Virus record (IMG/VR): IMGVR_UViG_3300033069_001193 | Coordinates: 21,783-85,782 of that record | Length of the DNA: 64,000 bases | Strand: one strand, 5' to 3' | Source: a virus | Lineage: Duplodnaviria; Caudoviricetes | Shown: one piece after another, positions 1-64,000 of the stretch | How the letters are laid out: every line of letters begins with the position of its first letter | How positions within the stretch are numbered: position 1 is the first letter of the stretch | Program-made: the position numbers and the translations under genes | Notes under the pieces: model-generated | Databases searched by the model: none | The model's input: only the letters and a program-made list of their open reading frames with translations | What the model was told of the DNA's origin: nothing

Positions 1-38
1 GAGGATGGTCTGCTTGGTCATTGGCTGGGTCAACCCTA

Positions 39-332
39 TCATACCCCGAGGCCAGTGGTCATTGCATGGACCCGTTCCAAGATCCGCGTGGCCTTCCACG
101 TCGGCTCCGAGTCCTGAGCGCCGTAGTCAGCGTACTTGCGAGCGATAGGATCGAAGTGATCCCGTAGGGCGTCAGGAACCGTCGTGCCCTCTCCGACGGC
201 GCGGAGGGCCTTCTTCAACGCTCCCGTCAGGGCACGGGCAGCGCCCTCGCACTTCATGCTAGCCGTGTACAGCTCCCAGTCATCTCCCGTCTCGGGCAAC
301 TTCCCAACGTCAACAGTCACCTTGACCTTCAC
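39..332 (-). CDS. hypothetical protein
   Basis: ORF; GTG at 332 overlaps the upstream stop (GTGA coupling). Confidence 0.6.
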   Translation of the reverse strand: MKVKVTVDVGKLPETGDDWELYTASMKCEGAARALTGALKKALRAVGEGTTVPDALRDHFDPIARKYADYGAQDSEPTWKATRILERVHAMTTGLGV

Positions 333-529
333 AGCTTCAGCTCCTTTGCGGCCTCGTTGAGCGCTGCATTGAGATCTGTAGCACCACAATTGCAGGGCGC
401 CATGGTCTCCGAATCGTACTCGGTGACGCAGTGATCCGAATGGCGACGGCGGGCACCCTCCAACTTGATCTTGGCTCTCACCATCTTCTCGATCAACTGC
501 TCATACGTGTACTTGGGAATCGTCGACAT
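329..529 (-). CDS. hypothetical protein (small, H/C-containing)
   Basis: ATG at 529 preceded by AAGGAGA Shine-Dalgarno; MSTIPKYTYEQLIEK... Confidence 0.65.
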   Translation of the reverse strand: MSTIPKYTYEQLIEKMVRAKIKLEGARRRHSDHCVTEYDSETMAPCNCGATDLNAALNEAAKELKL

Positions 530-548
530 CGTCTCTCCTTCGTGTGAC

Positions 549-555
549 CTATTTA
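549..555 (+). promoter_or_regulatory. putative late promoter element CTATTTA
   Basis: Variant of the recurring ATANTTA element, 5 nt before the GTG at 561. Confidence 0.55.
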
Positions 556-560
556 AGGCC

Positions 561-851
561 GTGAGCGACACTCAATTGCTTCGTGAGTACGTCAGGTTGG
601 TGCTAGAGATGCCACACCTCGAGCTCGACCCCGCGGGTGACACCGTCGTCGATTTCCGGATTGAGCGAATGCCCATCCCGGAGGAGGCGAGGCGCGCCCT
701 AATGTTGGCCTTCCAACGAGGCGGCTTTGTGGGCGAGTGGCAAGGGCAAGACGTCGTCTTCTCACCAGACGGGGCGCGCCCAGCCGGGCCGGGCGATTCT
801 GGGCTTCTGCGGCTACCAGACGACTGGCAAGCGACTGCTGTCTTCGCCTGA
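561..851 (+). CDS. leader-bearing hypothetical protein (putative virion cargo)
   Basis: N-terminus (M)SDTQLLREYVRLVLE matches the shared leader; lone plus-strand gene between minus-strand genes; GTG start inferred. Confidence 0.65.
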   Translation: MSDTQLLREYVRLVLEMPHLELDPAGDTVVDFRIERMPIPEEARRALMLAFQRGGFVGEWQGQDVVFSPDGARPAGPGDSGLLRLPDDWQATAVFA

Positions 852-855
852 CACA

Positions 856-1377
856 TCAGGCCGCCTCCGCGTCCTCGAAGGCCACATAGGTTCCGTGCGA
901 CCCGAGGCCCTTCCGAACGTGTCCCAAGGACTCGCAGAAGACCAGATACTGTGCCGTCTTCTCCCGGATGGCCGTGACCTCACCGGTGATCGCTTCCTTG
1001 TCCCACAGCTGCCGCTTGAAGGCCACTCGTTGGCCCACGGAATATTGGGGGACCACCCCATGCTGTTGTACCCATGCCTCAACGACCTTTTCATGGATAC
1101 GGTGCCGCAGGTTGACGATCTCATCCAACACGCCGACCAGCGAACTGTCTGAATCCCACATGTGGCGATTGTCGAGCTCCTTGGCCACCTCGTAGCCGTC
1201 GTCGTGAAAGCGACAGGCGCTCGTCAGCTGTTCCAGAATGTCATGTTGCTCCTCGACGGTCGGATCCACACCTCCTCCCGACTTGAGCCACCGCAGTACT
1301 TTGGGCAGCAGGACTCGGGCAATTTCCAGGTCGATCTTTTCATCGTAGTGTGACGGGCGCTTTGCCTCTTCATTCAT
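856..1377 (-). CDS. hypothetical protein
   Basis: 173-aa ORF; start overlaps the dnaE-C stop (ATGA). Confidence 0.75.
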   Translation of the reverse strand: MNEEAKRPSHYDEKIDLEIARVLLPKVLRWLKSGGGVDPTVEEQHDILEQLTSACRFHDDGYEVAKELDNRHMWDSDSSLVGVLDEIVNLRHRIHEKVVEAWVQQHGVVPQYSVGQRVAFKRQLWDKEAITGEVTAIREKTAQYLVFCESLGHVRKGLGSHGTYVAFEDAEAA

Positions 1378-2777
1378 GCGATCACCTTCACCTTGAATTT
1401 GGCCGTCGACAGACCGTATTCGTCACGACGAACTTCCGCCACGCACAGCTTGAACGGTTCGGGCAGCTCCTTGCAACCCCACAGCGTCAAACGCAGGGGC
1501 TTGCCGATGGGACCGGTGACATAGGCCTGAACGTATTCCTTACCGTTCTTCGTCTTCTTCTTGACGCCAGCAGAAGGGGCAGCGCCCTTCTTACCAGCGG
1601 CCAGGACGGTAACGAACCAGACGATGTCAGTCTGGCCCGTCTCTAGGTCCTCGATCGCTCTGACGTCTTTCTCGTCCAACCTCTCGAAGATGAAGGGATC
1701 GAACATCATAGTGACATCGGCGGTGCCGAAGAGTTCAGCCTGGAACTCAACGAGTTGACGCTGGGTCCACTCGGCACCATAAGGCTCGGCCAGTCCTCGG
1801 GCCAGAGCATAGAAGTTCTTGAGGCCCTCGTGTGGATCTTTCCTGGTGGAGCGCTTGATGAGCGCATTGTGGTCCCTGACACGAACCTTGGTCTCCTCAG
1901 ATCCCTTGCGGACAGGTACCGTCTCCTCGTAGCTGCCCAACAGGGTCTCGTACATGTGTCGGTACGACTTAAAGACCTTGTCGGGGCCGATGCAGTTCAG
2001 GCTGTCGAAGGCACGCACCTTGATGAGGGCCTCCAGGGCCTTGCGGTTGAACTTCGACGGGCGCCAGGTGCCGTCCTCATTGTAGAGGAGCTCCTCAATC
2101 GTCTTCGGTGGGCGAGCAGAGCGCCGCATCTCTTCGAGTTCTTCGATCGCTGAATCACCGACGCCCTTGATCGACGTGATGCTAGGCATCAGCTTCTTGC
2201 CAGGAAGGACGCGCCAGCTGACAGTCGCATAGCTCACGTCGACGGGCACGATCTGATAGCCCAATGCACGTGCCTCGCCGAAGGCCTTAGCTCGTTGATC
2301 AGGACTGTGCGACATCGACTCCAGATATGCCGACAGCCACTGTTCTTCGTAGTACGTCAGTAGCCAGGCGCACCAGTAGGAGTCGATGGCGTAAGCTACC
2401 GCGTGCGACTTGTTGAAGCCGTAACCAGCGAAGAAAAGGATCTTGTCGTACAGGTTGTTGGCGACGCTCTCTGCGTAACCGTTAGCGATGCAGCCTTTGA
2501 CGAACCCGTCTCGGGTTTCCTGGGCGGCCTTCTTGGCCGCCTCGCCGCCCGAGATGCTGCGCTTCATGATGGCCCGACGCACCTCGTCGCACTTCTCCTT
2601 CGGGAAGCCGGCGACCTTCTCGGCCAGTTCCATCACCTGCTCCTGAAAAATTATACAGTTGTGCACGAGAAGGCCATTTGCGAAGAAGTTATGGTTCTTC
2701 TTGACCTGGATGTCGTACACGGGCTGCACCGGAGCGCGCTTGATTGCGCGAATCTTGACAGGAACTACGTCAGGCAT
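1374..2777 (-). CDS. dnaE: DNA polymerase III alpha, C-terminal part, fused to the C-half of a split intein
   Basis: ATG at 2777 with GAGGTGG SD; 40-aa IntC ending VHN then CIIFQEQVM; intact FAGYGFNKSHAVAY motif, HhH region and OB-like C-terminus. Confidence 0.92.
   Translation of the reverse strand: MPDVVPVKIRAIKRAPVQPVYDIQVKKNHNFFANGLLVHNCIIFQEQVMELAEKVAGFPKEKCDEVRRAIMKRSISGGEAAKKAAQETRDGFVKGCIANGYAESVANNLYDKILFFAGYGFNKSHAVAYAIDSYWCAWLLTYYEEQWLSAYLESMSHSPDQRAKAFGEARALGYQIVPVDVSYATVSWRVLPGKKLMPSITSIKGVGDSAIEELEEMRRSARPPKTIEELLYNEDGTWRPSKFNRKALEALIKVRAFDSLNCIGPDKVFKSYRHMYETLLGSYEETVPVRKGSEETKVRVRDHNALIKRSTRKDPHEGLKNFYALARGLAEPYGAEWTQRQLVEFQAELFGTADVTMMFDPFIFERLDEKDVRAIEDLETGQTDIVWFVTVLAAGKKGAAPSAGVKKKTKNGKEYVQAYVTGPIGKPLRLTLWGCKELPEPFKLCVAEVRRDEYGLSTAKFKVKVIA
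2658..2777 (-). mobile_element. split intein C-terminal half (IntC, 40 aa)
   Basis: MPDVVPVKIRAIKRAPVQPVYDIQVKKNHNFFANGLLVHN: block F (VYDIQV), block G (HNFFANG...VHN), Cys at +1; basic overall. Confidence 0.92.
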
Positions 2778-3249
2778 CGTCCACCTCGACAATATCGAAC
2801 TCATCGAAGCAACACACTTCTTGATCGAGCATGCCGTCTTTCAAGCCCTCAAAAAGACCCGAGCCCGTGTTACGATTGTAGAACATCGCATCATTGTCAC
2901 GATAGTCATCGATGAGCTTCACTTCGGTCCCCTCATCGAACCACTCTCCGGGACGAGAGACGTATTTGACCCGTTTAGCTGGTTGTAGAGCCGTAGATGA
3001 AAAGAAGCCTTCCACACCATCACGCATCATCTTGACGTGAACAATTCTCTCGTTAAGATGGTCTGTTTGCAGACGTTCACCCTCGTCAACTACCCTGATC
3101 ACGTTGGAACATGCAGTTGTCTTCTCTACCCACAGTGGGTCAAGAGGTGACGGATGATGTGGACACGCATGCCAGTCGTGTTGACGTTCACGCTCGAGCA
3201 GGCAAAACACACCCGTCAGGTGCGTGTAGCAAACAACGTAATCCTTCAT
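2770..3249 (-). CDS. hypothetical protein lying between the dnaE halves
   Basis: 159-aa ORF whose stop overlaps the IntC start region (ATGCCTGA); possibly two fused small units. Confidence 0.6.
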   Translation of the reverse strand: MKDYVVCYTHLTGVFCLLERERQHDWHACPHHPSPLDPLWVEKTTACSNVIRVVDEGERLQTDHLNERIVHVKMMRDGVEGFFSSTALQPAKRVKYVSRPGEWFDEGTEVKLIDDYRDNDAMFYNRNTGSGLFEGLKDGMLDQEVCCFDEFDIVEVDDA

Positions 3250-3665
3250 TATTCACACTCCTGTTCACGGTAGGCGAAACACGCAGCACAGATATCGCGG
3301 CCAGGCGTTGACGTCCAAAATTTCTCGTGACAATCAACGCACGTTTGTGTTGGACTGCTGAGACCAGTGTGTGACGACATAGAGCGAGACAATACATCAG
3401 CATCCAACACGACCCGACACGGGTTGATCTTCGTGGCCAACGACGACGCGCATAGTTGGCAAACTGGTCCGTGAACAGACAACACACGTTGTCCATGATA
3501 CTCGACTTCCATGTCATTGCCTACTTCCTCATAAGCCCTGAACGTGTCGAACCAATCGGCGTACGTGAGGTCATCACGCTTTCCCACTTCAACATGTGAC
3601 TTCATTGTGTTGATGAAGTTTTGAAATGACGTAAGCAATTCCTTCTCAAAGTCCTCGATCTTCAT
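3249..3665 (-). CDS. hypothetical protein with CxxC pairs, between the dnaE halves
   Basis: 138-aa ORF abutting its neighbours; CQLC, CVDC and CAAC motifs. Confidence 0.55.
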   Translation of the reverse strand: MKIEDFEKELLTSFQNFINTMKSHVEVGKRDDLTYADWFDTFRAYEEVGNDMEVEYHGQRVLSVHGPVCQLCASSLATKINPCRVVLDADVLSRSMSSHTGLSSPTQTCVDCHEKFWTSTPGRDICAACFAYREQECE

Positions 3666-3667
3666 GC

Positions 3668-4408
3668 CTAAATTGTCCTCAATTTGTGTGGATAGTTCAC
3701 GGCCTCAGATTCCCAAACACGCCTCACCATGTAACCACGTGCCTCTGCAGCACGAGTGAATGATTCGTCGAGTCGATACTGTCGCTTCATCTTGGACGTC
3801 AATTCGTGTTTAGCACGGTTGCCGTGCCAATAGTCACCGTCAAATTCGACGAGCAAATTCTCAATCGGAACGTAGAAATCAAACTCATGATTGATGCCAT
3901 CGATGCGATGCTTGTGAACGACGTTATCACCATGCACCTCAATCATCTTTGTTTTGAACGCCAATTCCGCTTTCGAATTTCGCTTACGAGGAGGTTGATT
4001 ACGTAGACCAGCGCTGATCTTCAGCGAGTGCTCTTCAAAGAAGCCAGGCTCATGTGACTTCATGTGCCACGTCAATCCACGCTGACGCTTGCAAACTTTG
4101 CCACAGATCGTACACGCAATAGATTTCTGTTCTTCAGTCGCTGAACAGTACGATCGATGCGATCGCAGCGATGTGTTTGACGTGAAAACCTTGCCACACG
4201 CATCGCACAGAAATTCCCCTTCTTTCCTGACGTTCTCACGGAGTTTGGTAACGTTGAGCTTAGCGATGTGCTCGTCTGTGAACTTTCGACCTTTGTACGT
4301 TTGTCGACGCCATTCTGACAAACACTTGACGCTACATGCAACCGAACGTTCATTTCTTGTCGAATACGTCTTTCTGCACGTCTGACATTTCCTCTCTAGT
4401 TTGCTCAT
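3668..4408 (-). CDS. free-standing Vsr-like (EDxHD-type) homing endonuclease with C2H2 zinc fingers
   Basis: C-terminal HEFDFYVP..LLVEFDGDYWH...VRRVWESE (Vsr/DUF559-like); N-terminal CxxC...CxxxC and two C2H2-like fingers; ATG at 4408; lower GC than flanks. Confidence 0.82.
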   Translation of the reverse strand: MSKLERKCQTCRKTYSTRNERSVACSVKCLSEWRRQTYKGRKFTDEHIAKLNVTKLRENVRKEGEFLCDACGKVFTSNTSLRSHRSYCSATEEQKSIACTICGKVCKRQRGLTWHMKSHEPGFFEEHSLKISAGLRNQPPRKRNSKAELAFKTKMIEVHGDNVVHKHRIDGINHEFDFYVPIENLLVEFDGDYWHGNRAKHELTSKMKRQYRLDESFTRAAEARGYMVRRVWESEAVNYPHKLRTI

Positions 4409-4730
4409 CTTCCAGCGCTGCTCCTGAAAGATAAGTATAGTCCTTGATCGAGAGGATTTCGTCATCAAGCGTAAGCTGCCCGGCCTTGATCCATCCACGT
4501 TGCGTCATGACGAGATGGTCTGCCGTGAGTTTGATGACTCCTACATCAGTGTCAAGCTCAATCACTTCTTTCACACCATTGCAAACCGCCGCAACGATTT
4601 CATCCTGCTCGAGCTCGCCAGTCTCCTCGTTGTACGAAGGAAGCGTGACACCGACCATTTGTTGATCAACGATTTCCTTGATCGTGAATTCACCGTAGTC
4701 AGTCATCACTTTCGCATCCCCCGTCAAACA
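4350..4730 (-). mobile_element. split intein N-terminal half (IntN, ~126 aa)
   Basis: CLTGDAKV (block A) ... TADHLVMTQRGWIKAGQL (block B), then an acidic tail and a stop, with no terminal His-Asn. Confidence 0.92.
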
Positions 4731-7250
4731 GGAGAACGTCTTCTTCAGGATTTCATTGATGCGCTTGTCGCCCCATTCGATCTCCTTGCCTTCGTTCTTC
4801 GCCTCGAGGTACAGCTTGTCGACCTTGGCGGCAAGAGGACCTGGACGGTAGATCGACGTCAGGGTCGCGATGTCGATGACGCTCTTGGGTTGAGCCCTCA
4901 CGAAGAGACGCTGTGCGCCGGTTCCGGTGCACTGGAAGATACCAGCCCAGCGGCCCCGAGCGTAGACCTCATAGGGCTTGGGATCATCGAAGTTGATGAC
5001 GTTAGGCGCCAGGTGCGTTTCGTACCAGGCCTTGATCTGGTCGAAGGTGGGCGTCGGATTGCCTTCCTTCATCAGGATGAGCTCGATGGTTCGCTCGATG
5101 AGCCGCATCGTCTCCAGGCCCAGGAGATCGTACTTGATGAACTCGCCCACCTTCTCCAGGTGCTTGTAGTTCACGCCCTCGACCCAGGGTGACTGCGGTT
5201 CACGAACGTCGCCCTTCCCCTTTGACGTGACCAGGGGCATCTTGCTGGGCAGGTCGTCGGCGATCAACACGCCACCGGCGTGGCGACCCAGCGACCTGTT
5301 CTGCTTGAAGAGCACCTTGATGGACTCGGCGACGACCGGATTCCGGTCGATGAAGTCGCGAAACGACGGGCTGACGGGTTGCGTGCACTCGTCGGTGCAA
5401 CCCGAGCAAATGGGACGAGCGTTGGGCTCGTGGCGCTTGGCGCAGACAAAGGCCATCGCGTCGTCGTAGGTGAGGACGAACAGGTTCTTGTCGTCGCCTT
5501 CCTTAGTCGTGGCCTTGCGTACCTCGTCCTCGACGGTGCGAGTGGCCGCGTTGGTCTCCTCGAAAGAAACACCGTAGAACTTCCCGATGTCTTTCACGAG
5601 GGTTTTCAATTTGAACGTATTGTAGTTCGAGATGGGGACAACGTTCTCCCAACCGAAGAAGTCACGCAGCTGGGCCAGAACCTTGTCACGATCGGCCAGA
5701 TCGGTGTCGATGTCTGGCGCGCCCTTCCTATAGACGCTGAGGAAGCGGGCAAAAGGCAGATCCCAGAACAACGGGTCGAGGTCGGTGATGTAGAGGACGT
5801 AAGCGACCAGCGAACCGCCGCCCGAACCGCGCGCAGGGCCCACCAGGCACACTTTTCGCGCGAGCTCCATGATTTTCTGGTAGCTGATGAAGTACACCGC
5901 GTTCTTCATCGCCTTGATGACGCCCAGTTCCTCCTTCAGGCGGGCAACGTACTCTGGCTTGTCCTGAAGCCCGCGCTTAGTCAAGCCGACCTTGCACAGG
6001 TCAACCAGGTGGTTAAAGGGTGTGGTCCCCTCGGGCACCAGAAGCTTGGTCGGAAACTTGGGTGACCGGTCAGGAGGAACCTCCCCAATGACCTGGTGTG
6101 CGATGTCGTGGGTCCGCTCGATGGCCTCGCACACTAGCTCGTCATCGTAGAACGACGTCCCCACCTTTGACTTCAGGTACTCATCCCACACCTGAGCGGC
6201 ATTCTTCGGGTACAGCTCACACTTCAGGTCGTCCTTCGACTTAGGCAGCGACTCCGGATCGTAGGCCGCGTAGTTCATGAAGCCGAGCTTCTTGTAGAGC
6301 TCGCGGTCCTTCCAGCGATCGGGATGGTAGTAGTGAGCATCACAGGTGACGACTAGCTGCTTGGTCGTCCCAGCCCGACGGGCGAACTCGATGATGGCTC
6401 GGTTGACCAAGTTCTGGGCGGGCAGCCGATTGAACTGCAACTCCAGGTAGTAGTTGCCCACACCGACCGCACTGGTCATCTGGTCGTAGACGTTGCCGAT
6501 GCCCGCAATGCACTTCTCGAGCAGCAGCGGGTCGTCGAGCAACTTCTCCGAGAAGTCATCGAACTTGATCTTCTGGAGCTCTTGGAAGACGGCATAGGCG
6601 GGCATCCCGCCGATGCAGGCGGAGGAGACGACGATGTTGCCTTCTTTACCTGCCTCACGCAGCACCTTCCAGTCGATGCGGGGGAAACCGTAGAAGCCCT
6701 TGAGGTACGCCTTGGAGCAGGCAGCGAAGATGCTGAGCAGGCCTTTTTGGTTCTTGGGCAGGACGACCAGATGGTGCCGACGCTTGATGGGATTGAAGTG
6801 TTTGGTCGACTTGGTCTCGTCCTCATTTTCGATGGTGAGGGCGTTGGTCATCTCGATGTCTTCGGTCTCGTCATTGCCGTCGACGATGGCAATGACCTTC
6901 GTTGCGAGCTTCTCCTGCTCCTTGGCCAGCTTCTCAGCCGCCTTCTTGTCAGCCTTCGCCTGCTCGGCCGCCTCGACGTGGCGTTGCCACTCTTCGAGGT
7001 CAGGGTGGTAGTAGGCCTCCACCCCCGGGATGTACTTGAAGTGCTTGTCCTTGTTGGCCTTCGCCCAGTCCTCGACCCACAACTGCGCGTGGGCATAACT
7101 CGACATGTTCCCATGCTCAGTGATGGCATGGGCGTCGAGTCCATTTTCCATGCAAAACTTAAAGTGATCATCAGGATACCCGAGTCCATCAAAACTCGAG
7201 AACATCGTGTGATTGTGAAGGCCAACAAACCGGTTCGGAGCTCGACTCAT
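4350..7250 (-). CDS. dnaE: DNA polymerase III alpha, N-terminal part (PHP + palm), fused to IntN
   Basis: LHNHTMFS, AITEHG and VVTCDAHY PHP motifs; GPARGSGGGSLVAY; PDIDTD; GRHAGGV; KYDLLGL; ends in IntN. Confidence 0.95.
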   Translation of the reverse strand: MSRAPNRFVGLHNHTMFSSFDGLGYPDDHFKFCMENGLDAHAITEHGNMSSYAHAQLWVEDWAKANKDKHFKYIPGVEAYYHPDLEEWQRHVEAAEQAKADKKAAEKLAKEQEKLATKVIAIVDGNDETEDIEMTNALTIENEDETKSTKHFNPIKRRHHLVVLPKNQKGLLSIFAACSKAYLKGFYGFPRIDWKVLREAGKEGNIVVSSACIGGMPAYAVFQELQKIKFDDFSEKLLDDPLLLEKCIAGIGNVYDQMTSAVGVGNYYLELQFNRLPAQNLVNRAIIEFARRAGTTKQLVVTCDAHYYHPDRWKDRELYKKLGFMNYAAYDPESLPKSKDDLKCELYPKNAAQVWDEYLKSKVGTSFYDDELVCEAIERTHDIAHQVIGEVPPDRSPKFPTKLLVPEGTTPFNHLVDLCKVGLTKRGLQDKPEYVARLKEELGVIKAMKNAVYFISYQKIMELARKVCLVGPARGSGGGSLVAYVLYITDLDPLFWDLPFARFLSVYRKGAPDIDTDLADRDKVLAQLRDFFGWENVVPISNYNTFKLKTLVKDIGKFYGVSFEETNAATRTVEDEVRKATTKEGDDKNLFVLTYDDAMAFVCAKRHEPNARPICSGCTDECTQPVSPSFRDFIDRNPVVAESIKVLFKQNRSLGRHAGGVLIADDLPSKMPLVTSKGKGDVREPQSPWVEGVNYKHLEKVGEFIKYDLLGLETMRLIERTIELILMKEGNPTPTFDQIKAWYETHLAPNVINFDDPKPYEVYARGRWAGIFQCTGTGAQRLFVRAQPKSVIDIATLTSIYRPGPLAAKVDKLYLEAKNEGKEIEWGDKRINEILKKTFSCLTGDAKVMTDYGEFTIKEIVDQQMVGVTLPSYNEETGELEQDEIVAAVCNGVKEVIELDTDVGVIKLTADHLVMTQRGWIKAGQLTLDDEILSIKDYTYLSGAALEDEQTREEMSDVQKDVFDKK
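4432..4438 (-). promoter_or_regulatory. putative late promoter ATACTTA for the endonuclease
   Basis: Exact element embedded in the IntN coding tail, 23 nt before the ATG at 4408. Confidence 0.55.
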
Positions 7251-7861
7251 TCTTGTTTCAAGATACCATAGTTTTTGGTCTTACTACACTGCAGGTACTT
7301 TTGAGCGTTCACCACAAATTTAGAATCCTCCACGACAGCAAGCTTCAGATTGCACGGTCTACAAAGCAGTCCACGGATCTGACCAGACGCATGATCATGA
7401 TCAACTGCAATGTTGTCTTCTGTCAGAAGATTTTCGCACAGGGGACAACGATCCGATTGCTCACTTGAAATCGTGTCATATTCCTTCTTACCAATTCCGT
7501 AACGCTGGATGCGTCTACAAAACACCGGCGACGGCGCGCACGAGTGACAGTAGATCTGATTCCCAGATTGCGGGGTGTATTCATCGCCACATTGTTTACA
7601 CGACTTGACAGGATGCGTCCGATTCCTGATCGCTGAAAGGTGCTTCTCAGACTGCGCATTTCGCGATCGCTTAAGCTCAAAGCGATGGATTGCGTAGTGG
7701 ACTTGGCCAAGAGTCAAGTCTAGACCGCGAGCAAGAAGCAATTCACGGATTTCAGCAGCAGATCGACATTCATTGAGGTACCAGACCGTGATATTGGTAC
7801 GAAATGCGTCAAGCTGTTCTTGTTGCTTCGCCCTGGCAGTGTTACGGTTTTTGGCGCCCAC
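7247..7861 (-). CDS. endonuclease VII-type HNH homing endonuclease
   Basis: CPLC...AVDHDHASGQIRGLLCRPCN EndoVII signature; stop overlaps the dnaE start (ATGA); lower GC. Confidence 0.85.
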   Translation of the reverse strand: MGAKNRNTARAKQQEQLDAFRTNITVWYLNECRSAAEIRELLLARGLDLTLGQVHYAIHRFELKRSRNAQSEKHLSAIRNRTHPVKSCKQCGDEYTPQSGNQIYCHSCAPSPVFCRRIQRYGIGKKEYDTISSEQSDRCPLCENLLTEDNIAVDHDHASGQIRGLLCRPCNLKLAVVEDSKFVVNAQKYLQCSKTKNYGILKQE

Positions 7862-8116
7862 AAGGTGACATTGTACTACCCGAAGTGGGAAAACTGCACC
7901 ATCAGTCCATTCCCGTAGATCTCTTGACGGCGTTCAAGAGGTCATAGTGCTCGCTGACAAATCAACCCTTCGTCATTACAATAACGACGTCACCTAAGGA
8001 CAACAATGACGTGGTCCGACGTGGGCCTATTCAAGTTGAGCGGCTACAACTCGTGTAGGAGAGCTAACGTCTCATCGCTTGACTTGTCGAACGGTTTACG
8101 CAGCAGCGTTCGTGGA

Positions 8117-8434
8117 TCACAAGTCATCGACGTCAGTCGGTGACGCTCCCTCATTCTTTTGTCCATCTTTCTTCTCTGCTTCAGCCACGCCCGGGAGGAC
8201 AAGCGCCAATGACGTTACGAAGGCTGTGAACAGCCCAGCACCAGTCGTGACGCTAGTAAAGTACTGTGCAACAAGAGGCAAGTCAAGGACAAGTACGGGA
8301 AGAGAGATCGAGAGCCACCTTGGCATCTTGGCCCAGAACGGCCTGAATGCGACAATAAGCTTCGTAGCAGCGAGCGCGCTCGCTGAGACGTATGATGCGA
8401 TGTCAACGGGGGTTAGATTCTCAGGAGCGTTCAT
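8117..8434 (-). CDS. small membrane protein, holin-like
   Basis: Two to three hydrophobic segments, charged C-terminus, late-type element upstream; holin function is inferred only. Confidence 0.5.
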   Translation of the reverse strand: MNAPENLTPVDIASYVSASALAATKLIVAFRPFWAKMPRWLSISLPVLVLDLPLVAQYFTSVTTGAGLFTAFVTSLALVLPGVAEAEKKDGQKNEGASPTDVDDL

Positions 8435-8439
8435 GCTCC

Positions 8440-8446
8440 TAAATAT
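8440..8446 (-). promoter_or_regulatory. putative late promoter ATATTTA
   Basis: 5 nt upstream of the ATG at 8434. Confidence 0.55.
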
Positions 8447-8499
8447 CTAACCAACCTTGCCTTCACACTGCACGCTTCTCACAATCTCTTTGACATTTT

Positions 8500-9465
8500 T
8501 CACTTGACGATCTCTCTAAAATACTTGATCGAATGACTTAGACCTTCGGCGAGCATCACTCGAGGCTCCCACTTCAAGATCTCTTTAGCCTTCGTGATAT
8601 CAGGACGACGTTGAAGTGGATCGTCAACTGGCAACGGCAGTACCTCTAGCTCAACTTCCTTGTCTACCACCTTGCAGACCTCATCTGCGAGCTCCTTGAC
8701 GGTAAATTCGACAGGATTTCCCAGGTTGATGGGTCCCCCGGGGTTCGCTGACAGTTCACCCATCGCCACGATCCCACGAATCAAGTCATCAACGTAGCAA
8801 AATGACCGGGTCTGTGCGCCAGTACCGTAAATTGTCAGCTTTTCACCGCGGAGTACCTGACAGATGAAATTGCTGACGACTCTGCCGTCTCGGGGGTCCA
8901 TGTGCGGTCCGTAGGTGTTGAAGATCCGGACCGTTCGAACGTCTGCCCACCGATGTGACCAAAAGTCGAAACACAGGGCCTCTGCTGCCCGCTTGCCTTC
9001 GTCGTAGCAGGCACGAGGACCATACGAATTGACGTAGCCGCGGTAACTCTCTTCTTGCGGTGACTGGTCGGGGTCACCATAGACCTCAGACGTTGAGGCG
9101 TGGACGACAACGGCACGCGCCGCGGCGGCCAGCTCCAGGACATTCTTGGTGCCCGCCACGCACGTCATCAGGGTGTGAACAGGCATCGCCTGGTACTTGG
9201 GAGGGGAAGCAGGACAGGCGAAGTTGTAGATCAGATCGAACTTGACCCTCTTGATGCTTTGTCTCCACCCACCTTCGAATGTGCTGATGTCTCCTGTCAG
9301 GAAGGTGAAATGATCGTACGAGAGCAGCTCTCGATAGTGATCGCTACCCCTACTCGACGAGCAAAAGTCATCTACACCCCAGACCCGGTCACCTGCGCGC
9401 AGGTGATGCAGCGCCAGGTGTGAACCTAGGAAGCCAGCAACACCGGTCACCAAGACGTTCTTCAT
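8500..9465 (-). CDS. UDP-glucuronate decarboxylase (UDP-xylose synthase)-like extended SDR
   Basis: TGVAGFLG Rossmann motif, ACPASPPKY, ASTSEVYGDP, YDEGKRAAE, RIFNTYGP, SFCYVDDL. Confidence 0.88.
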   Translation of the reverse strand: MKNVLVTGVAGFLGSHLALHHLRAGDRVWGVDDFCSSSRGSDHYRELLSYDHFTFLTGDISTFEGGWRQSIKRVKFDLIYNFACPASPPKYQAMPVHTLMTCVAGTKNVLELAAAARAVVVHASTSEVYGDPDQSPQEESYRGYVNSYGPRACYDEGKRAAEALCFDFWSHRWADVRTVRIFNTYGPHMDPRDGRVVSNFICQVLRGEKLTIYGTGAQTRSFCYVDDLIRGIVAMGELSANPGGPINLGNPVEFTVKELADEVCKVVDKEVELEVLPLPVDDPLQRRPDITKAKEILKWEPRVMLAEGLSHSIKYFREIVK

Positions 9466-9506
9466 TGCCTAGAATGTACCTCGCGACCGGTCAGCTGTTC
9501 AGGCGC

Positions 9507-9513
9507 CTACTTA
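9507..9513 (+). promoter_or_regulatory. putative late promoter CTACTTA
   Basis: 5 nt before the ATG at 9519. Confidence 0.55.
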
Positions 9514-9518
9514 CAGGC

Positions 9519-9716
9519 ATGGCACATCGACTTGACGAAGGCACAGTTCAACAGCTCGAAAAGGCGCTCAATGAGCGGTTCGGTGATCCGCTGTCGACAG
9601 TGATCCAGGAGGTGCAGGTCGCAGAACCTGCGACCTGCAACAAGTGTGGTTTCATGGCCGAGGACGACGAAATGACGTGTCAAAACTGCGGTTCCATGCC
9701 ATCATCATTGTACTGA
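9519..9716 (+). CDS. small zinc-ribbon protein
   Basis: CNKC...CQNC; plus-strand singleton with a late-type element; convergent with the next gene. Confidence 0.65.
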   Translation: MAHRLDEGTVQQLEKALNERFGDPLSTVIQEVQVAEPATCNKCGFMAEDDEMTCQNCGSMPSSLY

Positions 9717-10259
9717 TCAGCCATCGCTCGGATCCCACGTCTGCTCGTGGCCTGAATCATCCATCTTTTTGACACGCATCCTGTTGCCGTCTGGCGTCAT
9801 GGTCGCGTATTCACCGCCCTTGAACCGGGTATCAGGTCCAGACTTGTAGAGCTGCTTCTTGACGCGAGCCACAGCAGGAGCGCCGTAGCGGCCACCGCCC
9901 GGGTAGACCTTGTACGTCTCCTTGGCCTTTGAAGGCGCGCGCGGGGCCCTAGGTTCACCAGGCACGCCAGCAGCTGGTGCCATAGCAGGATCCTGACGCA
10001 ACCTGACTACACCGGCACGACGCAGTTTCTTGGCCATGTCAGGTTCAATGTACTTCTCGTCGGCCAGAATCGCATTTCGATCTTCTCGACCGATGCCAGC
10101 ACTGAGCAGGGCGACTCGGATCCGTTCAATGTTGCCGACCCATGACGTCACCTCACCTGTGAAGTCATCGACCGAATGCACCACGGTTTCGCGAGCGTCC
10201 AAGGTCTCCGCTTCCTCGCGGAGAAGTCCACGCAATTGTCCAACAGTGATCTTGATCAC
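9717..10259 (-). CDS. leader-bearing hypothetical protein
   Basis: GTG at 10259 overlaps the upstream stop; (M)IKITVGQLRGLLREE leader. Confidence 0.7.
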   Translation of the reverse strand: MIKITVGQLRGLLREEAETLDARETVVHSVDDFTGEVTSWVGNIERIRVALLSAGIGREDRNAILADEKYIEPDMAKKLRRAGVVRLRQDPAMAPAAGVPGEPRAPRAPSKAKETYKVYPGGGRYGAPAVARVKKQLYKSGPDTRFKGGEYATMTPDGNRMRVKKMDDSGHEQTWDPSDG

Positions 10260-10837
10260 ATTCCCAGCGCATTCTGAGCGCATTTGCGCCCCAACAGGTA
10301 AACGTGCTTCTCGTGTCTGTCTGCAATTGATTGCAGCAAGTTCTCGATACCAGACGTGGTGGTGCCGTTCTGATCCATGCTTTGCAACGCCATGTCAACG
10401 TACTGCAAGAGATTGCGTTCCGCACTCAGCGACGCCTTTGCGAGCTCACTGGTGTGTGGAACGGTCTGCGGTGAGTCCATATCCTGGGCGAGTCTCACCA
10501 TTTGATGCAGCTGCGTCACCAAGGTGACGTTCTGCTCGCTGCCCAGGCCCACCGCCTTCTCAGCCACCTCGTCGGCGTCTTCTAGTGTCCGCTCGTACAG
10601 CTTGTAGAACAGTTCATGGTCGCCGTAGAACTGGTCTCCCTTGGCGACCCAATGGTGCGTCTGGTGCAACATGGCCAGGTAACGCAAGGAAGCCAATAGC
10701 TGTGACAGCTCAGCATAAGGCACGCCTGCGTGGCTGGCCAACGAGTTGTCGTAGGCAAGCTCAGGAGGCGGTCCCGCAGAGGGTGCACCGCCCTCCTCAG
10801 ATGCTGCGACCTGGATCCATTCAGCCAGCGTCCTCAT
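10256..10837 (-). CDS. dps: Dps/ferritin-like protein
   Basis: HQTHHWVAKGDQFYGDHELFYKLYE...DADEVAE matches the Dps ferroxidase-centre pattern; ~35-aa N-terminal extension. Confidence 0.75.
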   Translation of the reverse strand: MRTLAEWIQVAASEEGGAPSAGPPPELAYDNSLASHAGVPYAELSQLLASLRYLAMLHQTHHWVAKGDQFYGDHELFYKLYERTLEDADEVAEKAVGLGSEQNVTLVTQLHQMVRLAQDMDSPQTVPHTSELAKASLSAERNLLQYVDMALQSMDQNGTTTSGIENLLQSIADRHEKHVYLLGRKCAQNALGM

Positions 10838-10849
10838 CGTTGAGATCCT

Positions 10850-12010
10850 TCACTTCAGGATGCAGGTGAAGCCGACCTTGCCTTGGTCAGACGGATGTAC
10901 CGTCCACTCCAAACGCATCGGTTCGCCCGCCTGTGCCTGCCGACGATTCCAGTTTTCACAGAAGACGTCAAGGGCCCGTTCATCGACGGGCCGGAAGCTA
11001 CCGTGGTGAGGCAACCAGCCGACGCAGGGGACCAGCGTCTGCTTGGCATTGCCTTCGCCAAGGCGGTACTTCCTGATGCCCAGCGGCATGATGCTCTCCT
11101 TGATCTGGAAGACCCGAGCGGCCCTCTCGAGGTATTGATCGCGGGTCAGCTGACTCTCAACGAGGGTCCAGACTTCGTCGACCTGCTCCTTAAACTCGGG
11201 CATCATGCCCTCCTCAATGAGCTCATGCTCGGCCTGACCTTTAAGCCAGGTGAGAGTCTCATTGAGGGCGTCACGCTTCAGTGCCATATCTTCCTTCTCC
11301 TTGATGAGCCGCTGAACGTTTTTCAGCAGCTTCATCTCATCGACCTCGACACCAGACGTCTCCCTGAGACTGACACAGTAGCGATGTACTGCAATCTCTT
11401 CCCAGGAATGCTCGATGTTCTTCCCGTACTCGTACATCAGGTTTTGTGCCTGTGCCTGGTACCAGGCCTCCGTCAGTTCAGGACCTTGACCCGTCCGGAC
11501 TGTGTCGCCGAGACGTTCCTTGTCCTTCGTCGGATCGTGACCGATAGGCTGCTGGGCTGGCTTCTTGATGCCCGCCTCGTGCAGTTTCTTCTGCCGGAAG
11601 ATGGCACGCAGGCCATCATCCTTGGGGAAGCGTTTGATCATCTCACGAATTGCATTGAGAGACAGTCGACCCGCGGCCGCGGCGCGAACCTCAGGGCTCC
11701 TGTCATTGGCAGCCCTGGACAGGAAACGTTCCGGGACGATACGAGCAGCAAACTTGCGGATCTCTGGATCACGGTGATCCAGCCACTTAGGCGTCAATCG
11801 AGACTCCCACTCTAAGGCGTCGATTCGGCCCGTCCGGGTCAGCACGTCGAGGCGGTCGTTGGCAGCGGCAACCACTTCGTGAAGCCGTCCTTCCGTCACC
11901 ACGACCGGTCCCAGGACTCGACCGATCTCGGCCTTGAGCTCTTGCCCGTGCCGTTCCTCGTCGAGCGTCCTGTCTAGCAGCTTTTGAAGGGAATTGAGCT
12001 TCAGGTGCAT
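10850..12010 (-). CDS. late hypothetical protein, probably virion/head-associated
   Basis: 386 aa; leader-like N-terminus, HEAT-like repeats, several L-x-E sites; late element plus SD upstream. Confidence 0.7.
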   Translation of the reverse strand: MHLKLNSLQKLLDRTLDEERHGQELKAEIGRVLGPVVVTEGRLHEVVAAANDRLDVLTRTGRIDALEWESRLTPKWLDHRDPEIRKFAARIVPERFLSRAANDRSPEVRAAAAGRLSLNAIREMIKRFPKDDGLRAIFRQKKLHEAGIKKPAQQPIGHDPTKDKERLGDTVRTGQGPELTEAWYQAQAQNLMYEYGKNIEHSWEEIAVHRYCVSLRETSGVEVDEMKLLKNVQRLIKEKEDMALKRDALNETLTWLKGQAEHELIEEGMMPEFKEQVDEVWTLVESQLTRDQYLERAARVFQIKESIMPLGIRKYRLGEGNAKQTLVPCVGWLPHHGSFRPVDERALDVFCENWNRRQAQAGEPMRLEWTVHPSDQGKVGFTCILK

Positions 12011-12031
12011 ACGCGAGGGCTCCTGAAGCTG

Positions 12032-12038
12032 TAACTAT
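12032..12038 (-). promoter_or_regulatory. putative late promoter ATAGTTA
   Basis: 21 nt upstream of the ATG at 12010, with a CAGGAG SD between. Confidence 0.6.
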
Positions 12039-12100
12039 GGCGCCCGCTCGCCGTTTGGACATCAGGCAACCACAGACATTCTGTCTGTGTTGAGATTGCG

Positions 12101-12268
12101 CTAGGCGCTGTTATCGTAGATCACAGGTTCTGATCGGTTGGGAACTGTCAGCGTCCTCTTCAATTGTTGTCGGCGCCATTTACGCATCAGCTTCTTCGCC
12201 GTGCGACGCTGCCTCGTTGTCCACAATGACTCCCACTGCCTGGCATGACGCCCGTAGCTGAAGGCCAT
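12101..12268 (-). CDS. small basic hypothetical protein
   Basis: ATG at 12268 touches the HNH stop; Arg/Lys-rich. Confidence 0.45.
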   Translation of the reverse strand: MAFSYGRHARQWESLWTTRQRRTAKKLMRKWRRQQLKRTLTVPNRSEPVIYDNSA

Positions 12269-12801
12269 CAGTCTTCTTTCGGAATGTACGACTCCCATGA
12301 ATCGTGCCAGTGACTGGACTTCATGGCATCCCAGAAGTGGGTGGCCGAAGGCGCCGATGGCTTGCGTGCCAGCGGCATGCCCGCCTCGTCAGGCGTCTTG
12401 TTTGCCTTGCGTTTGTTGCAGGCATGACATGCCGCGACGCAGTTATGCCACGTTGTCTTGCCGCCTCGGGAAGAGGGCATCACATGCTCGAGCTCGACTG
12501 TGGCAGCCGTCAGCTTGGTACCGCAGTACTGGCACCGCCAGTTGTCACGGTTGAACAACACGCGCTTTCGGAAACGCGGTGGCTTCCACTTCTTGTTGAT
12601 CCGATTGATCAGGCGCATGGTCGCCGGCACCTCGATAGCCGTCGAGGGCGACCGGAAGAACTCGCCATTCCAAACCGCCGGCTTGCCATCGAGCCCGTAC
12701 ACGACCTCAGCCGTCCCCTTGTAGAAGTGGATGACGGCCTCCACGTCACTGATGAAGCGCAGAGGCGTGTAGTCAGCATTGAGCAAAAGGGCACGGTGCA
12801 C
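12268..12801 (-). CDS. HNH endonuclease (McrA-like)
   Basis: LLLNADYTPL...RDNWRCQYCG...EHVMPSSRGGKTTWHNCVAACHACNKRK. Confidence 0.9.
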   Translation of the reverse strand: MHRALLLNADYTPLRFISDVEAVIHFYKGTAEVVYGLDGKPAVWNGEFFRSPSTAIEVPATMRLINRINKKWKPPRFRKRVLFNRDNWRCQYCGTKLTAATVELEHVMPSSRGGKTTWHNCVAACHACNKRKANKTPDEAGMPLARKPSAPSATHFWDAMKSSHWHDSWESYIPKED

Positions 12802-12934
12802 GAGCGGTTCCTCCTATCCGACTGTATACCTAGGCGGCACAATGTGCACGGTTGGGATGCAATGACCTTAGCCCGCTTGGGGCCCTCACCCGAAGGCTAC
12901 TAGAATAATCGGGAGACCGACGACGGGGTAACCT

Positions 12935-12955
12935 AAGGCTCACATGGGCCTTTTT
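12935..12955 (+). terminator. rho-independent terminator-like hairpin
   Basis: AAGGCTC-ACAT-GGGCCTT followed by T-run on the plus strand, convergent with the minus-strand gene ending at 12961. Confidence 0.45.
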
Positions 12956-12960
12956 CGTGT

Positions 12961-13908
12961 CTACAGGGGCATGCGCTTCCGAATCTCCTGCATTGCCAAG
13001 TCGTAGTGGCCCGGAGCCGGATGAAAGATCGCCGACAGTTCCAGCAACCGCTCGGCGGTCAGGGTCGACATGATAGGTTTGAGGAGCTTCTGGATCTTGG
13101 TCGGGTACAAGGCAACATGCTTCAACATGGTGTTCTTGCTGACAGCCTGATCCATGTCCTCCCTCGAGAGCTCGGCCTGGTGTTCCTGGAACCACTGCAA
13201 CGTCTCGATGGCTGCCTCGGCCAAGTGATCAGCAGTCGCAGGGGTCACGTGTTTGTAACCTTTGTGCCGCAACCACTTGAAGAAGCGGTTGACGGTCCAC
13301 GGGGTCTTCCAGGTCGACACATGGATGACTTGTCCCCTCTCGAGGGCCTCCCAGTGCTCCGGGATGATAAGCTCGTCCTCAGTGAAGGCCACCATCCCGT
13401 TGTAGATGTCGAAGCGAGACAGTTGTTCCTCGATTGGCATCACAAAGCGAGTGATCACCTGGATCCGAACGTCTCTCGGGACCACATGCTCGACTGCAGT
13501 TCCCGTCGCCGTCTCGGCTGCCCACACCGCGTTGCTCTCCATCATCTTGAGACGTCGCGGGTCGCTCAGAAAGCCATGAGCGGATGCATCATCCGGAAAC
13601 CAGACGTCGATGTCACCGCAGCGAGGATTGACCCGCCACAGCGGCATGTTGAGAGGCATGAGCCGGGGATCTTTCGGAAGATCTAGGTGGCTTCGTACCC
13701 GGTGATGCAGGTTGCCGATGATCTTGCTTTCCTGCAGGACGAACCACCGAGCCATCAACGTCCCAAAGCCTCCAGCGATGTAGCCTCCATGGTCGAAAGC
13801 CACACGTAGCAGGTGACACGTCGTCCCAGTCAGGATGCGTTCACGGAACATCCTGACCAGGAGACGAAAAGGCAGAGGTCGCCTCTCGAAGTTGATCGAA
13901 TCGGTCAC
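12961..13908 (-). CDS. Pol-beta superfamily nucleotidyltransferase-like protein
   Basis: GGYIAGGFG...GDIDVWF and LSRFDI motifs typical of tRNA-NTase/poly(A) polymerase head-like domains; GTG start inferred. Confidence 0.65.
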   Translation of the reverse strand: MTDSINFERRPLPFRLLVRMFRERILTGTTCHLLRVAFDHGGYIAGGFGTLMARWFVLQESKIIGNLHHRVRSHLDLPKDPRLMPLNMPLWRVNPRCGDIDVWFPDDASAHGFLSDPRRLKMMESNAVWAAETATGTAVEHVVPRDVRIQVITRFVMPIEEQLSRFDIYNGMVAFTEDELIIPEHWEALERGQVIHVSTWKTPWTVNRFFKWLRHKGYKHVTPATADHLAEAAIETLQWFQEHQAELSREDMDQAVSKNTMLKHVALYPTKIQKLLKPIMSTLTAERLLELSAIFHPAPGHYDLAMQEIRKRMPL

Positions 13909-13912
13909 GTGA

Positions 13913-14092
13913 TCACCCTTCAACGATCGTCCGGACCACGGTCGACTGATTGCGTGACTGTTGCATGTATGATGCCAACAGCATGTTGATCTCGAGGAGC
14001 TCTGCACGCAGAGGCTCCACTGCCGCAAGTTGCTTCTCAAGCTCGTTCTTGCGAATCTCGAGAACAGTGCGGTGCTTGCACGATTCCGTCAC
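13913..14092 (-). CDS. small coiled-coil hypothetical protein (59 aa, absent from the ORF track)
   Basis: GTG at 14092 overlaps the upstream stop; LEIRKNELEKQLAAVEPLRAELLEI heptads; fills the gap in the operon. Confidence 0.55.
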   Translation of the reverse strand: MTESCKHRTVLEIRKNELEKQLAAVEPLRAELLEINMLLASYMQQSRNQSTVVRTIVEG

Positions 14093-14430
14093 GGAGACAC
14101 CAGTTGCTGGAGGCGATCACGCAGGAGGGCGACCTGTTCGATCGCCTGTTCGGCACCCTGGCCAGCCTCGAAGTACCGGCGGGCCATTTGTGCCTTTTTC
14201 GCCGGAGACCACTTCTTGGCACTTCGGCGCTGCATCAGGTCAGCGAGGCGCTGCTTACGACCTTCGGCGAAGGTGCCGTGACGGGCGTATCCCGCCATCA
14301 TTGCCTCGAGCCGTTCGGGCGTGTCCTGCTGGGGAGCCACGGGTTGATTGCCGATGAGGGGACGCTTGTTTTCTTCCACGATCAGACCTCTCTTGGTCCC
14401 CATCACGGGGACCATGTGAATCCGCATCAC
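14089..14430 (-). CDS. hypothetical protein
   Basis: ORF in operon orientation, tightly packed with its neighbours. Confidence 0.6.
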   Translation of the reverse strand: MMRIHMVPVMGTKRGLIVEENKRPLIGNQPVAPQQDTPERLEAMMAGYARHGTFAEGRKQRLADLMQRRSAKKWSPAKKAQMARRYFEAGQGAEQAIEQVALLRDRLQQLVSP

Positions 14431-14435
14431 GGACT

Positions 14436-15230
14436 TTAACCTACTTCAAAGGCCTGCCTTTTTACAATAATGCGTTGCACCATGGTTTCAAAGGCTTGCT
14501 CGTCTCGTTCAAAGACAAGGAATCGTCGGCCTAGCTTGCTAGCTGCAAGTGCTGTGGTTCCTGAACCCGCAAACGGGTCAATGACCCACTCTCCCGGCCT
14601 CGTGTGTGCTTCGATCGGAACCTCGGCAGTGCGTTGGGCCTTTTGGGCATCGTGTACTTTGCCTCGCATCACTTCTGTGATGTCTGTCCAGACGTTGGCC
14701 CGACGATAGAACTCGCTCTTGGCCGGGTACCGCTCATCGTACCCTGTATAGCCGCGTTTCTCTTCCAGCAACGGCACGTTAAAGCACCGAGGCTTCTTGA
14801 TGTTGGGACCGTTGATCAGGTAAGCGCATTCTTCTCGGGTGAACAGGTAGTTGTGTTGCACTCCATAGGCGCGGCGTTTTTTCCAGGTGATCAAGTTGGC
14901 AAGGCGCAGGTTCGTCTGCGACTCTACGTCGATCAAGTACCTGAGGAACGGTCGGAAGCCCGGCGTGCCGATGCCACCCCACACGTAGAAGGCTGCGTTG
15001 GGTAACAAGGCACGCGACCACAGGTCGGTCCATAGCACCATCCAGTGAGCAAAGTCAGCCGCTGTGCCTTCCCACCTGTCCCATCCCACAGGCAACACGT
15101 TGCCGTAAGGAGGATCTGCGTGGATCAGCGGCACCTGTCCACCGCACAGTTCCAAGGCGAGCTCGACGGCTTCTTGTGTGGTCGAGTCTCCGCAGGCGGC
15201 ATAGCCGCCTGCGAGGTCAACGACCTTCAC
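14436..15230 (-). CDS. DNA methyltransferase, N6-A/N4-C (beta-class order)
   Basis: HADPPY catalytic motif precedes the VIDPFAGSGTT SAM-binding motif. Confidence 0.88.
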   Translation of the reverse strand: MKVVDLAGGYAACGDSTTQEAVELALELCGGQVPLIHADPPYGNVLPVGWDRWEGTAADFAHWMVLWTDLWSRALLPNAAFYVWGGIGTPGFRPFLRYLIDVESQTNLRLANLITWKKRRAYGVQHNYLFTREECAYLINGPNIKKPRCFNVPLLEEKRGYTGYDERYPAKSEFYRRANVWTDITEVMRGKVHDAQKAQRTAEVPIEAHTRPGEWVIDPFAGSGTTALAASKLGRRFLVFERDEQAFETMVQRIIVKRQAFEVG

Positions 15231-16039
15231 GCTACCTCTACCAGCCCCTGCAGCTCAGGCCTGTCGTACTCGGCTCCACCGACCAGGACCCTCAAGTTGT
15301 TGGTGATCTTGCCTTCGAACTTGCCGTGGGTGTGACCGCACAGCACGGTGAAGGTGTGGTTCGGGAAGGCCTGTGAGGCCGCCAGCAGCATATCACCCAT
15401 CATCTTTGACGTGAACCAAGGCTGCGCGTGCTCATCACCCACTTTTCCTTCGTGGACGTGCGTCTCACGAAACGGTGGATAGTGCGTCAGGACAATGATG
15501 TTTTTGTGATAGCGCGTTGCCCTCTTGATGCCTTCATGAACGTGTAGCACGCCTTCATGTGCCAGCTTGCGAGCCTGAGTGACGATAGTCGCCTTGTTGC
15601 TGTTGACTTGACGGAAGTCGTGAATCGCCTTCCAGTCGACCATCTGGTAATTGCTGCCTTGCCAGTCGCCGATGTGAGCATCGTACCAGCCATCGTGACC
15701 CACAACAGCAGTGGTGGGCGTCAGGCCGTAGTACGGCATCGTCGGCATGTAGCGTAGGAAGGAGCTCATCCGAGACAGCTCCTTCATCCGCTTGCGGACT
15801 TCGTCGATCTGCCCCCCGAAGTAGTCATGGTTACCCAGGACGAAGTAGACGGGTCGCTGAGCGACACGTTCGATCGCCGACAGATGGTAGACCAGTTTCG
15901 GTGCGACAGACAGGTCACCTGTCAACAGGATGCCTGTCGGATTGTTCTTGATGAGTGATTCTGCGAAGGTGACCAGGCGCTGGTCGTCATCCCGCAGAAA
16001 GTCGAGATGGATATCGGTGGCCCATGCGTAGTGCGGCAT
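15227..16039 (-). CDS. calcineurin-like metallophosphoesterase
   Basis: TDIHLD, LTGDL, LGNHD, LTHYPP, CGHTH. Confidence 0.9.
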   Translation of the reverse strand: MPHYAWATDIHLDFLRDDDQRLVTFAESLIKNNPTGILLTGDLSVAPKLVYHLSAIERVAQRPVYFVLGNHDYFGGQIDEVRKRMKELSRMSSFLRYMPTMPYYGLTPTTAVVGHDGWYDAHIGDWQGSNYQMVDWKAIHDFRQVNSNKATIVTQARKLAHEGVLHVHEGIKRATRYHKNIIVLTHYPPFRETHVHEGKVGDEHAQPWFTSKMMGDMLLAASQAFPNHTFTVLCGHTHGKFEGKITNNLRVLVGGAEYDRPELQGLVEVA

Positions 16040-16080
16040 AAGCCGATCGTACCGCACGCGCGGTACCGTGTACAGAACTA

Positions 16081-16458
16081 TCACCGTGGCGGGGAACTCT
16101 GCACAGGCCAGCACTTCGAGCAGGGCCCAACATCCAGGTGTTCCCGGTTGCAGAAGCGATCGTTAATGACCTCAAGGCAACGGGCCTTGGCCTCTTCCGG
16201 CGTCTTGAACTGGTGCCCCGCAGCGAAGACCTCGCCTGTCACCGGATGGTAGGCCGTCCAGCTCCACTTGCCACGGACGTCGGCGCCGCCGTCGACACGC
16301 AACCAGACATCGGCCGCACGATCCCTTGCGCCCGTCACCGACAGACTCACGTTGGAAGCGTCGAAGAAATACCCGAGCTCCCACCACAGGTCGAAGCCGC
16401 CCTCCCTGTCGTCGACCCAGTCGCCGAGGAAGGCGTTGTATGACAGCTTGATGTTCAC
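16081..16458 (-). CDS. hypothetical protein
   Basis: ORF coupled to the Nudix gene by an ATGA overlap. Confidence 0.6.
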   Translation of the reverse strand: MNIKLSYNAFLGDWVDDREGGFDLWWELGYFFDASNVSLSVTGARDRAADVWLRVDGGADVRGKWSWTAYHPVTGEVFAAGHQFKTPEEAKARCLEVINDRFCNREHLDVGPCSKCWPVQSSPPR

Positions 16459-16898
16459 TTCATCTCCTTGAAACGTAGGGGCAGCTCATACGAGCTGGTG
16501 TCCATGCAGAAAGGAACCAGCCAACGCAAGTTCCTCAACGTGTTCTGATCAGAAAGGCGATCGACATACCAGTACTCCACCTGCTCGTGGGTCAACTGAA
16601 CGCCAACAGCGCTTTCCAGGAATGAATCGTCGAAACGGCCCCGGAAGAAGGTGACCTCCCACTGTGGACTGTCGAGGACAGCAAACAACTGCCAGTCACC
16701 TGGCGACGTCTGCAGTCCGGTCTCCTCGTGGAATTCCCTCACCATGGCATCGATGGGTTGTTCACCAAGCTCCAACTTGCCACCCACGCCGTTGAGCTTG
16801 CCGGCCTGCGAGGCGGGCTTCTGCTTGCGAATCAGCAACAAGCCTGTCATGTCGTGTGAAAAAGCAAAGCCCACCACACCTCGCGTCCTGTCATTCAC
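16455..16898 (-). CDS. Nudix hydrolase
   Basis: GGKLELGEQPIDAMVREFHEETG Nudix box. Confidence 0.9.
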   Translation of the reverse strand: MNDRTRGVVGFAFSHDMTGLLLIRKQKPASQAGKLNGVGGKLELGEQPIDAMVREFHEETGLQTSPGDWQLFAVLDSPQWEVTFFRGRFDDSFLESAVGVQLTHEQVEYWYVDRLSDQNTLRNLRWLVPFCMDTSSYELPLRFKEMK

Positions 16899-16937
16899 TT
16901 GGCAACCTCGTTGCGGGCCGACAAGCGGTTCGGAAGC

Positions 16938-17261
16938 TCACAGTGACACTCCTACGTCCACTCGGATCTGGACTTGGGCCTCGGCCATCTTCGCAGCGAA
17001 GATGAAGAAGTTCTTCTTGGACTGTGTCGCCTCGCCCACCCACTGCTCGAGGACGTCCTTCGAAGGAAAGGCGTAATAGCGGACGATGGGCCTCTGGTAG
17101 CTGCCCCCACCTTCGGTGTGACTCCACCCACTGTCAATGTTGACGGTGTCAAAGACACAGGCTGCGTAGTGCGAGGCCTTGGGGGCCTGGGCCGCTTCGC
17201 AGACTTCGTACTCCCGCCAGTTGTAGTCGCTGTAGTCACGAATACCGAGCATCGAATTCAT
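16938..17261 (-). CDS. hypothetical protein
   Basis: ORF in operon orientation with GGAGG SD. Confidence 0.65.
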   Translation of the reverse strand: MNSMLGIRDYSDYNWREYEVCEAAQAPKASHYAACVFDTVNIDSGWSHTEGGGSYQRPIVRYYAFPSKDVLEQWVGEATQSKKNFFIFAAKMAEAQVQIRVDVGVSL

Positions 17262-17319
17262 CTGAACCTCCTGGGCCTCTGAAGCCAGTCTAGTCCGGCT
17301 CGGGCCAAGATTGCATTGC

Positions 17320-17544
17320 TCAACACGGATTGCTGCGGTAGTGTTGGACCAACATCAGAACCTCATCTACTTGCAAGTCGTCGCAGTCCTTGTACGACTT
17401 ACCCATGTGATGTTGGATGCGCTCCCACAGGTGAGCGTACGGATTACGCTTGCTGAGACCCGGATGGAGCGGGAGCTTCCCATCGAGGTGGGCTCCCGCC
17501 TCCTTGACCGCCTCCTGGACTCGTTTGCGGTTGTCAGGCGACAC
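17320..17544 (-). CDS. small hypothetical protein
   Basis: GTG overlaps the PNKP stop (TAGTG); NPYAHLWERI...GKSYKDC. Confidence 0.6.
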   Translation of the reverse strand: MSPDNRKRVQEAVKEAGAHLDGKLPLHPGLSKRNPYAHLWERIQHHMGKSYKDCDDLQVDEVLMLVQHYRSNPC

Positions 17545-18566
17545 TAGAACGCGCCTGGTGCGACCTGAAAACACGTCAGGCCCATCGTCCGCCACTGGTC
17601 GACCACCTGGTCCCGATCGTCCAACACGAAGAGGACATTGTACTTGCCAGCGACGTGAGCAACATACAGTTCCTCCTTGATGATGTTGTCCTTACGGGTG
17701 TCGTTTTGAGTCAGGTCGAGCTCACCGCGCATGTGCAGCTCGTACGGAATGGGCGCCGGCAGCGCCACGAGCCGATCTTCGTGTCGACCCAGGCAATGTT
17801 CGCAGTTGCAGACGCAGTACTTCTCGATGAAGCGCACCGTCTCCGGACGATACTTGACGTCCCGGCCTGACATGAAGATGACCTTCACCCCCTGCTTGTG
17901 CATCGCCATGACCGCCTGGATGACAGGCCAGTTCGGCTTGTCCTTGACGTCGCAGTCGGTCGCATCATAGGGCGATCGCCCGTCGATGAGTGCCAGCGTC
18001 CCGTCCAGGTCACACATGATGGCCTTGGGCAGCCTGCTGTCAGGATCAAAGCCGGCGCAGGTGCCTTCGGCACCGGTCGGAGCCCAGCGCGGTGGGTAGT
18101 AGTTGGTCTTGTCGTTCAGCTTGCGGCCCTTCTCCAAACCGGCCCCTCGCGCCATGTCACGGATCACCTTCTCACCGACGTGGGCGAAGCCGGTGCGAGC
18201 AGCGTCACGCTTGACGCAGGTTTCCACATCGATGTTGATGCCCTTCTCGATGACGGTGACGTCGCCGATGCTGGCTGCCAGTTGGTGCAGCTTCTTGACC
18301 GTCATCGACACCAAGTGAGTGTCGTCCAGGATGACGTCGTAGCCTGCCTTGAACGCCTCGCGGACTGCCTGTTCCTTGAGGACCCTCATCAGGTCCTCAC
18401 GGTTGTCATCGCGCACGTGTGGATTGTTGCCCGGGCCCACCGCCATTCCTCGCAAGTCGTCTCTGTTGATCCGCACGAACCTCTTCGGCTCCTTGCGGAT
18501 CAACTCTGCAGCGACGGTGCTCTTACCTGAGCCTGGAAGCCCGCGAAGGATAAAGAGAGTTCGCAT
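17544..18566 (-). CDS. pseT: polynucleotide 5'-kinase/3'-phosphatase (T4 PseT-like)
   Basis: GLPGSGKST P-loop, RINRDDLR, HAD motif DLDGTLA, LDDRDQVV. Confidence 0.92.
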   Translation of the reverse strand: MRTLFILRGLPGSGKSTVAAELIRKEPKRFVRINRDDLRGMAVGPGNNPHVRDDNREDLMRVLKEQAVREAFKAGYDVILDDTHLVSMTVKKLHQLAASIGDVTVIEKGINIDVETCVKRDAARTGFAHVGEKVIRDMARGAGLEKGRKLNDKTNYYPPRWAPTGAEGTCAGFDPDSRLPKAIMCDLDGTLALIDGRSPYDATDCDVKDKPNWPVIQAVMAMHKQGVKVIFMSGRDVKYRPETVRFIEKYCVCNCEHCLGRHEDRLVALPAPIPYELHMRGELDLTQNDTRKDNIIKEELYVAHVAGKYNVLFVLDDRDQVVDQWRTMGLTCFQVAPGAF

Positions 18567-18569
18567 CGA

Positions 18570-18813
18570 GTTTTAACCTTGTCCTTTCTGTCAACTTGAC
18601 AATGCCTGAGGCCTCGAGTTCAGCCAAGACACTACGACAACGTCCGTGAGTTCGTACGACCACCCACGTGATTTGTAAAAATCTTGTGCAGCTTGGGCTT
18701 GGCCTTCACAGCAGCTGTACCTTGAAGGGTCGCAGGTTTGCACTCGACCATTCTCGTGTCATCTACGATGAAATCTGGGTAGTACGTCCTTTGTTGACCC
18801 CAACCGCTGATCA
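18570..18813 (-). pseudogene. decayed TnsA-like (PD-(D/E)XK) endonuclease remnant
   Basis: RTYYPDFIVDDTRMVECKP...VKAK continues after a frameshift as AQAAQDFYKSRGWSYELTD; no start codon; resembles the C-terminus of 23731-24540. Confidence 0.65.
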
Positions 18814-19293
18814 ACGTACGATCTCGTGCTCGCGGTAGGTGGCCTTGCGTGCTGCGTCCTCGCGCTCCTTCTTGGCCTTTGCCTCGGCGACGCGAGCGGC
18901 CTGGTCGACGACCCGCACCTCGGTGACCATGAACTCGATCAGCTCGGGCACCGAAGGTTGCTGAGGGGCGTTCAGGCGAGGTCCAACAGGAACCGAGCTC
19001 AGCTTGGTGACCATCGCCTGAGCCGGGCCCTTGCGTGTCCACACCTTGCCGTCTTCCACCTTGTCTCGCCAGCCCGTACTTCCCGCTCGAGAATACGTGT
19101 GGTAGTACTTGCCGTTGCAGCGAACCGCATAGAAGGTCGCCAGCGGCGCGGCCGGTTCAGGAGGGACCACAGGTGCCGGTTTGTACCGCGAGCTGTGCTT
19201 GCAGTCGCTCTCGTAGCAGTCACAGTCGCCTCCGTGAGCGTCCTGTCGCCCGCAACTGTGCCCGCAGCCTGCATTGTTCCAACAGAATGCCAT
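18811..19293 (-). CDS. hypothetical protein with Cys/His-rich N-terminus
   Basis: 160-aa ORF ending abruptly at the endonuclease remnant. Confidence 0.6.
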   Translation of the reverse strand: MAFCWNNAGCGHSCGRQDAHGGDCDCYESDCKHSSRYKPAPVVPPEPAAPLATFYAVRCNGKYYHTYSRAGSTGWRDKVEDGKVWTRKGPAQAMVTKLSSVPVGPRLNAPQQPSVPELIEFMVTEVRVVDQAARVAEAKAKKEREDAARKATYREHEIVR

Positions 19294-19430
19294 CGTACCT
19301 CTCGAGGACCGTACACGGCCTCAAGACCGCTTTTCAACCCCTCAAGAGCCTTTTTGTGGCCCACCCAGGCCACACGGACAATTCGTGGGCCAGGGGCCGG
19401 TGACTACTACGGCCATCACGTGCCTTTTTC

Positions 19431-20387
19431 TCACCCGTAGAGGCTGAGGTACCGTTCAGTCATCCCGACGACCAGCCTGTCGAGGGCGACGCGATCGGGT
19501 TCCTTACGCAAGGTCGACGTCTTGTAGAGATCGTCGCACCGGGCCTCAAGAATCTTGATCCGCTCGATCAGGGCATCGTACGCAAGGTCGCCATGGCGCA
19601 CGTTGAGCAGGAAGTCGCGGTCGCCTCGCTCCCGGCGATCAACATACACGCGGTGATCCTCCAAGATCTCGAGTGCCATCGTCCCCAGGCGCATCAGGTG
19701 CATCCCATGTTTGGTGTCGTAGCCGAACTTGGCCTCCAGTTCCGCACGGGCCGGGTTCCGCGTCTTCTTCCAGTGAAGGTACTGATCGTAGCACTGCTTG
19801 GCCGACTGATACTGCTTCTCCCGAGTGAAGATGGTCAACATGTCCTTCGACACCTCGACCTCAAGGCCCTCTGCCACCGCCGCATCGAAGGCACCCAGCT
19901 CAGAGGCGGTCACCTTGGTCGTCTCGCTGAGACCGAACTCCTTGCGGGCCGGCGGGGCCAGGGGTGGAGCCAGCAGCCACGAGCGATGCGTCTTGATGCG
20001 TTTCAACTGGGCATGGGCGTAGCCCATGAAGGTGAACTTCGCCTTCTTCGACAGGAAGTCGTTGGCATGGGCTCGCAGTTCCTCACCAAACTCATCGATG
20101 TGCAGGATGGAACTCTCCCCGACGTGCAGGATCTCGATGATGTTCGGGTTGCAGTCGGCTGCCAACTTGGCGAACTTGCCGAGGGCATAGACGACACTGT
20201 CGACGCCGTCAGACTTGGAACCCATGTGTTCCTGCTGCTCGAAGTTGCGAAAAAATCCAAGGTGGTACTCCTTGGGAGCGATACAGACACCCTTGAAGTC
20301 CTCGTCAGACGTCGGGACATTGAGCCCGTAGGCGTGGCTCCCGTGACGGACGTATAGGATAGTTCGCTGTTGTACGTCAAATTCCAT
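19431..20387 (-). CDS. RlaP/NrdC.11-like nucleotidyltransferase
   Basis: HGSHAYGLNVPTSDEDFKGV, CNPNIIEIL, GYDTKHGMHLMRL. Confidence 0.85.
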   Translation of the reverse strand: MEFDVQQRTILYVRHGSHAYGLNVPTSDEDFKGVCIAPKEYHLGFFRNFEQQEHMGSKSDGVDSVVYALGKFAKLAADCNPNIIEILHVGESSILHIDEFGEELRAHANDFLSKKAKFTFMGYAHAQLKRIKTHRSWLLAPPLAPPARKEFGLSETTKVTASELGAFDAAVAEGLEVEVSKDMLTIFTREKQYQSAKQCYDQYLHWKKTRNPARAELEAKFGYDTKHGMHLMRLGTMALEILEDHRVYVDRRERGDRDFLLNVRHGDLAYDALIERIKILEARCDDLYKTSTLRKEPDRVALDRLVVGMTERYLSLYG

Positions 20388-20429
20388 GGTTTCGGCCTCC
20401 GAGGCAAGAGAAAGGATCGCGAGCGGGTG

Positions 20430-20873
20430 TTAACGGGTCACATAGTCGATGGGCACCCGCCGGGGTGCAAACGCGCTCGGCTTCAGGCGCTCGACACGAA
20501 CGCGAAGCTGTCCATTCGCCATCGTTGCAGACGCGGTCGACAGATCGAAGTCTGCCGACAGAGTGTAACGCTGGGTGAAGCTCACGCTGTCTCGCACGCC
20601 CTTGACGATGACCTGCTTGTAGGTCACGGTCAGGACGACGTCCTGAGGGGCGATTCCAGGCAAGTCGACGTCGAGGATGAGCGACTCACCGTCCAGCGTC
20701 GTCCTGTACGGATGACGTTCGCTAGAGGTGACGGGTTTGGGCGGCAGCACGTCGACGTTCACCTCGGTCGAGGTGAACGTGCTGGGCAGTTCGTGGTTCT
20801 GTCCAAAGAGGGTCTTCAGCAGCCCACCCAATGAACCGTCGCTTGACTTCTTGCGCTCATTCATGACCGCCAC
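20430..20873 (-). CDS. small heat-shock protein (Hsp20)
   Basis: LDVDLPGIAPQDVVLTV...FTQRYTLSADFD...ATMANGQLRV alpha-crystallin domain. Confidence 0.8.
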   Translation of the reverse strand: MAVMNERKKSSDGSLGGLLKTLFGQNHELPSTFTSTEVNVDVLPPKPVTSSERHPYRTTLDGESLILDVDLPGIAPQDVVLTVTYKQVIVKGVRDSVSFTQRYTLSADFDLSTASATMANGQLRVRVERLKPSAFAPRRVPIDYVTR

Positions 20874-20914
20874 TATAGGCCGGTCATGGGCCGGTTTGCA
20901 CCAGCCCTGTCACT

Positions 20915-21286
20915 TCACTTCGCCAGGACTTCGATCTTTCGACCACGGGCCTTCTTGGTCTTCGGGAAGTCAAGGCTCAACACACCGTGTTCCATTCGTG
21001 CAGTGATGGCATCAATGTCGTAGGCCTCACTGATCTGCCACGACAATGCAGCGCCCGTTTGGCCACGGGTGTACTTGACCTTAACGACGCTGCCTTCGAC
21101 GGTGACGTCAAGATCGGCAGGCTTGACCCCGGGTAGGTCGACCTCTAGCGTCCCGCCATCTTCACGAAGAATCTCACGACGGGCCTGAGTCCTCCGGGCC
21201 GAGGCGTCATAAGTCCGGCCTGAGCCAAAGAACAAACCGAAGATGTCATCATGAGTCACCAGTGAACCAGCACGCTTTACAGACAT
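20915..21286 (-). CDS. small heat-shock protein (Hsp20), second copy
   Basis: LEVDLPGVKPADLDVTVEG...ITARMEHGVLSLDFPK...RKIEV; AAGGAG SD. Confidence 0.82.
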   Translation of the reverse strand: MSVKRAGSLVTHDDIFGLFFGSGRTYDASARRTQARREILREDGGTLEVDLPGVKPADLDVTVEGSVVKVKYTRGQTGAALSWQISEAYDIDAITARMEHGVLSLDFPKTKKARGRKIEVLAK

Positions 21287-21370
21287 TGCAGTCTCGCTCC
21301 TTTGCCGAGGCACTTTCCGTACTGCCTCAAGCAGTGAGAATGATAATCACTGACCAGGGACTTGGGAAGG

Positions 21371-21622
21371 CTATGGACGCACTTTTTGTCCATCGTCGTA
21401 CAGGAGGCGTTGGAACCTGTCACCCACGTGTTCGATGTCTTCAATCCTGTCAGGAAACGCGCTGGTGCCATAGTGCACCAGGCGACGACCCACCACGTTC
21501 GAAGCGAGGGCGGTCAATTGGGCGATCTGCAGAGGCGTGAACTTCTCATCGCTGTCTCTGTCAAGCGAACAGACCTTGACCTCACGGCCGTCGACCTTCA
21601 ACCAGACAGACAACTCACTCAT
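21371..21622 (-). CDS. hypothetical protein
   Basis: 83-aa ORF abutting the upstream gene. Confidence 0.55.
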   Translation of the reverse strand: MSELSVWLKVDGREVKVCSLDRDSDEKFTPLQIAQLTALASNVVGRRLVHYGTSAFPDRIEDIEHVGDRFQRLLYDDGQKVRP

Positions 21623-22005
21623 CAGTAGCCACCGTTGATGCGTTGCGTGTTGATGAGACCCTTGCGCATGTAAGCCTGAAATAGCTCATCAGGAGTTATA
21701 CCGCTAGCGATCGCCAGCTCGACGTAGAGGTGCAGGGCATCGACCAGTTCCTCCAAGTATGCCTCACGGTCCACATCAGGCAGCTCGGTCGCTCGGTGCG
21801 ATTTTGCGTTCTTGAGGTGCTGTCCGGCCTCGAACAGTTCCTCCATCATGTGATTTCGAATGTCCTTGAGGAACTGTTGGCCTCTCTTGGAGGCCAAATC
21901 AGTCGGAAAGTCCGGAAAACCACGCTTCTCCTGCAACAGACGCATGAAGCTAGCCTGTTGGTCGAACATTTGTACCAGTCTGTCTCCACGATCATTGTGC
22001 TCCAT
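21622..22005 (-). CDS. all-alpha NTP pyrophosphohydrolase (MazG/dimeric dUTPase-like)
   Basis: MEELFEA...YLEELVDALH acidic helix pattern. Confidence 0.72.
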   Translation of the reverse strand: MEHNDRGDRLVQMFDQQASFMRLLQEKRGFPDFPTDLASKRGQQFLKDIRNHMMEELFEAGQHLKNAKSHRATELPDVDREAYLEELVDALHLYVELAIASGITPDELFQAYMRKGLINTQRINGGY

Positions 22006-22012
22006 ACGTTCC

Positions 22013-22279
22013 TCAGTTCGAACCGCCAGGGATGATGAACTTGGGGCCAACGGATGCAGCTGCCTGCATTTCGCGGGCCTGCTTCAGCATCTTCTCGTGC
22101 ATGTCCTTGACCTGCCGCTCGTAGTCGGGCGACAGTACCAAGTGATTGGGATCTGTCTCATCCGGAACGACCCTGACCTGACGTAGCAGGTCGCTACATT
22201 CAACGCCTGTCAACATTGCCTCTTGGACGATCTGTACGACGCGGTGCCAGACGCTGTCTCGAAACTTCATCTCTGCCAT
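22013..22279 (-). CDS. hypothetical protein
   Basis: 88-aa ORF with a TGTAGGAT extended -10-like element upstream. Confidence 0.7.
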   Translation of the reverse strand: MAEMKFRDSVWHRVVQIVQEAMLTGVECSDLLRQVRVVPDETDPNHLVLSPDYERQVKDMHEKMLKQAREMQAAASVGPKFIIPGGSN

Positions 22280-22326
22280 GAACGCATCCTACAACGCCTG
22301 ACGCCCGTGTACCCGATTGTCGGCTC

Positions 22327-23127
22327 TCAGTAGTTCCGGATGAGGACCTCAGACACTGTCTTTCGGGAGACACCACGGGAGGCGATGGACCGACGCACCT
22401 GCACGGTGTCGATCCTGAATCCTGCGTATAGTTTGTGAACCTCTGGACAGTCAGAATTTGACTGTAGGAACTTCCCGCCGGCGGCGTCTATTTGCAGGCA
22501 CCTGTCCCGCAACCTGACGTGTTCAGCCGGTCCGAACCTGCCTGCGTAGGTTGTAAAACCTGAAGTAGGGCTGATCGGCACGTAAGGGGAGTCAAGGTAA
22601 ACAAAGTCGCCCCTCCGGACGTCTACCAGCAGCTCATCGAAGTCGCAGCATCTGATGTTGACCCGCGAGATCCCATCAGTGAAAGCTGCAATCTTCTTCG
22701 GATCGACTTTCAGGTTTTTAGGCCGCCCATACGGGACGTTGTGATGGCCCGCAGAATTGACGCGGTACAAACCCTGGAAACCCGCCTTGTTGAGGTACAG
22801 AAAGCGAGCAGCCCGCCACACCAGATTGACGTCAGAAAAGTCGGGTTCACGGTCACGAGCCCGCAGTCGCAGGTAGAACTCCTTGTCATTGGGCCAGGAG
22901 TCGTACACCTTCAGTACAGCACTCTGGTCAACCCGTAGCTGGCAGTAGAAGTTGATGAGCTCGGGATTCTTATCGGAGACGAACGACTCGTGCTCAGGCA
23001 AGGCTAACAAGGCCGCTGCACTTCCCAGAAACGGTTCGAAGTACCGCTCATACGAGACAGGTGCAGCGGCCTGAATCTGTTCAGCCAGTTGGCGCTTGCT
23101 GCCGGCCCAACGGAGGATCGGTTTCAC
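22327..23127 (-). CDS. dam: Dam-family DNA adenine methyltransferase
   Basis: KPILRWAGSKRQL, YFEPFLGSAA, FLYLNKAGFQGLYRVN, VYLDSPY (DPPY variant). Confidence 0.88.
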   Translation of the reverse strand: MKPILRWAGSKRQLAEQIQAAAPVSYERYFEPFLGSAAALLALPEHESFVSDKNPELINFYCQLRVDQSAVLKVYDSWPNDKEFYLRLRARDREPDFSDVNLVWRAARFLYLNKAGFQGLYRVNSAGHHNVPYGRPKNLKVDPKKIAAFTDGISRVNIRCCDFDELLVDVRRGDFVYLDSPYVPISPTSGFTTYAGRFGPAEHVRLRDRCLQIDAAGGKFLQSNSDCPEVHKLYAGFRIDTVQVRRSIASRGVSRKTVSEVLIRNY

Positions 23128-23774
23128 GAGTGAAGGCCAGCGTCACAGCGTTCGTCGATCCTCGCGCCACAGGTGTGGCACGGGATGACGATGCGATCCA
23201 TCACCTCACGATGAACCTCTTCCATGGGTCGAGCGTTGTCAACCAACGCATGGTCGTTCGGATGCATCAGAGCCCAATCACGGTACATGGCACGGACCCG
23301 AGCCTGCAACTCGCCGTCCTTCTCGTAGGAGTCGTCTTCGGTGGTCGTCCGGCGGTACGAACGCTCTGTGAAGACGATCGTCAGATCGGCAGGTTTGATC
23401 CACCGGTAGAACCACAGGACCAACCTCGGGTTGACGCCGGTGGCAATGCCATAAATGACGGATGACAGGCCCCACCGGTCGAAGACGACCACGTCGTTGC
23501 GCGCCGAGATCGCCGGTAGATAGAACAGCTGGAATGACAGCTTGTTGAGGGTCTGGACCAGTTGAAAGCTGATCGGCAGGCGCTTGGCCCAACCCGTCCG
23601 CAGCATCCAGTAGATCAGGTGGTGGGTCCATCGAGTGACTGAGGTAGGCGCCTCAATTCGCTCGACCCGAGCGCCGGCCTGTCGCAGGGCCTCAACTGCC
23701 ATCTTGGACTGCGTCTCCTTACCCGTCTGATCACCGCCTTCGAACACAATGATTTTGCAGCGTTTCTTCGACAT
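23124..23774 (-). CDS. tmk: thymidylate kinase
   Basis: IVFEGGDQTGKETQ P-loop, VVFDRWGLSS, PADLTIV. Confidence 0.88.
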   Translation of the reverse strand: MSKKRCKIIVFEGGDQTGKETQSKMAVEALRQAGARVERIEAPTSVTRWTHHLIYWMLRTGWAKRLPISFQLVQTLNKLSFQLFYLPAISARNDVVVFDRWGLSSVIYGIATGVNPRLVLWFYRWIKPADLTIVFTERSYRRTTTEDDSYEKDGELQARVRAMYRDWALMHPNDHALVDNARPMEEVHREVMDRIVIPCHTCGARIDERCDAGLHS

Positions 23775-24540
23775 ACTCTTTTGACCCTTCGTTCCAGTTG
23801 ACGTCTTCCAGTGCAGCGATCTCATCAATCGCCAGTAGCTTGATGTGACTTTCGGTCACGATCTCAAATTGCAACCCACATTCACTGCAGAACGCTTTGC
23901 ACGCCTCGAACTTGGCGAGGTTGGTCGGGTGCGACACCAACGCGGCAGGTTTGATCTCGTACACCGTGGAACCAATTTGGAAGTCAGGCAGATACGTGCG
24001 CTTTCGTCCACCTAGGACATACTTCACCGATTGTGGCACGTTCACCTGCTCACCACGTGCCATGACCTCGACCAACCACGACAGCTCGTACGAGCTCTTG
24101 AATCTGATGCCTCTGTACGTCCCTTGGATGTGAGATCTGCCACCTCGCTCATACACTCGACCGTACGCCGGATTGTTTTCACCGGTGAGGATCTGAGAAT
24201 GACGAGCGCGAAGTTGTGCCGATCTTTCAAGGCCGTAAAGCTGATCCCACGTCTTGCCTCGTCGAACCTCATGCATACGCCTCAATCCGTGCACGTGGTC
24301 ATGGCGCCCGTGCATCGGATTGTTCTCGCCCGTGGTCGCAACCGACGTTGCCTGTCGGTGAAGCTCCTTCCGCCTCAGCGCTTCTTCCTCACCGTATCGT
24401 TCAACCCACCACTCCCATGTCGTCTTGTCGTTGACGTAGGTGCGGCGAATTCCGTTGGCGTGTTGCCATGCGTTCGAACAGGAGCGGTTGCAGAATCGCT
24501 TCTTGGCCTTGTGCTCACCGCACCACTCGCAGACGTTCAT
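23731..24540 (-). CDS. homing endonuclease, NUMOD3-like repeats plus TnsA-like nuclease
   Basis: CEWC...CNRSC, two TGENNP(M/A) repeats, FKSSYE...YLPDF...YEIKP; overlaps the tmk start. Confidence 0.78.
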   Translation of the reverse strand: MNVCEWCGEHKAKKRFCNRSCSNAWQHANGIRRTYVNDKTTWEWWVERYGEEEALRRKELHRQATSVATTGENNPMHGRHDHVHGLRRMHEVRRGKTWDQLYGLERSAQLRARHSQILTGENNPAYGRVYERGGRSHIQGTYRGIRFKSSYELSWLVEVMARGEQVNVPQSVKYVLGGRKRTYLPDFQIGSTVYEIKPAALVSHPTNLAKFEACKAFCSECGLQFEIVTESHIKLLAIDEIAALEDVNWNEGSKEYVEETLQNHCVRRR

Positions 24541-24558
24541 GACATGGATAGCTATGCG

Positions 24559-24834
24559 CTACTTCGAAGGATCCGACAAGACCGACTGCTCTTTCTGCAC
24601 TTTCGCGTAGTGCACCGCGGTGACCACTTCACATGCGAAGTCACGAAACACGCTCCTGACGAGCTCATTCCTCTTACGGACGCTCGCACCGGGTTCACCC
24701 ACCTTGATTGCATCGAGGTCTGAGGCACCGAACCTGAGCAGGAGGTCCATGCGGAGATAGCCCGGTTCCTTCCGGTTCGGACGCTCCACCACGTACCGAT
24801 CGATGATCTTCTCGATGTCAGTCTCGTTTTCCAT
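24559..24834 (-). CDS. hypothetical protein
   Basis: 91-aa ORF with GGAGG SD. Confidence 0.65.
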   Translation of the reverse strand: MENETDIEKIIDRYVVERPNRKEPGYLRMDLLLRFGASDLDAIKVGEPGASVRKRNELVRSVFRDFACEVVTAVHYAKVQKEQSVLSDPSK

Positions 24835-24858
24835 AGCACCCTCCAGTCTCTAATCCTA

Positions 24859-25800
24859 TCACTCGTCGACAGGCAGCTCAAGGTCACGCATGGTGCCCAG
24901 GGCAGCCTTGAAGTTGTCCTCATGAGGAATCAACTTGCGCGCTTGAACCCACCCACGAAAATTTCCACTGAACGTCTGTTTGATGTCTGCCAAGTACGGG
25001 ACCATGACATTGTGCAGCGTCATCCGGCTGAGCGTCTTGTCTGCCTCCAGCTGCGTCATCGGTGTCGCTGCATGTTCGAATGGGCTCATGTGGCCGCTCT
25101 TCAACAGGCGTTCAGACAGCTCGATGTCAGCCTTGGGATCCCGCTTGCCGTCGTGGGTCAAGTAAGAGACCCGAGCACACCGGCCGATGCAAACCTTAAT
25201 CACATCGAGCATCGTCAGGCCTTCGGCCAGCAGCTGTTCGACATCGTCGACCAACGGCAGGTGCCAGTCACCGTACTGCAGTTGGACAGGCCATGACTGA
25301 TCACGAGCGTCCAGGGCCATCTCGGCAGCACGCTTGATCTCAGGTTGGGCGTCCTTGCTGATACGTAGGCCATCCCAATTGTCGTACTCGGTCGCCGTGA
25401 CGACGACGGTGTGCCACAACCAAGGCTCGAGCAACCGATTGGTGATTTGCTTGTGGATGCCCAACCGCAGCATCTCTTCAGCTGAAGCCATCATGTGGCC
25501 TCGTGCCGTCAACCACTCGTCCGCTGCCAGATGTTGCACGTCAAGAGTCAGCTCTTCCTCGGCCTGCATCCCTTTCTGATTCTTGCCCCAGTAGATGGGG
25601 ATGAACGGATCATCCTTGGCCCGCTGCATCATCTTCTCGACCGGGATGGCCCGGCTGGAGGCGCTGTTGCGGGAGAACACCCTGTGGGTGTTAAATTCTG
25701 CGAGGACAATCCTCGGGAACGTCAGCTCCAGGGTCGTCAACCGGACGCCCTCAGGGCTCAAGCTGTCTCGCAGGACCTTTGCACTGTATGCCATCTTCAT
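24859..25800 (-). CDS. thyX: flavin-dependent thymidylate synthase
   Basis: EFNTHRVFSRNSASSRAIP, AQPEI, CARVSYL, HMSPFEH. Confidence 0.9.
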   Translation of the reverse strand: MKMAYSAKVLRDSLSPEGVRLTTLELTFPRIVLAEFNTHRVFSRNSASSRAIPVEKMMQRAKDDPFIPIYWGKNQKGMQAEEELTLDVQHLAADEWLTARGHMMASAEEMLRLGIHKQITNRLLEPWLWHTVVVTATEYDNWDGLRISKDAQPEIKRAAEMALDARDQSWPVQLQYGDWHLPLVDDVEQLLAEGLTMLDVIKVCIGRCARVSYLTHDGKRDPKADIELSERLLKSGHMSPFEHAATPMTQLEADKTLSRMTLHNVMVPYLADIKQTFSGNFRGWVQARKLIPHEDNFKAALGTMRDLELPVDE

Positions 25801-26645
25801 GCTCCGTAGACGCGAACGCACTCGCGCATGGTGTTGTCGTGGATCTCCAGAACCTTCGGAATGGAACCATCGGGTTCGACCTGGTAGCCGCCTGCTAGGT
25901 CCCAGGCTACTGGGACGCCTCGCGTCCTCATCCCATCGAAGACCATTGCGTCGCGGCGGCGCAACTCTTCAGTCGTCAGCCAACCGCCATACGGGTCATC
26001 GATGTGGGGATCGGCGCCCGCCTGGTACAGGACCACGTCGCAATCAGCCAACCAGCCCAATACCTTGGGAAGCTCCTCGAAGAAGGCCGACACCTGACTA
26101 GCATCCTGATAACGCTGTCCGCCAGTGAAGTGTTTGATCCAAGCGTTCGAACGAACGTGTTGAATGATGCCGTCAGTCCCGTTGCCGTAGTGCATATCAA
26201 GGTCAAGGATGCCTACCCGCTCGATGCCTTCCTTCTTCAGGACATGGGCCGTGACCATCAGACCGTTGAAGGTGCAGAAACCCTCTGCCCAGGCGAAGCC
26301 GGCATGGTGAAAGCCAGACACCGGTGCAACTGCGACTCCACGGGTCGCCAGGGCGTGGCGTGCGGCGGCCAACATCGCTCCTGAGGTGTAAGGCAGTGTA
26401 GCAGCGACCTCGGCAGATCGGTTGTCGAAACCATTATCGATTCGACAACCCAGGATCCCTTCAACGAAGGCAGGATCGTGGGCCAATGCCAGCTGTTCAA
26501 CGGTGACAGGCTCCGGCTCGATGATCTCGATCGGAAACTGTCGCCGCCAGGACTCGACGACCTTGGCGGGTTTCGCAGCTGAGGGCGAAGCACTGCGTGA
26601 GTCGGCGACCATCCTAGGCGTGAAAAAGACAGGAATCTGGGCCAT
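25797..26645 (-). CDS. zinc-dependent histone deacetylase-family amidohydrolase
   Basis: GFHHAG catalytic dyad, GFCTFNG, DLDMHYGNG, YQAGADPHIDD, AGGY: all canonical residues present. Confidence 0.92.
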   Translation of the reverse strand: MAQIPVFFTPRMVADSRSASPSAAKPAKVVESWRRQFPIEIIEPEPVTVEQLALAHDPAFVEGILGCRIDNGFDNRSAEVAATLPYTSGAMLAAARHALATRGVAVAPVSGFHHAGFAWAEGFCTFNGLMVTAHVLKKEGIERVGILDLDMHYGNGTDGIIQHVRSNAWIKHFTGGQRYQDASQVSAFFEELPKVLGWLADCDVVLYQAGADPHIDDPYGGWLTTEELRRRDAMVFDGMRTRGVPVAWDLAGGYQVEPDGSIPKVLEIHDNTMRECVRVYGA

Positions 26646-26748
26646 AGCTCCTCAATACTGTGGCCCCGAGTTTTCTGGGTGCTGCTGGTGGGCAGCCAAC
26701 CATCCTCTGGGCCTAGTGAAGGACCCTATACCGTGCTAAGGGGTGTGT

Positions 26749-27015
26749 TCAGACCCTACGAGTAAATGAGAACAGCGAACTGTCCAGGACGTCGTAGACC
26801 TTCTCTTCAAGCTCATCGCAGGCGTCGTTCATGGCCTGCATGGCTTCATTGCGATCTGCTAGATTATCGCTCTTGTTGATCAGCACGTAGCCGGTGATCC
26901 GGTCTCTGATCCGATTGACAAATTCGGCAGTGTCCTGCCGGAGCTGCCATTCAGGAACTCCGTGCAGGAACTCTTCCTTGATCAGTGATCGCAGGTCACC
27001 CAACCGCACCTTCAT
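26749..27015 (-). CDS. leader-bearing small helical protein
   Basis: MKVRLGDLRSLIKEE leader; ATACTTA 5 nt upstream. Confidence 0.72.
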   Translation of the reverse strand: MKVRLGDLRSLIKEEFLHGVPEWQLRQDTAEFVNRIRDRITGYVLINKSDNLADRNEAMQAMNDACDELEEKVYDVLDSSLFSFTRRV

Positions 27016-27020
27016 GTGGC

Positions 27021-27027
27021 TAAGTAT
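27021..27027 (-). promoter_or_regulatory. putative late promoter ATACTTA in a hairpin loop
   Basis: Lies in the loop of TGTGGCT/AGCCACA, overlapping the nrdJ stop. Confidence 0.6.
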
Positions 27028-29537
27028 CAGCCACACTTACTCCAGGTGCAGGTCGAACCGTCGGGCAGTGTACCGCCGTGGCAGGAGATGCAGCCGTTCT
27101 GGTAGACCAAAGTGGCGCCGTCACACTCCGGACACTTCTTCTCGGTGCTTGACTTGGCGCCATCCGGGATATAGCCCTTCAAAACCCTCGCGATGACAGT
27201 TGAGAAGCTCCACAGGTCAGAGTGCTTGTCCTTCTTCAACTGTTCGACGACGTACTGCATCGGCACACCGTGCCGAAGCGACATTGAAATGACACGAGTC
27301 AGGGCCCCGTGCTCCGGGTTGTCAAATTGTGCGACAACGTCATTGAGGAGGATCTCATCGTCGTCACCCAACGGGATCCGCAGGTTGTAGGTGGCGATGC
27401 CATCCTTCTTGCCGTTCTTGATCAGCTGCGCCTTCTTGGTCTTTTTGGGGACCTCAACGTGCTCACTGAGGCCTGCGAACAGTTCGTATGGCCGACCGTT
27501 CAACATGCCGACCAGGACCAGGTACTGGTCACCCTTGATGCTGACGCGGTGGACGTCGCACTCGACGACCTTGGGACGCTTGGGGGCGTGTGACTCAATG
27601 ATGACCAATGGCTGATCGTCCTCACGAGTTGCGCCCTCGTTGACGATGACAGCATCGCGGCTGCCGATGCGGTAGATGGTGACGCCCTTGCATCCCGTCT
27701 CCCAGGCCCTCCAACACAGGTCTGACACCGTCGAATTGTCGACGTCATTGGGAAGGTTGGTGGTGTTGCTGATGCTGTGACAGATCCACTTCTGGGCAGC
27801 AGCCTGGATGGCGACCTTACGCAACGGGTCGATCTCCTCCACCGTCGACCCGTGATAGGGCGACTTGGTAACGTCGTCCTCACCCGTAGCCTCCATCCAC
27901 TGCTTGACGCCGTGATGGAACAGGTCGTAGTACTGCCACTGGTCGCCCATCATGTCGACCTCGTCCACACGAGCATTCTTGTCAGCCGTCGTGATCTTCT
28001 TCTTGCGCCGGCTCTTAATGAAGACCACCGGCTCGCAGCCAGAGGTCGACTGCGTCATCAGTGAACCGCTGCCGACTGGTGCTGTTGTGGTGTTGGCAAT
28101 GTTGCGGCGACCGTACTGCTCGTAATCAGCTTGCAGCTGCGGGTCATCCGCCAACACTCGCACGATGAACGGATGGTCCCTCTCCACCTCATGGGAAAAG
28201 ATCGGGAATGGACCACGGTCACGGGCCATGTCGACAGAGGCCCGGTACGAGGTCACAGTCAGATCACGATAGATGAGGTCCGTCAGCTTGACAGATTCAT
28301 CGCTGCCGTACCTGAAACCCATCGAGGCGATGGTGTCGCCCAAGGCAGTAATGCCCAGACCAGTGCGTCGACCATTGACGGCCGCCTTCCGGATCTTTTC
28401 CCACAGCTCGAGCTCAGGACGCTTGACATCGTCGGGTTCTGGGTCGGCCTTCACCTTCTCGATGATGCGACTGATTGCCTCCAGCTCCAGGTCGACCAGG
28501 TCATCCATCAGCTTCTGAGCCACATAGCACGCCTTGCGGTATGCCTCGCGAGCGAAGCTTGCACTCTTCAAGAAGGGATCGACGACAAACTTCCACGGGT
28601 TGGCGAAGAGCAACCGGCAGCTGTCATAGGGCGATAGCGTGATCTCCCCACATGGGTTGGTGCTGACCGAACCGTAGCCGAACCTGGCGTAAGCGTCAGC
28701 TGGACCCCAGGTGATCACCGTGTCCCAGAACAACATACCAGGTTCACTGCAGTCTCGCATCGCGGCCACGATGTTGTTCCACACCTCACGAGCGTCTACC
28801 CATTGCTCGACCAGGTAGCTGTCCAGGCCAGGCTCGACCGGAAAACGCTGATGGTACTTCTCACCCTTCTGCACCGCGTGCATGAACTCATCTGACATCC
28901 GGATGGAGACATTGGCCCCCGTCACCTTCTTGCGGTCACGCTTGATGTTGGCGAATGTCAACACTTCAGGATGGTGAACGCTGAGCGTCAACATCAGAGC
29001 CCCGCGCCGGCCACCTTGGCCCACCTCACGACAGGTGTTACTGTAACGTTCCATAAAAACACCAATGCCGTCTGTCGACCTCGCGGCGTTGGCAGCGGGC
29101 AATCCTTTCGGACGAATAGTCGACAGGTCGAAACCTACACCTCCACGACGCTTCATGATCTGGGCCTCCTCCTGGTCCGTCTTCATGATGCCACCGTACG
29201 AGTCGTAGGGGGCCTGGACAACGAAACAATTGGACAGCGACTGTACCTGATACTGATTACCGATCGCTGACATTGGACCGCCTTGGGGGACAATCTCCCA
29301 ACGCGACAGGTAACCGTAGATCTCATCTTCTGACAGAGGATTTGGGTAGCGAGCCTCAATGCGAGCGAACTCATGGGCGAGGCGCCGGTGCATGGCCTCA
29401 GGCGTGGACTCGTAGATGTTCCCTGCCAGGTCCTGCAAGGCGTACTTGCCAGCGAACACGTCGGCAGCCAACTCATCACCGTTGAAGTATGAGAGCGAAG
29501 CGCGGTGCGCTTCATCGTAGGTGTACGATCGCATCAA
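27027..29537 (-). CDS. nrdJ: class II (adenosylcobalamin-dependent) ribonucleotide reductase
   Basis: SLSNCFV, RRGGVGFDLS, TNPCGEI, RRTGLG, TTTAPVGS, SISNTTNLP; C-terminal TSCPD-like domain and Zn ribbon. Confidence 0.93.
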   Translation of the reverse strand: MMRSYTYDEAHRASLSYFNGDELAADVFAGKYALQDLAGNIYESTPEAMHRRLAHEFARIEARYPNPLSEDEIYGYLSRWEIVPQGGPMSAIGNQYQVQSLSNCFVVQAPYDSYGGIMKTDQEEAQIMKRRGGVGFDLSTIRPKGLPAANAARSTDGIGVFMERYSNTCREVGQGGRRGALMLTLSVHHPEVLTFANIKRDRKKVTGANVSIRMSDEFMHAVQKGEKYHQRFPVEPGLDSYLVEQWVDAREVWNNIVAAMRDCSEPGMLFWDTVITWGPADAYARFGYGSVSTNPCGEITLSPYDSCRLLFANPWKFVVDPFLKSASFAREAYRKACYVAQKLMDDLVDLELEAISRIIEKVKADPEPDDVKRPELELWEKIRKAAVNGRRTGLGITALGDTIASMGFRYGSDESVKLTDLIYRDLTVTSYRASVDMARDRGPFPIFSHEVERDHPFIVRVLADDPQLQADYEQYGRRNIANTTTAPVGSGSLMTQSTSGCEPVVFIKSRRKKKITTADKNARVDEVDMMGDQWQYYDLFHHGVKQWMEATGEDDVTKSPYHGSTVEEIDPLRKVAIQAAAQKWICHSISNTTNLPNDVDNSTVSDLCWRAWETGCKGVTIYRIGSRDAVIVNEGATREDDQPLVIIESHAPKRPKVVECDVHRVSIKGDQYLVLVGMLNGRPYELFAGLSEHVEVPKKTKKAQLIKNGKKDGIATYNLRIPLGDDDEILLNDVVAQFDNPEHGALTRVISMSLRHGVPMQYVVEQLKKDKHSDLWSFSTVIARVLKGYIPDGAKSSTEKKCPECDGATLVYQNGCISCHGGTLPDGSTCTWSKCG

Positions 29538-29608
29538 TCAGCCTTTCTTTGCCCGCCGGGCTCCAAATCCATCTAGCGATGCATCTCGGGGAAACACGGG
29601 GCGGTTCA

Positions 29609-29615
29609 TAACTAT
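29609..29615 (-). promoter_or_regulatory. putative late promoter ATAGTTA upstream of nrdJ
   Basis: Overlaps the helicase stop; ~70 nt before nrdJ. Confidence 0.4.
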
Positions 29616-31048
29616 ACCAGCCCGGTCACGGATTCAGTGCTCTCCTCTTCGGGGCGCTTGTAGAGTTGATCATCCCTGAGTTCCTTCAACTTACGACGCA
29701 AGGCTGCCTTGGTAGCGTCCTCGTCTTCCTTGACCGCTTCCTGCATGTCGCCAGCGGCGCCGGCGATGGTGAACTTGCTACGGGCGGTGTCGATGCGGGC
29801 CGGGTACACCAGACCGTCACGACCGGCCCGGTTCTTGGCCACATAGAGGCGGCCGAAGCCTGATGACTTCTCGTGCGACTTCCTCGAGATGCTGAGAACA
29901 ACATCAGCCACCATCGCCTTGCCGTAGGCCTCACTCATGTTGCCGAGGTCGACGACCTCGGCATTGGAACCTTCCTTGTTGGACTGGGAGGCAGTCCAGA
30001 TCGGAAGCTTCTTCTCCATCGCGAAAGCACGTAGTTCCTCGTAGATCAACTTCAACTCGTGCCGCAAGGAGTCGTACTGCCGGGTCGATCGCATGATGTC
30101 AGCGTAGTCAATGACAATCAGGCCCGGACGAAAGCCCCTGATGTCTAGCCGCTCGATGTGGGCACGAAGGGTGTAGATGGTCGCCGAATTGGTCGGGAAC
30201 TCCTTGATGATGAGACGCCCCAACTTCATCGACTTGTAGGCGTCCATCACCTTGTCCTTGTTATCGATGACTTGGTTGCTGTCCATGTCGCACAGATTGG
30301 AATCGTACCGCAGCCCCACTGCTGCTTCCGTCAGCTCCATCGTGTAGTGAAGGACGTCGACGCCATTGCGCAAGGCATTCGCCCCCAAGAACGTCAAAAA
30401 GTGGCTCTTGCCCACGCCGGTAGGGGCAACGATGACGCCGATCTCACCCGAGCCCAGACCACCATTGAGGATGTCCTTACGATCGAGCTCGTCGAGGCCC
30501 GTCGCGATGGCATTGCGCTGGAGACGGGTGAAACGTGACTCGTAGTCAACAAAGAAGTCATGACCCATCGCCGGAGTGGTGCCCACCGTCACTGCCTTCT
30601 TGATGCCATCAACGATCAGTTCGTATTTCTCGGCCTGCATGTCATCGACGGCCTGGGTCAAGGCAGCCTTCAAGGCCTGCTTACGACAGAAGTCGAGCGA
30701 TTTCTCCTTGACGTAGGCCAGGTCACCCGAGTCCGGACTCATCTTCATGCGAGACAGGTACTCGACAATCTGTTCTCGAAGGATGGCATCAGTGCCCACC
30801 TTCAGGTCCTCGCGGATGATCGTAGCCAACAGTTGCAGCGATGGAAAGACCTTGTACTTCTTAGCATGACCAAAATAGCGTTCAGCCAGGAATGACAAGT
30901 ACTTGGGCTCGAGGTAATTGACGTCGAAGACCTCCAGCATCTGTTCGGCCCAGGTCCTATCAGACAACAAGGCCTGAACGATCTTCTCTTGGAAACTCTT
31001 GCCGTACTGCCCAAAGGTCACAGATGATCGTGTGTTCGTTTCGCTCAT
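29612..31048 (-). CDS. DnaB/gp41-like replicative helicase
   Basis: APTGVGKS Walker A, VIDYAD Walker B, WTASQSN, VAKNRAG. Confidence 0.92.
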   Translation of the reverse strand: MSETNTRSSVTFGQYGKSFQEKIVQALLSDRTWAEQMLEVFDVNYLEPKYLSFLAERYFGHAKKYKVFPSLQLLATIIREDLKVGTDAILREQIVEYLSRMKMSPDSGDLAYVKEKSLDFCRKQALKAALTQAVDDMQAEKYELIVDGIKKAVTVGTTPAMGHDFFVDYESRFTRLQRNAIATGLDELDRKDILNGGLGSGEIGVIVAPTGVGKSHFLTFLGANALRNGVDVLHYTMELTEAAVGLRYDSNLCDMDSNQVIDNKDKVMDAYKSMKLGRLIIKEFPTNSATIYTLRAHIERLDIRGFRPGLIVIDYADIMRSTRQYDSLRHELKLIYEELRAFAMEKKLPIWTASQSNKEGSNAEVVDLGNMSEAYGKAMVADVVLSISRKSHEKSSGFGRLYVAKNRAGRDGLVYPARIDTARSKFTIAGAAGDMQEAVKEDEDATKAALRRKLKELRDDQLYKRPEEESTESVTGLV

Positions 31049-31117
31049 GGATACCTATCTTAGGTCCAACAAGGGCCTATGTTCTACTACCGGCAAGCGG
31101 CAGCGCACTGTATTACT

Positions 31118-32101
31118 TCAGTCGCTGGTCTTCACCTGTAGGCCGGTGATGCAGCGGAACGTAGAGAAAAAGTCTTCAGTATCAAAGTCGCCGATCCCCT
31201 CCCTGACAAGGACGCGAATCATGCCGACTCGATCCATTCGTGGGACGAAGTCCTTGATCCTCTGGTCGATAACCAGCCGTTGATGTGCCGAAATCATGCT
31301 GCCGTCGAGGTAAACCAAACGCCAGTTACGCCTGACAGCGACCTCGTGTTCTAGGATGCGCTTGTATAGCCGCGATTCGTCAACGTGAGCGTGAGCGTAG
31401 CTGATGACGTCCTGCAAGATGACGTCCTGCTCGGTTCCCAAGAACGGAAACACGCGGGCGACAGTCCGGAAGCCAACGCCCTTGACACCAGGCACGTTGT
31501 CGCCTGGATCACCGCACAACGCCTTGGCAAGGGCAAAGTGCTTCGCTTGGACACGGAACTCTTCCATCACTGTTTCCTTAGTGACGAAGGTCTTCTTCTG
31601 AAGACTGTAGAGGCGGGCCTTGTCGTCCAGCAACTGGTACAGGTCCTTGTCAGACGAAACGATGACCTTGTCCACGCTACGCATTGGACCACAACACAAG
31701 TGGGCAACTAGATCATCTCCCTCACAATCGGGGGCGTACAGCTGGCAAACGGGTGTACACCGCGTCATCTGGATCAGCGTCTCGATCTGGTGCTTGCGGT
31801 TCTCCTCTGAATCTGGGAGATCATCACCATAAAATCGATTCAATCGATCAGGCGCACGGCCCAACTTATACTCAGGCAGCAACTTCCGGCGGCGAGACGA
31901 GCCACCACCTTCCCAACACACGTAGATTGCCGACGGCTGAACCTCGTAGGTGATCCTACGTAGCGTCTTCAGAAAGCCGATGCAACCACCCATCTGATAG
32001 CCATGTGCTGACATGGTCGGGTAGGCGCAGTAGCTCCTGACAAAAAGATTGAGCGCATCCACAATAACTACAGGCCTTTGTACTTTTTCTTCCGTTGTCA
32101 T
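31118..32101 (-). CDS. 5'-3' exonuclease / flap endonuclease (T4 RNase H / PolA N-domain-like)
   Basis: IVDALNL, CEGDDLV, SSDKDLYQL, GDPGDNVPGVKGVG. Confidence 0.92.
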   Translation of the reverse strand: MTTEEKVQRPVVIVDALNLFVRSYCAYPTMSAHGYQMGGCIGFLKTLRRITYEVQPSAIYVCWEGGGSSRRRKLLPEYKLGRAPDRLNRFYGDDLPDSEENRKHQIETLIQMTRCTPVCQLYAPDCEGDDLVAHLCCGPMRSVDKVIVSSDKDLYQLLDDKARLYSLQKKTFVTKETVMEEFRVQAKHFALAKALCGDPGDNVPGVKGVGFRTVARVFPFLGTEQDVILQDVISYAHAHVDESRLYKRILEHEVAVRRNWRLVYLDGSMISAHQRLVIDQRIKDFVPRMDRVGMIRVLVREGIGDFDTEDFFSTFRCITGLQVKTSD

Positions 32102-32126
32102 AGCACGTACCTTATACTATCTACTC

Positions 32127-33119
32127 ATGCCTGCCAAGATCAACCTCTCCGAAGAAACAGTTGATGAGATGTGCTCGCTGTTCCGAAGTGGGACTAGCAT
32201 CCCAGAACTGATGCAGAAATACGATCTGTCACGTAACAAAATCACCAAGACCCTTCGTGATGGCCTCGGCGACAAGTATAAAGAATGCGCCTTGCGAGTA
32301 CTTGCCAGTACAGGCGCCAAAGGCGCGTCCAAACGCAGGGGCAAACCCAATCCACGCACGCCCGAGTGGAATGCCAAGATCGCTGCTAGCAATAAAGGTA
32401 AGCACCACACCGAAGAGACGAAGCAAAAGATCAGTGAAGCAAGCCGGACACGTTTCGAGCGTGGCACTTGGTCCAAAGAAGGACACGCCGAGGCCATGCA
32501 GAAGGCCGCACAGACCAAACGAGACAACGGTTACTTCAAGCTTCACTCACAGCGTCACTCTGAATGGATGAAGTTGTATGCTCCGATGCGTGGAAGGCAT
32601 ATGTCAGAAGAATCACGACAAAAAATGCGTGATGCTAAACGAACTTTTTTTGACTGTGGTGGTGTGCCGTCTCAATTTGGCATCAAACGTACTCAAGAAC
32701 AAAAACAGAAAATTGCTACACACACCAAGCGCATGTGGGCCGAAGGTAAGTTCTCCTATGGAGATGGTTCAGTGATGCGCAGCAAGCTCGAAAAGCGAAT
32801 CTTCGAGCAGATCCTTGCTGTTTTTCATGACGCTCAACACTCGCGGTGGCTGACGGTTGACGACACGACTTACGTCTTCGACGCTTACGTGCCATCACTG
32901 AAAACATTCGTCGAAGTAAATGGCGACTACTGGCACCTCAGCCCGCGCCTGTACGAAGCCTCGTACTTCGATGCCCACCGCGGCATCACCGCACAAGAAG
33001 TATGGGACCGCGATGAAAACAAGCGAGCAGCGGCACGTTCATTGGGTTACAGAGTGGTGACAGTATGGGAAAGCGAGGCGTTGCAGTTCGATCCTGCGAT
33101 CATCGTCCCAGGATCTTGA
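32127..33119 (+). CDS. free-standing homing endonuclease (NUMOD3 repeats plus Vsr-like domain)
   Basis: KGKHHTEETKQKISEA and RGRHMSEESRQKM NUMOD3 repeats; VFDAYV...EVNGDYWH...VVTVWESE; divergent orientation. Confidence 0.85.
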   Translation: MPAKINLSEETVDEMCSLFRSGTSIPELMQKYDLSRNKITKTLRDGLGDKYKECALRVLASTGAKGASKRRGKPNPRTPEWNAKIAASNKGKHHTEETKQKISEASRTRFERGTWSKEGHAEAMQKAAQTKRDNGYFKLHSQRHSEWMKLYAPMRGRHMSEESRQKMRDAKRTFFDCGGVPSQFGIKRTQEQKQKIATHTKRMWAEGKFSYGDGSVMRSKLEKRIFEQILAVFHDAQHSRWLTVDDTTYVFDAYVPSLKTFVEVNGDYWHLSPRLYEASYFDAHRGITAQEVWDRDENKRAAARSLGYRVVTVWESEALQFDPAIIVPGS

Positions 33120-33164
33120 CAAGACACTGCAACGCCTCGCGACGCCCACCATCTGTTTTGACGA

Positions 33165-33539
33165 CTACTGACGATGTGAAGTGAACGGATTGATGTTTCC
33201 AGCGTTATAGTCGTCCAAAAGACGCTGATGCTCTCGTGCCTGTTGTTCCTCGTCTGCCTTGCGCTTGCTTGCATCGATTTGCGCGCGCAGGTGACGAACC
33301 CAACCGCCAAGCGCTCGAGCAGTCTCTTCCCAATCGCCTGGTTGCCAACTTCCTCCCGAAAGCTCATTGATAAATTGACGTTCCACTTCTACAGGCAACG
33401 AGTCTTGTACGTGATCGGGCGTCCAAACGTGGACAACAAAGCTGTCTCCGCGAGCAATGATGCGGTACTGACGGTCCTGAGACAGCCACAGCACTCGAAG
33501 ATCGGGATTGTTGGTGGGAGAAACGAGGAGTTCAGACAT
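33165..33539 (-). CDS. hypothetical protein
   Basis: 124-aa ORF with GGAG SD. Confidence 0.65.
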   Translation of the reverse strand: MSELLVSPTNNPDLRVLWLSQDRQYRIIARGDSFVVHVWTPDHVQDSLPVEVERQFINELSGGSWQPGDWEETARALGGWVRHLRAQIDASKRKADEEQQAREHQRLLDDYNAGNINPFTSHRQ

Positions 33540-33580
33540 ACTGCAAATGCTACTCCATCGAACAGAAGCAGTACACGTGC

Positions 33581-33587
33581 CTACTTA
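33581..33587 (+). promoter_or_regulatory. putative late promoter CTACTTA
   Basis: 6 nt before the ATG at 33594. Confidence 0.58.
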
Positions 33588-33593
33588 CCACCC

Positions 33594-34478
33594 ATGAGTG
33601 AGCGATTGTTGAGGGAATACATGTCACTCGTCATCGAAAAGATCAGGTCGAGGAAGACTCCTGGAGGCGAGACCTTCGACCTCAAGCGATTCAAATCGCT
33701 TGATGACATCAATGACATGCACGACTACGCGGGCAAGTACCTTGACAAGCTGGGAACGGGGTCTTCCCGTGCTGCCTACCTGATGAGCGGGCGCTATGCC
33801 CTGAAGATCGCTCTCAACAACAAGGGCATCGGACAGAACGAGGCCGAGCTTGACGTCTACACCAACCCAGCCACCAAGCGCATCATCGCCAAGATCTATG
33901 CAGCAGACGAGCGAGACAAGTGGCTCGTCGCCGACCTGGTAAAACCGGTCACCAGCGAGAAAGAGTTCGAAGAACTGGCGGGCGTCAGTTGGAAGGACTT
34001 CGGTAAGCAGGTCTACGAAGGCCTCAAGTTGCATGACGTCGACAATGCATCAGACTTTGCCAAGGCCGTCGTGGCTACGGCCCACAGCAATCGTCTGTTG
34101 TTGGGCGACCTGGTCGACCAACTGAACAGCCCATTCAAGAGCGTCATCGACCACTGGGGCAAGACGCCTGACGGACGGATCGTATTGCTCGACTACGGGT
34201 TCACCGAAGACGTCGACAGGCAACACTACGCCCCAGAACGCGAGTTGCGACGTGCCGCCGCCGCACGTCCACAGGCTGTCGTTGCCCCCAGGCGTGGTGA
34301 CAGCGTCGACAGCTTTGCTAAGACGAAGCGAAAGTCGGCTGGCGAAGAGGAAAAGCCAGCAGACAAGAGTGCGAGGACTGCGGCGCGAGTGCCCAAGGCG
34401 ATTGCTGCGCGCGCCGCAGAAAAGTCACGGGTCCCAAGCGATGAAGAGTTGACCCGGACGCGAAAGGTGGGAGGCTAG
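33594..34478 (+). CDS. leader-bearing protein kinase-like protein
   Basis: MSERLLREYMSLVIE leader; LGTGSSRAAY Gly-loop, ALKIA Lys, QNEAE Glu, GDL catalytic Asp, VLLDYGF (DFG-like). Confidence 0.75.
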   Translation: MSERLLREYMSLVIEKIRSRKTPGGETFDLKRFKSLDDINDMHDYAGKYLDKLGTGSSRAAYLMSGRYALKIALNNKGIGQNEAELDVYTNPATKRIIAKIYAADERDKWLVADLVKPVTSEKEFEELAGVSWKDFGKQVYEGLKLHDVDNASDFAKAVVATAHSNRLLLGDLVDQLNSPFKSVIDHWGKTPDGRIVLLDYGFTEDVDRQHYAPERELRRAAAARPQAVVAPRRGDSVDSFAKTKRKSAGEEEKPADKSARTAARVPKAIAARAAEKSRVPSDEELTRTRKVGG

Positions 34479-34759
34479 GCCGTCTCGTTGGGCGACGGCG
34501 TAGGTCGGGCCTCCCCGTTCTTCTGGGCTGCCCGTTCCTCAGCCTCCAGCGCAACCCACACCGCGAGTTCATCGACGAGGGTCTCTGCAGGAAGTTCCAG
34601 GTCGACCTCACTGAGGTTGAATGACATCCAGGTTTCGCCCTGCATCAGGGTCAGGATCAGGAAGCCGTCCTTGACAGTCAGGCTGTGGTGTTGGCACGAC
34701 CTGGGCGACGGAAAGCGTTCCGTACACAGGTCGAGAAATTGCTTGGCGCCTCGTAGCAT
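34475..34759 (-). CDS. hypothetical protein
   Basis: Short ORF convergent with the kinase gene. Confidence 0.55.
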   Translation of the reverse strand: MLRGAKQFLDLCTERFPSPRSCQHHSLTVKDGFLILTLMQGETWMSFNLSEVDLELPAETLVDELAVWVALEAEERAAQKNGEARPTPSPNETA

Positions 34760-34794
34760 GAGGCAACCATACACCGTGTGATGTCGTTGTATTG

Positions 34795-35259
34795 TTAGCG
34801 GATTCCTGTTGAACCGTACCCGCCTGAACCGCGTGCGGTGCCCGTCAGTTCGTTGACGAGTTGAAACTGGGCTCGGGTGACCGGAGCAAAGACCAGTTGA
34901 GCGATCCGCATGCCTTTGGTGACATGGAAGCTCGAGCCTGACTCACCTTCACTCATCACAAGGTTGGTGTTGAAGAGGAGGACCTTGAGTTCACCCCGGT
35001 AGTCCTCGTCGATCGTCCCGGGGGAATTGAGGACAGTGATGCCCTCTTTGAATGCCAGGCCCGAACGGGGACGGACCTGACACTCGTAACCGGGAGGCAA
35101 CTGTACGTACAGTCCGGTCGACACCAGCCTTCGACCGCCCACCGGAATCCAGACGTCTTCGTCTGCGTGAACATCACAACCCGCCGCGCCGGCCGTCGCA
35201 TAGACCGGATCTGGAACGTCAGGACGTGCTTTCTTCAGGGAGACGATGATGCTGCTCAT
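34795..35259 (-). CDS. dut: trimeric dUTPase
   Basis: AGCDV, RPRSGLA, GTIDEDYRGE, RIAQLV, RGSGGYGSTG. Confidence 0.95.
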   Translation of the reverse strand: MSSIIVSLKKARPDVPDPVYATAGAAGCDVHADEDVWIPVGGRRLVSTGLYVQLPPGYECQVRPRSGLAFKEGITVLNSPGTIDEDYRGELKVLLFNTNLVMSEGESGSSFHVTKGMRIAQLVFAPVTRAQFQLVNELTGTARGSGGYGSTGIR

Positions 35260-36485
35260 GTGGCCTCCGATGCGGCATCATCGTCCGTCGTGGGCGACTC
35301 ACCTTCAGTGTGTGAGACAGCGTCCCCCGAGACAGTGGTGTAGGCAGCCTCGATGATCTTGTCGACGAAGGGCTTGTACTGCGGGTCGTTCATGATCTTG
35401 CCGAAGTCGCTCTTGTAGAACTTCTTCTCAATGATGCTCTCTCCCGTGTCCTTGTCGGTCACTTCCAGCAGACGCCAGGCAGAAGTCCCGGAGATGTTAA
35501 GTTTCAGAATCTTGCCATCGCCGTACGGGATGAAGACGTCATTGGTAGCGCAGTACGACCTGACCTCATCGAAGATGTACTCGTGTTCAACGATACCCTT
35601 GCCGAAGATGATGTCGAACTCGTGCTTTCGGAAGGGCGGTGCCACCTTGTTCTTCTTGATCGTCATGATGACGTGGATGCCGATGATGTTCCCCTTGGCG
35701 TCCTTGACCTGAGTGCCCGACGTCAGACGTAGGCGGATCGTGGCGTGGTACGGGATGGCCTTGCCACCTGGGCTGACATCAGGGTCACCGTAGGTGACGC
35801 CGATCGCCGTCTTCAACTGGTTGAGGCACAGCAGCGTGACGTTGTTCTGACCGATGACACCTGTGATCTTTCTCATTCCCTTGCTGATGGTGCGAGCCTG
35901 CAGGCCGATGGTGTCCTTGTCGTACTCGCCTTCGAGTTCCGCCTTGGGACTCGTCGCGGCGACGGAATCCCAAATGGCCAAGACGGGCACGTCCTTGGTC
36001 CCGAGGAGCGTCTTGGCCTTCGTGACGACCTCCTCGATGATCTTGAAGACATTCTCGGTGCAGTGTTCATCGATGTAGACGAAGCCTTTGCGGATGTTGA
36101 TGCCCATCTTGCTCAACTTGTCGATGGGCGTCGCGTTCTCAGTGTCGATGTAGACGACAATGCCACCCATCGCCTGAACGATGGCCGCGGCGTGGTAGGC
36201 CAGGTGCGACTTGCCGATCGAGGGAGGACCTGCGATCTCGATGATCCTGCCTTCCGGATAGCCTCCCCCGGCCGCGTTTCGAATCGCGTAGTTGAGCTGG
36301 ATGGAACCCGTGTCCAGCCATCTCTTGACAGCGGTCGGCGCCTCGGTCTCGGCCAGGTTGTAGGCGACCCGTACCCCGAACTCCTTGTTGATGTCCTTGA
36401 TGAGGGACGAGGTCAACTCGTCGATCTCGTCCGGAGCACCGGTCTTCTGTTTGACAGGCGCATCTGCTTGCTGCTTCCTAGCCAT
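35256..36485 (-). CDS. recA: RecA/UvsX recombinase
   Basis: GRIIEIAGPPSIGKS, YIDTE, IWDSVAA, LNQLK, GGKAIPYHA, KNKVAPPF. Confidence 0.95.
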   Translation of the reverse strand: MARKQQADAPVKQKTGAPDEIDELTSSLIKDINKEFGVRVAYNLAETEAPTAVKRWLDTGSIQLNYAIRNAAGGGYPEGRIIEIAGPPSIGKSHLAYHAAAIVQAMGGIVVYIDTENATPIDKLSKMGINIRKGFVYIDEHCTENVFKIIEEVVTKAKTLLGTKDVPVLAIWDSVAATSPKAELEGEYDKDTIGLQARTISKGMRKITGVIGQNNVTLLCLNQLKTAIGVTYGDPDVSPGGKAIPYHATIRLRLTSGTQVKDAKGNIIGIHVIMTIKKNKVAPPFRKHEFDIIFGKGIVEHEYIFDEVRSYCATNDVFIPYGDGKILKLNISGTSAWRLLEVTDKDTGESIIEKKFYKSDFGKIMNDPQYKPFVDKIIEAAYTTVSGDAVSHTEGESPTTDDDAASEAT

Positions 36486-36582
36486 TCTTGTCCTCTCGCG
36501 TTCTGCGGTAGTGCAGTTATCTCAATCCACGTGCTGACAGTGTTCAACTTTTGAAGTCACAGAACGCAGACAGCACATAGCA

Positions 36583-36612
36583 ACGCGGCACGGAATTTAC
36601 CCCGTGCCGCGT
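36583..36612 (-). terminator. 11-bp hairpin after the SSB gene
   Basis: ACGCGGCACGG / CCGTGCCGCGT inverted repeat; weak U-tract. Confidence 0.5.
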
Positions 36613-36638
36613 CATTGCGTCAGGTGAGCGTGTTCAGC

Positions 36639-37568
36639 TCACTCGTCGCCTTCTTCCATCAGCTCGTTGAAGGCATCATCGAGAGACTTTTTCTGAACAG
36701 GTGCCGCGTCCAGGTCGGCATCAGCAACGGGCTTCTTTGCTCGCTGCTTCCGGGCAGGTTCCTCTGTCTTCTCGACGGGCTTCTCGACAGCCTTGCCTTT
36801 GATGTCCTCAGCCAGGGCATCAAGTGCGTCCTTCTTGCCTGACTCACCGCCGCGGCCCGAGCCTTCATCCTTGTTGCCGCTTTCATCGGCACCACCAGCG
36901 AGCCAGACGTTGAGGATCTGCTCGATCTCCTTCTCCGACTTGACGCTGTGAGCCAGCATGTCGTCAACGTTGGGCAGGTTGTCGAGCCACTTCTGCATGA
37001 TCTTCGGATCATCGTGCAATTTGGTCTGCTTCCGCGCCACGTCGAAGGTCCAGTCCATGACGGTCTTGCCCAGGAATTTCTTGGGCGACGGGGCGATGAT
37101 GATCTCCAGGTCAAAGCCGTCGAGCGGGTCGGTGAAGTCACCGATCGATGCCTTCATGAAGAGTGACAGCAGCCGCTGCTCCTGGAAGGTGTTGAGAGAC
37201 AGGACCTGTACGTCCTTGTCTTCCTCTCCGCGGACAACCACTGCAGCATAAGCTGCAAGCTTCGACTTCAACTTCTTGGCCAGCTCGCGGTCTTCTTGGT
37301 TCTTCGTCGAATAGAGCTTACGGATCAGGTCATAGACCGGGTCGGGCTTGCCGAACTGTGACGGGCACAGGAACCTCGGATTGTCGCCGAGGTAGTAAAA
37401 CTTCCTTTCAATGAAAGGCATTCCGTCGACCACCTGCGACGGCTTCCACGGGATGATTCGAACCAAGTGCTCGCCCGGGCCGGGCTTCCAGAGCTGAACG
37501 TTGGACGTCCTCCGCTGCCCAGTCATCTCAGCCACACGCTTCCTGATCGCATCCAAGTTGATTGCCAT
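36639..37568 (-). CDS. single-stranded DNA-binding protein (T4 gp32-like)
   Basis: LWKPGPGEHLVRIIP, FYYLG, CPSQFGKPDPV, FTDPLDGFDL; acidic C-terminal tail; clustered with recA. Confidence 0.8.
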   Translation of the reverse strand: MAINLDAIRKRVAEMTGQRRTSNVQLWKPGPGEHLVRIIPWKPSQVVDGMPFIERKFYYLGDNPRFLCPSQFGKPDPVYDLIRKLYSTKNQEDRELAKKLKSKLAAYAAVVVRGEEDKDVQVLSLNTFQEQRLLSLFMKASIGDFTDPLDGFDLEIIIAPSPKKFLGKTVMDWTFDVARKQTKLHDDPKIMQKWLDNLPNVDDMLAHSVKSEKEIEQILNVWLAGGADESGNKDEGSGRGGESGKKDALDALAEDIKGKAVEKPVEKTEEPARKQRAKKPVADADLDAAPVQKKSLDDAFNELMEEGDE

Positions 37569-37667
37569 GTTCCTCTGTCCTCTGTCCTCTGGAAACGGGA
37601 TCACTCTCACCGCAGCATTGCGGCTTGGCCAATCCTATCTCCTCGCCTTCTGTTGTTCAATCGAAGT

Positions 37668-37703
37668 GAAGAAAAGGCCCGGCTGCGTTCTGCCTGCCGG
37701 GCC
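37668..37703 (-). terminator. rho-independent terminator
   Basis: GGCCCGGC / GCCGGGCC stem followed by TTTTCTT on the minus strand, just after the 37711 stop. Confidence 0.7.
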
Positions 37704-37710
37704 CTCATCA

Positions 37711-37932
37711 CTACCTCTGTTGCGACTTCCGCTGCCCACCCAAGGGTCCCGTGTGTCCCATCACTGCCCCTCCGCCAACGCCACAGAACTCGTTGAAACC
37801 TTCTTCTGAAGGTTCGTCTGACTCGTTGCCCGCTTCTTCGCCGCCGTCCACTGGTAGGAGCTGGTTCGGAACCCGCGCCTGTGATTCTCGCACCGCTAGC
37901 CTAATGTAGGTAGCGAGCAATTCCTTGCTCAT
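37711..37932 (-). CDS. leader-bearing small acidic protein
   Basis: MSKELLATYIRLAVRE leader; own late element and own terminator. Confidence 0.7.
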   Translation of the reverse strand: MSKELLATYIRLAVRESQARVPNQLLPVDGGEEAGNESDEPSEEGFNEFCGVGGGAVMGHTGPLGGQRKSQQR

Positions 37933-37937
37933 GCCAG

Positions 37938-37944
37938 TAAGTAT
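37938..37944 (-). promoter_or_regulatory. putative late promoter ATACTTA
   Basis: 5 nt upstream of the ATG at 37932. Confidence 0.6.
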
Positions 37945-37983
37945 GCCGCCGCGAGGCTTGGATGCGATCCACTTAGTTCGTGG

Positions 37984-38601
37984 TCATTCCTTTTCGGCCG
38001 GCCAGACGTTGGAGCCCTTCTCATCCATCGTCGATACGTAATCAGCCGTCATCACGCCGTAGACGAGAGGCGACACCTTTAGGCAATATGCCCTGTTGGG
38101 TTCCCAGACGAAGCCGTCATTGCAGCGGATCGCCAGCCACTCCTCCGCCGTCAGCTTGACACCGTAGTGTTGCATGATGAAAACGCTGCGATCAGGTGTC
38201 GTCAGGTACTGCAGGTCGTTGTTGTAAGCGTAGACCTCACCCTTGGAGCGCTTCCAGCTGTCGCTCTGCTCGACATAGAAGTCAAGGCCGCGATCCTTGC
38301 CCGGCAGGCCCACCTTGCCCACATCGTGAAACAGAGCCGATAGGATCATGCTCTGCTTGGACAGGTTCCAACCGAAGGCCGAGTTAAGTGAGACCAAGCG
38401 GTTGAGGACCCGCAGGCTGTGGTCGACCAGGCCACCTGGAAAGGCACCGTGGTATTCAAGACGGGCGGAGGCCGGGCACGTCGCCAAGCGCTCGTCCATT
38501 TCCTCGAGCAGTCCCTTGACTGCTGTCGTCCGATCACCCAGCTTTCCGCATAGGCTCTCGAATTTGTTCCAGTTCCTTTCGATCTCTTCGGGCGTCAGCA
38601 T
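37984..38601 (-). CDS. HD-domain phosphohydrolase (YhaM/CBF1-like)
   Basis: YHGAFPGGLVDHSLRV, ALFHDVGK. Confidence 0.85.
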   Translation of the reverse strand: MLTPEEIERNWNKFESLCGKLGDRTTAVKGLLEEMDERLATCPASARLEYHGAFPGGLVDHSLRVLNRLVSLNSAFGWNLSKQSMILSALFHDVGKVGLPGKDRGLDFYVEQSDSWKRSKGEVYAYNNDLQYLTTPDRSVFIMQHYGVKLTAEEWLAIRCNDGFVWEPNRAYCLKVSPLVYGVMTADYVSTMDEKGSNVWPAEKE

Positions 38602-38662
38602 GTCTCTTCTGCCTCCGGGCTATTGTCGCTTGACAGAAGCTACCTTGTAACGGTGCGACTGT

Positions 38663-39868
38663 TCAACTGCTCACCTTCTCAAGGCGCAGAATGAACTTTT
38701 GTACGTATCCTGGCACTTTCACATGGGTGATGGCTGCGACTGCTGGCATATCGTCCTCGTGAACGTCCAAGATGATCGCATCGTGCAGCAGGAAAACAGG
38801 CCGAACACGAGGTGCCTCAGTCGCAAGTCGGTCGACCACCTGCCTGAAACCGAGCATCGTCACGTCAACGCCCGTAGACTGACCGTAGTAGGCGATGAAG
38901 ATGTGATCCAACGGCTCGTCGACTTCGACTGGGCGACCGTAACGGTTGCTGATCTTTCCCGTCGCCACGAACTGGGCCTTAATGCGGGCCAACAACTCCT
39001 TGGTGTTGAAGTACGCCTGTACCGTGCTGATGAATGCATCAAGTTCGGGACCTGAGATTCCGAGCCGCTGACCCAAGGCCCACTTGCTGCTACCGTACAA
39101 CAGGCTGAGAACAGCAGTCTTCACCGCATTCCTGTCGTGACCAATCTCGCCTGCGATTGTCCCGTAGAGGTCAACTTCTTCACAACGCCTTCCGTGTTCA
39201 TAGAGCAGGATGCGTGCCTCCAAGGCCGCAAAGTCGAGAGCGACAATGCTGCCACGTTCACCAAAGGCAGATCGCATCAGGCTGCGATGCTTCTTCTTCA
39301 GCGTTAGGATCTGCGGGCCCGACCTGACCGTCAATCGACCCGTCAAGGTTCGAAATCGGTCGTAGTCGACCTCACGGGCCAGGCCGTCATCGTCAGGTTG
39401 AAATGACCGCGTCGCGGCAACGTTACCCTCTCCCACGTCCACTAGCCGCTGCCAGGTCCCTGCATCAACCCTGCACCTGTTCAGTGACCGGAAGATGCCG
39501 TTTCCGGGCACCCAGACCGTCCTGTAATAATCGAGCGGGGCTGTGGCCATGGCCACAGCCACCTCACTTGTCAGTCTTTTCGTGAAGGCAAGGTGGGCCC
39601 AACGCGGCATCACTCGTTGCCACGGCACGGAATGGTCACCCATCAATAGTGACATCTCCTTGACGAAGGACGCCGGCGGCAACAGATGCGGCACGTTACC
39701 TCCCAAGCGCAAGGCAGTATCTAGGCACCAGTCGCTGTCATCCTTTGTCTGGCCCGACAGGTGCCAAGTGTCCTTGGGCAGCCGGGAGGCCCACCCAAAG
39801 GAATTGTCGTCAGCGACCAGGTGTTCCTTGGTGCCGATCAACCGGCGATCGATGCAGAAGCGGGGCAC
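38663..39868 (-). CDS. minimal family-A DNA polymerase (polymerase domain only)
   Basis: Motif A DFAALEARIL, motif B KTAVLSLLYG, motif C LLHDAII; TLTGRL; no recognisable exonuclease domains. Confidence 0.8.
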   Translation of the reverse strand: MPRFCIDRRLIGTKEHLVADDNSFGWASRLPKDTWHLSGQTKDDSDWCLDTALRLGGNVPHLLPPASFVKEMSLLMGDHSVPWQRVMPRWAHLAFTKRLTSEVAVAMATAPLDYYRTVWVPGNGIFRSLNRCRVDAGTWQRLVDVGEGNVAATRSFQPDDDGLAREVDYDRFRTLTGRLTVRSGPQILTLKKKHRSLMRSAFGERGSIVALDFAALEARILLYEHGRRCEEVDLYGTIAGEIGHDRNAVKTAVLSLLYGSSKWALGQRLGISGPELDAFISTVQAYFNTKELLARIKAQFVATGKISNRYGRPVEVDEPLDHIFIAYYGQSTGVDVTMLGFRQVVDRLATEAPRVRPVFLLHDAIILDVHEDDMPAVAAITHVKVPGYVQKFILRLEKVSS

Positions 39869-39905
39869 CCCTTCATCATACTGCCTGCCGGCCCACCTCT
39901 ACATC

Positions 39906-42794
39906 TCAAGTGGTCGCAGCCATGTTAGTCGATAGTTGGGCCAGTTGGTCAACCACGTTGGGCGCGCCCTCGAAGACGCCGTAGCCGTCTGAGTAGGCGA
40001 ATGTCCACTGTGTCTCAAACTTACCTGGACTGAAGTTGTGGCTCAGGTGGGTCAGGATGTAGAGGTTATCGAGGGTGGTCCCGGTCTGAAAATCGATGAA
40101 GTACTGCTGAGCCATCGTCGCCAACGGACAACCCTTCGTTGTCATGGTCAGTTGGGCCGGGATGACGCGCAGCGGGATGCCCAGGTCGCCTGAACCGTTG
40201 GGGTGCGCCGTGTTGCGCTTGGCCTGTGAATTGAGCAAGTTACGAGTCCCGACCAGCGGGTTGGCCTTAGACGTCACGTTGACAGAAGTGATCGTCGAGC
40301 CGTTGGCACCAAACCGAATGGTGGGCACTGTCTTGGAGATGACATCCTTGATCTGTTGGTTAGTCCCAAATGAGCCCAGCTCAGTCACAGAAATGACGCC
40401 AGAATTTTTATCGGCCTTGAACTTGGCCTTGGTTGCTGCACTGATCGCTTGCAGGGTAGCACCCGCAGGCTGGTGGTAGGTCGCCGCGTAGGAGTCGACG
40501 TTCTGATTGAGGTGGATGAAGCCATCATTGTCTTCGGAACGCAGCAACTGAGCCGCCGTCCGGTAAGGAGACGTCTGCTTGTCGTAGACATGGAACCGCA
40601 TGATCTTGCGAGTCGCCTTACCTTGTGACGTCCGGATGGGTTGAGAGGCCGCATCGACGGCCGAATAGCTCATCATCTGCAGGATGTCATTGTCGCCGTC
40701 ATCGGACACCTTCTCGTGCGACATTTCGACGTACATCTCGATCTGCGGCTGCCGGAAAGGCCCATATTTTTTGATGTAATCGGCATGGCGACTCTCGAAT
40801 TGGCCCTCAGAGTCCTTTCCCTTCTTCAACTGTGGCTCGTCGCCTTTCTTCCAGGGTTGGTACAGGTCGCTAAAACCGTAGCCGATGGCTCGTGGGTCAG
40901 TGAACTGGACATCGACGATGAGTGCCATGAAGTCTTCTAGCTTGACGCGGTCGCTGCCACGTTCCTTGACCATGTCAGTGAACTGCGACATGAAGTCGTC
41001 GATCTTGATCGGAAACTCGGCGATGGCATGGTTGGAAACAGGTCCGGCCTGTTCGTTGATGTTATAGAAGAAGACCTGAACTTCATCGAACGCCGAGTGC
41101 AACGACGACACCGCACGCAGAGCGAAGACGCTGAACATCTTGCCGAAAGAAACCACCTTGCGCTGTTTAGAGCCTTTGTTGACTGAGTCGCACAAGGCCG
41201 TCAACTCTTCTCCCAAGCCCTTGCCTGAGGCGGGTAGGAATGGGTCCGGACCTGTCCGGACCTCATCGAACATCTCGCCCACCGTCTTGGTCACCACCTT
41301 TTCGTATCGCTCCTTGTGGACGAACTTGGTCTTGTTGCCGTCGGCCTTGTAAAGACCTTGTAAGGCGGTGACCAGGCCCGTCAGGGCGTCCTTGTCGATG
41401 TCCTTCTTGGACGACAGGCCTTTCTTCAACGCTGCGATGTTCTTTTGGATGTCGTCAGGCTTCAGGTTCGGGAACTCGCCCACCTCGGCCGCGTCCAAGA
41501 TCTGGTAGGCCCGAATCTCCTTGTTGAGACCGGTCGGGGAGTCCAGCTTCAGTTGTCGGCGATAACGAGAAATCTGCTCGATGAGCGACTTGATCTCCCC
41601 CGTGACGAAGCCCATGTCACCGTACTGGTCAGTGATCTTCAGGTCCCTGACCTCACTGACGCCCTTGGTGAACAGTTCCAGGTTGATAGTCACCGTGCCG
41701 TTCTGGTCAAAGCTGAAGCTCGAGTTCTTGATGAAGTACGGCTCGCGCATCAACAGATTGTTGTTGACGTAGTCGAAGTACAGATTCTGCCCAGTCCGAA
41801 CGGGCGCGCGCCAGCCGTACGTCAGCCACAGGGTGACGCCTTGGTAGATGTTGACGCGGATCAAATCTGAGATCTCTGCCAAACGCGAACGGTCGTGCAA
41901 CTTCAACGTCATGTTAGCCTGCTTGTAGCAGAAGAAGCCGGCGCCCGAAGGCTTTGACGTGATGGTGACGTGGTCCAGCGACATGAACGGACGGAACGGG
42001 TCCAGCACGTCGGTGTATCGAACGCCATTGGTGCCGACGTCCAGGTTGGGCTGCGGGTTGACCAGCGTCTGCGGGGAGGTGAACAGCTCCATGCCGGCGT
42101 GATCGAGCTCGGTCGGGTTGGCTGTGGCCAGGTCGACGAACTCATTGCCTTCTACCATTGCCGTCGTTGATGCACCCATCGACGAACGCTTGGCACCGCC
42201 CAGCAAAAACCGCAGTAGACCAGGCGACTGCAGTGAGTCGGATGGGCTGCGCTTGAAGTCAAACTCGACCTGCATCAGCGGCACCAGCTGGGCCAACACC
42301 GTGTTGGGCATCGAGTTGAGGAAGACCTCGGCCCGTTTGGTGTTCCGCGTCATCGGGCTGAAGAAAGGTGACCGGCTCAGGATGACAGAGACCCGAGGAG
42401 GCTGGGCTGCGCCTGCCGGAAACTGAAAATTCTTGCCGAGGACCTCCTTCAGGCTGGTGACAGTGGTAGGCGGCGCCGCGCCGGAGATCTGAGCCTTGGC
42501 CGTGCCCGGTCCCAAAAGTGGGCACCCCGCGTCTGTCCAGATCGTCAGGAACTTTGACAAATCGACAGCACCCAATTCAGGCGACTTGGCCTTCAGCCCG
42601 TTGATCTTCTTGATGAGATCGTCAATGCCCAATACACCGCGGCCGTTATTCTCCAACAAACGCAACAACTCAGCGAAGGCGTTGTCAACTTCTGTCAGTG
42701 GACCGCCCAACTGTGGTTGGACCGTGCCGACCAGGTCGGCTGGCTGGAACATCTCGAAGAGATGTTCGACCTTGGAAAAGTCAGCTACTGGCAT
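39906..42794 (-). CDS. baseplate hub-like structural protein
   Basis: 962 aa, directly after the LysM baseplate gene in the tail operon; beta-rich hub-like segments; assignment is by synteny. Confidence 0.55.
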   Translation of the reverse strand: MPVADFSKVEHLFEMFQPADLVGTVQPQLGGPLTEVDNAFAELLRLLENNGRGVLGIDDLIKKINGLKAKSPELGAVDLSKFLTIWTDAGCPLLGPGTAKAQISGAAPPTTVTSLKEVLGKNFQFPAGAAQPPRVSVILSRSPFFSPMTRNTKRAEVFLNSMPNTVLAQLVPLMQVEFDFKRSPSDSLQSPGLLRFLLGGAKRSSMGASTTAMVEGNEFVDLATANPTELDHAGMELFTSPQTLVNPQPNLDVGTNGVRYTDVLDPFRPFMSLDHVTITSKPSGAGFFCYKQANMTLKLHDRSRLAEISDLIRVNIYQGVTLWLTYGWRAPVRTGQNLYFDYVNNNLLMREPYFIKNSSFSFDQNGTVTINLELFTKGVSEVRDLKITDQYGDMGFVTGEIKSLIEQISRYRRQLKLDSPTGLNKEIRAYQILDAAEVGEFPNLKPDDIQKNIAALKKGLSSKKDIDKDALTGLVTALQGLYKADGNKTKFVHKERYEKVVTKTVGEMFDEVRTGPDPFLPASGKGLGEELTALCDSVNKGSKQRKVVSFGKMFSVFALRAVSSLHSAFDEVQVFFYNINEQAGPVSNHAIAEFPIKIDDFMSQFTDMVKERGSDRVKLEDFMALIVDVQFTDPRAIGYGFSDLYQPWKKGDEPQLKKGKDSEGQFESRHADYIKKYGPFRQPQIEMYVEMSHEKVSDDGDNDILQMMSYSAVDAASQPIRTSQGKATRKIMRFHVYDKQTSPYRTAAQLLRSEDNDGFIHLNQNVDSYAATYHQPAGATLQAISAATKAKFKADKNSGVISVTELGSFGTNQQIKDVISKTVPTIRFGANGSTITSVNVTSKANPLVGTRNLLNSQAKRNTAHPNGSGDLGIPLRVIPAQLTMTTKGCPLATMAQQYFIDFQTGTTLDNLYILTHLSHNFSPGKFETQWTFAYSDGYGVFEGAPNVVDQLAQLSTNMAATT

Positions 42795-42797
42795 GCG

Positions 42798-43091
42798 TCA
42801 TCCCACCAGGGCCGCTACGGCCCCCAAGTCGACCACGTTGATGACGGTCCCGGGCGGGACCTGTAGGCCCCAGCCGACGTTGCTAGACGCTGCAAGCACC
42901 CACCAGTACCTGCCGTCGCCGTACAGAACACCGGCGAGGGTGTCAAGCCGCTCTCGTCCACGAATGACGATGGGCCTGACCTGCAGCTGTCCGTTGGCTA
43001 CAGCGGCTTGGATCACCTCTCGGGTCCGACTAGTGCCGAATTGGCTGCCAAAACTCAGGATAGGTGACCTTGCGTACCTAGAGAATGCCAT
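42798..43091 (-). CDS. LysM-like baseplate wedge protein (gpX/gp53-like)
   Basis: ERLDTLAGVLYGDGRYWWVLAASS...VPPGTVI. Confidence 0.85.
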   Translation of the reverse strand: MAFSRYARSPILSFGSQFGTSRTREVIQAAVANGQLQVRPIVIRGRERLDTLAGVLYGDGRYWWVLAASSNVGWGLQVPPGTVINVVDLGAVAALVG

Positions 43092-46000
43092 CAGGTGCTA
43101 GCTCCGGTTGTCGTCGCGTCATATTGTTGGGCCATCAGGCCCACAGGATAGACAGGTGCCCTGTTCGCGCCGAAGTGATCTAGACCTGGCGTGATGTCGT
43201 GGATTGGGCTAAACGATAGCGTGACCTTGCACATCTTAGGCGCGGTCCTGCCCAAGGTCGTCTCCCAGGTCACCTTGTCGTACCAGTCGAAATTCATCGT
43301 CTCGATGAAGCCTGCCAGGCCCTTGCCGCCCGTGTCGCGGAACGACTTGGCCAAGGCATTGGAGTTCGCTCCGTTGGCCAACAAGAAGTTACTGACTTCA
43401 GTTCCGAAAGGCGACCCGCCAGCAGCGCTAAGCGTCTTCTGTGCGATGTCGGTCTTTGTCTTTTGTGTCGGGGTCAAGCACGCGATCGGAATCGAGTAGG
43501 TGCCTCCGATGTAGTTCTGCAGCGGCTTGCTTGGGTCACCGAATTGCAACTTGGCCGCCGCGATCGCATGCGCGTAGGCTGCTGAGTACGCGGGATCGTC
43601 GTTAAGCATCACCTCGCAGATCAGCTGCGTGCTGCCAGCCTGAATGGCCGCGTCATCAGAGGGAGAAGCCGGGTCAACGCCCTTGGCCTTGACAGACAAC
43701 AGCCCGGTTGGAGCTGCAGATGGGTTAAACTGCGGCGCGAACTTGGGACCCGATGAGCTGCCCAGTGCCGGAACGGGCGGGCCGGGCATGCCAGCGCCGG
43801 AACCTGGGTCGATGAATGGGTAGATGCCAGGTGACACGTAGTACGTCTCGTCAGCTGGGCTGCTGAAGGCCTGCTGCAACGCCTGAGTGTACTTCTGCAT
43901 GTCATCGTCGCTTAGGACGGGCGTATCGTCTGTCATGCCGTTGAGGGTGAAACCATCGTTGCCCAAACCGAAGAGACGGGCCAAGCCAAAGCGTGAGTAG
44001 TTGGATTTCAACAGGTCACCCAGACGCAGGCGGATCATCGGGGAAGCACCGATCAGCTGGCTGAAAGGCTGCGTGAACTTGTAGCTTGATCCGTCAGATG
44101 ATGCCAGCTGGATACCCTTGGTGAACTGTGGATAGACCAGAGTGACCAGCTTGTTGATCTTCACCCACATCTCGTCGAAGTCCTGCAGAGAAGTGGCAAC
44201 CACGTAGAACGACAGGCTGATCCTGCGTTCGGTGCCACGGTATGTCCGGACTGGTTCCACCCGTCCGTAGCCTTCGGTCTTCTCGTAAGAGGCCGAGAAG
44301 TCGTCTGTCATCGAGGCCAAAAAGGCGTGGAACGCCACCATCTCGTTGGTTCGCAGGTCGTGGAAGTAGAACGGGACGTACTCCGCGTCCAGCATTGTCT
44401 CAAAAGCCAGCGCAGTATCGGTGTCGATACGTGGCGTCGATTCTAGCACCTTTGCCCGTACCCTCGACAACGGATCACTGTTGGAACCCAACAACGGATC
44501 GGGCTGCCCCAGACCAGAGATGACGAGGCTCGGGCCCAAGATGTTGGTGGGCAGCAGCAATTGGGCCGGTGCCCGGTTGGATGCCCAGGCCAGCTTCAGG
44601 CCGCCCTTCAACCTGTTTTTGTTGACGCCGTTGGCCAAGGTATTGTCGATTTGGTCCTGCTGTGACACCTTGAGACCACCCAGGGCATCGATGTCAATGA
44701 AGTCCTTAGGTAGGACCAGGATGGCGTCGCCCAACATGGCGAAGATGTTGCAGGCCGCAATCAGCTTCGACTCACGGATAGTGTCCATCAAGGCCAAGAT
44801 CTGGTTGATGGCATTCATCGGGTTGCCACCGATCTTCTTGGCCTGCTCGACGATGGCGATGCCGCCCCTCAGGATGGCACGGATGACGACGACATTGAAA
44901 CCGGGGCTGTCGATGCTGGTGGCCAGGACGCCTAGTAACTGGCCACCGATGCCCGCGTCCTGCGGCAGGCCGAAGAAGGCGTTGGCGCCCACTGACAAGG
45001 CCTGGCTGAATGGAAAGTTAGTTGGTTGGATCCCCAGCAGGGCGCCGAAATTGAGCGAGCCCGCCGCGGCGACTGCACCGCCGATCCCACCGCCAGCTGC
45101 CTTGCGTGCCTGCTTCTGACCTGCGTAGTACTCGCCCAGGCTGTACCTGCCTTGTGCGTCGTGGTTGGGCTTCTTGGACTGTGAGGTGATCAGGCCCAAC
45201 AGGGCACTGATGCCGTCGATCAGCAACTCCAAAGCCCCCACCAACGCGATCGACAGGATCGACATACCGATAGCGTCCATGCCCGAGAACGGATCGGCCG
45301 CGTTGTTGAGGGCACCCCACGAACTGGATCCTGGGCTGATGACGAACGAACCCTTCAGGGCCTCGTCGGTCAGGCCTTCGCCCAAGATGTCGGCAGCGTA
45401 CATGGTCACAGCATCGATCTTGGTGATGCCCAGCTGGGCAGCGCCCGGCAGCAACCCGGCCTTGGCCTGTTGGCCGCCTGAGTTAGGATCTACCTTGGGA
45501 GAGTTGGCACCCAATTCCTTGCTGGCACGTTGTGTCAGCAGCGGGCCGATGGTGGCTAGCTGCTCAAAGCTAACGCCCTTCGCCGACGGGTTGTAGGCGC
45601 CCAATCTGTTCTGTCTTGGCAGTTTAGGGTTGAAGCCTGACGCACCAAAGTCAGAAATCACCGGCGTCTCGGGGTAGAAAGCCTCAGCCGCGCTCGAGAA
45701 GCGGTTGTTCTTCAAGACAGCAGAGATGTAAGGTTTGACCACGCCTGTGGTGTCCGGGTGGCCCGTCAAAGGTTTGGGCGCCTTTGACGGGCCAGAACCC
45801 GTCAGCTTGCCACCTTCTGCTGAGTGTTCTACATCACCGGGTAACCCAGGTAGCAGGTCATTGCCGTCAGTCTTACCTTGGTCGCCCTTGCCTTTGCGAA
45901 AGTCGCTGCCTAGCTTGGTGAAGTCCTTGCTCAGGGCACTCAGAGCCTGCTCATCGGTAACGAAAGCCTTGCTGTTGCCAACGCCAGCCGCACCGGGGGT

Positions 46001-46318
46001 CTGCAGGGCCGGATTACCCAACTTGGTCATCGTCGACTGCGGCTTGTAGCCTGCATCGACAGGGTACTGGTTGGGGATGGCAGTGTTGGTGCCCTTGCCT
46101 GACGTCAGGTCGCTGAGGTACTGTGCCAGCGTAGTCTTCGTCTTCGCCGTCAGGTCCTTGGGCCGACCGCTCTCGTCGACGTACCCAGCAGAAACGTCTA
46201 CGCCAGGCTCGTATGGACCCTGTGACCCACCGTCGGCCTCTGTCAGGCCGACATCATAGGTGTACGTCTGTCCCTTGACGTCAAAGCCGCCCGGTCCTGT
46301 GTCAATCGATGAACCCAT
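43091..46318 (-). CDS. baseplate / tail tube initiator-like protein
   Basis: PFYFHDLRTN...YGRVEPVRTYRGTERRISLSF...INKLVTLVYP tube-initiator-like domain inside a 1075-aa protein. Confidence 0.65.
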   Translation of the reverse strand: MGSSIDTGPGGFDVKGQTYTYDVGLTEADGGSQGPYEPGVDVSAGYVDESGRPKDLTAKTKTTLAQYLSDLTSGKGTNTAIPNQYPVDAGYKPQSTMTKLGNPALQTPGAAGVGNSKAFVTDEQALSALSKDFTKLGSDFRKGKGDQGKTDGNDLLPGLPGDVEHSAEGGKLTGSGPSKAPKPLTGHPDTTGVVKPYISAVLKNNRFSSAAEAFYPETPVISDFGASGFNPKLPRQNRLGAYNPSAKGVSFEQLATIGPLLTQRASKELGANSPKVDPNSGGQQAKAGLLPGAAQLGITKIDAVTMYAADILGEGLTDEALKGSFVISPGSSSWGALNNAADPFSGMDAIGMSILSIALVGALELLIDGISALLGLITSQSKKPNHDAQGRYSLGEYYAGQKQARKAAGGGIGGAVAAAGSLNFGALLGIQPTNFPFSQALSVGANAFFGLPQDAGIGGQLLGVLATSIDSPGFNVVVIRAILRGGIAIVEQAKKIGGNPMNAINQILALMDTIRESKLIAACNIFAMLGDAILVLPKDFIDIDALGGLKVSQQDQIDNTLANGVNKNRLKGGLKLAWASNRAPAQLLLPTNILGPSLVISGLGQPDPLLGSNSDPLSRVRAKVLESTPRIDTDTALAFETMLDAEYVPFYFHDLRTNEMVAFHAFLASMTDDFSASYEKTEGYGRVEPVRTYRGTERRISLSFYVVATSLQDFDEMWVKINKLVTLVYPQFTKGIQLASSDGSSYKFTQPFSQLIGASPMIRLRLGDLLKSNYSRFGLARLFGLGNDGFTLNGMTDDTPVLSDDDMQKYTQALQQAFSSPADETYYVSPGIYPFIDPGSGAGMPGPPVPALGSSSGPKFAPQFNPSAAPTGLLSVKAKGVDPASPSDDAAIQAGSTQLICEVMLNDDPAYSAAYAHAIAAAKLQFGDPSKPLQNYIGGTYSIPIACLTPTQKTKTDIAQKTLSAAGGSPFGTEVSNFLLANGANSNALAKSFRDTGGKGLAGFIETMNFDWYDKVTWETTLGRTAPKMCKVTLSFSPIHDITPGLDHFGANRAPVYPVGLMAQQYDATTTGAST

Positions 46319-46321
46319 CCG

Positions 46322-46609
46322 TCACCCCGCGGAGCCAGATGATGCGGGCTCGCTACCAGTAACTACCCCTCGCTGCTCATTGACTGCCCGACCTAGGCGT
46401 TCAGCGAAGGTAGGATCCTTCTGAGCCTGGTCGATGATGGGTGCCAGGATCTCAGCCCAACCTCCGACGAACTCAGTGACTAGCGATGCCACCAGGCGGC
46501 GCTCTTCAGGAGTCCGCGCGCGGGTGAGGGCCTGCTTGTACTTGTCGTTTTCATAGAGCTGCTTGAGGAAGTCTTTGCTGTTACGTGGGACAACGTTCGC
46601 CTTTGCCAT
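46322..46609 (-). CDS. hypothetical protein (tail operon)
   Basis: 95-aa ORF between the tape measure and baseplate genes. Confidence 0.7.
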   Translation of the reverse strand: MAKANVVPRNSKDFLKQLYENDKYKQALTRARTPEERRLVASLVTEFVGGWAEILAPIIDQAQKDPTFAERLGRAVNEQRGVVTGSEPASSGSAG

Positions 46610-46628
46610 GGGCTGACTCTACTTCACG

Positions 46629-49600
46629 TCACTTGCCGCGTTCCATGAGCGGGAACTGAGGCTCGACATCACGAGAGATGGTGTCAGAGCCAGGCGGGTT
46701 GGTTCGCTGGGTGGCGAAGTTGAGGCGATCAGCGATGATCGAACTCTTGTTGAAGATGATCGCCTTCTCAACCTCACCCGCGCTCATCACCACCTGCATG
46801 TTGACGGTGATGACGACGTTCTTGCCAGTGTCGACAGTGTAGCTGGCCTTACCACCCAGGCCCACTGACTTGGCCACGCGTTCTAGGCGTGCCTTGATGT
46901 CGATCTTGTTGAGATTGCCGTCAGCCAAGGCCTTGTCGAGGTCGTTGGCCTGCTTGACCATGTCACTAACGGCCTGTAGGGCACCGACGATGCCGCTCTT
47001 GCCCTGTTCGTCACCTCTGATGACTGTCGACAATTCAGACATGTTGCGACTGAAACCCTTCAACGACGAAGTGCTGATCCCTTCACCGATCTGCTTTTGC
47101 AAGTTTCCCACTGCAGTGAAAGCTGCAGGGAGGATCTCCGTCAACCGATTGACAGCGCTCGAGTTGACGGTGGCCGCCTGCGTGCTGCCGGTGCTGAATG
47201 ACTCGGTGATCAGCCGACCGGCCTCCACCGAGGTCTTCAGGATCTCAGCAGCCACCTTCAACCTGTCCATCTGCTCTGGCGAGACGTCCTTCGTCTTCGA
47301 CAACACGTCAGACAGTACGCCAGTCGTCAGCGCGGGCAGCAGCTTGCCCAGTTGCTCGCCCATCACCTGAAATGATTTTGACAATTGATCAGCATCGATT
47401 TGTGTGACAGTTCTGGCGCCCAACTTCAACGGTCCGACGGCAATCAAGGCTGCCTCGGCAGTGGTAGAAAAAGCCTTAAGAGTATCACCTGAAGGGGTGA
47501 TGGCCTTCATCACGCCGCTGATGGCCGACAACAGACTGGCAACTGTCTCAGCCGCCTTGGTGTCGGGCAGCTTGATAGCGCCCAACTTGGTGATGATGTC
47601 GATGATGCCACCTTTACCCTGCTTGTCGCCCAGGATCATGGTCAGCATGCTGTCACGCAACAACGACATGTAGTATGCGACGTCGGTGGCCAAGTCAGCA
47701 AAGGGCTTGGGCCCGCCCAACTGCACCAGGAAGCTGCTGCCAGCCTCAAAGAAACTTGGGGGCGGAGTCATCGCCTGCATCACGGCAGCAATTGCCTGCA
47801 GGACGTTGGAAAAGACACTCGCCTTTTCAGCAAGCCCTGAGCCGATGCTGAGCTGCTTCAGCGAATCCATGACTGTCTCAACCAGGCCGATGATGCCCTT
47901 GCCCCCGCCTTTGGCACCCACCATCTCAGCGATCAGGTCACGGGCCGCATTGATCTTCTCCGAAAACTTTTCCTTCGTCCCGGCCAGCAGGTCGGTGAAC
48001 GAAGGCTGCATTAGGTGGATCACCTTGACGAGGGCGTCTGTGAACGACTGAATCGCCTTCATGATGTTGAGGAAGGCGTCGATCTTGTGCTGGAAGCTAG
48101 CATCGATCTTCAGGGTCGCCAAGACCTTGACGATACCCATGGCGATGCCTGCCATCTCACCGACAGCGATACCGATGATGCCGATGCCGACGGCTGCCAT
48201 CGCCAGGACCGCAGCCTGTGGACCGCTGGCAAGGGCACCGATCGCAATGGAAGCTGCAATCAACGGGATCATGGCCAGGAAGACGCCCGACATCTTCAAC
48301 ATCAGGGTGCCGACGGTGTTGAGTTCCGCGGGACTGCCCACCTTGGTCAACAGGTAGCTGATACCGGCACCCACAGCACCCACGATGGCGACAGCGGCCG
48401 TGACGATCAAACCGCCCACCAAGACGTCCTTCATGCTGCCGATCTTCGAGGCCAAACGCAGTGAGAATGCCAACGGAACAGCAGCAACCACCATGGCACC
48501 CAGGACGGCCATCGATGGAATGATGTCCTTTGCCTCCTTGACGCCTCCCGCATCAAGGATCTTTTTCATGGCGACGAACGCCAGTGCCATCTCGACGCCG
48601 CCTACCGCCAAAGCCGTGGCGATGGCGACAAGCTTCAGGCCCAGAGCGACAGCGTCCTTGACGCCCCAACCCTTGCCTTTGTCGACAGCATTGCTGGCTG
48701 CCTTGTTGACCTCACCCACCTTGTTGAGGTCAGCGGCCCCCGATGTTGGGACCTTGCGGGCAGCGTCAGCAGCATCAGCCGCCTTTCCCACCAGGTCGCC
48801 ATACGCCTTCTTGCCTGTTCCACCTGACAGGGCCGCGATAGCACCCTTGGCGATGCTGGTCGTCAAGGCAGCCACGATGGCTTGTGTAAAGGCAGGACCG
48901 AACAGAATCACGGCCAAGCCGCCTAAGGCAGGCTTCAACCTGCTCATGACGGCGTCACTCTTCAACAGCTCAACCAGTTTGTCGAACAGGGTCGACACTA
49001 GCTGCTTCAACGGATCCTTGAGGACGATCCAGGCGTGCTTCAAGGCCTCGCCCAACGGTTGGATGACCTTCAGGAGGAACCCGAGAGAACCTTGACCTGA
49101 GGACGCAGCACCTGATAGGTCGAGCCGCTTTTTACCTGTCAATAGGTCAACCATGAATGTAAGGCCTTCGGCCAGTCGGTCAGACATCCACTTGATGGTC
49201 TCGGCCACCGTCTTCAACATCATGCCGAAGAACGTCTTGAAGCCTTCCAAGATCTTCTTACCCGCAGTGCCCTCGCTGGTGAACATGTCGGTGACTGACT
49301 TCTTCAGACCCGCGAACAGCTTAGGGATGCTGCCTTTGTCCTCACTCTTTGGATCGAAGTACCTTCTGATGGCGTCGGAGATGTTTTGGAACATCTTGCC
49401 GAAGCTGTTCGGATTGAAGAAGTCACGCAGGCCTCCCAGCAGTTCGGCAAAGCCGGGAACGATCTTGACCAAGTCTCGGCCCAGCTTCATGCCGATCATG
49501 TACGTCCGGTGCAGGGCCTGTTGGATGTTGCGCATCAGGCCCAGGAACTCTCCTGACGACTGAATGCCGGCCTGGATGCCCGCGAACCACTGGTCCCAGA

Positions 49601-51041
49601 ACCCGCCCTTCATGCCCATCCCTGACATGACGATGCGCTCGATGGCGTCGGCCAACTTTGCCATCGCCTCTTCCTGCGTCATCGTCTTCTTGGCGGCCTT
49701 GTCTCCCACCTTCTGGACTTGGTCCAGATTAGTACTCTGCTTCTTCAGTGAGAACGCCGCCTGGATCGCTGAGTCAGATAGGCCGGTGTTTTGGGCGATC
49801 AACTTACGCTCGACAGCGGTGAACTTGGTCGCATCCACGCCGGCGTCCCGGAAGCTTCTCCGCAGGATTTCCACCGACTTGCCTACGTCGCCCTCGGCCG
49901 AGGCCTTCATCAGGGCGAAGGAGTCAATGTTGGCCCCGAAAGCCTGCGACAGGTTGGCAGCGCCCTCGGCGGCGTCATCGAACGACAGGTACTTGTCAAG
50001 GACGCCAGAGATGTCCTTCAGCTCCAGGCCGAACCGGTGCGCGAAGGTGACTGACTCGCTGAGGCTCTTGACAGTCGTAGTCCCGAAGCGACCAACGTCC
50101 TTCATGGCCTCCCCCACCTCGCGGGAGATGACCTTGGCGTCCAAGCCGAAGGCGTCTGCCAGTTCGTAGGAGTACTTGGTCATGTCCTTCAGCGTCTTGG
50201 AGGACTTGGTGCCCATCATGTCAGAGCGTTGGGAGACGGCCTTCATCTGCTCGGCCGTCAGGCCCAAGCCTTTGCGGTAGGCCAACACGGCGCCGCCATT
50301 GTCCTCGAACTCCTTGCGCAACAGGTTGAAGGACGCACCCATCTCAGTGGCCATCTCGCGCATGTAGTTGAGGCGCATGGCCATGTTGCCGAAGACGCGG
50401 AAGGCCGATAGGCCCGTGGCCTCAAAACCCTTCAGCGACTTAGAGGTACCAATGATAGCCTTGTTGGTGGGCGCGTAGAAGGCACCAAATTGCTTACGTA
50501 GGTCTTCCAGAGCCTGTGCCAGCTCAGTGCTCCCGTGGCCCGCGCGGGCGGCCATGTCGACCAGGCCTTGGAAGATCTTGAGCGGGATGGCGATGATGCT
50601 GGCCGTGATGTTGGCCAGGCCGTCGACCACGCCGCCCGCGAAGCCCGCGAAGCCCTTTCCCAAGGCGATCACATTTGAGACGCCCTGTCGCAGGCCCGTC
50701 ATGGCCGCCGTGGCGACGGCCACTGACTTTGGGAACCGGGAGGCGAACGACTTGCCTGACTCCTCCAGTTTCTTGTTGAGCGAACGGAACGTTGACTCTG
50801 AGATCCGCCCAGTCTCCTGCATCTGGTTGGCGGTCTCTTTCAGCGTCCGGTTGAGGACCTCAATGCCCTGGACAGCCCCTTGCGCGTTGATAGAGCTGAA
50901 TGCTGCAGCCAATTGCTGGACGGCTGCAATCTGGCTGTCATATGAGCTCTCGAGGCGCTCTGCAGCGGCAGCCATCCGCTCCATCTGGGCGGCGAGCTTG
51001 GCTGTCACGTTAAGCTGTTCAGACGGGTCCTGTGTCGCCAA
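46629..51041 (-). CDS. tail tape measure protein
   Basis: 1470 aa, Ala/Gly-rich helical with a central hydrophobic segment, downstream of the chaperones; TTG start with GGAG SD. Confidence 0.88.
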   Translation of the reverse strand: MATQDPSEQLNVTAKLAAQMERMAAAAERLESSYDSQIAAVQQLAAAFSSINAQGAVQGIEVLNRTLKETANQMQETGRISESTFRSLNKKLEESGKSFASRFPKSVAVATAAMTGLRQGVSNVIALGKGFAGFAGGVVDGLANITASIIAIPLKIFQGLVDMAARAGHGSTELAQALEDLRKQFGAFYAPTNKAIIGTSKSLKGFEATGLSAFRVFGNMAMRLNYMREMATEMGASFNLLRKEFEDNGGAVLAYRKGLGLTAEQMKAVSQRSDMMGTKSSKTLKDMTKYSYELADAFGLDAKVISREVGEAMKDVGRFGTTTVKSLSESVTFAHRFGLELKDISGVLDKYLSFDDAAEGAANLSQAFGANIDSFALMKASAEGDVGKSVEILRRSFRDAGVDATKFTAVERKLIAQNTGLSDSAIQAAFSLKKQSTNLDQVQKVGDKAAKKTMTQEEAMAKLADAIERIVMSGMGMKGGFWDQWFAGIQAGIQSSGEFLGLMRNIQQALHRTYMIGMKLGRDLVKIVPGFAELLGGLRDFFNPNSFGKMFQNISDAIRRYFDPKSEDKGSIPKLFAGLKKSVTDMFTSEGTAGKKILEGFKTFFGMMLKTVAETIKWMSDRLAEGLTFMVDLLTGKKRLDLSGAASSGQGSLGFLLKVIQPLGEALKHAWIVLKDPLKQLVSTLFDKLVELLKSDAVMSRLKPALGGLAVILFGPAFTQAIVAALTTSIAKGAIAALSGGTGKKAYGDLVGKAADAADAARKVPTSGAADLNKVGEVNKAASNAVDKGKGWGVKDAVALGLKLVAIATALAVGGVEMALAFVAMKKILDAGGVKEAKDIIPSMAVLGAMVVAAVPLAFSLRLASKIGSMKDVLVGGLIVTAAVAIVGAVGAGISYLLTKVGSPAELNTVGTLMLKMSGVFLAMIPLIAASIAIGALASGPQAAVLAMAAVGIGIIGIAVGEMAGIAMGIVKVLATLKIDASFQHKIDAFLNIMKAIQSFTDALVKVIHLMQPSFTDLLAGTKEKFSEKINAARDLIAEMVGAKGGGKGIIGLVETVMDSLKQLSIGSGLAEKASVFSNVLQAIAAVMQAMTPPPSFFEAGSSFLVQLGGPKPFADLATDVAYYMSLLRDSMLTMILGDKQGKGGIIDIITKLGAIKLPDTKAAETVASLLSAISGVMKAITPSGDTLKAFSTTAEAALIAVGPLKLGARTVTQIDADQLSKSFQVMGEQLGKLLPALTTGVLSDVLSKTKDVSPEQMDRLKVAAEILKTSVEAGRLITESFSTGSTQAATVNSSAVNRLTEILPAAFTAVGNLQKQIGEGISTSSLKGFSRNMSELSTVIRGDEQGKSGIVGALQAVSDMVKQANDLDKALADGNLNKIDIKARLERVAKSVGLGGKASYTVDTGKNVVITVNMQVVMSAGEVEKAIIFNKSSIIADRLNFATQRTNPPGSDTISRDVEPQFPLMERGK

Positions 51042-51065
51042 GATGTGTCTCCTGGCGATATGTAA

Positions 51066-51335
51066 TCACAACGGCCAGGGCACGCCCAAGATCCGCTCAA
51101 ACTCACGGGCTGAAGCGTGCTTCAGGCCCAGCTGCTGCATCACTGATTCTACGGTCGCGCCCGGACGGTTCAGCTCATCCTGGAAGCGCCGTGATGCCAT
51201 CATCGCCGAGGCAACAGCCTCGATCTCTTCCTGTGTGCCGCGGATCTTTAGGTTGGTGGTTCGACCGACAATGGCTGCGGCGATCGCAGCAAACAGCACC
51301 TTGCCAAGCAGATTGAGCCTCAATTCGTTGATCAT
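51066..51335 (-). CDS. hypothetical protein (tail operon)
   Basis: 89-aa ORF preceding the tape measure gene. Confidence 0.7.
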   Translation of the reverse strand: MINELRLNLLGKVLFAAIAAAIVGRTTNLKIRGTQEEIEAVASAMMASRRFQDELNRPGATVESVMQQLGLKHASAREFERILGVPWPL

Positions 51336-51360
51336 GTGTCACTCATCGTAAGTCAGTTGT

Positions 51361-52020
51361 TCACTTGACAAGTTTCCATGTCATAGTGATTTTGTTTCTC
51401 TCGGATTTTTGAGTAATCAGAATGTGTTTCCTTCCCGCTTGACGAACAAATGCATTGCCCCTGGGCCGTACGTCAACGGTATACTCGAGTTCATCCATGA
51501 GAACTGAACGCATTTCATTACTGATGAAACCGATGCCCTGGGGCGATTCTAGGGTCACGTAAATCACAGTTGACGCTGGTGTAACTCTGACTTTGACATC
51601 TGAAGAGATTAACCCGACAAATTCTTCGATAGCGTCGTAAATGGACACTACGTTGTTAGGCGTCTTGTCTTCGCTATGATCGAGTAGCTTCTCTTCGATC
51701 TTGTGTCTGACAACTGCCTCGAGCCTGTCCATCGGGTCAGAAATGTCTTGCCACAAGTCAGATCCCAAATAGTCCAGACCGGGCGGCGGAACATTACCTG
51801 AGAACAGCGACATTGCCCACCTTTCACATTCAGCGATGTTGTCATTGATGAACTCTACTGCGTATTCCTCAGCGATCTCCTCTTCAAGTGCATCACTAAT
51901 CAAAGATGAGTACTCTCGATTGATGAACTCGTCAGTCCACGACTCCAAAGTCGATAGAAAATCCGGCACATCATTCACAACCTCGATGATACGCTGAAGC
52001 TCACCAAGTCTGATCTTCAC
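51361..52020 (-). CDS. leader-bearing mosaic protein inserted in the tail operon
   Basis: (M)KIRLGELQRIIE leader; visibly AT-richer; halves resemble 54101-55351 and 53381-54073. Confidence 0.75.
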   Translation of the reverse strand: MKIRLGELQRIIEVVNDVPDFLSTLESWTDEFINREYSSLISDALEEEIAEEYAVEFINDNIAECERWAMSLFSGNVPPPGLDYLGSDLWQDISDPMDRLEAVVRHKIEEKLLDHSEDKTPNNVVSIYDAIEEFVGLISSDVKVRVTPASTVIYVTLESPQGIGFISNEMRSVLMDELEYTVDVRPRGNAFVRQAGRKHILITQKSERNKITMTWKLVK

Positions 52021-52025
52021 GTCAG

Positions 52026-52032
52026 TAACTAT
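52026..52032 (-). promoter_or_regulatory. putative late promoter ATAGTTA
   Basis: 5 nt upstream of the GTG at 52020; enclosed by the TTCACGT/ACGTGAA inverted repeat. Confidence 0.6.
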
Positions 52033-52036
52033 GCAG

Positions 52037-52315
52037 TCACGTGAACCGACGGAGGCGAGAGGGCGTCTGAGGGCGAGTCATTCCCTGCATTTGCCTGACC
52101 TCTGGTGTGTTGGCGTGCAGGGCTCGGTTGGCCGATGCCTGGTTCGGATCGTCCTTGCCTTTGTTGAGCTCCTTGACTAGGCGATCAATGAACCAGCGTT
52201 TGTAGGGCACTGGCAGGGAGTAGGTCTCGCGGTACGTGAAGCCAGCGTAGTACATCAGTAGGAACGCCGGCTCCAGGATCAGCTGCTCCTTGTCACTGGG
52301 CTGAAGGCCAAAGAA
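52037..52315 (-). CDS. tail assembly chaperone, frameshifted (GT-like) C-terminal part
   Basis: +1 frame overlapping the end of 52293-53168: FFGLQPSDKEQLILEPAFLLMYYAGFTYRETYSLPVPYKRWFIDRL; alternative independent ATG at 52255. Confidence 0.65.
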   Translation of the reverse strand, partial: FFGLQPSDKEQLILEPAFLLMYYAGFTYRETYSLPVPYKRWFIDRLVKELNKGKDDPNQASANRALHANTPEVRQMQGMTRPQTPSRLRRFT

Positions 52316-53168
52316 ACGAGACACCGATGGGCATGACGACCTCCTCGGCGTGCCCACATGCCGGACAAGTGACCTCTTGCTTCATCACCATGCCAGGTTC
52401 GTTGGTACGCACGTACTCACGCAAGGCCTTGGCGTCCATCGCCGGCATCATCTTGACGAAGTTGGCCAGCTTGCCTCTGTCACTGACACCGTCGACCGAG
52501 ACAATGCTGTACAACAGGTTGGTCGTCACGTTGGACTCGCCTTGCATCAGGCCCAGCTTCTTCTGTCGGTCAGCCGACGCCAGGATCTCTTCCTCATCCC
52601 GGCCCGTCAAGAATCTGAACTTGACTGCCTTCTTGGTGCGAGGCAGGACGAAATCAAAGAGGTTGGTGCCCTCCTCCACGGGAGAGATCTCCAGGCGCTT
52701 GATCGGCAGAGCGCCCAGGTCGAAGGTACGGGGCGCCTTCGTCTGGCATTCATTGCACTCGAGCTCCACGTCGTACTCGGCACCGTAGCCCGTGATCCGA
52801 ATCGCGACCATCAGAGCGTTGCGGTCGCCCGTCAGCAGGTCGACTGGGTTGATGGTCTTGTCGATCAGACAAGACCTGATCAGTTCAGTGATGACCGTGC
52901 CCTTCTTCAACAGCGCCCGGCTCGTCAGGATGTCCTCCTCGCGCGCTGTCATCGATCGGATCTCGACGGTCTCGCGGGCGTGAAGGGCCTCCATCGTCTT
53001 CGGGTAGACCTTGCCTGCTGAAGGCAACGGGACAGTCTCGACAGGGATCTCTAGGCCGAAGTCTCCCTTGGCCTGGGCGGCCGCCGTCGTCGTCTGGATG
53101 CGGGGATCCACGCCCACCGGCGGTGCTCCGCCGAAGACCTGGTTGCGCTGCTCGCGTTCGTCTGACAT
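52293..53168 (-). CDS. tail assembly chaperone (T4 gp26-like)
   Basis: VPLPSAGKVYP, EIRSMTAREEDILTS, two CxxC pairs, C-terminal FLWP; located between tube and tape measure. Confidence 0.78.
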   Translation of the reverse strand: MSDEREQRNQVFGGAPPVGVDPRIQTTTAAAQAKGDFGLEIPVETVPLPSAGKVYPKTMEALHARETVEIRSMTAREEDILTSRALLKKGTVITELIRSCLIDKTINPVDLLTGDRNALMVAIRITGYGAEYDVELECNECQTKAPRTFDLGALPIKRLEISPVEEGTNLFDFVLPRTKKAVKFRFLTGRDEEEILASADRQKKLGLMQGESNVTTNLLYSIVSVDGVSDRGKLANFVKMMPAMDAKALREYVRTNEPGMVMKQEVTCPACGHAEEVVMPIGVSFLWPSAQ

Positions 53169-53171
53169 GTG

Positions 53172-53216
53172 TTACGCTCTCCGGAGCTCAAAGTAAGTCT
53201 TTGCTCCGAAGCGTAA
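53172..53216 (-). promoter_or_regulatory. hairpin sequestering the chaperone SD, with AGACTTA at its loop
   Basis: TTACGC/GCGTAA, CGGAGC/GCTCCG and AAAG/CTTT stems; loop ACTTA. Confidence 0.5.
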
Positions 53217-53380
53217 ATGTCTTCAACGACGTGTCCACGCCCCACATTAGAGCAGGGCAGAAAACTGTTCGTGCGCTACTAGGTAACCACCGTTCACTGA
53301 CTTGCGATTATTCCTGGGCCAGGCGATGAAGGCCATTGAGCTGTCGGTGAGCAGTGAACGTGCCCACGAGAAATGTGGGC

Positions 53381-54073
53381 TCAGAACATGTAGTTGTGCC
53401 ACTCTCCGAGTGACTCATCCCACATGTCGCCGCTTTCATCGTCGACTGCGAGGCCGCTGAACATGACGACACTCTGACCGTCGTGCTCGATAGCCATCTT
53501 CTCCCAGTCTTTCTTCAGCCAGCTTCGAAGTTCAACCTCGTTGGTGTCGTTTGGACTCGACAACGTCCAAAAGACCCTGTCGGCGAACTCATCCTCGTCC
53601 ACGTCACGCAGGATCTGAACAGCAACGGGAGAGATGGCTTTCGCCTCAGCCGCGTCGATCTCAACCGGTGCGCTGCCAGGACTATCATCCATGAACTCGA
53701 TGTTCATCTCGTAAGTGTCCGCATTAGCGTCGGTGATTCCACCCGCGATGGTCACCGTGGTGTTCCCGCGGCGATACAGGCCGTCTTCATAGTTGTACCC
53801 CAACTCATCAACCAACGTGTAGCTCACCTCGTCGGCAAGCAGGTCCCTGGCACCTCTCGAGGCACTTTCGCCAGGCATCGACAAGTTGATAGTGATATCG
53901 TCCTGTTGTTTGACGACGACGTAAGGTCCTAGCATCGACACGAACTCATCGAGCGCGTCTTCGACGTCCATCTGCTGCGGGTTTTTGCGCAGTTCTCGGC
54001 GGCGCGCCTGATCGTCGGTCATTGCTTCGGCAAGCATGCGACGCAACCGCCCGAATGTCAATCTGATGATCAT
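53381..54073 (-). CDS. leader-bearing acidic protein inserted in the tail operon
   Basis: MIIRLTFGRLRRMLAE leader; variant ATACGTA element 9 nt upstream. Confidence 0.75.
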   Translation of the reverse strand: MIIRLTFGRLRRMLAEAMTDDQARRRELRKNPQQMDVEDALDEFVSMLGPYVVVKQQDDITINLSMPGESASRGARDLLADEVSYTLVDELGYNYEDGLYRRGNTTVTIAGGITDANADTYEMNIEFMDDSPGSAPVEIDAAEAKAISPVAVQILRDVDEDEFADRVFWTLSSPNDTNEVELRSWLKKDWEKMAIEHDGQSVVMFSGLAVDDESGDMWDESLGEWHNYMF

Positions 54074-54100
54074 GCCAGCGCCTACGTATTACTTGCTGCG

Positions 54101-55351
54101 TCAGCTTGGTGCCGTACCGTCAACAGACGTCTCACCTTTGGCCGGCTCATCTCCCAACCGGCCGCGGACGCGCTCGCCGATAGCCCGACCCTTGTCAGTC
54201 ACATCATACAAAGCAGCATTGCGCGTACCAGGTGCAATGCCGACATTATCGATGGTGTCACCGACCATGCCTGCTTGGCTGAAGTAGGTGACGTTCGAGC
54301 CTTGCTTGTACGGCTTGTCTTCTAGGAACGCGACGACCTTCAACACGTCGTCTTTTCTCATGGGACCACGAACGCTCAAGACATAGCAGATCAAATCAGA
54401 CTTCGTGAAGCCGCTGATGTCGACCACCGCACGTTCAGGAGCTCGCTCAATGATCTCTACCGCGTGAAACGTTTCGACCCTGTCTTGGATTGCTGCCTCA
54501 AAGTCAGGATCATTGAGCATGCGCTCGATGATCGCGCTCATCCGCTTGTCATTGCGGTAGAGCCCCCGGTTGCCCCGGGCCCAAGATCCGACGTCCACCT
54601 CATCGCGCCACTTCTCAGAAAAGTCGAACTCGTCATGCTCTTGGAGCTCGTGATGAAAGTACAAGTACGACGGGGCAATGACAGGTTCCGTGAAGACGAC
54701 CTTTCCACGTAGGACACCTTTGACAGTCCCGGTCACCATGTTAGGAATGCCCTTCAGGACAGAAACTGTCGCACCCATGACGCTCTTCACGGGAGAGAAC
54801 TGAATGACATCACCTTTCTTGATGTCACGCCAGACTTTGTCGAATTCCTCACCAACTCGGTTGTTGAAGTCCTTCATGTCTGCAACGTCGTCCCAATCAT
54901 CCAAATGGTTATAATCCGGCGGCGTCCAGTTCTTGTGCTTCTTACGCATGACCATGACATTGGGATCAAGTGCGTTCACGCCTGTCTGTTCGTACTGCAC
55001 AATTGCATTGAAGAACTCGTATCGTGCGACGGCCAACAATCGCTCGAGCGGATCATGGTCCGGCCACGTGTCTTTGAAGTTCTTCAACGCTGCAGGTGGT
55101 TGCTCGCCCGAGAAGGCAATCTTTGCCCATTCAGAACACTCATCCCAGTAATCACTGACGAACTGTTCTGCGTTTGATTCAGCCAGCTCGTCGGCGGATG
55201 CATGCGATTCGTACCTGTAGTCGCGATCAATGTACCGCACGATGGCATTCCTCACCACGGCGAGGAATTCGTCGACTGCATGCTTAGGATTAGGCTTTCC
55301 GCCGGCCTCAGTGAGGAGACGACGCAAGTGACCGAGCGTCATTTGAATCAT
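54101..55351 (-). CDS. leader-bearing multidomain protein, possible C-terminal winged helix
   Basis: MIQMTLGHLRRLLTE leader; C-terminal LYDVTDKGR wing-like motif. Confidence 0.75.
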   Translation of the reverse strand: MIQMTLGHLRRLLTEAGGKPNPKHAVDEFLAVVRNAIVRYIDRDYRYESHASADELAESNAEQFVSDYWDECSEWAKIAFSGEQPPAALKNFKDTWPDHDPLERLLAVARYEFFNAIVQYEQTGVNALDPNVMVMRKKHKNWTPPDYNHLDDWDDVADMKDFNNRVGEEFDKVWRDIKKGDVIQFSPVKSVMGATVSVLKGIPNMVTGTVKGVLRGKVVFTEPVIAPSYLYFHHELQEHDEFDFSEKWRDEVDVGSWARGNRGLYRNDKRMSAIIERMLNDPDFEAAIQDRVETFHAVEIIERAPERAVVDISGFTKSDLICYVLSVRGPMRKDDVLKVVAFLEDKPYKQGSNVTYFSQAGMVGDTIDNVGIAPGTRNAALYDVTDKGRAIGERVRGRLGDEPAKGETSVDGTAPS

Positions 55352-55356
55352 ACGTC

Positions 55357-55363
55357 TAACTAT
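55357..55363 (-). promoter_or_regulatory. putative late promoter ATAGTTA
   Basis: 5 nt upstream of the ATG at 55351; within the 10-bp TTGAATCATA/TATGATTCAA inverted repeat. Confidence 0.62.
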
Positions 55364-55599
55364 GATTCAAAGAGCACACGCATCGTCCTCAGGGCCCGTC
55401 CTGCGTTCTTGCCGTGCCAACTCAACACCATGCCGTCAGTGACGTTGACAGGCGTCTCGTTCTTGGCCAAGAAGGCCGCCAGCTCCTTGCCACTGGCCTC
55501 GACTGAGATCAACCTGCCTTCCACCCTTGGGAACTGCTGCCCGATCGAGAAGCTGAGTGCAACGTCCTGTCTGTTGATGTTGATGTAGATTCGGATCAC
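55360..55599 (-). CDS. hypothetical protein
   Basis: 79-aa ORF overlapping the HNH stop. Confidence 0.6.
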   Translation of the reverse strand: MIRIYININRQDVALSFSIGQQFPRVEGRLISVEASGKELAAFLAKNETPVNVTDGMVLSWHGKNAGRALRTMRVLFES

Positions 55600-56414
55600 G
55601 CTGCATGTGCCTCAACGTGACAACGCTCACAGAGGACGATCCCTGACACGTCGTGCTGGACGTGGTAGTCGGTAACCCAGGCCGCAATGGCGTCCTTTCG
55701 CTCGAAGTCGTCGTCCGGGCGAGAAGGGTCGACCTCACCGTGGACTGCAATCGCCTTCTGCAAGATCTGGGCGAAGCGCTCCTGGTCGTGGTGGACCTCA
55801 AGTCCTGGGCCGGAAACACCGCAGGCGCTGCACTTGAAGCCGGACGCCTTCAGCTTTGGGTAGGTCCACACGGTGTGGAGTCGTGACCGGACGATAGGTT
55901 GCAGTGCGGAGGAACCGCCCTTCCACTGTGAGTGATTGGGTCCAGTGAGAGGCACGATAGCACCGGTCTCCCAAGACCTTTTGATGCCATCTGAACGTCG
56001 CTTCAACTCATCAGGATGTGACAAGATCGTCTTGCTGCCTTTCGAACCATATGCAGCAAGACGTTCGTCTGTCTCTTTGGTCTCGCCTCTGTTCCAGATC
56101 TTGATCTCGCCACGATCGTGCATAGCACGACGTACGTCTTGACTCTTCTGCTGGGCCGCTGCATTGTGGCCCCAATTGTTTTTCACTCGAGAGTAGTGAC
56201 CACACACGTATTCGGAAAATCCGTCATTGATGTTCAGATACCTGACGACACCACCGCAGCCACAAGCACATGTAGGCCTCGTACCTCCGTGGAAGAGCAC
56301 AATCCTCAGTCGCTCAGCGGTCTGCTTGTGACGCTTCCGGTAGTGAACTGATAAGGAGAGCAGGTTCTGATGACAGAAGTCGCAGTCCGGACACTTGTAA
56401 GTCGATTGTTCCAT
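55596..56414 (-). CDS. free-standing HNH homing endonuclease
   Basis: N-terminal C2H2-like finger, CACGCG, NHSQWKGG NUMOD-like motif, CSAC...LEVHH...LCERCH. Confidence 0.8.
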   Translation of the reverse strand: MEQSTYKCPDCDFCHQNLLSLSVHYRKRHKQTAERLRIVLFHGGTRPTCACGCGGVVRYLNINDGFSEYVCGHYSRVKNNWGHNAAAQQKSQDVRRAMHDRGEIKIWNRGETKETDERLAAYGSKGSKTILSHPDELKRRSDGIKRSWETGAIVPLTGPNHSQWKGGSSALQPIVRSRLHTVWTYPKLKASGFKCSACGVSGPGLEVHHDQERFAQILQKAIAVHGEVDPSRPDDDFERKDAIAAWVTDYHVQHDVSGIVLCERCHVEAHAA

Positions 56415-56470
56415 CGAAGCACAGTATCAAGAATCCTTGACACGTACATTCGATAAAAATCGTAGTCGAC

Positions 56471-56959
56471 TTAAAATTGTAGAACCGCGTTATCGTACCT
56501 GAGCGTCAGGCTGATCTCAACCGCGCCACCATCTTCATAGGTGAGCTCACCGAAGTTCGCCTCGGTGATGAAGGCGCCCTTGATGTCCCACAGCTCGACG
56601 ATGGTGCCCACTGGGTCCAGCAGCTTCAGTTGCACGTCACGCTTGTAGAAGTCTGCATAGCCGGCGCGGCCCGAGACTGACTCGAAGTGGAGGCGGATCC
56701 ACTCCATGATCTGTTGAGCGCCCGAGGGGGCGATCGGATCGTGCAGGGTGACGGCGATCGTATTGAACTTCGTCAAGCCTGCCAGGTAACGACGCGCGTT
56801 GATGAACGGCATCTCGACCTCTTCGGTCGTCACCGTCGGTCTCGCAGCCGTCTTACAGATGTAGGCATCAATGCCCTCAATCATGAGGATCCAACGGTTC
56901 TTGCGCTTCGGCTCAAACTTGTTGGGCAGCATCGACGTGACGTCAAGTGTCTCAGCCAT
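56471..56959 (-). CDS. tail tube protein (T4 gp19-like)
   Basis: FEPKRKNRW, TLHDPIAPSGAQQIMEW, YKRDVQLKLLDPVG..VELWDIKGAF, LTLRYD. Confidence 0.92.
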   Translation of the reverse strand: MAETLDVTSMLPNKFEPKRKNRWILMIEGIDAYICKTAARPTVTTEEVEMPFINARRYLAGLTKFNTIAVTLHDPIAPSGAQQIMEWIRLHFESVSGRAGYADFYKRDVQLKLLDPVGTIVELWDIKGAFITEANFGELTYEDGGAVEISLTLRYDNAVLQF

Positions 56960-56984
56960 CGTAGTCTCCAGTCACCGGATGTCG

Positions 56985-56991
56985 TAAGTAT
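56985..56991 (-). promoter_or_regulatory. putative late promoter ATACTTA
   Basis: 25 nt upstream of the tube ATG, with a GGAG SD between. Confidence 0.62.
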
Positions 56992-57010
56992 TCGTCAGGC
57001 ACCGTTAACC

Positions 57011-57430
57011 TCAACGGCTCGGTGGATTAGAGCTCGTCCGCCGACGTGCCAGGTCACCTGCGGGAGTTTGCTTGCCAGCAGTCAGCTCAGGCATGCTATC
57101 AAGGGCCTGGAGCACTCGATTGATGCCGTTCAGCAGGGTGTGTGCCTGATCGGAAGCCTTCGGACTGGTCGCCGACTGGTACAACTCTCCCAAAGCCTGC
57201 TTGGCCCCGTTGAGGTTATCCTTCAATTTCTTGAGAGAGGACGACTGCCCACCGGCCGCGGCGATGCTGCCGCCGGCCTGCGACAGCTCTTCCTCGACCA
57301 ACAGGCGCAGGCGTGCTTCAGTCATCTTGACTGACTTGCCCGGCTTCTGCTTGAAGCGGCGGACCATCTCGTCACTGACCAGCTCAGTGAGCTCTGATTT
57401 CGTGATCTTCACTTTTCTTTCCTTGCTCAC
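57011..57430 (-). CDS. small protein with two leader-like segments
   Basis: KVKITKSELTELVSDE and VKMTEARLRLLVEEE, followed by a coiled coil. Confidence 0.72.
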   Translation of the reverse strand: MSKERKVKITKSELTELVSDEMVRRFKQKPGKSVKMTEARLRLLVEEELSQAGGSIAAAGGQSSSLKKLKDNLNGAKQALGELYQSATSPKASDQAHTLLNGINRVLQALDSMPELTAGKQTPAGDLARRRTSSNPPSR

Positions 57431-57436
57431 TCAGCT

Positions 57437-60400
57437 TCAGGGAATCGCCTGGTTGAGGTTGTTCGTCACGACGAAGTCAAGCGAGACAAACTCGATCGAC
57501 TTGGTGGGTTGGACGAAGATCTTGCCTCGAACGGTGTTGTTCTCAATGTCCTGTTGCGTCGTGGTCGATGAGTCGATAACGACCTTGAATCGCTCCAGAC
57601 CTGCCTGGGCCTGGATCCTCTGCAGACGCGGCGTGACAGCGGCCGAGAACTTGGCCAGTGTCGACTCACGGTTGGGCTCGAACAAGATGTTGAGCGCGAT
57701 CTCACGGACCTGCCGCCTGATCTCGATCAGCAACCGGCGGACGTTGACACGATCCAGCGCGCTGGCCGCCTGCTGCAGCGTCTTCTGACCCCAGACCACT
57801 ACGCCGCCCTTCGGATTGGTTCCGCCCGTGGCGTTGCCCGGGAAGGCCGTCAGCGGGTTGATCCGGGCATCGTACAGGACGTCCATGTTCGGCTTCGACA
57901 GTTGGACGGTCGACTCAAGCGTGGTCTGCAGGGCACCACGAGTGAAACCAGCGGGTGCGAACCATGGATGGCCCACCTTGTCGTTCAAGGAGAGGGCGCC
58001 GAGTACGGCGACAGAAGGCGGGACGATGACGTTGGTGCCAGTGGTCGGATCAGGCATCACTACGTCAGGGAAGTAGGCCGCGCCGAAGCTGCTGTCCAAT
58101 GCCCGCAAGGCAAAGTTCTGTGTGGTCAACGCGACAGACGGAGTCTGCGTGTTGCTGGTCACCAACTGGTAGTTGTTATCGTACTCCTCGATGTCCATCA
58201 CGTACATGGCATCGAACCGGCTCTCAACTGCATTGAGTGCGGCGTCGGTGACGATGGCATGACGAATACCTGGGATGGCCAGGAGCTGCAGATCGGTGAC
58301 CGACATCTCACCCATGATCTGAAGAGCTTTGGTGTAGGATGACACCGTGGCGCCCAAGTTGGCGCCCCTGCTCGGATCCTCCATGTCGGCCTCGATGGCC
58401 GCGTTGGTCAGACGTGCCTCGTCCCGATCGAACATGTTGGTCCCGTCAAAGCCACCCTGCATGAAGAAGGTCCACTTCAGGAAGCGGCGGTTCGCCTGGG
58501 TGAAGTCGTCTGCCGTCAAGGCACGGGTCTTGGCCGAATTATCGGCCGGGATGTTGCCGCCCCGGACATAGACAGCTGCTGCCCACTTGCTGGGGTCGGC
58601 CAGACCCGACGAGCCCGTCATCACCTTGACGTTCATCAGAGAGAACGCGTTAGCGTTGAAGAGGTCATTATCGATAACGCCGTTTGCCGTGGTCGTCGGC
58701 TCGCCCGCGTTGTCAGGGGTCGCGAAGTTCTGAATGTCGATGCGGTGGTTCGGGAAGAACTTGGCGAAGGCATCCATCGACCTATTTCGTAGGGTCGACA
58801 GGTTGGGAGTCGACAGGCTGGTGACGTGCTCGAACTGGTAGCCCCAGTACAGCAGTGGGTTGACCTGAATCTTGCTGTTCGAGCCTTGCGTGATGTTCTG
58901 CCGCATTGGCACTGGCGGTTGCTTGATGCGTGTCCAGGCCGAACCATCGACGATGGCATTGGTACCCTCGGGCAGCTTCAACGGGTCGGTACCTGCCGTC
59001 ATCAGGTGGGATGGACCGCGCAAGCCGACTGGCATTGCCGTCGGATCGACCTCGCCCGTGTCTACGCTTGGGTCAACCTCAATGCGGATCAGGTTGGAAG
59101 CGTTCGAGTAGTTACCGTCGACCACAATCTTTTGAGCGGTCGGACCGCGGTCGAAGTCAAAGTAGGAGTGTTGGTCGCCGATGACCTTGGCGATGTAACG
59201 GTCATCCGACGGATTGAGGCTCAGACCTCTCCACTGTTCTAGGTAGACTGGTGCAGCGTCATTGTCGCCCCACCTGCGGATCGTCAGGTCGAATGACGGG
59301 TACTGGTTGGCAGGATCGGTCGACGGAGCGATGTTCTCAATCGACAACTTGTACAGCGTCGACACACCTGCACCAGCGTCAATGGCATGGATCTTGAACA
59401 GGTTGTGAGGCTTGCCACCGAAAGGTTGTGACACGATCCACGGACTCGCCGCGTGGGTGAAGCGGTCGCGGAAATCCTCGAAGTCAGGCGCAGTAGCAGA
59501 TCCGACGTCACGGGCCGTCGAACCCGTCAATAGGAAGGCAGCGGGCTCTGCACCTGCGACGGCAGCCGTCAATGCACCCGAGCCTGATGCGGCGGCCACA
59601 ATGCCGGAGCCGGTGACTTCAGCAGTCGCCGGGTAGATGTCCCAAGACGCGTAGACCAGGTGACCGGCCTGCTGCAGCTTAGTCGAGTCCGTGTTGAGAA
59701 CGTTGACGAAGTAGTTGGGCGATGTGACGTCGAACGAAGCAGTCACCACGTTCGGGTACAGTGGATCGAGCCCTTGGTGACCATTCAACAGCAAAACGAA
59801 GTCCTGCTTGGCAATGCCACCTTGCAGCAACCGGACAGCGCCAAAGCCTGACCCGTTACCGTCATTGCCGATAGCCAGGGTCGCCGGCTTGGCACTAGTG
59901 GAGGTAGAACTTGATAGCGTCAGGACGACGCCGCTGGCCGCCATCAACACGCCACGGATGACAGGTTGTGAGGCAGAACCACTCTGTAGGCCCGCCGAAG
60001 AGAAGACAGTAGATCCTGCCGACTCCGACATGAAGCATCCCAGGAAATACGTCCTGCCTTCGGGGCCACCCACGTTGGCGTATGGATTCGGGCTTAGGAA
60101 GCCGTCACTACTAAGATCAGGCTGCTTCTCGCCGACCGTGAAGCCAGCCTGGGTGACGTCGCCTGTCTGCGTCGACCGCTGGTTTCCATCGCCCACTCCC
60201 AAGACCCTGAGGTACGTCATGGCCTGAGCATTCCGCAGCCACTCGCTTGCGGCCAACGGACCGAACTTGATGCCGTCGGTCGGACCGAACTTTGCGGTGA
60301 AGTCAGAGAAGAGACCGACTGTCACCGGGACGTATGCGGGACCCTTTACTGCAGTACCGATGATGCCTGCCGGGACACCGACCGGTTGCTGGGCCACGGG

Positions 60401-60460
60401 ACCGGAAAGGTCGATCTCCGTCGCTGAAACGCCTGCGCTGCCAAACTTGAGTTGAGCCAT
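57437..60460 (-). CDS. tail sheath protein, paralog 2
   Basis: EIDLS N-terminus, GIIGTAVKGPAYVPV, PPSVAVLG, PWFAPAGFTRG, VWGQKTLQ...ALDRVNVRRLL, PTKSIEFV. Confidence 0.95.
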   Translation of the reverse strand: MAQLKFGSAGVSATEIDLSGPVAQQPVGVPAGIIGTAVKGPAYVPVTVGLFSDFTAKFGPTDGIKFGPLAASEWLRNAQAMTYLRVLGVGDGNQRSTQTGDVTQAGFTVGEKQPDLSSDGFLSPNPYANVGGPEGRTYFLGCFMSESAGSTVFSSAGLQSGSASQPVIRGVLMAASGVVLTLSSSTSTSAKPATLAIGNDGNGSGFGAVRLLQGGIAKQDFVLLLNGHQGLDPLYPNVVTASFDVTSPNYFVNVLNTDSTKLQQAGHLVYASWDIYPATAEVTGSGIVAAASGSGALTAAVAGAEPAAFLLTGSTARDVGSATAPDFEDFRDRFTHAASPWIVSQPFGGKPHNLFKIHAIDAGAGVSTLYKLSIENIAPSTDPANQYPSFDLTIRRWGDNDAAPVYLEQWRGLSLNPSDDRYIAKVIGDQHSYFDFDRGPTAQKIVVDGNYSNASNLIRIEVDPSVDTGEVDPTAMPVGLRGPSHLMTAGTDPLKLPEGTNAIVDGSAWTRIKQPPVPMRQNITQGSNSKIQVNPLLYWGYQFEHVTSLSTPNLSTLRNRSMDAFAKFFPNHRIDIQNFATPDNAGEPTTTANGVIDNDLFNANAFSLMNVKVMTGSSGLADPSKWAAAVYVRGGNIPADNSAKTRALTADDFTQANRRFLKWTFFMQGGFDGTNMFDRDEARLTNAAIEADMEDPSRGANLGATVSSYTKALQIMGEMSVTDLQLLAIPGIRHAIVTDAALNAVESRFDAMYVMDIEEYDNNYQLVTSNTQTPSVALTTQNFALRALDSSFGAAYFPDVVMPDPTTGTNVIVPPSVAVLGALSLNDKVGHPWFAPAGFTRGALQTTLESTVQLSKPNMDVLYDARINPLTAFPGNATGGTNPKGGVVVWGQKTLQQAASALDRVNVRRLLIEIRRQVREIALNILFEPNRESTLAKFSAAVTPRLQRIQAQAGLERFKVVIDSSTTTQQDIENNTVRGKIFVQPTKSIEFVSLDFVVTNNLNQAIP

Positions 60461-60478
60461 CCTGTCCTGCCTCGTGTC

Positions 60479-60485
60479 TAACTAT
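60479..60485 (-). promoter_or_regulatory. putative late promoter ATAGTTA
   Basis: 18 nt upstream of the sheath-2 ATG. Confidence 0.62.
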
Positions 60486-60517
60486 CCCGTCTTTAACGCT
60501 TTCACCGGGAAGAGGTC

Positions 60518-63500
60518 TCAGACGAACTGGACGCCCGAGTTTGTAATGATGAAGTCGACTGCGATGACCTCGATCGCCCTTGTCGGCACTACCACGATCC
60601 GGCCGTTCAACTTGTTGAGGTCCTTGTCGGCCTGCGTGTTGTTCGTCTCATTCATGACGACCCGGAATCCCTCGATGCCAGCCTGTGACTGGATGAGACC
60701 CAATTGCAGGGAAGCCTGTGAGGTGAACCGTGCCCAGACGTCAGGAGTGTTCTGCTCGAACTCCAACTGCATGGCGATGCCCTTGATGATGCGCTTGATC
60801 TCCACCATCAGCCGGCGAACATTGACACGGTCGAGGGCCGACTTCTTGATCTGGCAGGTCTTCTGTCCCCAGATGACGAAGCCCTGGCGTGGGAAGGTGG
60901 CGATCTGATTGATCCTCGAATCATACAGGGTGTCCCTGTCAGCTGATGTCAACCGCACTTCAACGTTGGTGACGAAGTCGAGGGCTGCACGGTTGAAACC
61001 GGCGGGCGCGAACCACGGATAACCGACCCTATCATTGAAGGCTAGGGCGCCCAAGGCAGCGACCGAGGCCGGCACCTTGACGCGCCGGCGGTTTGTCTTG
61101 TCGTCGATGAAGACGTCTGGGAAGTAGGTGCCGATGTAGTTGTTATCGAGAGCCCTACCGTCGAACTGGCGTGACGTCTGGTTGACGTCAGGCTTGGTCG
61201 TCGAATCGTCGAACAGCCGATTGACGTTCTCGTCGTACTTCTCGATGTCCATCATGTAGTAGGCCAGGCCATAGCTGCGAATCAGCTGCCCAGCGTAGTC
61301 CGTGATGAAAGGCTCGCGGATGCCCGGGATTGCCAACAGGTTGTGATTGGCTTTCATCGGGTCTGTCATGATGTTGATAGCGCCCACGTAAGAGGCAACC
61401 GTTGAGTTCGACTGACCCGTGCCGTTTTGGTTCTCTCCGAAGCTGTTGGGAACGAAGCCTGGTGCCGCAGAGGCATCGAAGCTGGTCGCCCGGTCATTCA
61501 TCCGCCGTGAATCGCTGTCCAGGAAGTTGACGCCATCGAAGCCGCCTGCCAGGAAGGTGCTGAACTTCAGGTACTGGTTGAAGCGATTGAAGGTCGACGG
61601 GGTAGCCTTCGACAGCAGTGTGGCGAAGGTGATCCGGTTGCCCAACACAGCATCGGCAATGGTGTACTGGGTGGTGTCGACCACGCCATTGCGAATGTAG
61701 GCCGCCTCGCGCATGTGAGCGTCGACTGAACTCGTCAGGTCACTGATTGACGTATTGGACAAGGCGACCTTGGCCAAGGTGAACTTGTTGTCGTTCAGCC
61801 GATCAGCACCCGAACCAGTCACCACGGTGTCCAGCTGTGTTAGGCCTTGGAATTGGGTCAAGGCACGCAACAAGGCATTGGGTGCCGTCACCAGGTTCGG
61901 ATCCAATGGAATGTCATTGCGCTCGAACTTGACGCCCCAGTAGTACAGCGGGACAGCAAGTTCGGTGGTGCCGGGTTGGCCGAACCAGGCCGCCGTCGTC
62001 GGGCGCTGTCCTTTTGTTGACTTCGACCTGAATGGAATCGGCGGGACGATCGCACCGCTGAGCGCCTGCGCAGAACCGGTAACCACACCCGAGATGCGTA
62101 CTAGGTTTCCCGTCTGGGCAGCGTCGGTCAAGGAGTCGTTGGTCTTCAAGACGACAGGCCCGCGGAAACCGAACGGCAAGGCCGTCTGCGGCACCTGATT
62201 CCTGTCAACCTGCTCGTTCATCACTACGCGGATGTAGGCCGACACGTTCGGGTACTTGCCGTTAGCGACGATGCGACGTTCCAGCGGGTCGGCGGCGTCG
62301 AAGTTGTAGTACAACTTGCGGTCACCGATGACCTTTGCCACGTAGTTTGACGCCTGTGGATCGAGAGAACAGTTGTTGAACTGTTCCAACACATTCGGGC
62401 TGGTGTCATTATCGTCCCACGAGCGGACCTGCACGGCGAAGGTGCCGTACTTGTTGGCCTCATCAAGGGAGGCCTTCAGGTTGACGATCGACACCTTGAA
62501 CAGGCTGTTTGCATAGGCACCGTCATCCAGGGCCTCGATCCGAAAGAGGTCGTACTCCGTGGAGCCGTAAGGTTGGCTGATGAAGTATGACGTTGACGGT
62601 GTCCTGTAACGGGTATCGAAGGCACCGAAAGCCTTGCGGTAGACCAACGTGTTGTCACCCGAGGTGAGGCTAGTGTTGTTGGTTCCCGAGACGACGGCAA
62701 CCAGCGAATTGATCGTCGTAGCGATCTCATCGTCGACCGCAAAGTCGGAGTACAACAGGTGTTTGGCTGAGCCAAACTTGTCAGGGTCAGTATTCAGGAC
62801 CTTGGCAAGGTAGTCCTTCGCTGTCGGGTTAAGGGACGCTGACACGATGTGGACGCCCGCGTTGCCGTCCTCGTTGTAGTAGTTGTTGCCCAATGAGGTC
62901 GAGAAGATCAACTTGAAGTGGCCGGACGCGTCAGTAAGACCTGCATCATTCAGCGAGTTGACAACGCCGCCAGTCAGGCTACGGTTGTAGTCAGCAACCA
63001 TCATCTTAGTGCCGCTTGCCAACAGGACGACACCACGGACCAGATTGACTGTTGAATTGGCGAAGGAGCCGTTGTCGGTGTAGTCGGCCTGGCCGAAGGC
63101 CTCTGCGGCCTGTTTGGTGTGCTGGGCAACCAGGAACTTGACGCTGTGGTCGTGACGACCGAAAGCATCCTGTGTCGAACCATCGAGGTGGAAACCTGCG
63201 TTCAAAACGCGGCCCGTCAACTCGGTAGTCGCGATGTCAGTTGCTGTTGCGTTCGCTCCTGCGCCCAGTACGCGCAGGAACGTCAGCGCCTGGCGGTTGG
63301 CCAGGTAAGCGTTGGCTGCATAGGGCCCGAAGCGTTTCGGGTCTAGGTCGCCGAACTGGGCGACGAACTGGTCCCAGTTACCTACCGTGACCGGAATGAA
63401 TGCAGGCCCGCGGTTAGCGGTGCCGATGATGCCTGCAGGGACGCCGGCCGGCCCAACGGGGGCGGGCGCAGACAGATCGATCTCTCGATCAAAAAAGTTC

Positions 63501-63526
63501 GGCGACCTGAAAGTCTGCTGGGCCAT
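60518..63526 (-). CDS. tail sheath protein, paralog 1
   Basis: REIDLS, GIIGTANRGPAFIPV, PWFAPAGFNRA, IWGQKT...ALDRVNVRRL, PTRAIEVI. Confidence 0.95.
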   Translation of the reverse strand: MAQQTFRSPNFFDREIDLSAPAPVGPAGVPAGIIGTANRGPAFIPVTVGNWDQFVAQFGDLDPKRFGPYAANAYLANRQALTFLRVLGAGANATATDIATTELTGRVLNAGFHLDGSTQDAFGRHDHSVKFLVAQHTKQAAEAFGQADYTDNGSFANSTVNLVRGVVLLASGTKMMVADYNRSLTGGVVNSLNDAGLTDASGHFKLIFSTSLGNNYYNEDGNAGVHIVSASLNPTAKDYLAKVLNTDPDKFGSAKHLLYSDFAVDDEIATTINSLVAVVSGTNNTSLTSGDNTLVYRKAFGAFDTRYRTPSTSYFISQPYGSTEYDLFRIEALDDGAYANSLFKVSIVNLKASLDEANKYGTFAVQVRSWDDNDTSPNVLEQFNNCSLDPQASNYVAKVIGDRKLYYNFDAADPLERRIVANGKYPNVSAYIRVVMNEQVDRNQVPQTALPFGFRGPVVLKTNDSLTDAAQTGNLVRISGVVTGSAQALSGAIVPPIPFRSKSTKGQRPTTAAWFGQPGTTELAVPLYYWGVKFERNDIPLDPNLVTAPNALLRALTQFQGLTQLDTVVTGSGADRLNDNKFTLAKVALSNTSISDLTSSVDAHMREAAYIRNGVVDTTQYTIADAVLGNRITFATLLSKATPSTFNRFNQYLKFSTFLAGGFDGVNFLDSDSRRMNDRATSFDASAAPGFVPNSFGENQNGTGQSNSTVASYVGAINIMTDPMKANHNLLAIPGIREPFITDYAGQLIRSYGLAYYMMDIEKYDENVNRLFDDSTTKPDVNQTSRQFDGRALDNNYIGTYFPDVFIDDKTNRRRVKVPASVAALGALAFNDRVGYPWFAPAGFNRAALDFVTNVEVRLTSADRDTLYDSRINQIATFPRQGFVIWGQKTCQIKKSALDRVNVRRLMVEIKRIIKGIAMQLEFEQNTPDVWARFTSQASLQLGLIQSQAGIEGFRVVMNETNNTQADKDLNKLNGRIVVVPTRAIEVIAVDFIITNSGVQFV

Positions 63527-63557
63527 TACGGTGCTCCTCTAGCGTGTATCGCTTGGA

Positions 63558-63564
63558 TAACTAT
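63558..63564 (-). promoter_or_regulatory. putative late promoter ATAGTTA
   Basis: 31 nt upstream of the sheath-1 ATG, with an AGAGGAG SD between. Confidence 0.62.
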
Positions 63565-63594
63565 CCAGGTGCGGTCCCAAAGACCGCGCATCAC

Positions 63595-64000
63595 TCAGTC
63601 TTCGCCGAGGACGATAGTTAGACCGCCCAGGTCTGCCCCCGTCAGCACTGTCTCACCTGTGAATACATTCCTGCTCCTAACGCGCAGCAGTCGGGTGACC
63701 TTCTTGCCACTGTTATCGACTCCGACAATCTTCTGGTAGACGGCCGGCTGGTAACCCCTCGGTACTGCCTGCAAGGCAGGGTCCTGCGCGACCAACTCGT
63801 CCTTCTGTGGATAGAGCCAGGTGCCGTTGACACGACGCTGATCTGTCCTGTGAGAGCGCCCAATGTTGCTGTCATCCAAAGGCAAAGTCGGGTCATCAGC
63901 CCCCAAGAAAGGCTCTACTACCTCGCCTACACCGCCACCGCTGTGCAGCGGGCCGAAGGTGCCAAAACCACCACCATCGAGCAATGGGTAGCAGCCCAAA
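63595..64000 (-). CDS. C-terminal part of an upstream (probably structural) gene, truncated by the window edge
   Basis: Open frame runs to the window end in operon orientation. Confidence 0.6.
   Translation of the reverse strand, partial: LGCYPLLDGGGFGTFGPLHSGGGVGEVVEPFLGADDPTLPLDDSNIGRSHRTDQRRVNGTWLYPQKDELVAQDPALQAVPRGYQPAVYQKIVGVDNSGKKVTRLLRVRSRNVFTGETVLTGADLGGLTIVLGED

What the first reader, a model, noticed from the sequence alone, without database searches (positions are those of the whole stretch)
561..57430. Dispersed family of unrelated proteins sharing an N-terminal leader: candidate modular capsid-cargo (ejected payload) system
Seen in sequence: about 11 ORFs with unrelated bodies begin with an amphipathic leader ending in (L/I/V)-x-E. 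Type 1 examples are IKITVGQLRGLLREE (10259), MKVRLGDLRSLIKEE (27015), KIRLGELQRIIE (52020), MIIRLTFGRLRRMLAE (54073), MIQMTLGHLRRLLTE (55351), KVKITKSELTELVSDE (57430) and MHLKLNSLQKLLDRTLDEE (12010). Type 2 examples are SDTQLLREYVRLVLE (561), MSERLLREYMSLVIE (33594) and MSKELLATYIRLAVRE (37932). The Dps-like protein starts MRTLAEWIQVAASEE. Many are single-gene inserts in replication or tail operons, some on the opposite strand, each with its own ATANTTA element. Established: T4 internal proteins carry a ~10-aa capsid-targeting sequence removed by the gp21 protease at (I/L)-x-E. Inference: 'late promoter + leader' acts as a portable cassette that recruits arbitrary enzymes into the head for injection with the DNA.
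Basis: partly seen in the sequence, partly recalled or inferred. Interest (0 to 1): 0.9.

Follow-up and report, generated by a model that had tools for sequence, protein, structure and literature searches.

The report
Shared head-loading leader on phage proteins
About a fifth of the genes on this fragment of an uncultured 340-kb T4-type jumbo phage start with one of two short leader peptides that end in the cutting motif of the T4-type head protease. This is most likely an enlarged version of phage T4's "load into the head, then clip" signal, but packaging has not been shown.

Summary
Ten ORFs in the window, and at least 18 on the 85.8-kb contig, begin with a type-1 leader (M-K-I-[RT]-x-G-x-L-R-x-[LI]-I-x-E) or a type-2 leader (M-S-x-x-L-L-R-E-Y-x-x-L-V-x-E).

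Profiles of these leaders hit only N-termini of real ORFs, here and in 1.5 Mb of relatives (46 hits, 0 decoys, p about 1e-50).

- Conservation is at the protein level and ends at an almost invariant Glu.
- Most leader genes sit 4-6 nt after an ATAGTTA-like element. The same element precedes the sheath, tube and capsid genes but not the replication genes.
- All five large relatives encode a gp21-type (Peptidase_S77) prohead protease.
- Their capsid protein keeps V-L-x-E|S exactly where T4 gp23 is cut.
- One kinase-like body carries type 2, type 1 or no leader in different phages.

Corrections:
- Several bodies are paralogous.
- Only one body looks like an enzyme.
- The Dps-like protein is not a member.
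- One start is at 57412, not 57430.

The same leader heads gene arrays in many other uncultured S77-protease phages. This scan has reported analogous leaders on other DNA. Packaging and cleavage remain untested.

The parts
549..555 (+). CTATTTA promoter-like element, 5 nt before the GTG start at 561
561..851 (+). Type-2 leader protein K (96 aa, GTG start); no ortholog in G001
   Evidence: 31.5 bits to the type-2 profile
9717..10259 (-). Type-1 leader protein A (180 aa, GTG start). Its C-terminal domain is shared with two out-of-window members. No upstream element.
10256..10837 (-). Dps/ferritin-like protein lying between two leader genes. Not a leader-family member by either profile.
   Evidence: PF00210, E 1.4e-10; no score
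10850..12010 (-). Type-1-like leader protein G (386 aa, HEAT/LRV-like repeats). A weak member: Asp-Arg stands where the others have x-Glu.
   Evidence: 11.8 bits; 59% identical ortholog in G001
12032..12038 (-). ATAGTTA element 21 nt before the start of G
26749..27015 (-). Type-1 leader protein B (88 aa), between the RNR and HDAC-like genes
   Evidence: (20 bits)
27021..27027 (-). ATACTTA element 5 nt before the start of B
33581..33587 (+). CTACTTA element 6 nt before the start of L
33594..34478 (+). Type-2 leader protein L (294 aa). Leader helix at residues 3-16, linker at 17-29, protein-kinase-like domain at 30-225.
   Evidence: (phrog_4301)
37711..37932 (-). Type-2 leader protein M (73 aa), next to the SSB gene
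37938..37944 (-). ATACTTA element 5 nt before the start of M
51361..52020 (-). Type-1 leader protein C (219 aa, GTG start). Shares one domain with E and another with D.
52026..52032 (-). ATAGTTA element 5 nt before the start of C
53381..54073 (-). Type-1 leader protein D (230 aa). Its only database relative is the ortholog in the nearest relative.
54083..54089 (-). ATACGTA element 9 nt before the start of D
54101..55351 (-). Type-1 leader protein E (416 aa). The ortholog in L008 has the leader joined directly to the equivalent of residue ~145.
55357..55363 (-). ATAGTTA element 5 nt before the start of E
57011..57412 (-). Type-1 leader protein F (133 aa, GTG at 57412 behind an AAGGAA site). A conserved small gene between sheath and tube across the clade.
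56471..56991 (-). Tail tube gene with an ATACTTA element 25 nt upstream (56985-56991). Reference late gene.
57437..60485 (-). Tail sheath gene 1 with an ATAGTTA element 18 nt upstream (60479-60485), conserved in G001. Reference late gene.
60518..63564 (-). Tail sheath gene 2 with an ATAGTTA element 31 nt upstream (63558-63564). Reference late gene.

Best explanation
The two leaders are lineage-specific equivalents of the phage T4 capsid-targeting sequence and propeptide.

PROPOSED MECHANISM.
1. The genes are transcribed late from a minimal ATAGTTA-like promoter. In most cases the promoter sits so close to the start codon that the mRNA has no, or almost no, 5' leader.
2. The first 14-16 residues form a helix that docks the new protein onto the scaffolding core of the assembling prohead.
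3. The gp21-type (Peptidase_S77) protease then cuts after the invariant Glu (I/L/V-x-E | A/E).
4. The mature protein stays inside the head and leaves with the DNA at infection.

WHAT IS SHOWN.
- The N-terminal position of the leader.
- Conservation at the protein level.
- The sharp Glu boundary.
- The promoter-like element shared with structural genes.
- The protease and a matching capsid-protein site in relatives.
- Leader exchange on one body family.

WHAT IS INFERRED. Docking, cleavage, packaging and injection.
For: N-TERMINAL SPECIFICITY..

SHARP BOUNDARY. Glu is found at position 14 in 44 of 48 non-redundant leaders, and information falls to about zero after position 16. Among 149 database representatives Glu-14 is 98% conserved.

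PROTEIN-LEVEL SELECTION. The invariant Leu uses four codons from two codon families. Mean nucleotide identity between leaders is 0.48.

PROTEASE.
- PF03420 scores 84-99 bits in 5 of 5 large relatives.
- It is present in 16 of 17 other large IMG/VR contigs chosen only because they carry the leader pattern, and in 6 of 6 of those at least 90% complete.

CLEAVAGE SITE. Five clade capsid proteins have Q-V-L-[KL]-E|S aligned to the F-L-T-E|A stretch of T4 gp23. That gp23 is cut at this point is from my own knowledge. T4 propeptides read from the T4 record have the same style. T4 proteases cut after Glu, and T4 internal proteins share only the leader (PMC5694885; PMC12373910; PMC3012670).

LATE-TYPE ELEMENT. 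It lies upstream of both sheath genes in G000 and G001, the tube gene, the capsid gene and a scaffold-like gene. It has no conserved counterpart at 15 replication or nucleotide-metabolism genes.

HEAD MODULE. Three small ORFs in or beside the G001 head module score on the type-1 profile, at 23, 10.9 and 9.9 bits.

MODULARITY.
- The kinase-like body carries type 2 in most homologs, a type-1-like leader in four distant ones, and none in Klebsiella phage K64-1.
- The E ortholog keeps the leader but lacks the N-domain.
- 64 type-1 proteins fall into 44 body clusters.

STRUCTURE. AlphaFold places the leader as a separate helix followed by a low-confidence linker.
Against: - No virion proteomics or N-terminal data exist for this uncultured clade.
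- The window's own contig is only about 25% of a genome. It holds no head genes and no protease.
- The leaders have no detectable sequence homology to the T4 CTS: the profiles find nothing in T4.
- No cultured phage tested carries the leader (Mel-JY01, K64-1, HTVC008M, Syn9, S-PM2, P-SSM2), so no published virion proteome can be consulted.
- The specificity of the clade's protease is inferred, not measured.
- A variant of the element (ATAGGTA) sits 3 nt before the DnaB-like helicase gene in G000. The motif is therefore not perfectly late-specific.
- No gp55 homolog was detected (uninformative).
- In other phages the leader also occurs inside proteins. Those look like fused neighbours of tandem arrays.
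Confidence: 0.6

Rival explanations
1. The leader is a late-expressed N-terminal interaction helix with a role outside the capsid. Examples are binding a common host target or chaperone, oligomerisation, or acting as a degradation or stability tag. It is not removed by the head protease.
For: - The motif is a short charged helix.
- Most bodies are small orphan proteins of the kind that often act as host-takeover factors.
- Many members lie among replication genes rather than in the head module.
- There is no direct evidence for packaging.
Against: - This reading does not explain the invariant Glu boundary that matches the protease motif.
- It does not explain the near-perfect co-occurrence with S77 proteases.
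- It does not explain the promoter element shared with structural genes.
- It does not explain the leader ORFs in and beside the head module.
Confidence: 0.17
2. The leader proteins are prohead core or scaffold accessory components. They use the helix to co-assemble with the scaffold and are degraded or expelled at maturation. They are therefore assembly parts, not injected cargo.
For: - The T4 core proteins gp22, gp67 and gp68 and the vertex protein gp24 have comparable N-terminal motifs.
- Leader ORFs lie in or beside the G001 head module.
- Many bodies are short and acidic.
Against: - A kinase-fold domain and long repeat proteins of 386 to 1019 aa are unlikely scaffold parts.
- The content is hypervariable between close relatives, which does not fit essential assembly parts.
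Confidence: 0.13
3. The shared N-terminus is only the best-conserved remnant of one diversified paralog family, with no separate signal function.
For: Several members do share body domains: C/E, C/D/P/J, A/S/I and N/O.
Against: - The bodies include a kinase fold, HEAT/LRV repeats and 73-aa proteins, with 44 BLAST clusters among 64 proteins.
- The same kinase-like body occurs with either leader type or with none.
- Conservation stops abruptly at the Glu.
Confidence: 0.05
4. The leader is a recognition tag for a modifying enzyme, such as a radical-SAM/SPASM maturase. An earlier follow-up of this scan proposed this for a different phage tag.
Against: No Radical_SAM domain was found in G000 or in three near-complete relatives, while all 14 control genomes were positive.
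Confidence: 0.02
5. The conserved start is a nucleic-acid feature, needed for translation of leaderless mRNAs or for recombination, and not a peptide signal.
For: Most members start 4-6 nt after the promoter-like element, so their mRNAs are probably leaderless.
Against: - Synonymous codons vary freely. Only 34% of identical-residue pairs use the same codon, and Leu and Arg switch codon families.
- Members that have a normal ribosome site and no element (F, A, G) keep the leader.
Confidence: 0.03

Closest known systems
Phage T4 capsid targeting sequence (CTS) of internal proteins IPI, IPII and IPIII and of Alt, removed by prohead protease gp21; and the polymorphic ip loci of T-even phages
   Same: - A short N-terminal leader is the only thing shared by otherwise unrelated, fast-evolving accessory proteins.
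- The leader ends in hydrophobic-x-Glu followed by a small residue.
- The lineage has a Peptidase_S77 protease.
- The genes carry a late-type promoter.
   Different: - There is no sequence homology to MKTYQEFIAE.
- The leader is 14-16 residues long, not 10.
- Two leader classes coexist.
- There are at least 18 genes on 86 kb, against three in T4.
- The genes are dispersed through the replication and tail modules, not held in one or two ip loci.
- Most are apparently transcribed as leaderless mRNAs.
- Packaging is unproven here.
Propeptides of T4 head proteins gp24, gp22, gp67 and gp23
   Same: - The motif style is the same. T4 gp24 starts M-A-K-I-N-E-L-L-R-E|S, and the gp23 site F-L-T-E|A aligns with the clade's V-L-x-E|S.
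- Leader-bearing small ORFs lie in or beside the head module of relative G001.
   Different: Here the motif is spread over dozens of non-structural orphan proteins.
Ejection and inner-body proteins of phiKZ-like giant phages (SPN3US, 201phi2-1), processed by an S80 protease at A/S/G-x-E
   Same: Giant phages with many head-internal proteins that are processed after Glu. Paralogs there share identical N-terminal propeptides (PMC5694885).
   Different: - A different protease family: S77 is matched here.
- P3 is Ile, Leu or Val, not Ala, Ser or Gly.
- The leader is much shorter and more uniform.
Analogous leader families reported by earlier follow-ups of this scan in other uncultured T4-type phages (e1-3862018, e1-1066390, e1-5376900, e1-5651009)
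   Same: Short lineage-specific N-terminal tags ending in [ILV]-x-E, found on many unrelated proteins of phages with a T4-type head protease.
   Different: - The tag sequences differ.
- Here there is also leader exchange on a kinase-like body, a late-type element at leaderless spacing, and a co-occurrence test with the protease.
- Those notes were not re-tested here.

Membership tests
T4-type capsid targeting sequence / gp21-processed propeptide | A shared sequence strictly at the N-terminus of otherwise dissimilar proteins | tested here: met
   All profile hits fall at start codons, and there are 44 body clusters among 64 proteins. Caveat: some bodies are paralogous.
T4-type capsid targeting sequence / gp21-processed propeptide | The leader ends in the protease motif, hydrophobic-x-Glu | tested here: met
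   Glu-14 is found in 44 of 48 leaders, and in 98% of copies in the 149 database representatives. The residue two before it is Ile, Leu or Val.
T4-type capsid targeting sequence / gp21-processed propeptide | The genome encodes a gp21-type (Peptidase_S77) prohead protease | tested here: inconclusive
   None is found on the window's own contig, but that contig is about 25% of a genome and has no head module.
T4-type capsid targeting sequence / gp21-processed propeptide | The lineage encodes the protease, and the leader co-occurs with it | tested here: met
   Present in 5 of 5 large relatives and in 16 of 17 other leader-bearing large contigs.
T4-type capsid targeting sequence / gp21-processed propeptide | Known substrates of the same phage carry the same cleavage motif | tested here: met
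   The capsid proteins of five clade genomes have V-L-[KL]-E|S aligned to the T4 gp23 site. This is a prediction by alignment, not a measured cleavage.
T4-type capsid targeting sequence / gp21-processed propeptide | Late expression together with head genes | tested here: inconclusive
   The ATAGTTA-like element is shared with sheath, tube and capsid genes and is not conserved at replication genes. No expression data exist. No gp55 homolog was found.
T4-type capsid targeting sequence / gp21-processed propeptide | Sequence homology to the T4 CTS | tested here: not met
   Both leader profiles find nothing in the T4 genome. The resemblance is one of style and register only.
T4-type capsid targeting sequence / gp21-processed propeptide | Proteins are present in virions with the leader removed, and are injected | not testable with these tools
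   The clade is uncultured, and no cultured phage carries the leader.
Radical-SAM/SPASM recognition tag | Co-occurrence with a radical-SAM enzyme | tested here: not met
   Found in 0 of 4 genomes, while all 14 control genomes were positive.
phiKZ-type (S80) processed ejection proteins | An A/S/G-x-E motif and an S80 protease | tested here: not met
   P3 is Ile, Leu or Val. The protease matches PF03420 (S77) above the family cut-off.

The most novel reading that the evidence does not exclude
The M-K-I-T-x-x-Q-L-R-x-I-I-x-E leader and its type-2 partner are a general address label of a large uncultured group of S77-protease jumbo phages.
- Each phage would load 10 to 25 or more interchangeable orphan proteins into its head for delivery with the DNA. 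These include a protein-kinase-like enzyme and long repeat proteins.
- The genes would be transcribed as leaderless late mRNAs.
- The injected-effector repertoire of such phages could then be read straight from sequence.
Probability: 0.5. Interest if true: 0.7.

Novelty: new variant of a known kind. Interest (0 to 1): 0.6.

Why it matters
- In T4, proteins that travel inside the capsid act first in the infected cell. All three T4 internal proteins block restriction systems (PMC12373910).
- If the leader marks such proteins, candidate first-strike effectors of uncultured jumbo phages can be listed by a 15-residue profile. That would give hundreds of new candidates for anti-defence functions.
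- It would also give a second, sequence-unrelated targeting tag for loading foreign proteins into T4-type capsids.
- The co-occurrence with a minimal late element at leaderless spacing bears on how these phages organise late gene expression.

Tried and rejected
- RNA or DNA element instead of a peptide: rejected by synonymous codon variation.
- Radical-SAM tag: no such enzyme in four genomes.
- Dps-like protein as a member: not scored by either profile, and its G001 ortholog does not keep the motif.
- Alt-like ADP-ribosyltransferase carrying the leader: none in five relatives.
- T4 gp55 homolog, to support a T4-type late promoter: nothing found. A single-sequence search is uninformative here.
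- Curated families for leader or bodies: nothing in Pfam, PHROGs or NCBIfam except phrog_4301 (unknown function) on the kinase-like body and weak HEAT/LRV hits.
- Cultured phages with the leader, which would have allowed use of published virion proteomes: none among T4, Mel-JY01, K64-1, HTVC008M, Syn9, S-PM2 and P-SSM2.
- Literature: no paper holds the motif strings, and none was found describing expanded CTS-like leaders in metagenomic phages.
- Homologs of D: only its ortholog in the nearest relative.
- ESM Atlas on E and G: weak leads only, a winged-helix-like C-terminus and HEAT-like repeats.
- The E-G-K residues before internal leader copies in database proteins were considered as a second protease site. 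In the one case read at DNA level they are the in-frame reading of a ribosome-binding site (AGAAGGTAAAATG). These proteins therefore look like fused neighbours of tandem arrays.

Full report
WHAT THE DNA IS

The window is bases 21783-85782 of an 85,782-bp IMG/VR viral contig that CheckV rates 25% complete. Its tail sheath finds more than 300 related viral contigs. Among them are records of 340, 324 and 309 kb that are 86-99% complete. The contig is therefore a fragment of an uncultured jumbo myovirus of about 340 kb.

The nearest cultured phages are distant. Microcystis phage Mel-JY01 has 34% identity in sheath and capsid protein.

Genes identified in the window:
- Replication and nucleotide metabolism: split DnaE, DnaB-like helicase, FEN, UvsX, SSB, RNR, ThyX, two DNA methylases, PNKP and endonuclease VII.
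- Tail module: two sheath genes, the tube gene and a baseplate hub gene.
- No head genes are present.

THE OBSERVATION

All ten leader ORFs exist.
- Type 1 reads M-K-I-[RT]-x-G-x-L-R-x-[LI]-I-x-E. It starts ORFs at 10259, 12010, 27015, 52020, 54073, 55351 and 57412, all on the minus strand.
- Type 2 reads M-S-x-x-L-L-R-E-Y-x-x-L-V-x-E. It starts ORFs at 561 and 33594 (plus strand) and at 37932 (minus strand).
The leader begins at a GTG at 57412, behind an AAGGAA ribosome site.
- Eight or nine further members lie in the 21.8 kb before the window. The contig therefore carries at least 18, roughly a fifth of its genes.

Evidence that this is more than chance:
- Loose regexes over all six frames hit only N-termini of long ORFs.
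- A profile trained on this contig gave 12 of 12 hits of at least 8 bits at start codons in the 340-kb relative G001.
- In relatives never used for training there were 46 hits of at least 10 bits and no hit on reversed sequences. 36 sat at a start codon within 20 residues of the upstream stop, against 2.2% for random positions (p = 1.4e-50).
- Through the search tool, the type-1 profile found 20 and 11 copies in two more large relatives, and none in T4, Mel-JY01 or K64-1.
- Type 2 is rarer, with four, one and zero copies in G001, G002 and G003.

NATURE OF THE CONSERVATION

- Among 48 non-redundant leaders the logo is M-[RK]-I-[TS]-x-G-[QE]-L-R-[RK]-[IL]-I-[RK]-E-[EA]. Glu is at position 14 in 44 of 48.
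- Information falls to about zero from position 17 on. The profile spans only 15 columns, so the drop is partly built in. The raw 24-residue alignments show the same boundary.
- Codons vary freely. The invariant Leu uses CTG, CTT, CTC and TTG, and Arg uses CGN and AGG. Mean pairwise nucleotide identity is 0.48. Selection therefore acts on the peptide. There is no sign of a recently spreading DNA cassette.

THE BODIES

- No member matches Pfam or NCBIfam.
- Among PHROGs, only the protein at 33594-34478 matches a family, which has no known function.
- With 34 homologs as the alignment, AlphaFold gives a confident model (pLDDT 82). The leader is a separate helix at residues 3-16, followed by a low-confidence linker and a domain whose best PDB matches are all protein kinases or aminoglycoside phosphotransferases.
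- The protein at 10850-12010 looks like a HEAT/LRV repeat protein.
- The rest are orphans, so 'arbitrary enzymes' is not supported.
- The bodies are not all unrelated. BLAST links C with E, links C, D, P and J, links A, S and I, and links N with O.
- Even so, 64 type-1 proteins from this clade fall into 44 body clusters.

MODULARITY

- The kinase-like body carries the type-2 leader in most of its 42 database homologs. Four distant homologs carry a type-1-like leader. The Klebsiella phage K64-1 homolog has no leader and starts directly at the domain.
- In the nearest relative, the ortholog of E has the leader joined directly to the equivalent of residue 145.
- The G001 ortholog of B has a shortened leader that keeps only the V-L-D-E-E end.
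- B, L and M are syntenic between this contig and G001. C, D and E have orthologs only in the nearest relative or in none.

PROMOTER-LIKE ELEMENT

- The pattern [ACT]-T-A-N-[TG]-T-A occurs 51 times on the contig, counting both strands. By my own rough estimate from base composition, chance would give about 130.
- 21 of the 51 occurrences lie 3-9 nt before a start codon of an ORF of at least 50 aa.
- Eight of the ten window members have the element. In six of the eight it lies 5-6 nt before the start codon, in D 9 nt and in G 21 nt. By analogy with T4 late promoters, the close spacing implies leaderless mRNAs. That is my inference.
- The same element lies 18-31 nt upstream of both sheath genes, conserved in G001. 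It also precedes the tube gene here, and the capsid and scaffold-like genes of G001.
- None of 15 replication or nucleotide-metabolism genes has it conserved in both genomes.
- One variant (ATAGGTA) sits before the helicase gene here, but not in G001.

LINK TO THE HEAD PROTEASE

- The contig itself has no protease, but it also lacks the whole head module.
- All five large relatives encode Peptidase_S77 above the family cut-off. In G001 it lies between the portal and capsid genes.
- In or beside that module, three small ORFs score on the type-1 profile at 23, 10.9 and 9.9 bits. Two more resemble it only by eye.
- The capsid proteins of five clade genomes share Q-V-L-[KL]-E-S, aligned to the F-L-T-E-A stretch of T4 gp23. 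From my own knowledge, T4 gp23 is cut after that Glu, residue 65.
- Read from the T4 record, ipII and ipIII start MKTYQEFIAE|A, gp24 starts M-A-K-I-N-E-L-L-R-E|S, and gp22 starts M-L-K-E-Q-L-I-A-E|A.
[quoted passage not shown] It also states that the internal proteins share nothing but the leader that packages them (PMC12373910; PMC3012670).

BEYOND THIS CLADE

- A profile search of 1.84 billion representative proteins found 255 with E up to 0.001. Nearly all of the best 150 listed hold two or three copies of the motif. This is a selection effect, because one copy cannot reach significance at that database size.
- 135 of 149 have a copy at residue 1-3. Their consensus is M-K-I-T-K-R-Q-L-R-R-I-I-R-E-E, with Glu-14 at 98%.
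- One such protein lies in a marine contig where nine consecutive genes start with the motif. Its internal copy is preceded by an in-frame ribosome site, so it looks like a fusion of array neighbours.
- A degenerate DNA pattern for the leader found at least 120 stretches in IMG/VR, often in arrays of up to nine.
- Of 17 contigs above 100 kb chosen only by size, 16 encode Peptidase_S77, including 6 of 6 that are at least 90% complete. No matched control set without the leader was run.
- Five complete or near-complete genomes (96-100%) were then searched. Four hold 9-23 copies each, largely in islands, and the fifth (G009) holds one.
- Cultured marine T4-type phages have none.

RIVALS

- A nucleic-acid function is contradicted by the codon data.
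- Pure paralogy is contradicted by the fold diversity and by the leader exchange.
- Two readings remain open. The helix may serve a purpose outside the capsid. Or the proteins may be core or assembly parts rather than injected cargo. Only proteomics or reconstitution can decide.

VERDICT

- The capsid-targeting and propeptide reading is the best-supported explanation, at about 0.6.
- It works like the T4 CTS, but it is not homologous to it in sequence.
- It is a new variant of a known kind: longer, in two classes, greatly expanded, dispersed through the genome, and tied to leaderless late starts.
- This scan has already reported analogous leaders in other uncultured T4-type phages. I found no publication describing them.

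Noticed in passing
window 1374-2804 and 4350-7250 (-): DNA polymerase III alpha is split into two ORFs about 1.5 kb apart. The downstream piece begins with a weak intein-splicing match (31.5 bits, below the Pfam cut-off). This is the subject of another note of this scan.
   Followed up: no
window 57437-60460 and 60518-63526 (-): Two tandem tail-sheath paralogs of about 1000 aa each, both behind their own ATAGTTA element. The arrangement is conserved in G001.
   Followed up: partly
window 17544-18566, 19431-20387 and 25797-26645 (-): An RNA-repair-like set: a polynucleotide kinase-phosphatase, an RlaP nucleotidyltransferase and a histone-deacetylase-family protein, all in the replication region.
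   Followed up: no
window 31052-31058 (-): An ATAGGTA variant of the late-type element lies only 3 nt before the DnaB-like helicase start. It is not conserved in G001. This is an exception to the late-gene association.
   Followed up: partly
contig positions 9395, 8145, 30228 and 31289 (window -12387, -13637, 8446, 9507): Four further ORFs have the element 5 nt before their start but no profile-detectable leader. One begins with a leader-like run ending in M-R-E-E. There may be more leader classes.
   Followed up: no
P0045-P0194; L132:374-4621: Database proteins hold two or three copies of the type-1 leader, with a median spacing of about 105 residues. A marine contig has nine consecutive genes that all start with it. 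Internal copies look like fused array neighbours, but they could be polyproteins.
   Followed up: partly
G001 259492-259973 (L104): The G001 ortholog of protein B has only a shortened leader ending in V-L-D-E-E. A separate 76-aa leader ORF lies directly upstream of it in another frame.
   Followed up: partly
window 10256-12010 (-): A Dps/ferritin-like gene is embedded between two leader genes in an apparent operon. The arrangement is conserved in G001. Its 41-residue N-terminal extension has a Pro/Gly-rich linker but no recognisable leader.
   Followed up: partly

Follow-up and report, generated by a model that had tools for sequence, protein, structure and literature searches.

A phage dnaE divided into two genes that carry the halves of a predicted split intein, with a putative homing endonuclease gene between them

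Introduction

How can one replicative polymerase be made from a gene that comes in two pieces? The question is raised by a 64,000-nt stretch of DNA from a large, uncultured phage (hereafter the window), in which dnaE, encoding the DNA polymerase III α subunit, is represented by two open reading frames, both on the minus strand. A preliminary description had proposed that the products are joined by a naturally split intein at TFS|CIIFQEQ, and not at the site used in cyanobacteria. Here we consider what each piece encodes, what lies between the pieces and how the break may have arisen. Judged from its sequence, dnaE is here two genes carrying the two halves of one apparently intact split intein.

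Results

Organization of the split dnaE locus

The upstream gene, dnaE-N (4350-7250, minus strand, as are all the features below; 966 aa), encodes an 840-aa N-extein (4731..7250), which comprises the PHP domain, the Pol III α core and the first two thirds of the finger domain (Pfam PF02811, PF07733 and PF17657 positions 8-116) and ends in KKTFS. Directly after KKTFS stands the Cys1 codon (4728-4730), in agreement with the earlier placement of Cys1 at 4730, and it opens a 96-aa IntN core containing the block B motif TADH (4443..4730; supported by PDB matches and by alignment to the contiguous mini-intein in P0012). A 30-aa acidic tail (DYTYLSG...DVFDKK) follows, which together with its stop codon (4350-4352) occupies 4350..4442. 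In another frame, the DNA of the tail contains the control region and the first 19 codons of an endonuclease gene. A tail of this kind is unusual; it is present in P0001-P0005, P0007 and P0011 and absent from loci L012 and L038, in which IntN terminates ahead of the control region.

The downstream gene, dnaE-C, encodes 476 aa from its first ATG (2804) or 467 aa from Met10 (ATG 2775-2777). Met10 is the start chosen by the gene caller (P0121), has a GAGG Shine-Dalgarno sequence 4 nt upstream and is the same start as that of the relatives' IntC. Read from Met10, IntC is 40 aa long (2658..2777; PDB match and P0012 alignment), with VYDIQ in block F and LLVHN in block G, and its terminal VHN is followed by Cys+1 (codon 2655-2657), as the preliminary description had seen. 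The C-extein (1374..2657; 427 aa plus stop), which begins with this cysteine as CIIFQEQ, provides the remainder of the finger domain, the HhH and the C-terminal region (Pfam PF17657 positions 113-160 and PF14579), and its GYGFNKSH motif is intact, as had also been stated. From the dnaE-N stop to dnaE-C there are 1545 nt (to ATG 2804) or 1572 nt (to ATG 2777), close to the 1.6 kb estimated before. The complete cassette has the order IntN, endonuclease gene, orf138, orf159, IntC, all on the same strand.

The two exteins are collinear with intact DnaE. The 840 residues of the N-extein pair with the first 839 of the intein-free homologue P0027 (80% identity), the 427 of the C-extein with its residues 840-1263 (71% identity), and the exteins abut exactly on P0027, P0025 and P0234. 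At the junction, the joined exteins equal P0027 residue for residue (KKTFS|CIIFQEQ; the intein-free sequence in P0025 and P0027 is ..ILKKTFSCIIFQEQVMELAEK..), consistent with the proposal that splicing would restore a normal DnaE junction at this site. Furthermore, the Pfam finger-domain profile is unbroken across the split, the N half covering positions 8-116 and the C half 113-160. Since this profile spans both halves, and since IntN and IntC match solved inteins, the arrangement is not a chance resemblance.

Conservation of the intein halves

Both halves resemble inteins of known structure. IntN matches the Spl DnaX mini-intein (PDB 7cfv; E value 1.4e-11) and NrdJ-1 (8ubs; 3.1e-8), and IntC matches the same two proteins (Spl DnaX, 3.3e-7, with 19 of 32 aligned residues identical; NrdJ-1, 0.0046); the Pfam Intein_splicing profile scores IntC at 31.5 bits, just under its cut-off of 35.8. 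The family to which the halves belong comprises at least 24 IntN and at least 32 IntC protein clusters (90% identity) from metagenomes. Cys1 of block A and the TxxH of block B (TADH in the window) are kept in 24 of 24 IntN clusters, and the block F Asp, the HN and Cys+1 (VYDIQ...LLVHN|C in the window) in 32 of 32 IntC clusters. All IntN clusters are acidic (-7 to -20) and all IntC clusters basic (+1 to +7), and in the window the net charges are -12 for the IntN core, -5 for its tail and +4 for IntC, bearing out the charge complementarity suggested earlier. Together, the residues of blocks A, B, F and G and of position +1, and the HINT homology of both halves, predict a class-1 intein.

Among relatives, the TFS|CIIFQEQ site occurs in three states: empty, occupied by a contiguous 138-aa mini-intein, or occupied by a split intein with an endonuclease gene. 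The IntN core is 60% identical to residues 604-700 of P0012, which has the contiguous mini-intein, IntC residues 4-40 correspond to 705-741 of the same protein, and the split in the window falls in a 4-residue loop of the mini-intein. The loop at which split inteins are broken is the usual seat of endonuclease domains. Contiguous forms at the same site are also found in P0010 and P0024. A scan of 185,579 species genomes for HN|C-x-x-[FY]-Q-E-Q, confined to this exact junction, returned eight chance matches and no cellular dnaE.

The endonuclease gene and its proposed control region

The first gene in the gap (3668..4408; 246 aa) encodes a protein with an N-terminal zinc ribbon and two C2H2 fingers, followed by a C-terminal EDxHD, or Vsr-like, nuclease (EFDGDYWHG). 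It matches Pfam zf-C2H2 and PHROG 3339 ('homing endonuclease'), and among 31 homologues Pfam matches DUF559 in 12 and Vsr in 10. Using Foldseek, the AlphaFold2 model (pLDDT 91.6) was matched to the catalytic domain of I-Bth0305I (3r3p; prob 1.00, TM 0.56) and to Vsr (1cw0 and 1vsr, each prob 1.00). E188, D190, W194 and H195 are invariant in the alignment and D214 is found in at least 90% of the 31 homologues; by analogy, E188, D190, H195 and D214 would be the catalytic residues. The model thus predicts a free-standing homing endonuclease of Vsr-type fold, presumably active, and upholds the earlier view that a Vsr-like endonuclease lies between the halves, in a layout that has been described (PMC2677866). 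Relatives include loci with indels and a truncated endonuclease gene.

A promoter-like motif, ATACTTA (4432..4438), lies 24 nt upstream of the endonuclease ATG (4406-4408), and a 12-bp RNA hairpin (4404..4435) contains this start codon in its 3' arm. ATASTTA occurs 11 times in the window (1.3 expected), with ten copies on the coding strand; about six of these precede a gene start by up to roughly 35 nt, as at both tail-sheath genes. The hairpin has a folding energy of -15.7 kcal/mol (z -3.2), equalled by none of 200 shuffles, and is kept in L012, L038 and L095, with two pairs retained through two-sided changes; an Rfam search of positions 1-9000 gave no match. We infer a regulatory role for it: within the region coding for the IntN tail, the promoter-like motif and the AUG-burying hairpin would place the endonuclease gene under its own control. 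Because the hairpin buries the AUG, transcripts reading through from dnaE-N would be poorly translated into endonuclease, and transcripts from the internal promoter, without the 5' arm, would be translated. The DNA upstream of the endonuclease ATG also resembles the start of the C-extein (TTTCAGGAGCAG is common to both). A duplicated target site or autoregulatory operator was considered here and set aside, if not firmly, because the shared bases are the hairpin 5' arm, dictated by pairing with GGAAGAUGAG, and because the apparent co-variation fails in L012.

Additional genes in the gap

Two further ORFs separate the endonuclease gene from IntC, orf138 (3249..3665), whose product has a Cys-rich C-terminus with CxxC pairs, and orf159 (2770..3249); neither has a match in Pfam or PHROG searches. 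An orf138 homologue stands at the equivalent position in L082, with 87% identity across residues 1-79, and is interrupted there by an extra 105-aa ORF. Full-length orf159 homologues (P0396-P0398) are 75-89% identical, and a further homologue, P0399, probably shares one contig with the split DnaE-C P0125, because the longest contig listed is 54,089 bp for both. The last 8 nt of orf159, its stop codon included, are shared with the start of dnaE-C (ATGCCTGA), and dnaE-C, which has a good ribosome-binding site, is translationally coupled to orf159. Neighbouring ORFs of the cassette either overlap slightly or are 2 nt apart. With orf138 and orf159 in between, the 3' end of the endonuclease gene does not overlap IntC in the window; an overlap of 32 nt is present in the relative L038, and at 15 loci of Dassa et al. 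(2009; PMC2677866) the endonuclease gene runs at its 3' end into the IntC sequence that follows it. Such an overlap is frequent in the fractured-gene family and does not define it.

Distribution among relatives

A search of GenBank phage DNA found no close relative of the window, the best matches covering at most 3% of the query. The intein is patchily distributed: dnaE is unbroken in 71 of 80 related IMG/VR loci, and the closest relatives of the window are intein-free; the split layout recurs in L009, L012, L038 and L095. In a quick tree of 175 columns adjoining the site, which gene conversion could distort and from which L009 and L082 were left out, the four split rows need four changes. In L082, a close relative, dnaE has at least five intein-bearing breaks, the window's intein among them. 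The IntN of L082 is 55% identical to that of the window and its IntC 92.5% identical, a mismatch that indicates recombination within the cassette. Larger gaps between the halves are also seen among relatives.

Discussion

Proposed mechanism and alternatives

We consider it very probable that this locus is a fractured dnaE, in which a mobile cassette with trans-splicing and endonuclease homing has entered between two adjacent codons in the part encoding the finger domain. Splicing, the activity of the endonuclease and its target are deduced from sequence, and the split locus is real and most likely functional, with splicing predicted. Two polypeptides would be made, one consisting of the 840-aa N-extein and the acidic IntN, the other of the basic 40-aa IntC and the 427-aa C-extein, and the intein halves would associate by charge into one HINT domain. 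Class-1 splicing would then begin with an N-S acyl shift at Cys1 and continue through thioester transfer to Cys+1 and cyclisation of the terminal Asn followed by an S-N shift, yielding a 1267-aa DnaE with the junction KKTFS-CIIFQEQ and a tryptic junction peptide TFSCIIFQEQVMELAEK. As to origin, the TFS|CIIFQEQ site probably held a contiguous mini-intein at first, whose loop was then invaded by a free-standing endonuclease gene, and the cassette probably spreads through endonuclease-driven gene conversion. We also suggest, as a tentative and rather doubtful extension, that the whole cassette moves as a unit into intein-free or mini-intein dnaE, carrying its cargo genes, and that dnaE is a hotspot for such cassettes in this phage clade.

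The intein halves could instead be splicing-dead and act as a non-covalent clasp joining two polymerase subunits. A break near dnaE residue 731 in L002 and L082 fits this idea, since its upstream piece has an intein-like tail without Cys1 and its downstream piece lacks HN, and so does Aeh1 NrdA, which is reported to work in two pieces without splicing (PMC3045599). In the window, however, no catalytic residue is missing (Cys1, TADH, block F Asp, HN, Cys+1), and these residues are invariant over 24 and 32 alleles that are otherwise 48-60% identical. Invariant catalytic residues in such diverged alleles are the pattern predicted by selection for splicing, not for binding alone, and a clasp is therefore improbable.

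It is very improbable that dnaE is decaying or dispensable, with replication carried out by another polymerase and the pieces being lost. The viral record is about 25% complete (estimated genome, about 340 kb), so other, intact polymerase genes are possible, and the extra ORFs in the gap and the relatives with indels and a truncated endonuclease gene would be compatible with decay; but both extein ORFs are full length, free of frameshifts and internal stops and 80% and 71% identical to the intact homologue, the record contains a single Pol III α match, and dnaE-C has its good ribosome-binding site and its coupling to orf159. An assembly or sequencing error could also make a large contiguous intein with an endonuclease domain in its frame look split, and the window comes from one metagenome contig only; yet the frames of the endonuclease gene, orf138 and orf159 differ from that of IntN, with neighbours joined by the short overlaps or the 2-nt gap. 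Moreover, products of the same sizes and with the same ends are found in several independent assemblies (dnaE-N of 966-968 aa in P0002-P0005; dnaE-C of 463-467 aa in P0122-P0130) and the layout is repeated in L009, L012, L038 and L095, and we regard an artefact as highly improbable.

The three states at one codon boundary form a natural series for testing the 2009 model of mini-intein invasion, and the extra gap genes, together with the larger gaps of relatives, illustrate the first steps by which an essential gene's two halves can drift apart. More speculatively, if every break of L082 splices, a single polymerase would be assembled by several naturally co-occurring, mutually orthogonal split inteins.

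Comparison with known systems

Like the cyanobacterial split DnaE inteins (Ssp, Npu), the window's intein would be class-1, interrupts the Pol III α finger domain, has cysteines at positions 1 and +1 and pairs an acidic IntN with a basic IntC. Its site, however, is about 85 residues upstream, GYGFNKSH (the cyanobacterial site) being intact; its halves are adjacent on one strand with an endonuclease gene present, whereas the cyanobacterial halves are at separate loci; and the sequences are only marginally alike (Ssp DnaE IntN, E 0.55; Npu IntC, E 0.02-0.09). The jumbo phages PaBG and MIJ3 were dropped as comparisons, the papers on them concerning other polymerases.

By sequence, the solved inteins nearest to the pair are Spl DnaX (7cfv) and the NrdJ-1 split intein (8ubs), which are yet distant and whose host proteins are a clamp loader and a ribonucleotide reductase. 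Residues 3-112 of 7cfv align with IntN and residues 106-137 with IntC, covering nearly the whole 137-aa chain, at about 32% and about 59% identity, respectively (counted from the printed alignments); unlike the window's intein, Spl DnaX is contiguous. The pair is thus not close to any characterised intein and may, as the preliminary description had suggested, represent a new orthogonal split intein. Since the family is well populated and apparently uncharacterised, its closest characterised relatives being distant, protein-ligation tools might reasonably be sought in it. The nuclease fold is that of I-Bth0305I (3r3p), the characterised member of the EDxHD (Vsr-like) homing endonucleases, whose gene resides in a group I intron within phage recA (PMC3239194), whereas the enzyme in the window is free-standing within a split intein and has an N-terminal zinc ribbon and C2H2 fingers.

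The nearest counterparts are the fractured genes reported by Dassa, London, Stoddard, Schueler-Furman and Pietrokovski (2009; PMC2677866), which include three dnaE loci with split inteins at non-cyanobacterial sites, and for which invasion of a mini-intein by a free-standing endonuclease gene was proposed. These share with the window a replication gene in two same-strand ORFs with split-intein halves at the break, a free-standing Vsr-like endonuclease gene between the halves, a hairpin and a late-promoter-like element 5' of that gene, overlapping neighbour ORFs and a phage or metagenome source. The window differs in its promoter-like motif (ATA[CG]TTA, against TATAAATA in that study), in the two ORFs between the endonuclease gene and IntC, in the 30-aa IntN tail that overlaps the endonuclease control region, and in the C2H2 fingers of its endonuclease, none being mentioned in the paper's text for its Vsr-like endonucleases. 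Its insertion point may equal one of the three published dnaE sites. The structural statements of the preliminary description were all borne out. The novelty claimed there was overstated, given these three published loci and a family common in metagenomes. The layout has been known since 2009, and the window is a further example and not a new kind, which extends the current understanding of fractured genes without changing it.

A Split Intein Divides the Phage dnaE Gene

The fractured dnaE with its split intein is real, and the preliminary description had read it correctly: the ORF list and a coordinate script bear out its account of two minus-strand genes that encode the two parts of the DnaE polymerase. 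dnaE-N (4350-7250, minus strand) encodes 966 aa with PHP, Pol III alpha, and finger domains (Pfam), and its terminal intein half, IntN, begins at Cys1 (codon 4728-4730), where residue 840, the last of ILKKTFS, is followed by CLTGDAKVM. The N-terminal region of dnaE-C reads VYDIQVKKNHNFFANGLLVHN and then CIIFQEQVM. The 40-aa IntC described earlier is obtained when dnaE-C starts at Met10 (ATG 2775-2777), which is most likely the true start. This is also where the gene caller of the protein database begins dnaE-C (cluster P0121, 467 aa), and the genes of relatives begin at the equivalent position. The ATG has a GAGG box 4 nt upstream, and the preceding ORF ends just inside dnaE-C, the overlap reading ATGCCTGA. 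The Pfam finger profile is shared between the N half (profile positions 8-116) and the C half (113-160), and thus the break falls inside one domain. The neighborhood of the cyanobacterial split site is unbroken, as had been claimed, with GYGFNKSH whole within the C-extein, the C-terminal polymerase part.

The window spans bases 21783-85782 of its source, an IMG/VR virus record that is 85.8 kb long with a completeness of 25% (CheckV), implying a genome of roughly 340 kb. The window codes for two tail-sheath-like proteins (roughly 1000 aa each), ribonucleotide reductase, and a DnaB-like helicase, nearly all its genes being on the minus strand, and no close relative was found among GenBank phages. 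The start of dnaE-N lies in a 4-nt overlap with an Endonuclease VII family ORF (204 aa; 7247-7861, minus strand), of which the related locus L002 has a homologue in the equivalent position. The product of this ORF may be a resolvase, or else a further free-standing homing endonuclease. The homing endonuclease F-CphI uses an Endo VII motif (PMC6083498).

The Intein Halves Are Predicted to Splice

Among solved inteins, IntN matches the Spl DnaX mini-intein (7cfv, 1.4e-11) and NrdJ-1 (8ubs, 3.1e-8), and IntC matches 7cfv (3.3e-7). When the last 177 residues of dnaE-N were searched against 5.8 billion proteins, about 20 of the clusters recovered were dnaE-N fragments that end, at this boundary, in a related IntN, and three others (P0010, P0012, and P0024) carry a mini-intein there in one contiguous piece of about 138 aa; P0025 and P0027 are close intein-free alleles with the junction sequence ILKKTFSCIIFQEQVMELAEK. 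In alignment with P0027, the N-extein (1-840) corresponds to residues 1-839 and the C-extein (1-427) to residues 840-1263, and therefore the junction of the predicted spliced product would have neither gained nor lost a residue. Indeed, this product is collinear with the natural, uninterrupted P0027, in agreement with the earlier proposal that splicing would restore a normal DnaE. IntN 1-96 aligns with P0012 604-700 (60% identity) and IntC 4-40 with P0012 705-741, the split point being the 4-residue loop of the P0012 mini-intein between blocks B and F. This loop is the usual place of endonuclease domains in inteins.

The splicing residues (Cys1, TxxH, block F Asp, His-Asn, and Cys+1) are invariant in the 24 IntN and 32 IntC clusters compared, in which all IntN are acidic and all IntC basic, the charge complementarity also noted for the window. 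These comparisons provide strong indirect evidence that the window intein would splice. The main alternative, in which the intein halves act as a non-splicing clasp, is unlikely because the conservation of the catalytic residues is complete. Trans-splicing that would join the polymerase halves, together with maintenance of the cassette by a regulated homing endonuclease, is the most likely mechanism and, in our judgment, a highly probable one.

The Predicted Gap Endonuclease and Its Putative Control Region

The gap between the halves contains an ORF (3668-4408, ATG 4406-4408, minus strand) for a 246-aa protein with an N-terminal zinc ribbon and two C2H2 fingers. Exhaustive HMMER searching found many homologues of 250-330 aa, in whose alignment E188, D190, W194, and H195 are kept throughout and D214 almost throughout; of 31 family members, 12 match DUF559 and 10 match Vsr in Pfam. 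The AlphaFold2 model (pLDDT 91.6) matches the I-Bth0305I catalytic domain (3r3p) and E. coli Vsr (1cw0, 1vsr), with probability 1.00 each. The alignment, Pfam matches, and model together identify the predicted protein as a member of the Vsr-like/EDxHD homing endonuclease family, in line with the Vsr-like endonuclease of the preliminary description. This family was first described from fractured genes. The record has two other ORFs with similarity to this endonuclease in its nuclease or zinc-finger portion (E 1e-8 and 3e-7), at window 32850-33089 (plus strand, in ORF 32049-33119) and, outside the window, at 6838-7338 of the record; the phage thus carries several related free-standing endonuclease genes.

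The endonuclease ATG is preceded by an ATACTTA motif (24 nt upstream, minus strand). The window holds 11 copies of ATA[CG]TTA against 1.3 expected (about 8-fold enrichment; for example at 12032, 29609, 52026, 55357, 56985, 60479, and 63558), of which 10 are in coding-strand orientation; about six of these ten precede a gene start by no more than roughly 35 nt, both sheath genes being among those concerned. The motif is a candidate for, and probably is, the late-type promoter element of this phage. A predicted 12-bp hairpin (4404-4435; z -3.2) pairs the endonuclease AUG with upstream sequence; it is kept in the related loci L012, L038, and L095 despite endonuclease proteins that are only 43-67% identical, with two pairs preserved through changes on both sides. 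Hairpin and promoter features were likewise found at 15 of 16 fractured loci (Dassa et al., 2009; PMC2677866). The IntN frame continues through the control region in the window and in P0002-P0005, P0007, and P0011, giving a 30-aa acidic tail that we regard as a by-product of this overlap.

Variation of the Gap and Distribution of the Cassette

Two small ORFs, orf138 (3249-3665) and orf159 (2770-3249), both on the minus strand, follow the endonuclease gene and have no match in Pfam or PHROGs. Full-length homologues of orf159 are 75-89% identical; P0399, a shorter homologue, and the split dnaE-C P0125 probably lie on one contig, since the longest contig listed for each is 54,089 bp. orf138 has a counterpart (87% identical) at the equivalent place in L082. 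GC content over 3000-4500 is 0.46-0.51, lower than the approximately 0.58 of dnaE. The gap holds the endonuclease gene only in L012 and L038 (insert 1323-1325 nt) and is about 600 nt longer in L009; in L095 (340-kb contig), IntN and the endonuclease gene are separated by two ORFs, one Gly-rich (296 aa) and one of 359 aa on the opposite strand.

Of 80 related IMG/VR dnaE loci, 71 are unbroken and nine broken. The window's site is occupied in L009, L012, L038, and L082, with L095 added by a separate scan. In a quick tree built from flanking extein columns, the four split rows that could be used are dispersed and require four changes, and the window's nearest neighbors (89% identical) are without intein. 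L082 shares 55% identity with the window in IntN and 92.5% in IntC, and its endonuclease gene is truncated; this combination indicates that recombination has occurred within the cassette. Among 185,579 species genomes, a pattern scan detected the window's junction in no cellular dnaE. Related split inteins occur in other viral loci (L083-L094, L097, and L098; IntN 37-43%, IntC 59-73% identical to the window's), and C-terminal fragments of ribonucleotide reductase, 334-350 aa long (P0213-P0233), turned up in the protein search with a related IntC; the intein lineage is therefore present in more than one host gene.

Other Broken dnaE Genes

In L082 (9965-22022; IMGVR_UViG_3300037010_002844, 309-kb contig), a close relative, dnaE lies in at least seven same-strand ORFs, with split-intein halves at about residues 475, 508, 515, 772, and 840, an extein of only 7 aa (SGAPDID) between two such breaks, and intein-like tails without Cys1 at about 731 and 930. 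Several endonuclease genes (321-599 aa), one on the opposite strand, lie between the pieces. L002 (7989-15402; IMGVR_UViG_3300033075_001734), whose dnaE is unbroken at the window's own split site, has a three-piece gene. Its split intein, at APDID|T, flanks a gap of about 2.1 kb that is filled with unrelated genes, one for a P-loop protein and one a methyltransferase-like ORF among them. The second break, near residue 731, contains a Vsr-like endonuclease gene but is devoid of splicing residues and is possibly a dead-intein clasp. The phage dnaE-N fragments P0047 and P0057 end in an IntN at GYGFN|C, three residues from the cyanobacterial site, and the N terminus of P0012, LVHN before C, is the end of another split intein, in the PHP domain.

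Comparison with Known Systems

The closest characterized inteins are distant in sequence from the window's pair, so it is not a re-discovered laboratory intein; DnaE inteins were absent from those tested by Pinto et al. (2020). In cellular genomes, the finger domain is the intein hotspot of Pol III alpha (Novikova et al.; PMC4760082). Fractured genes, three dnaE loci among them, were defined by Dassa et al. (2009; PMC2677866), and the window matches their description in all main respects.
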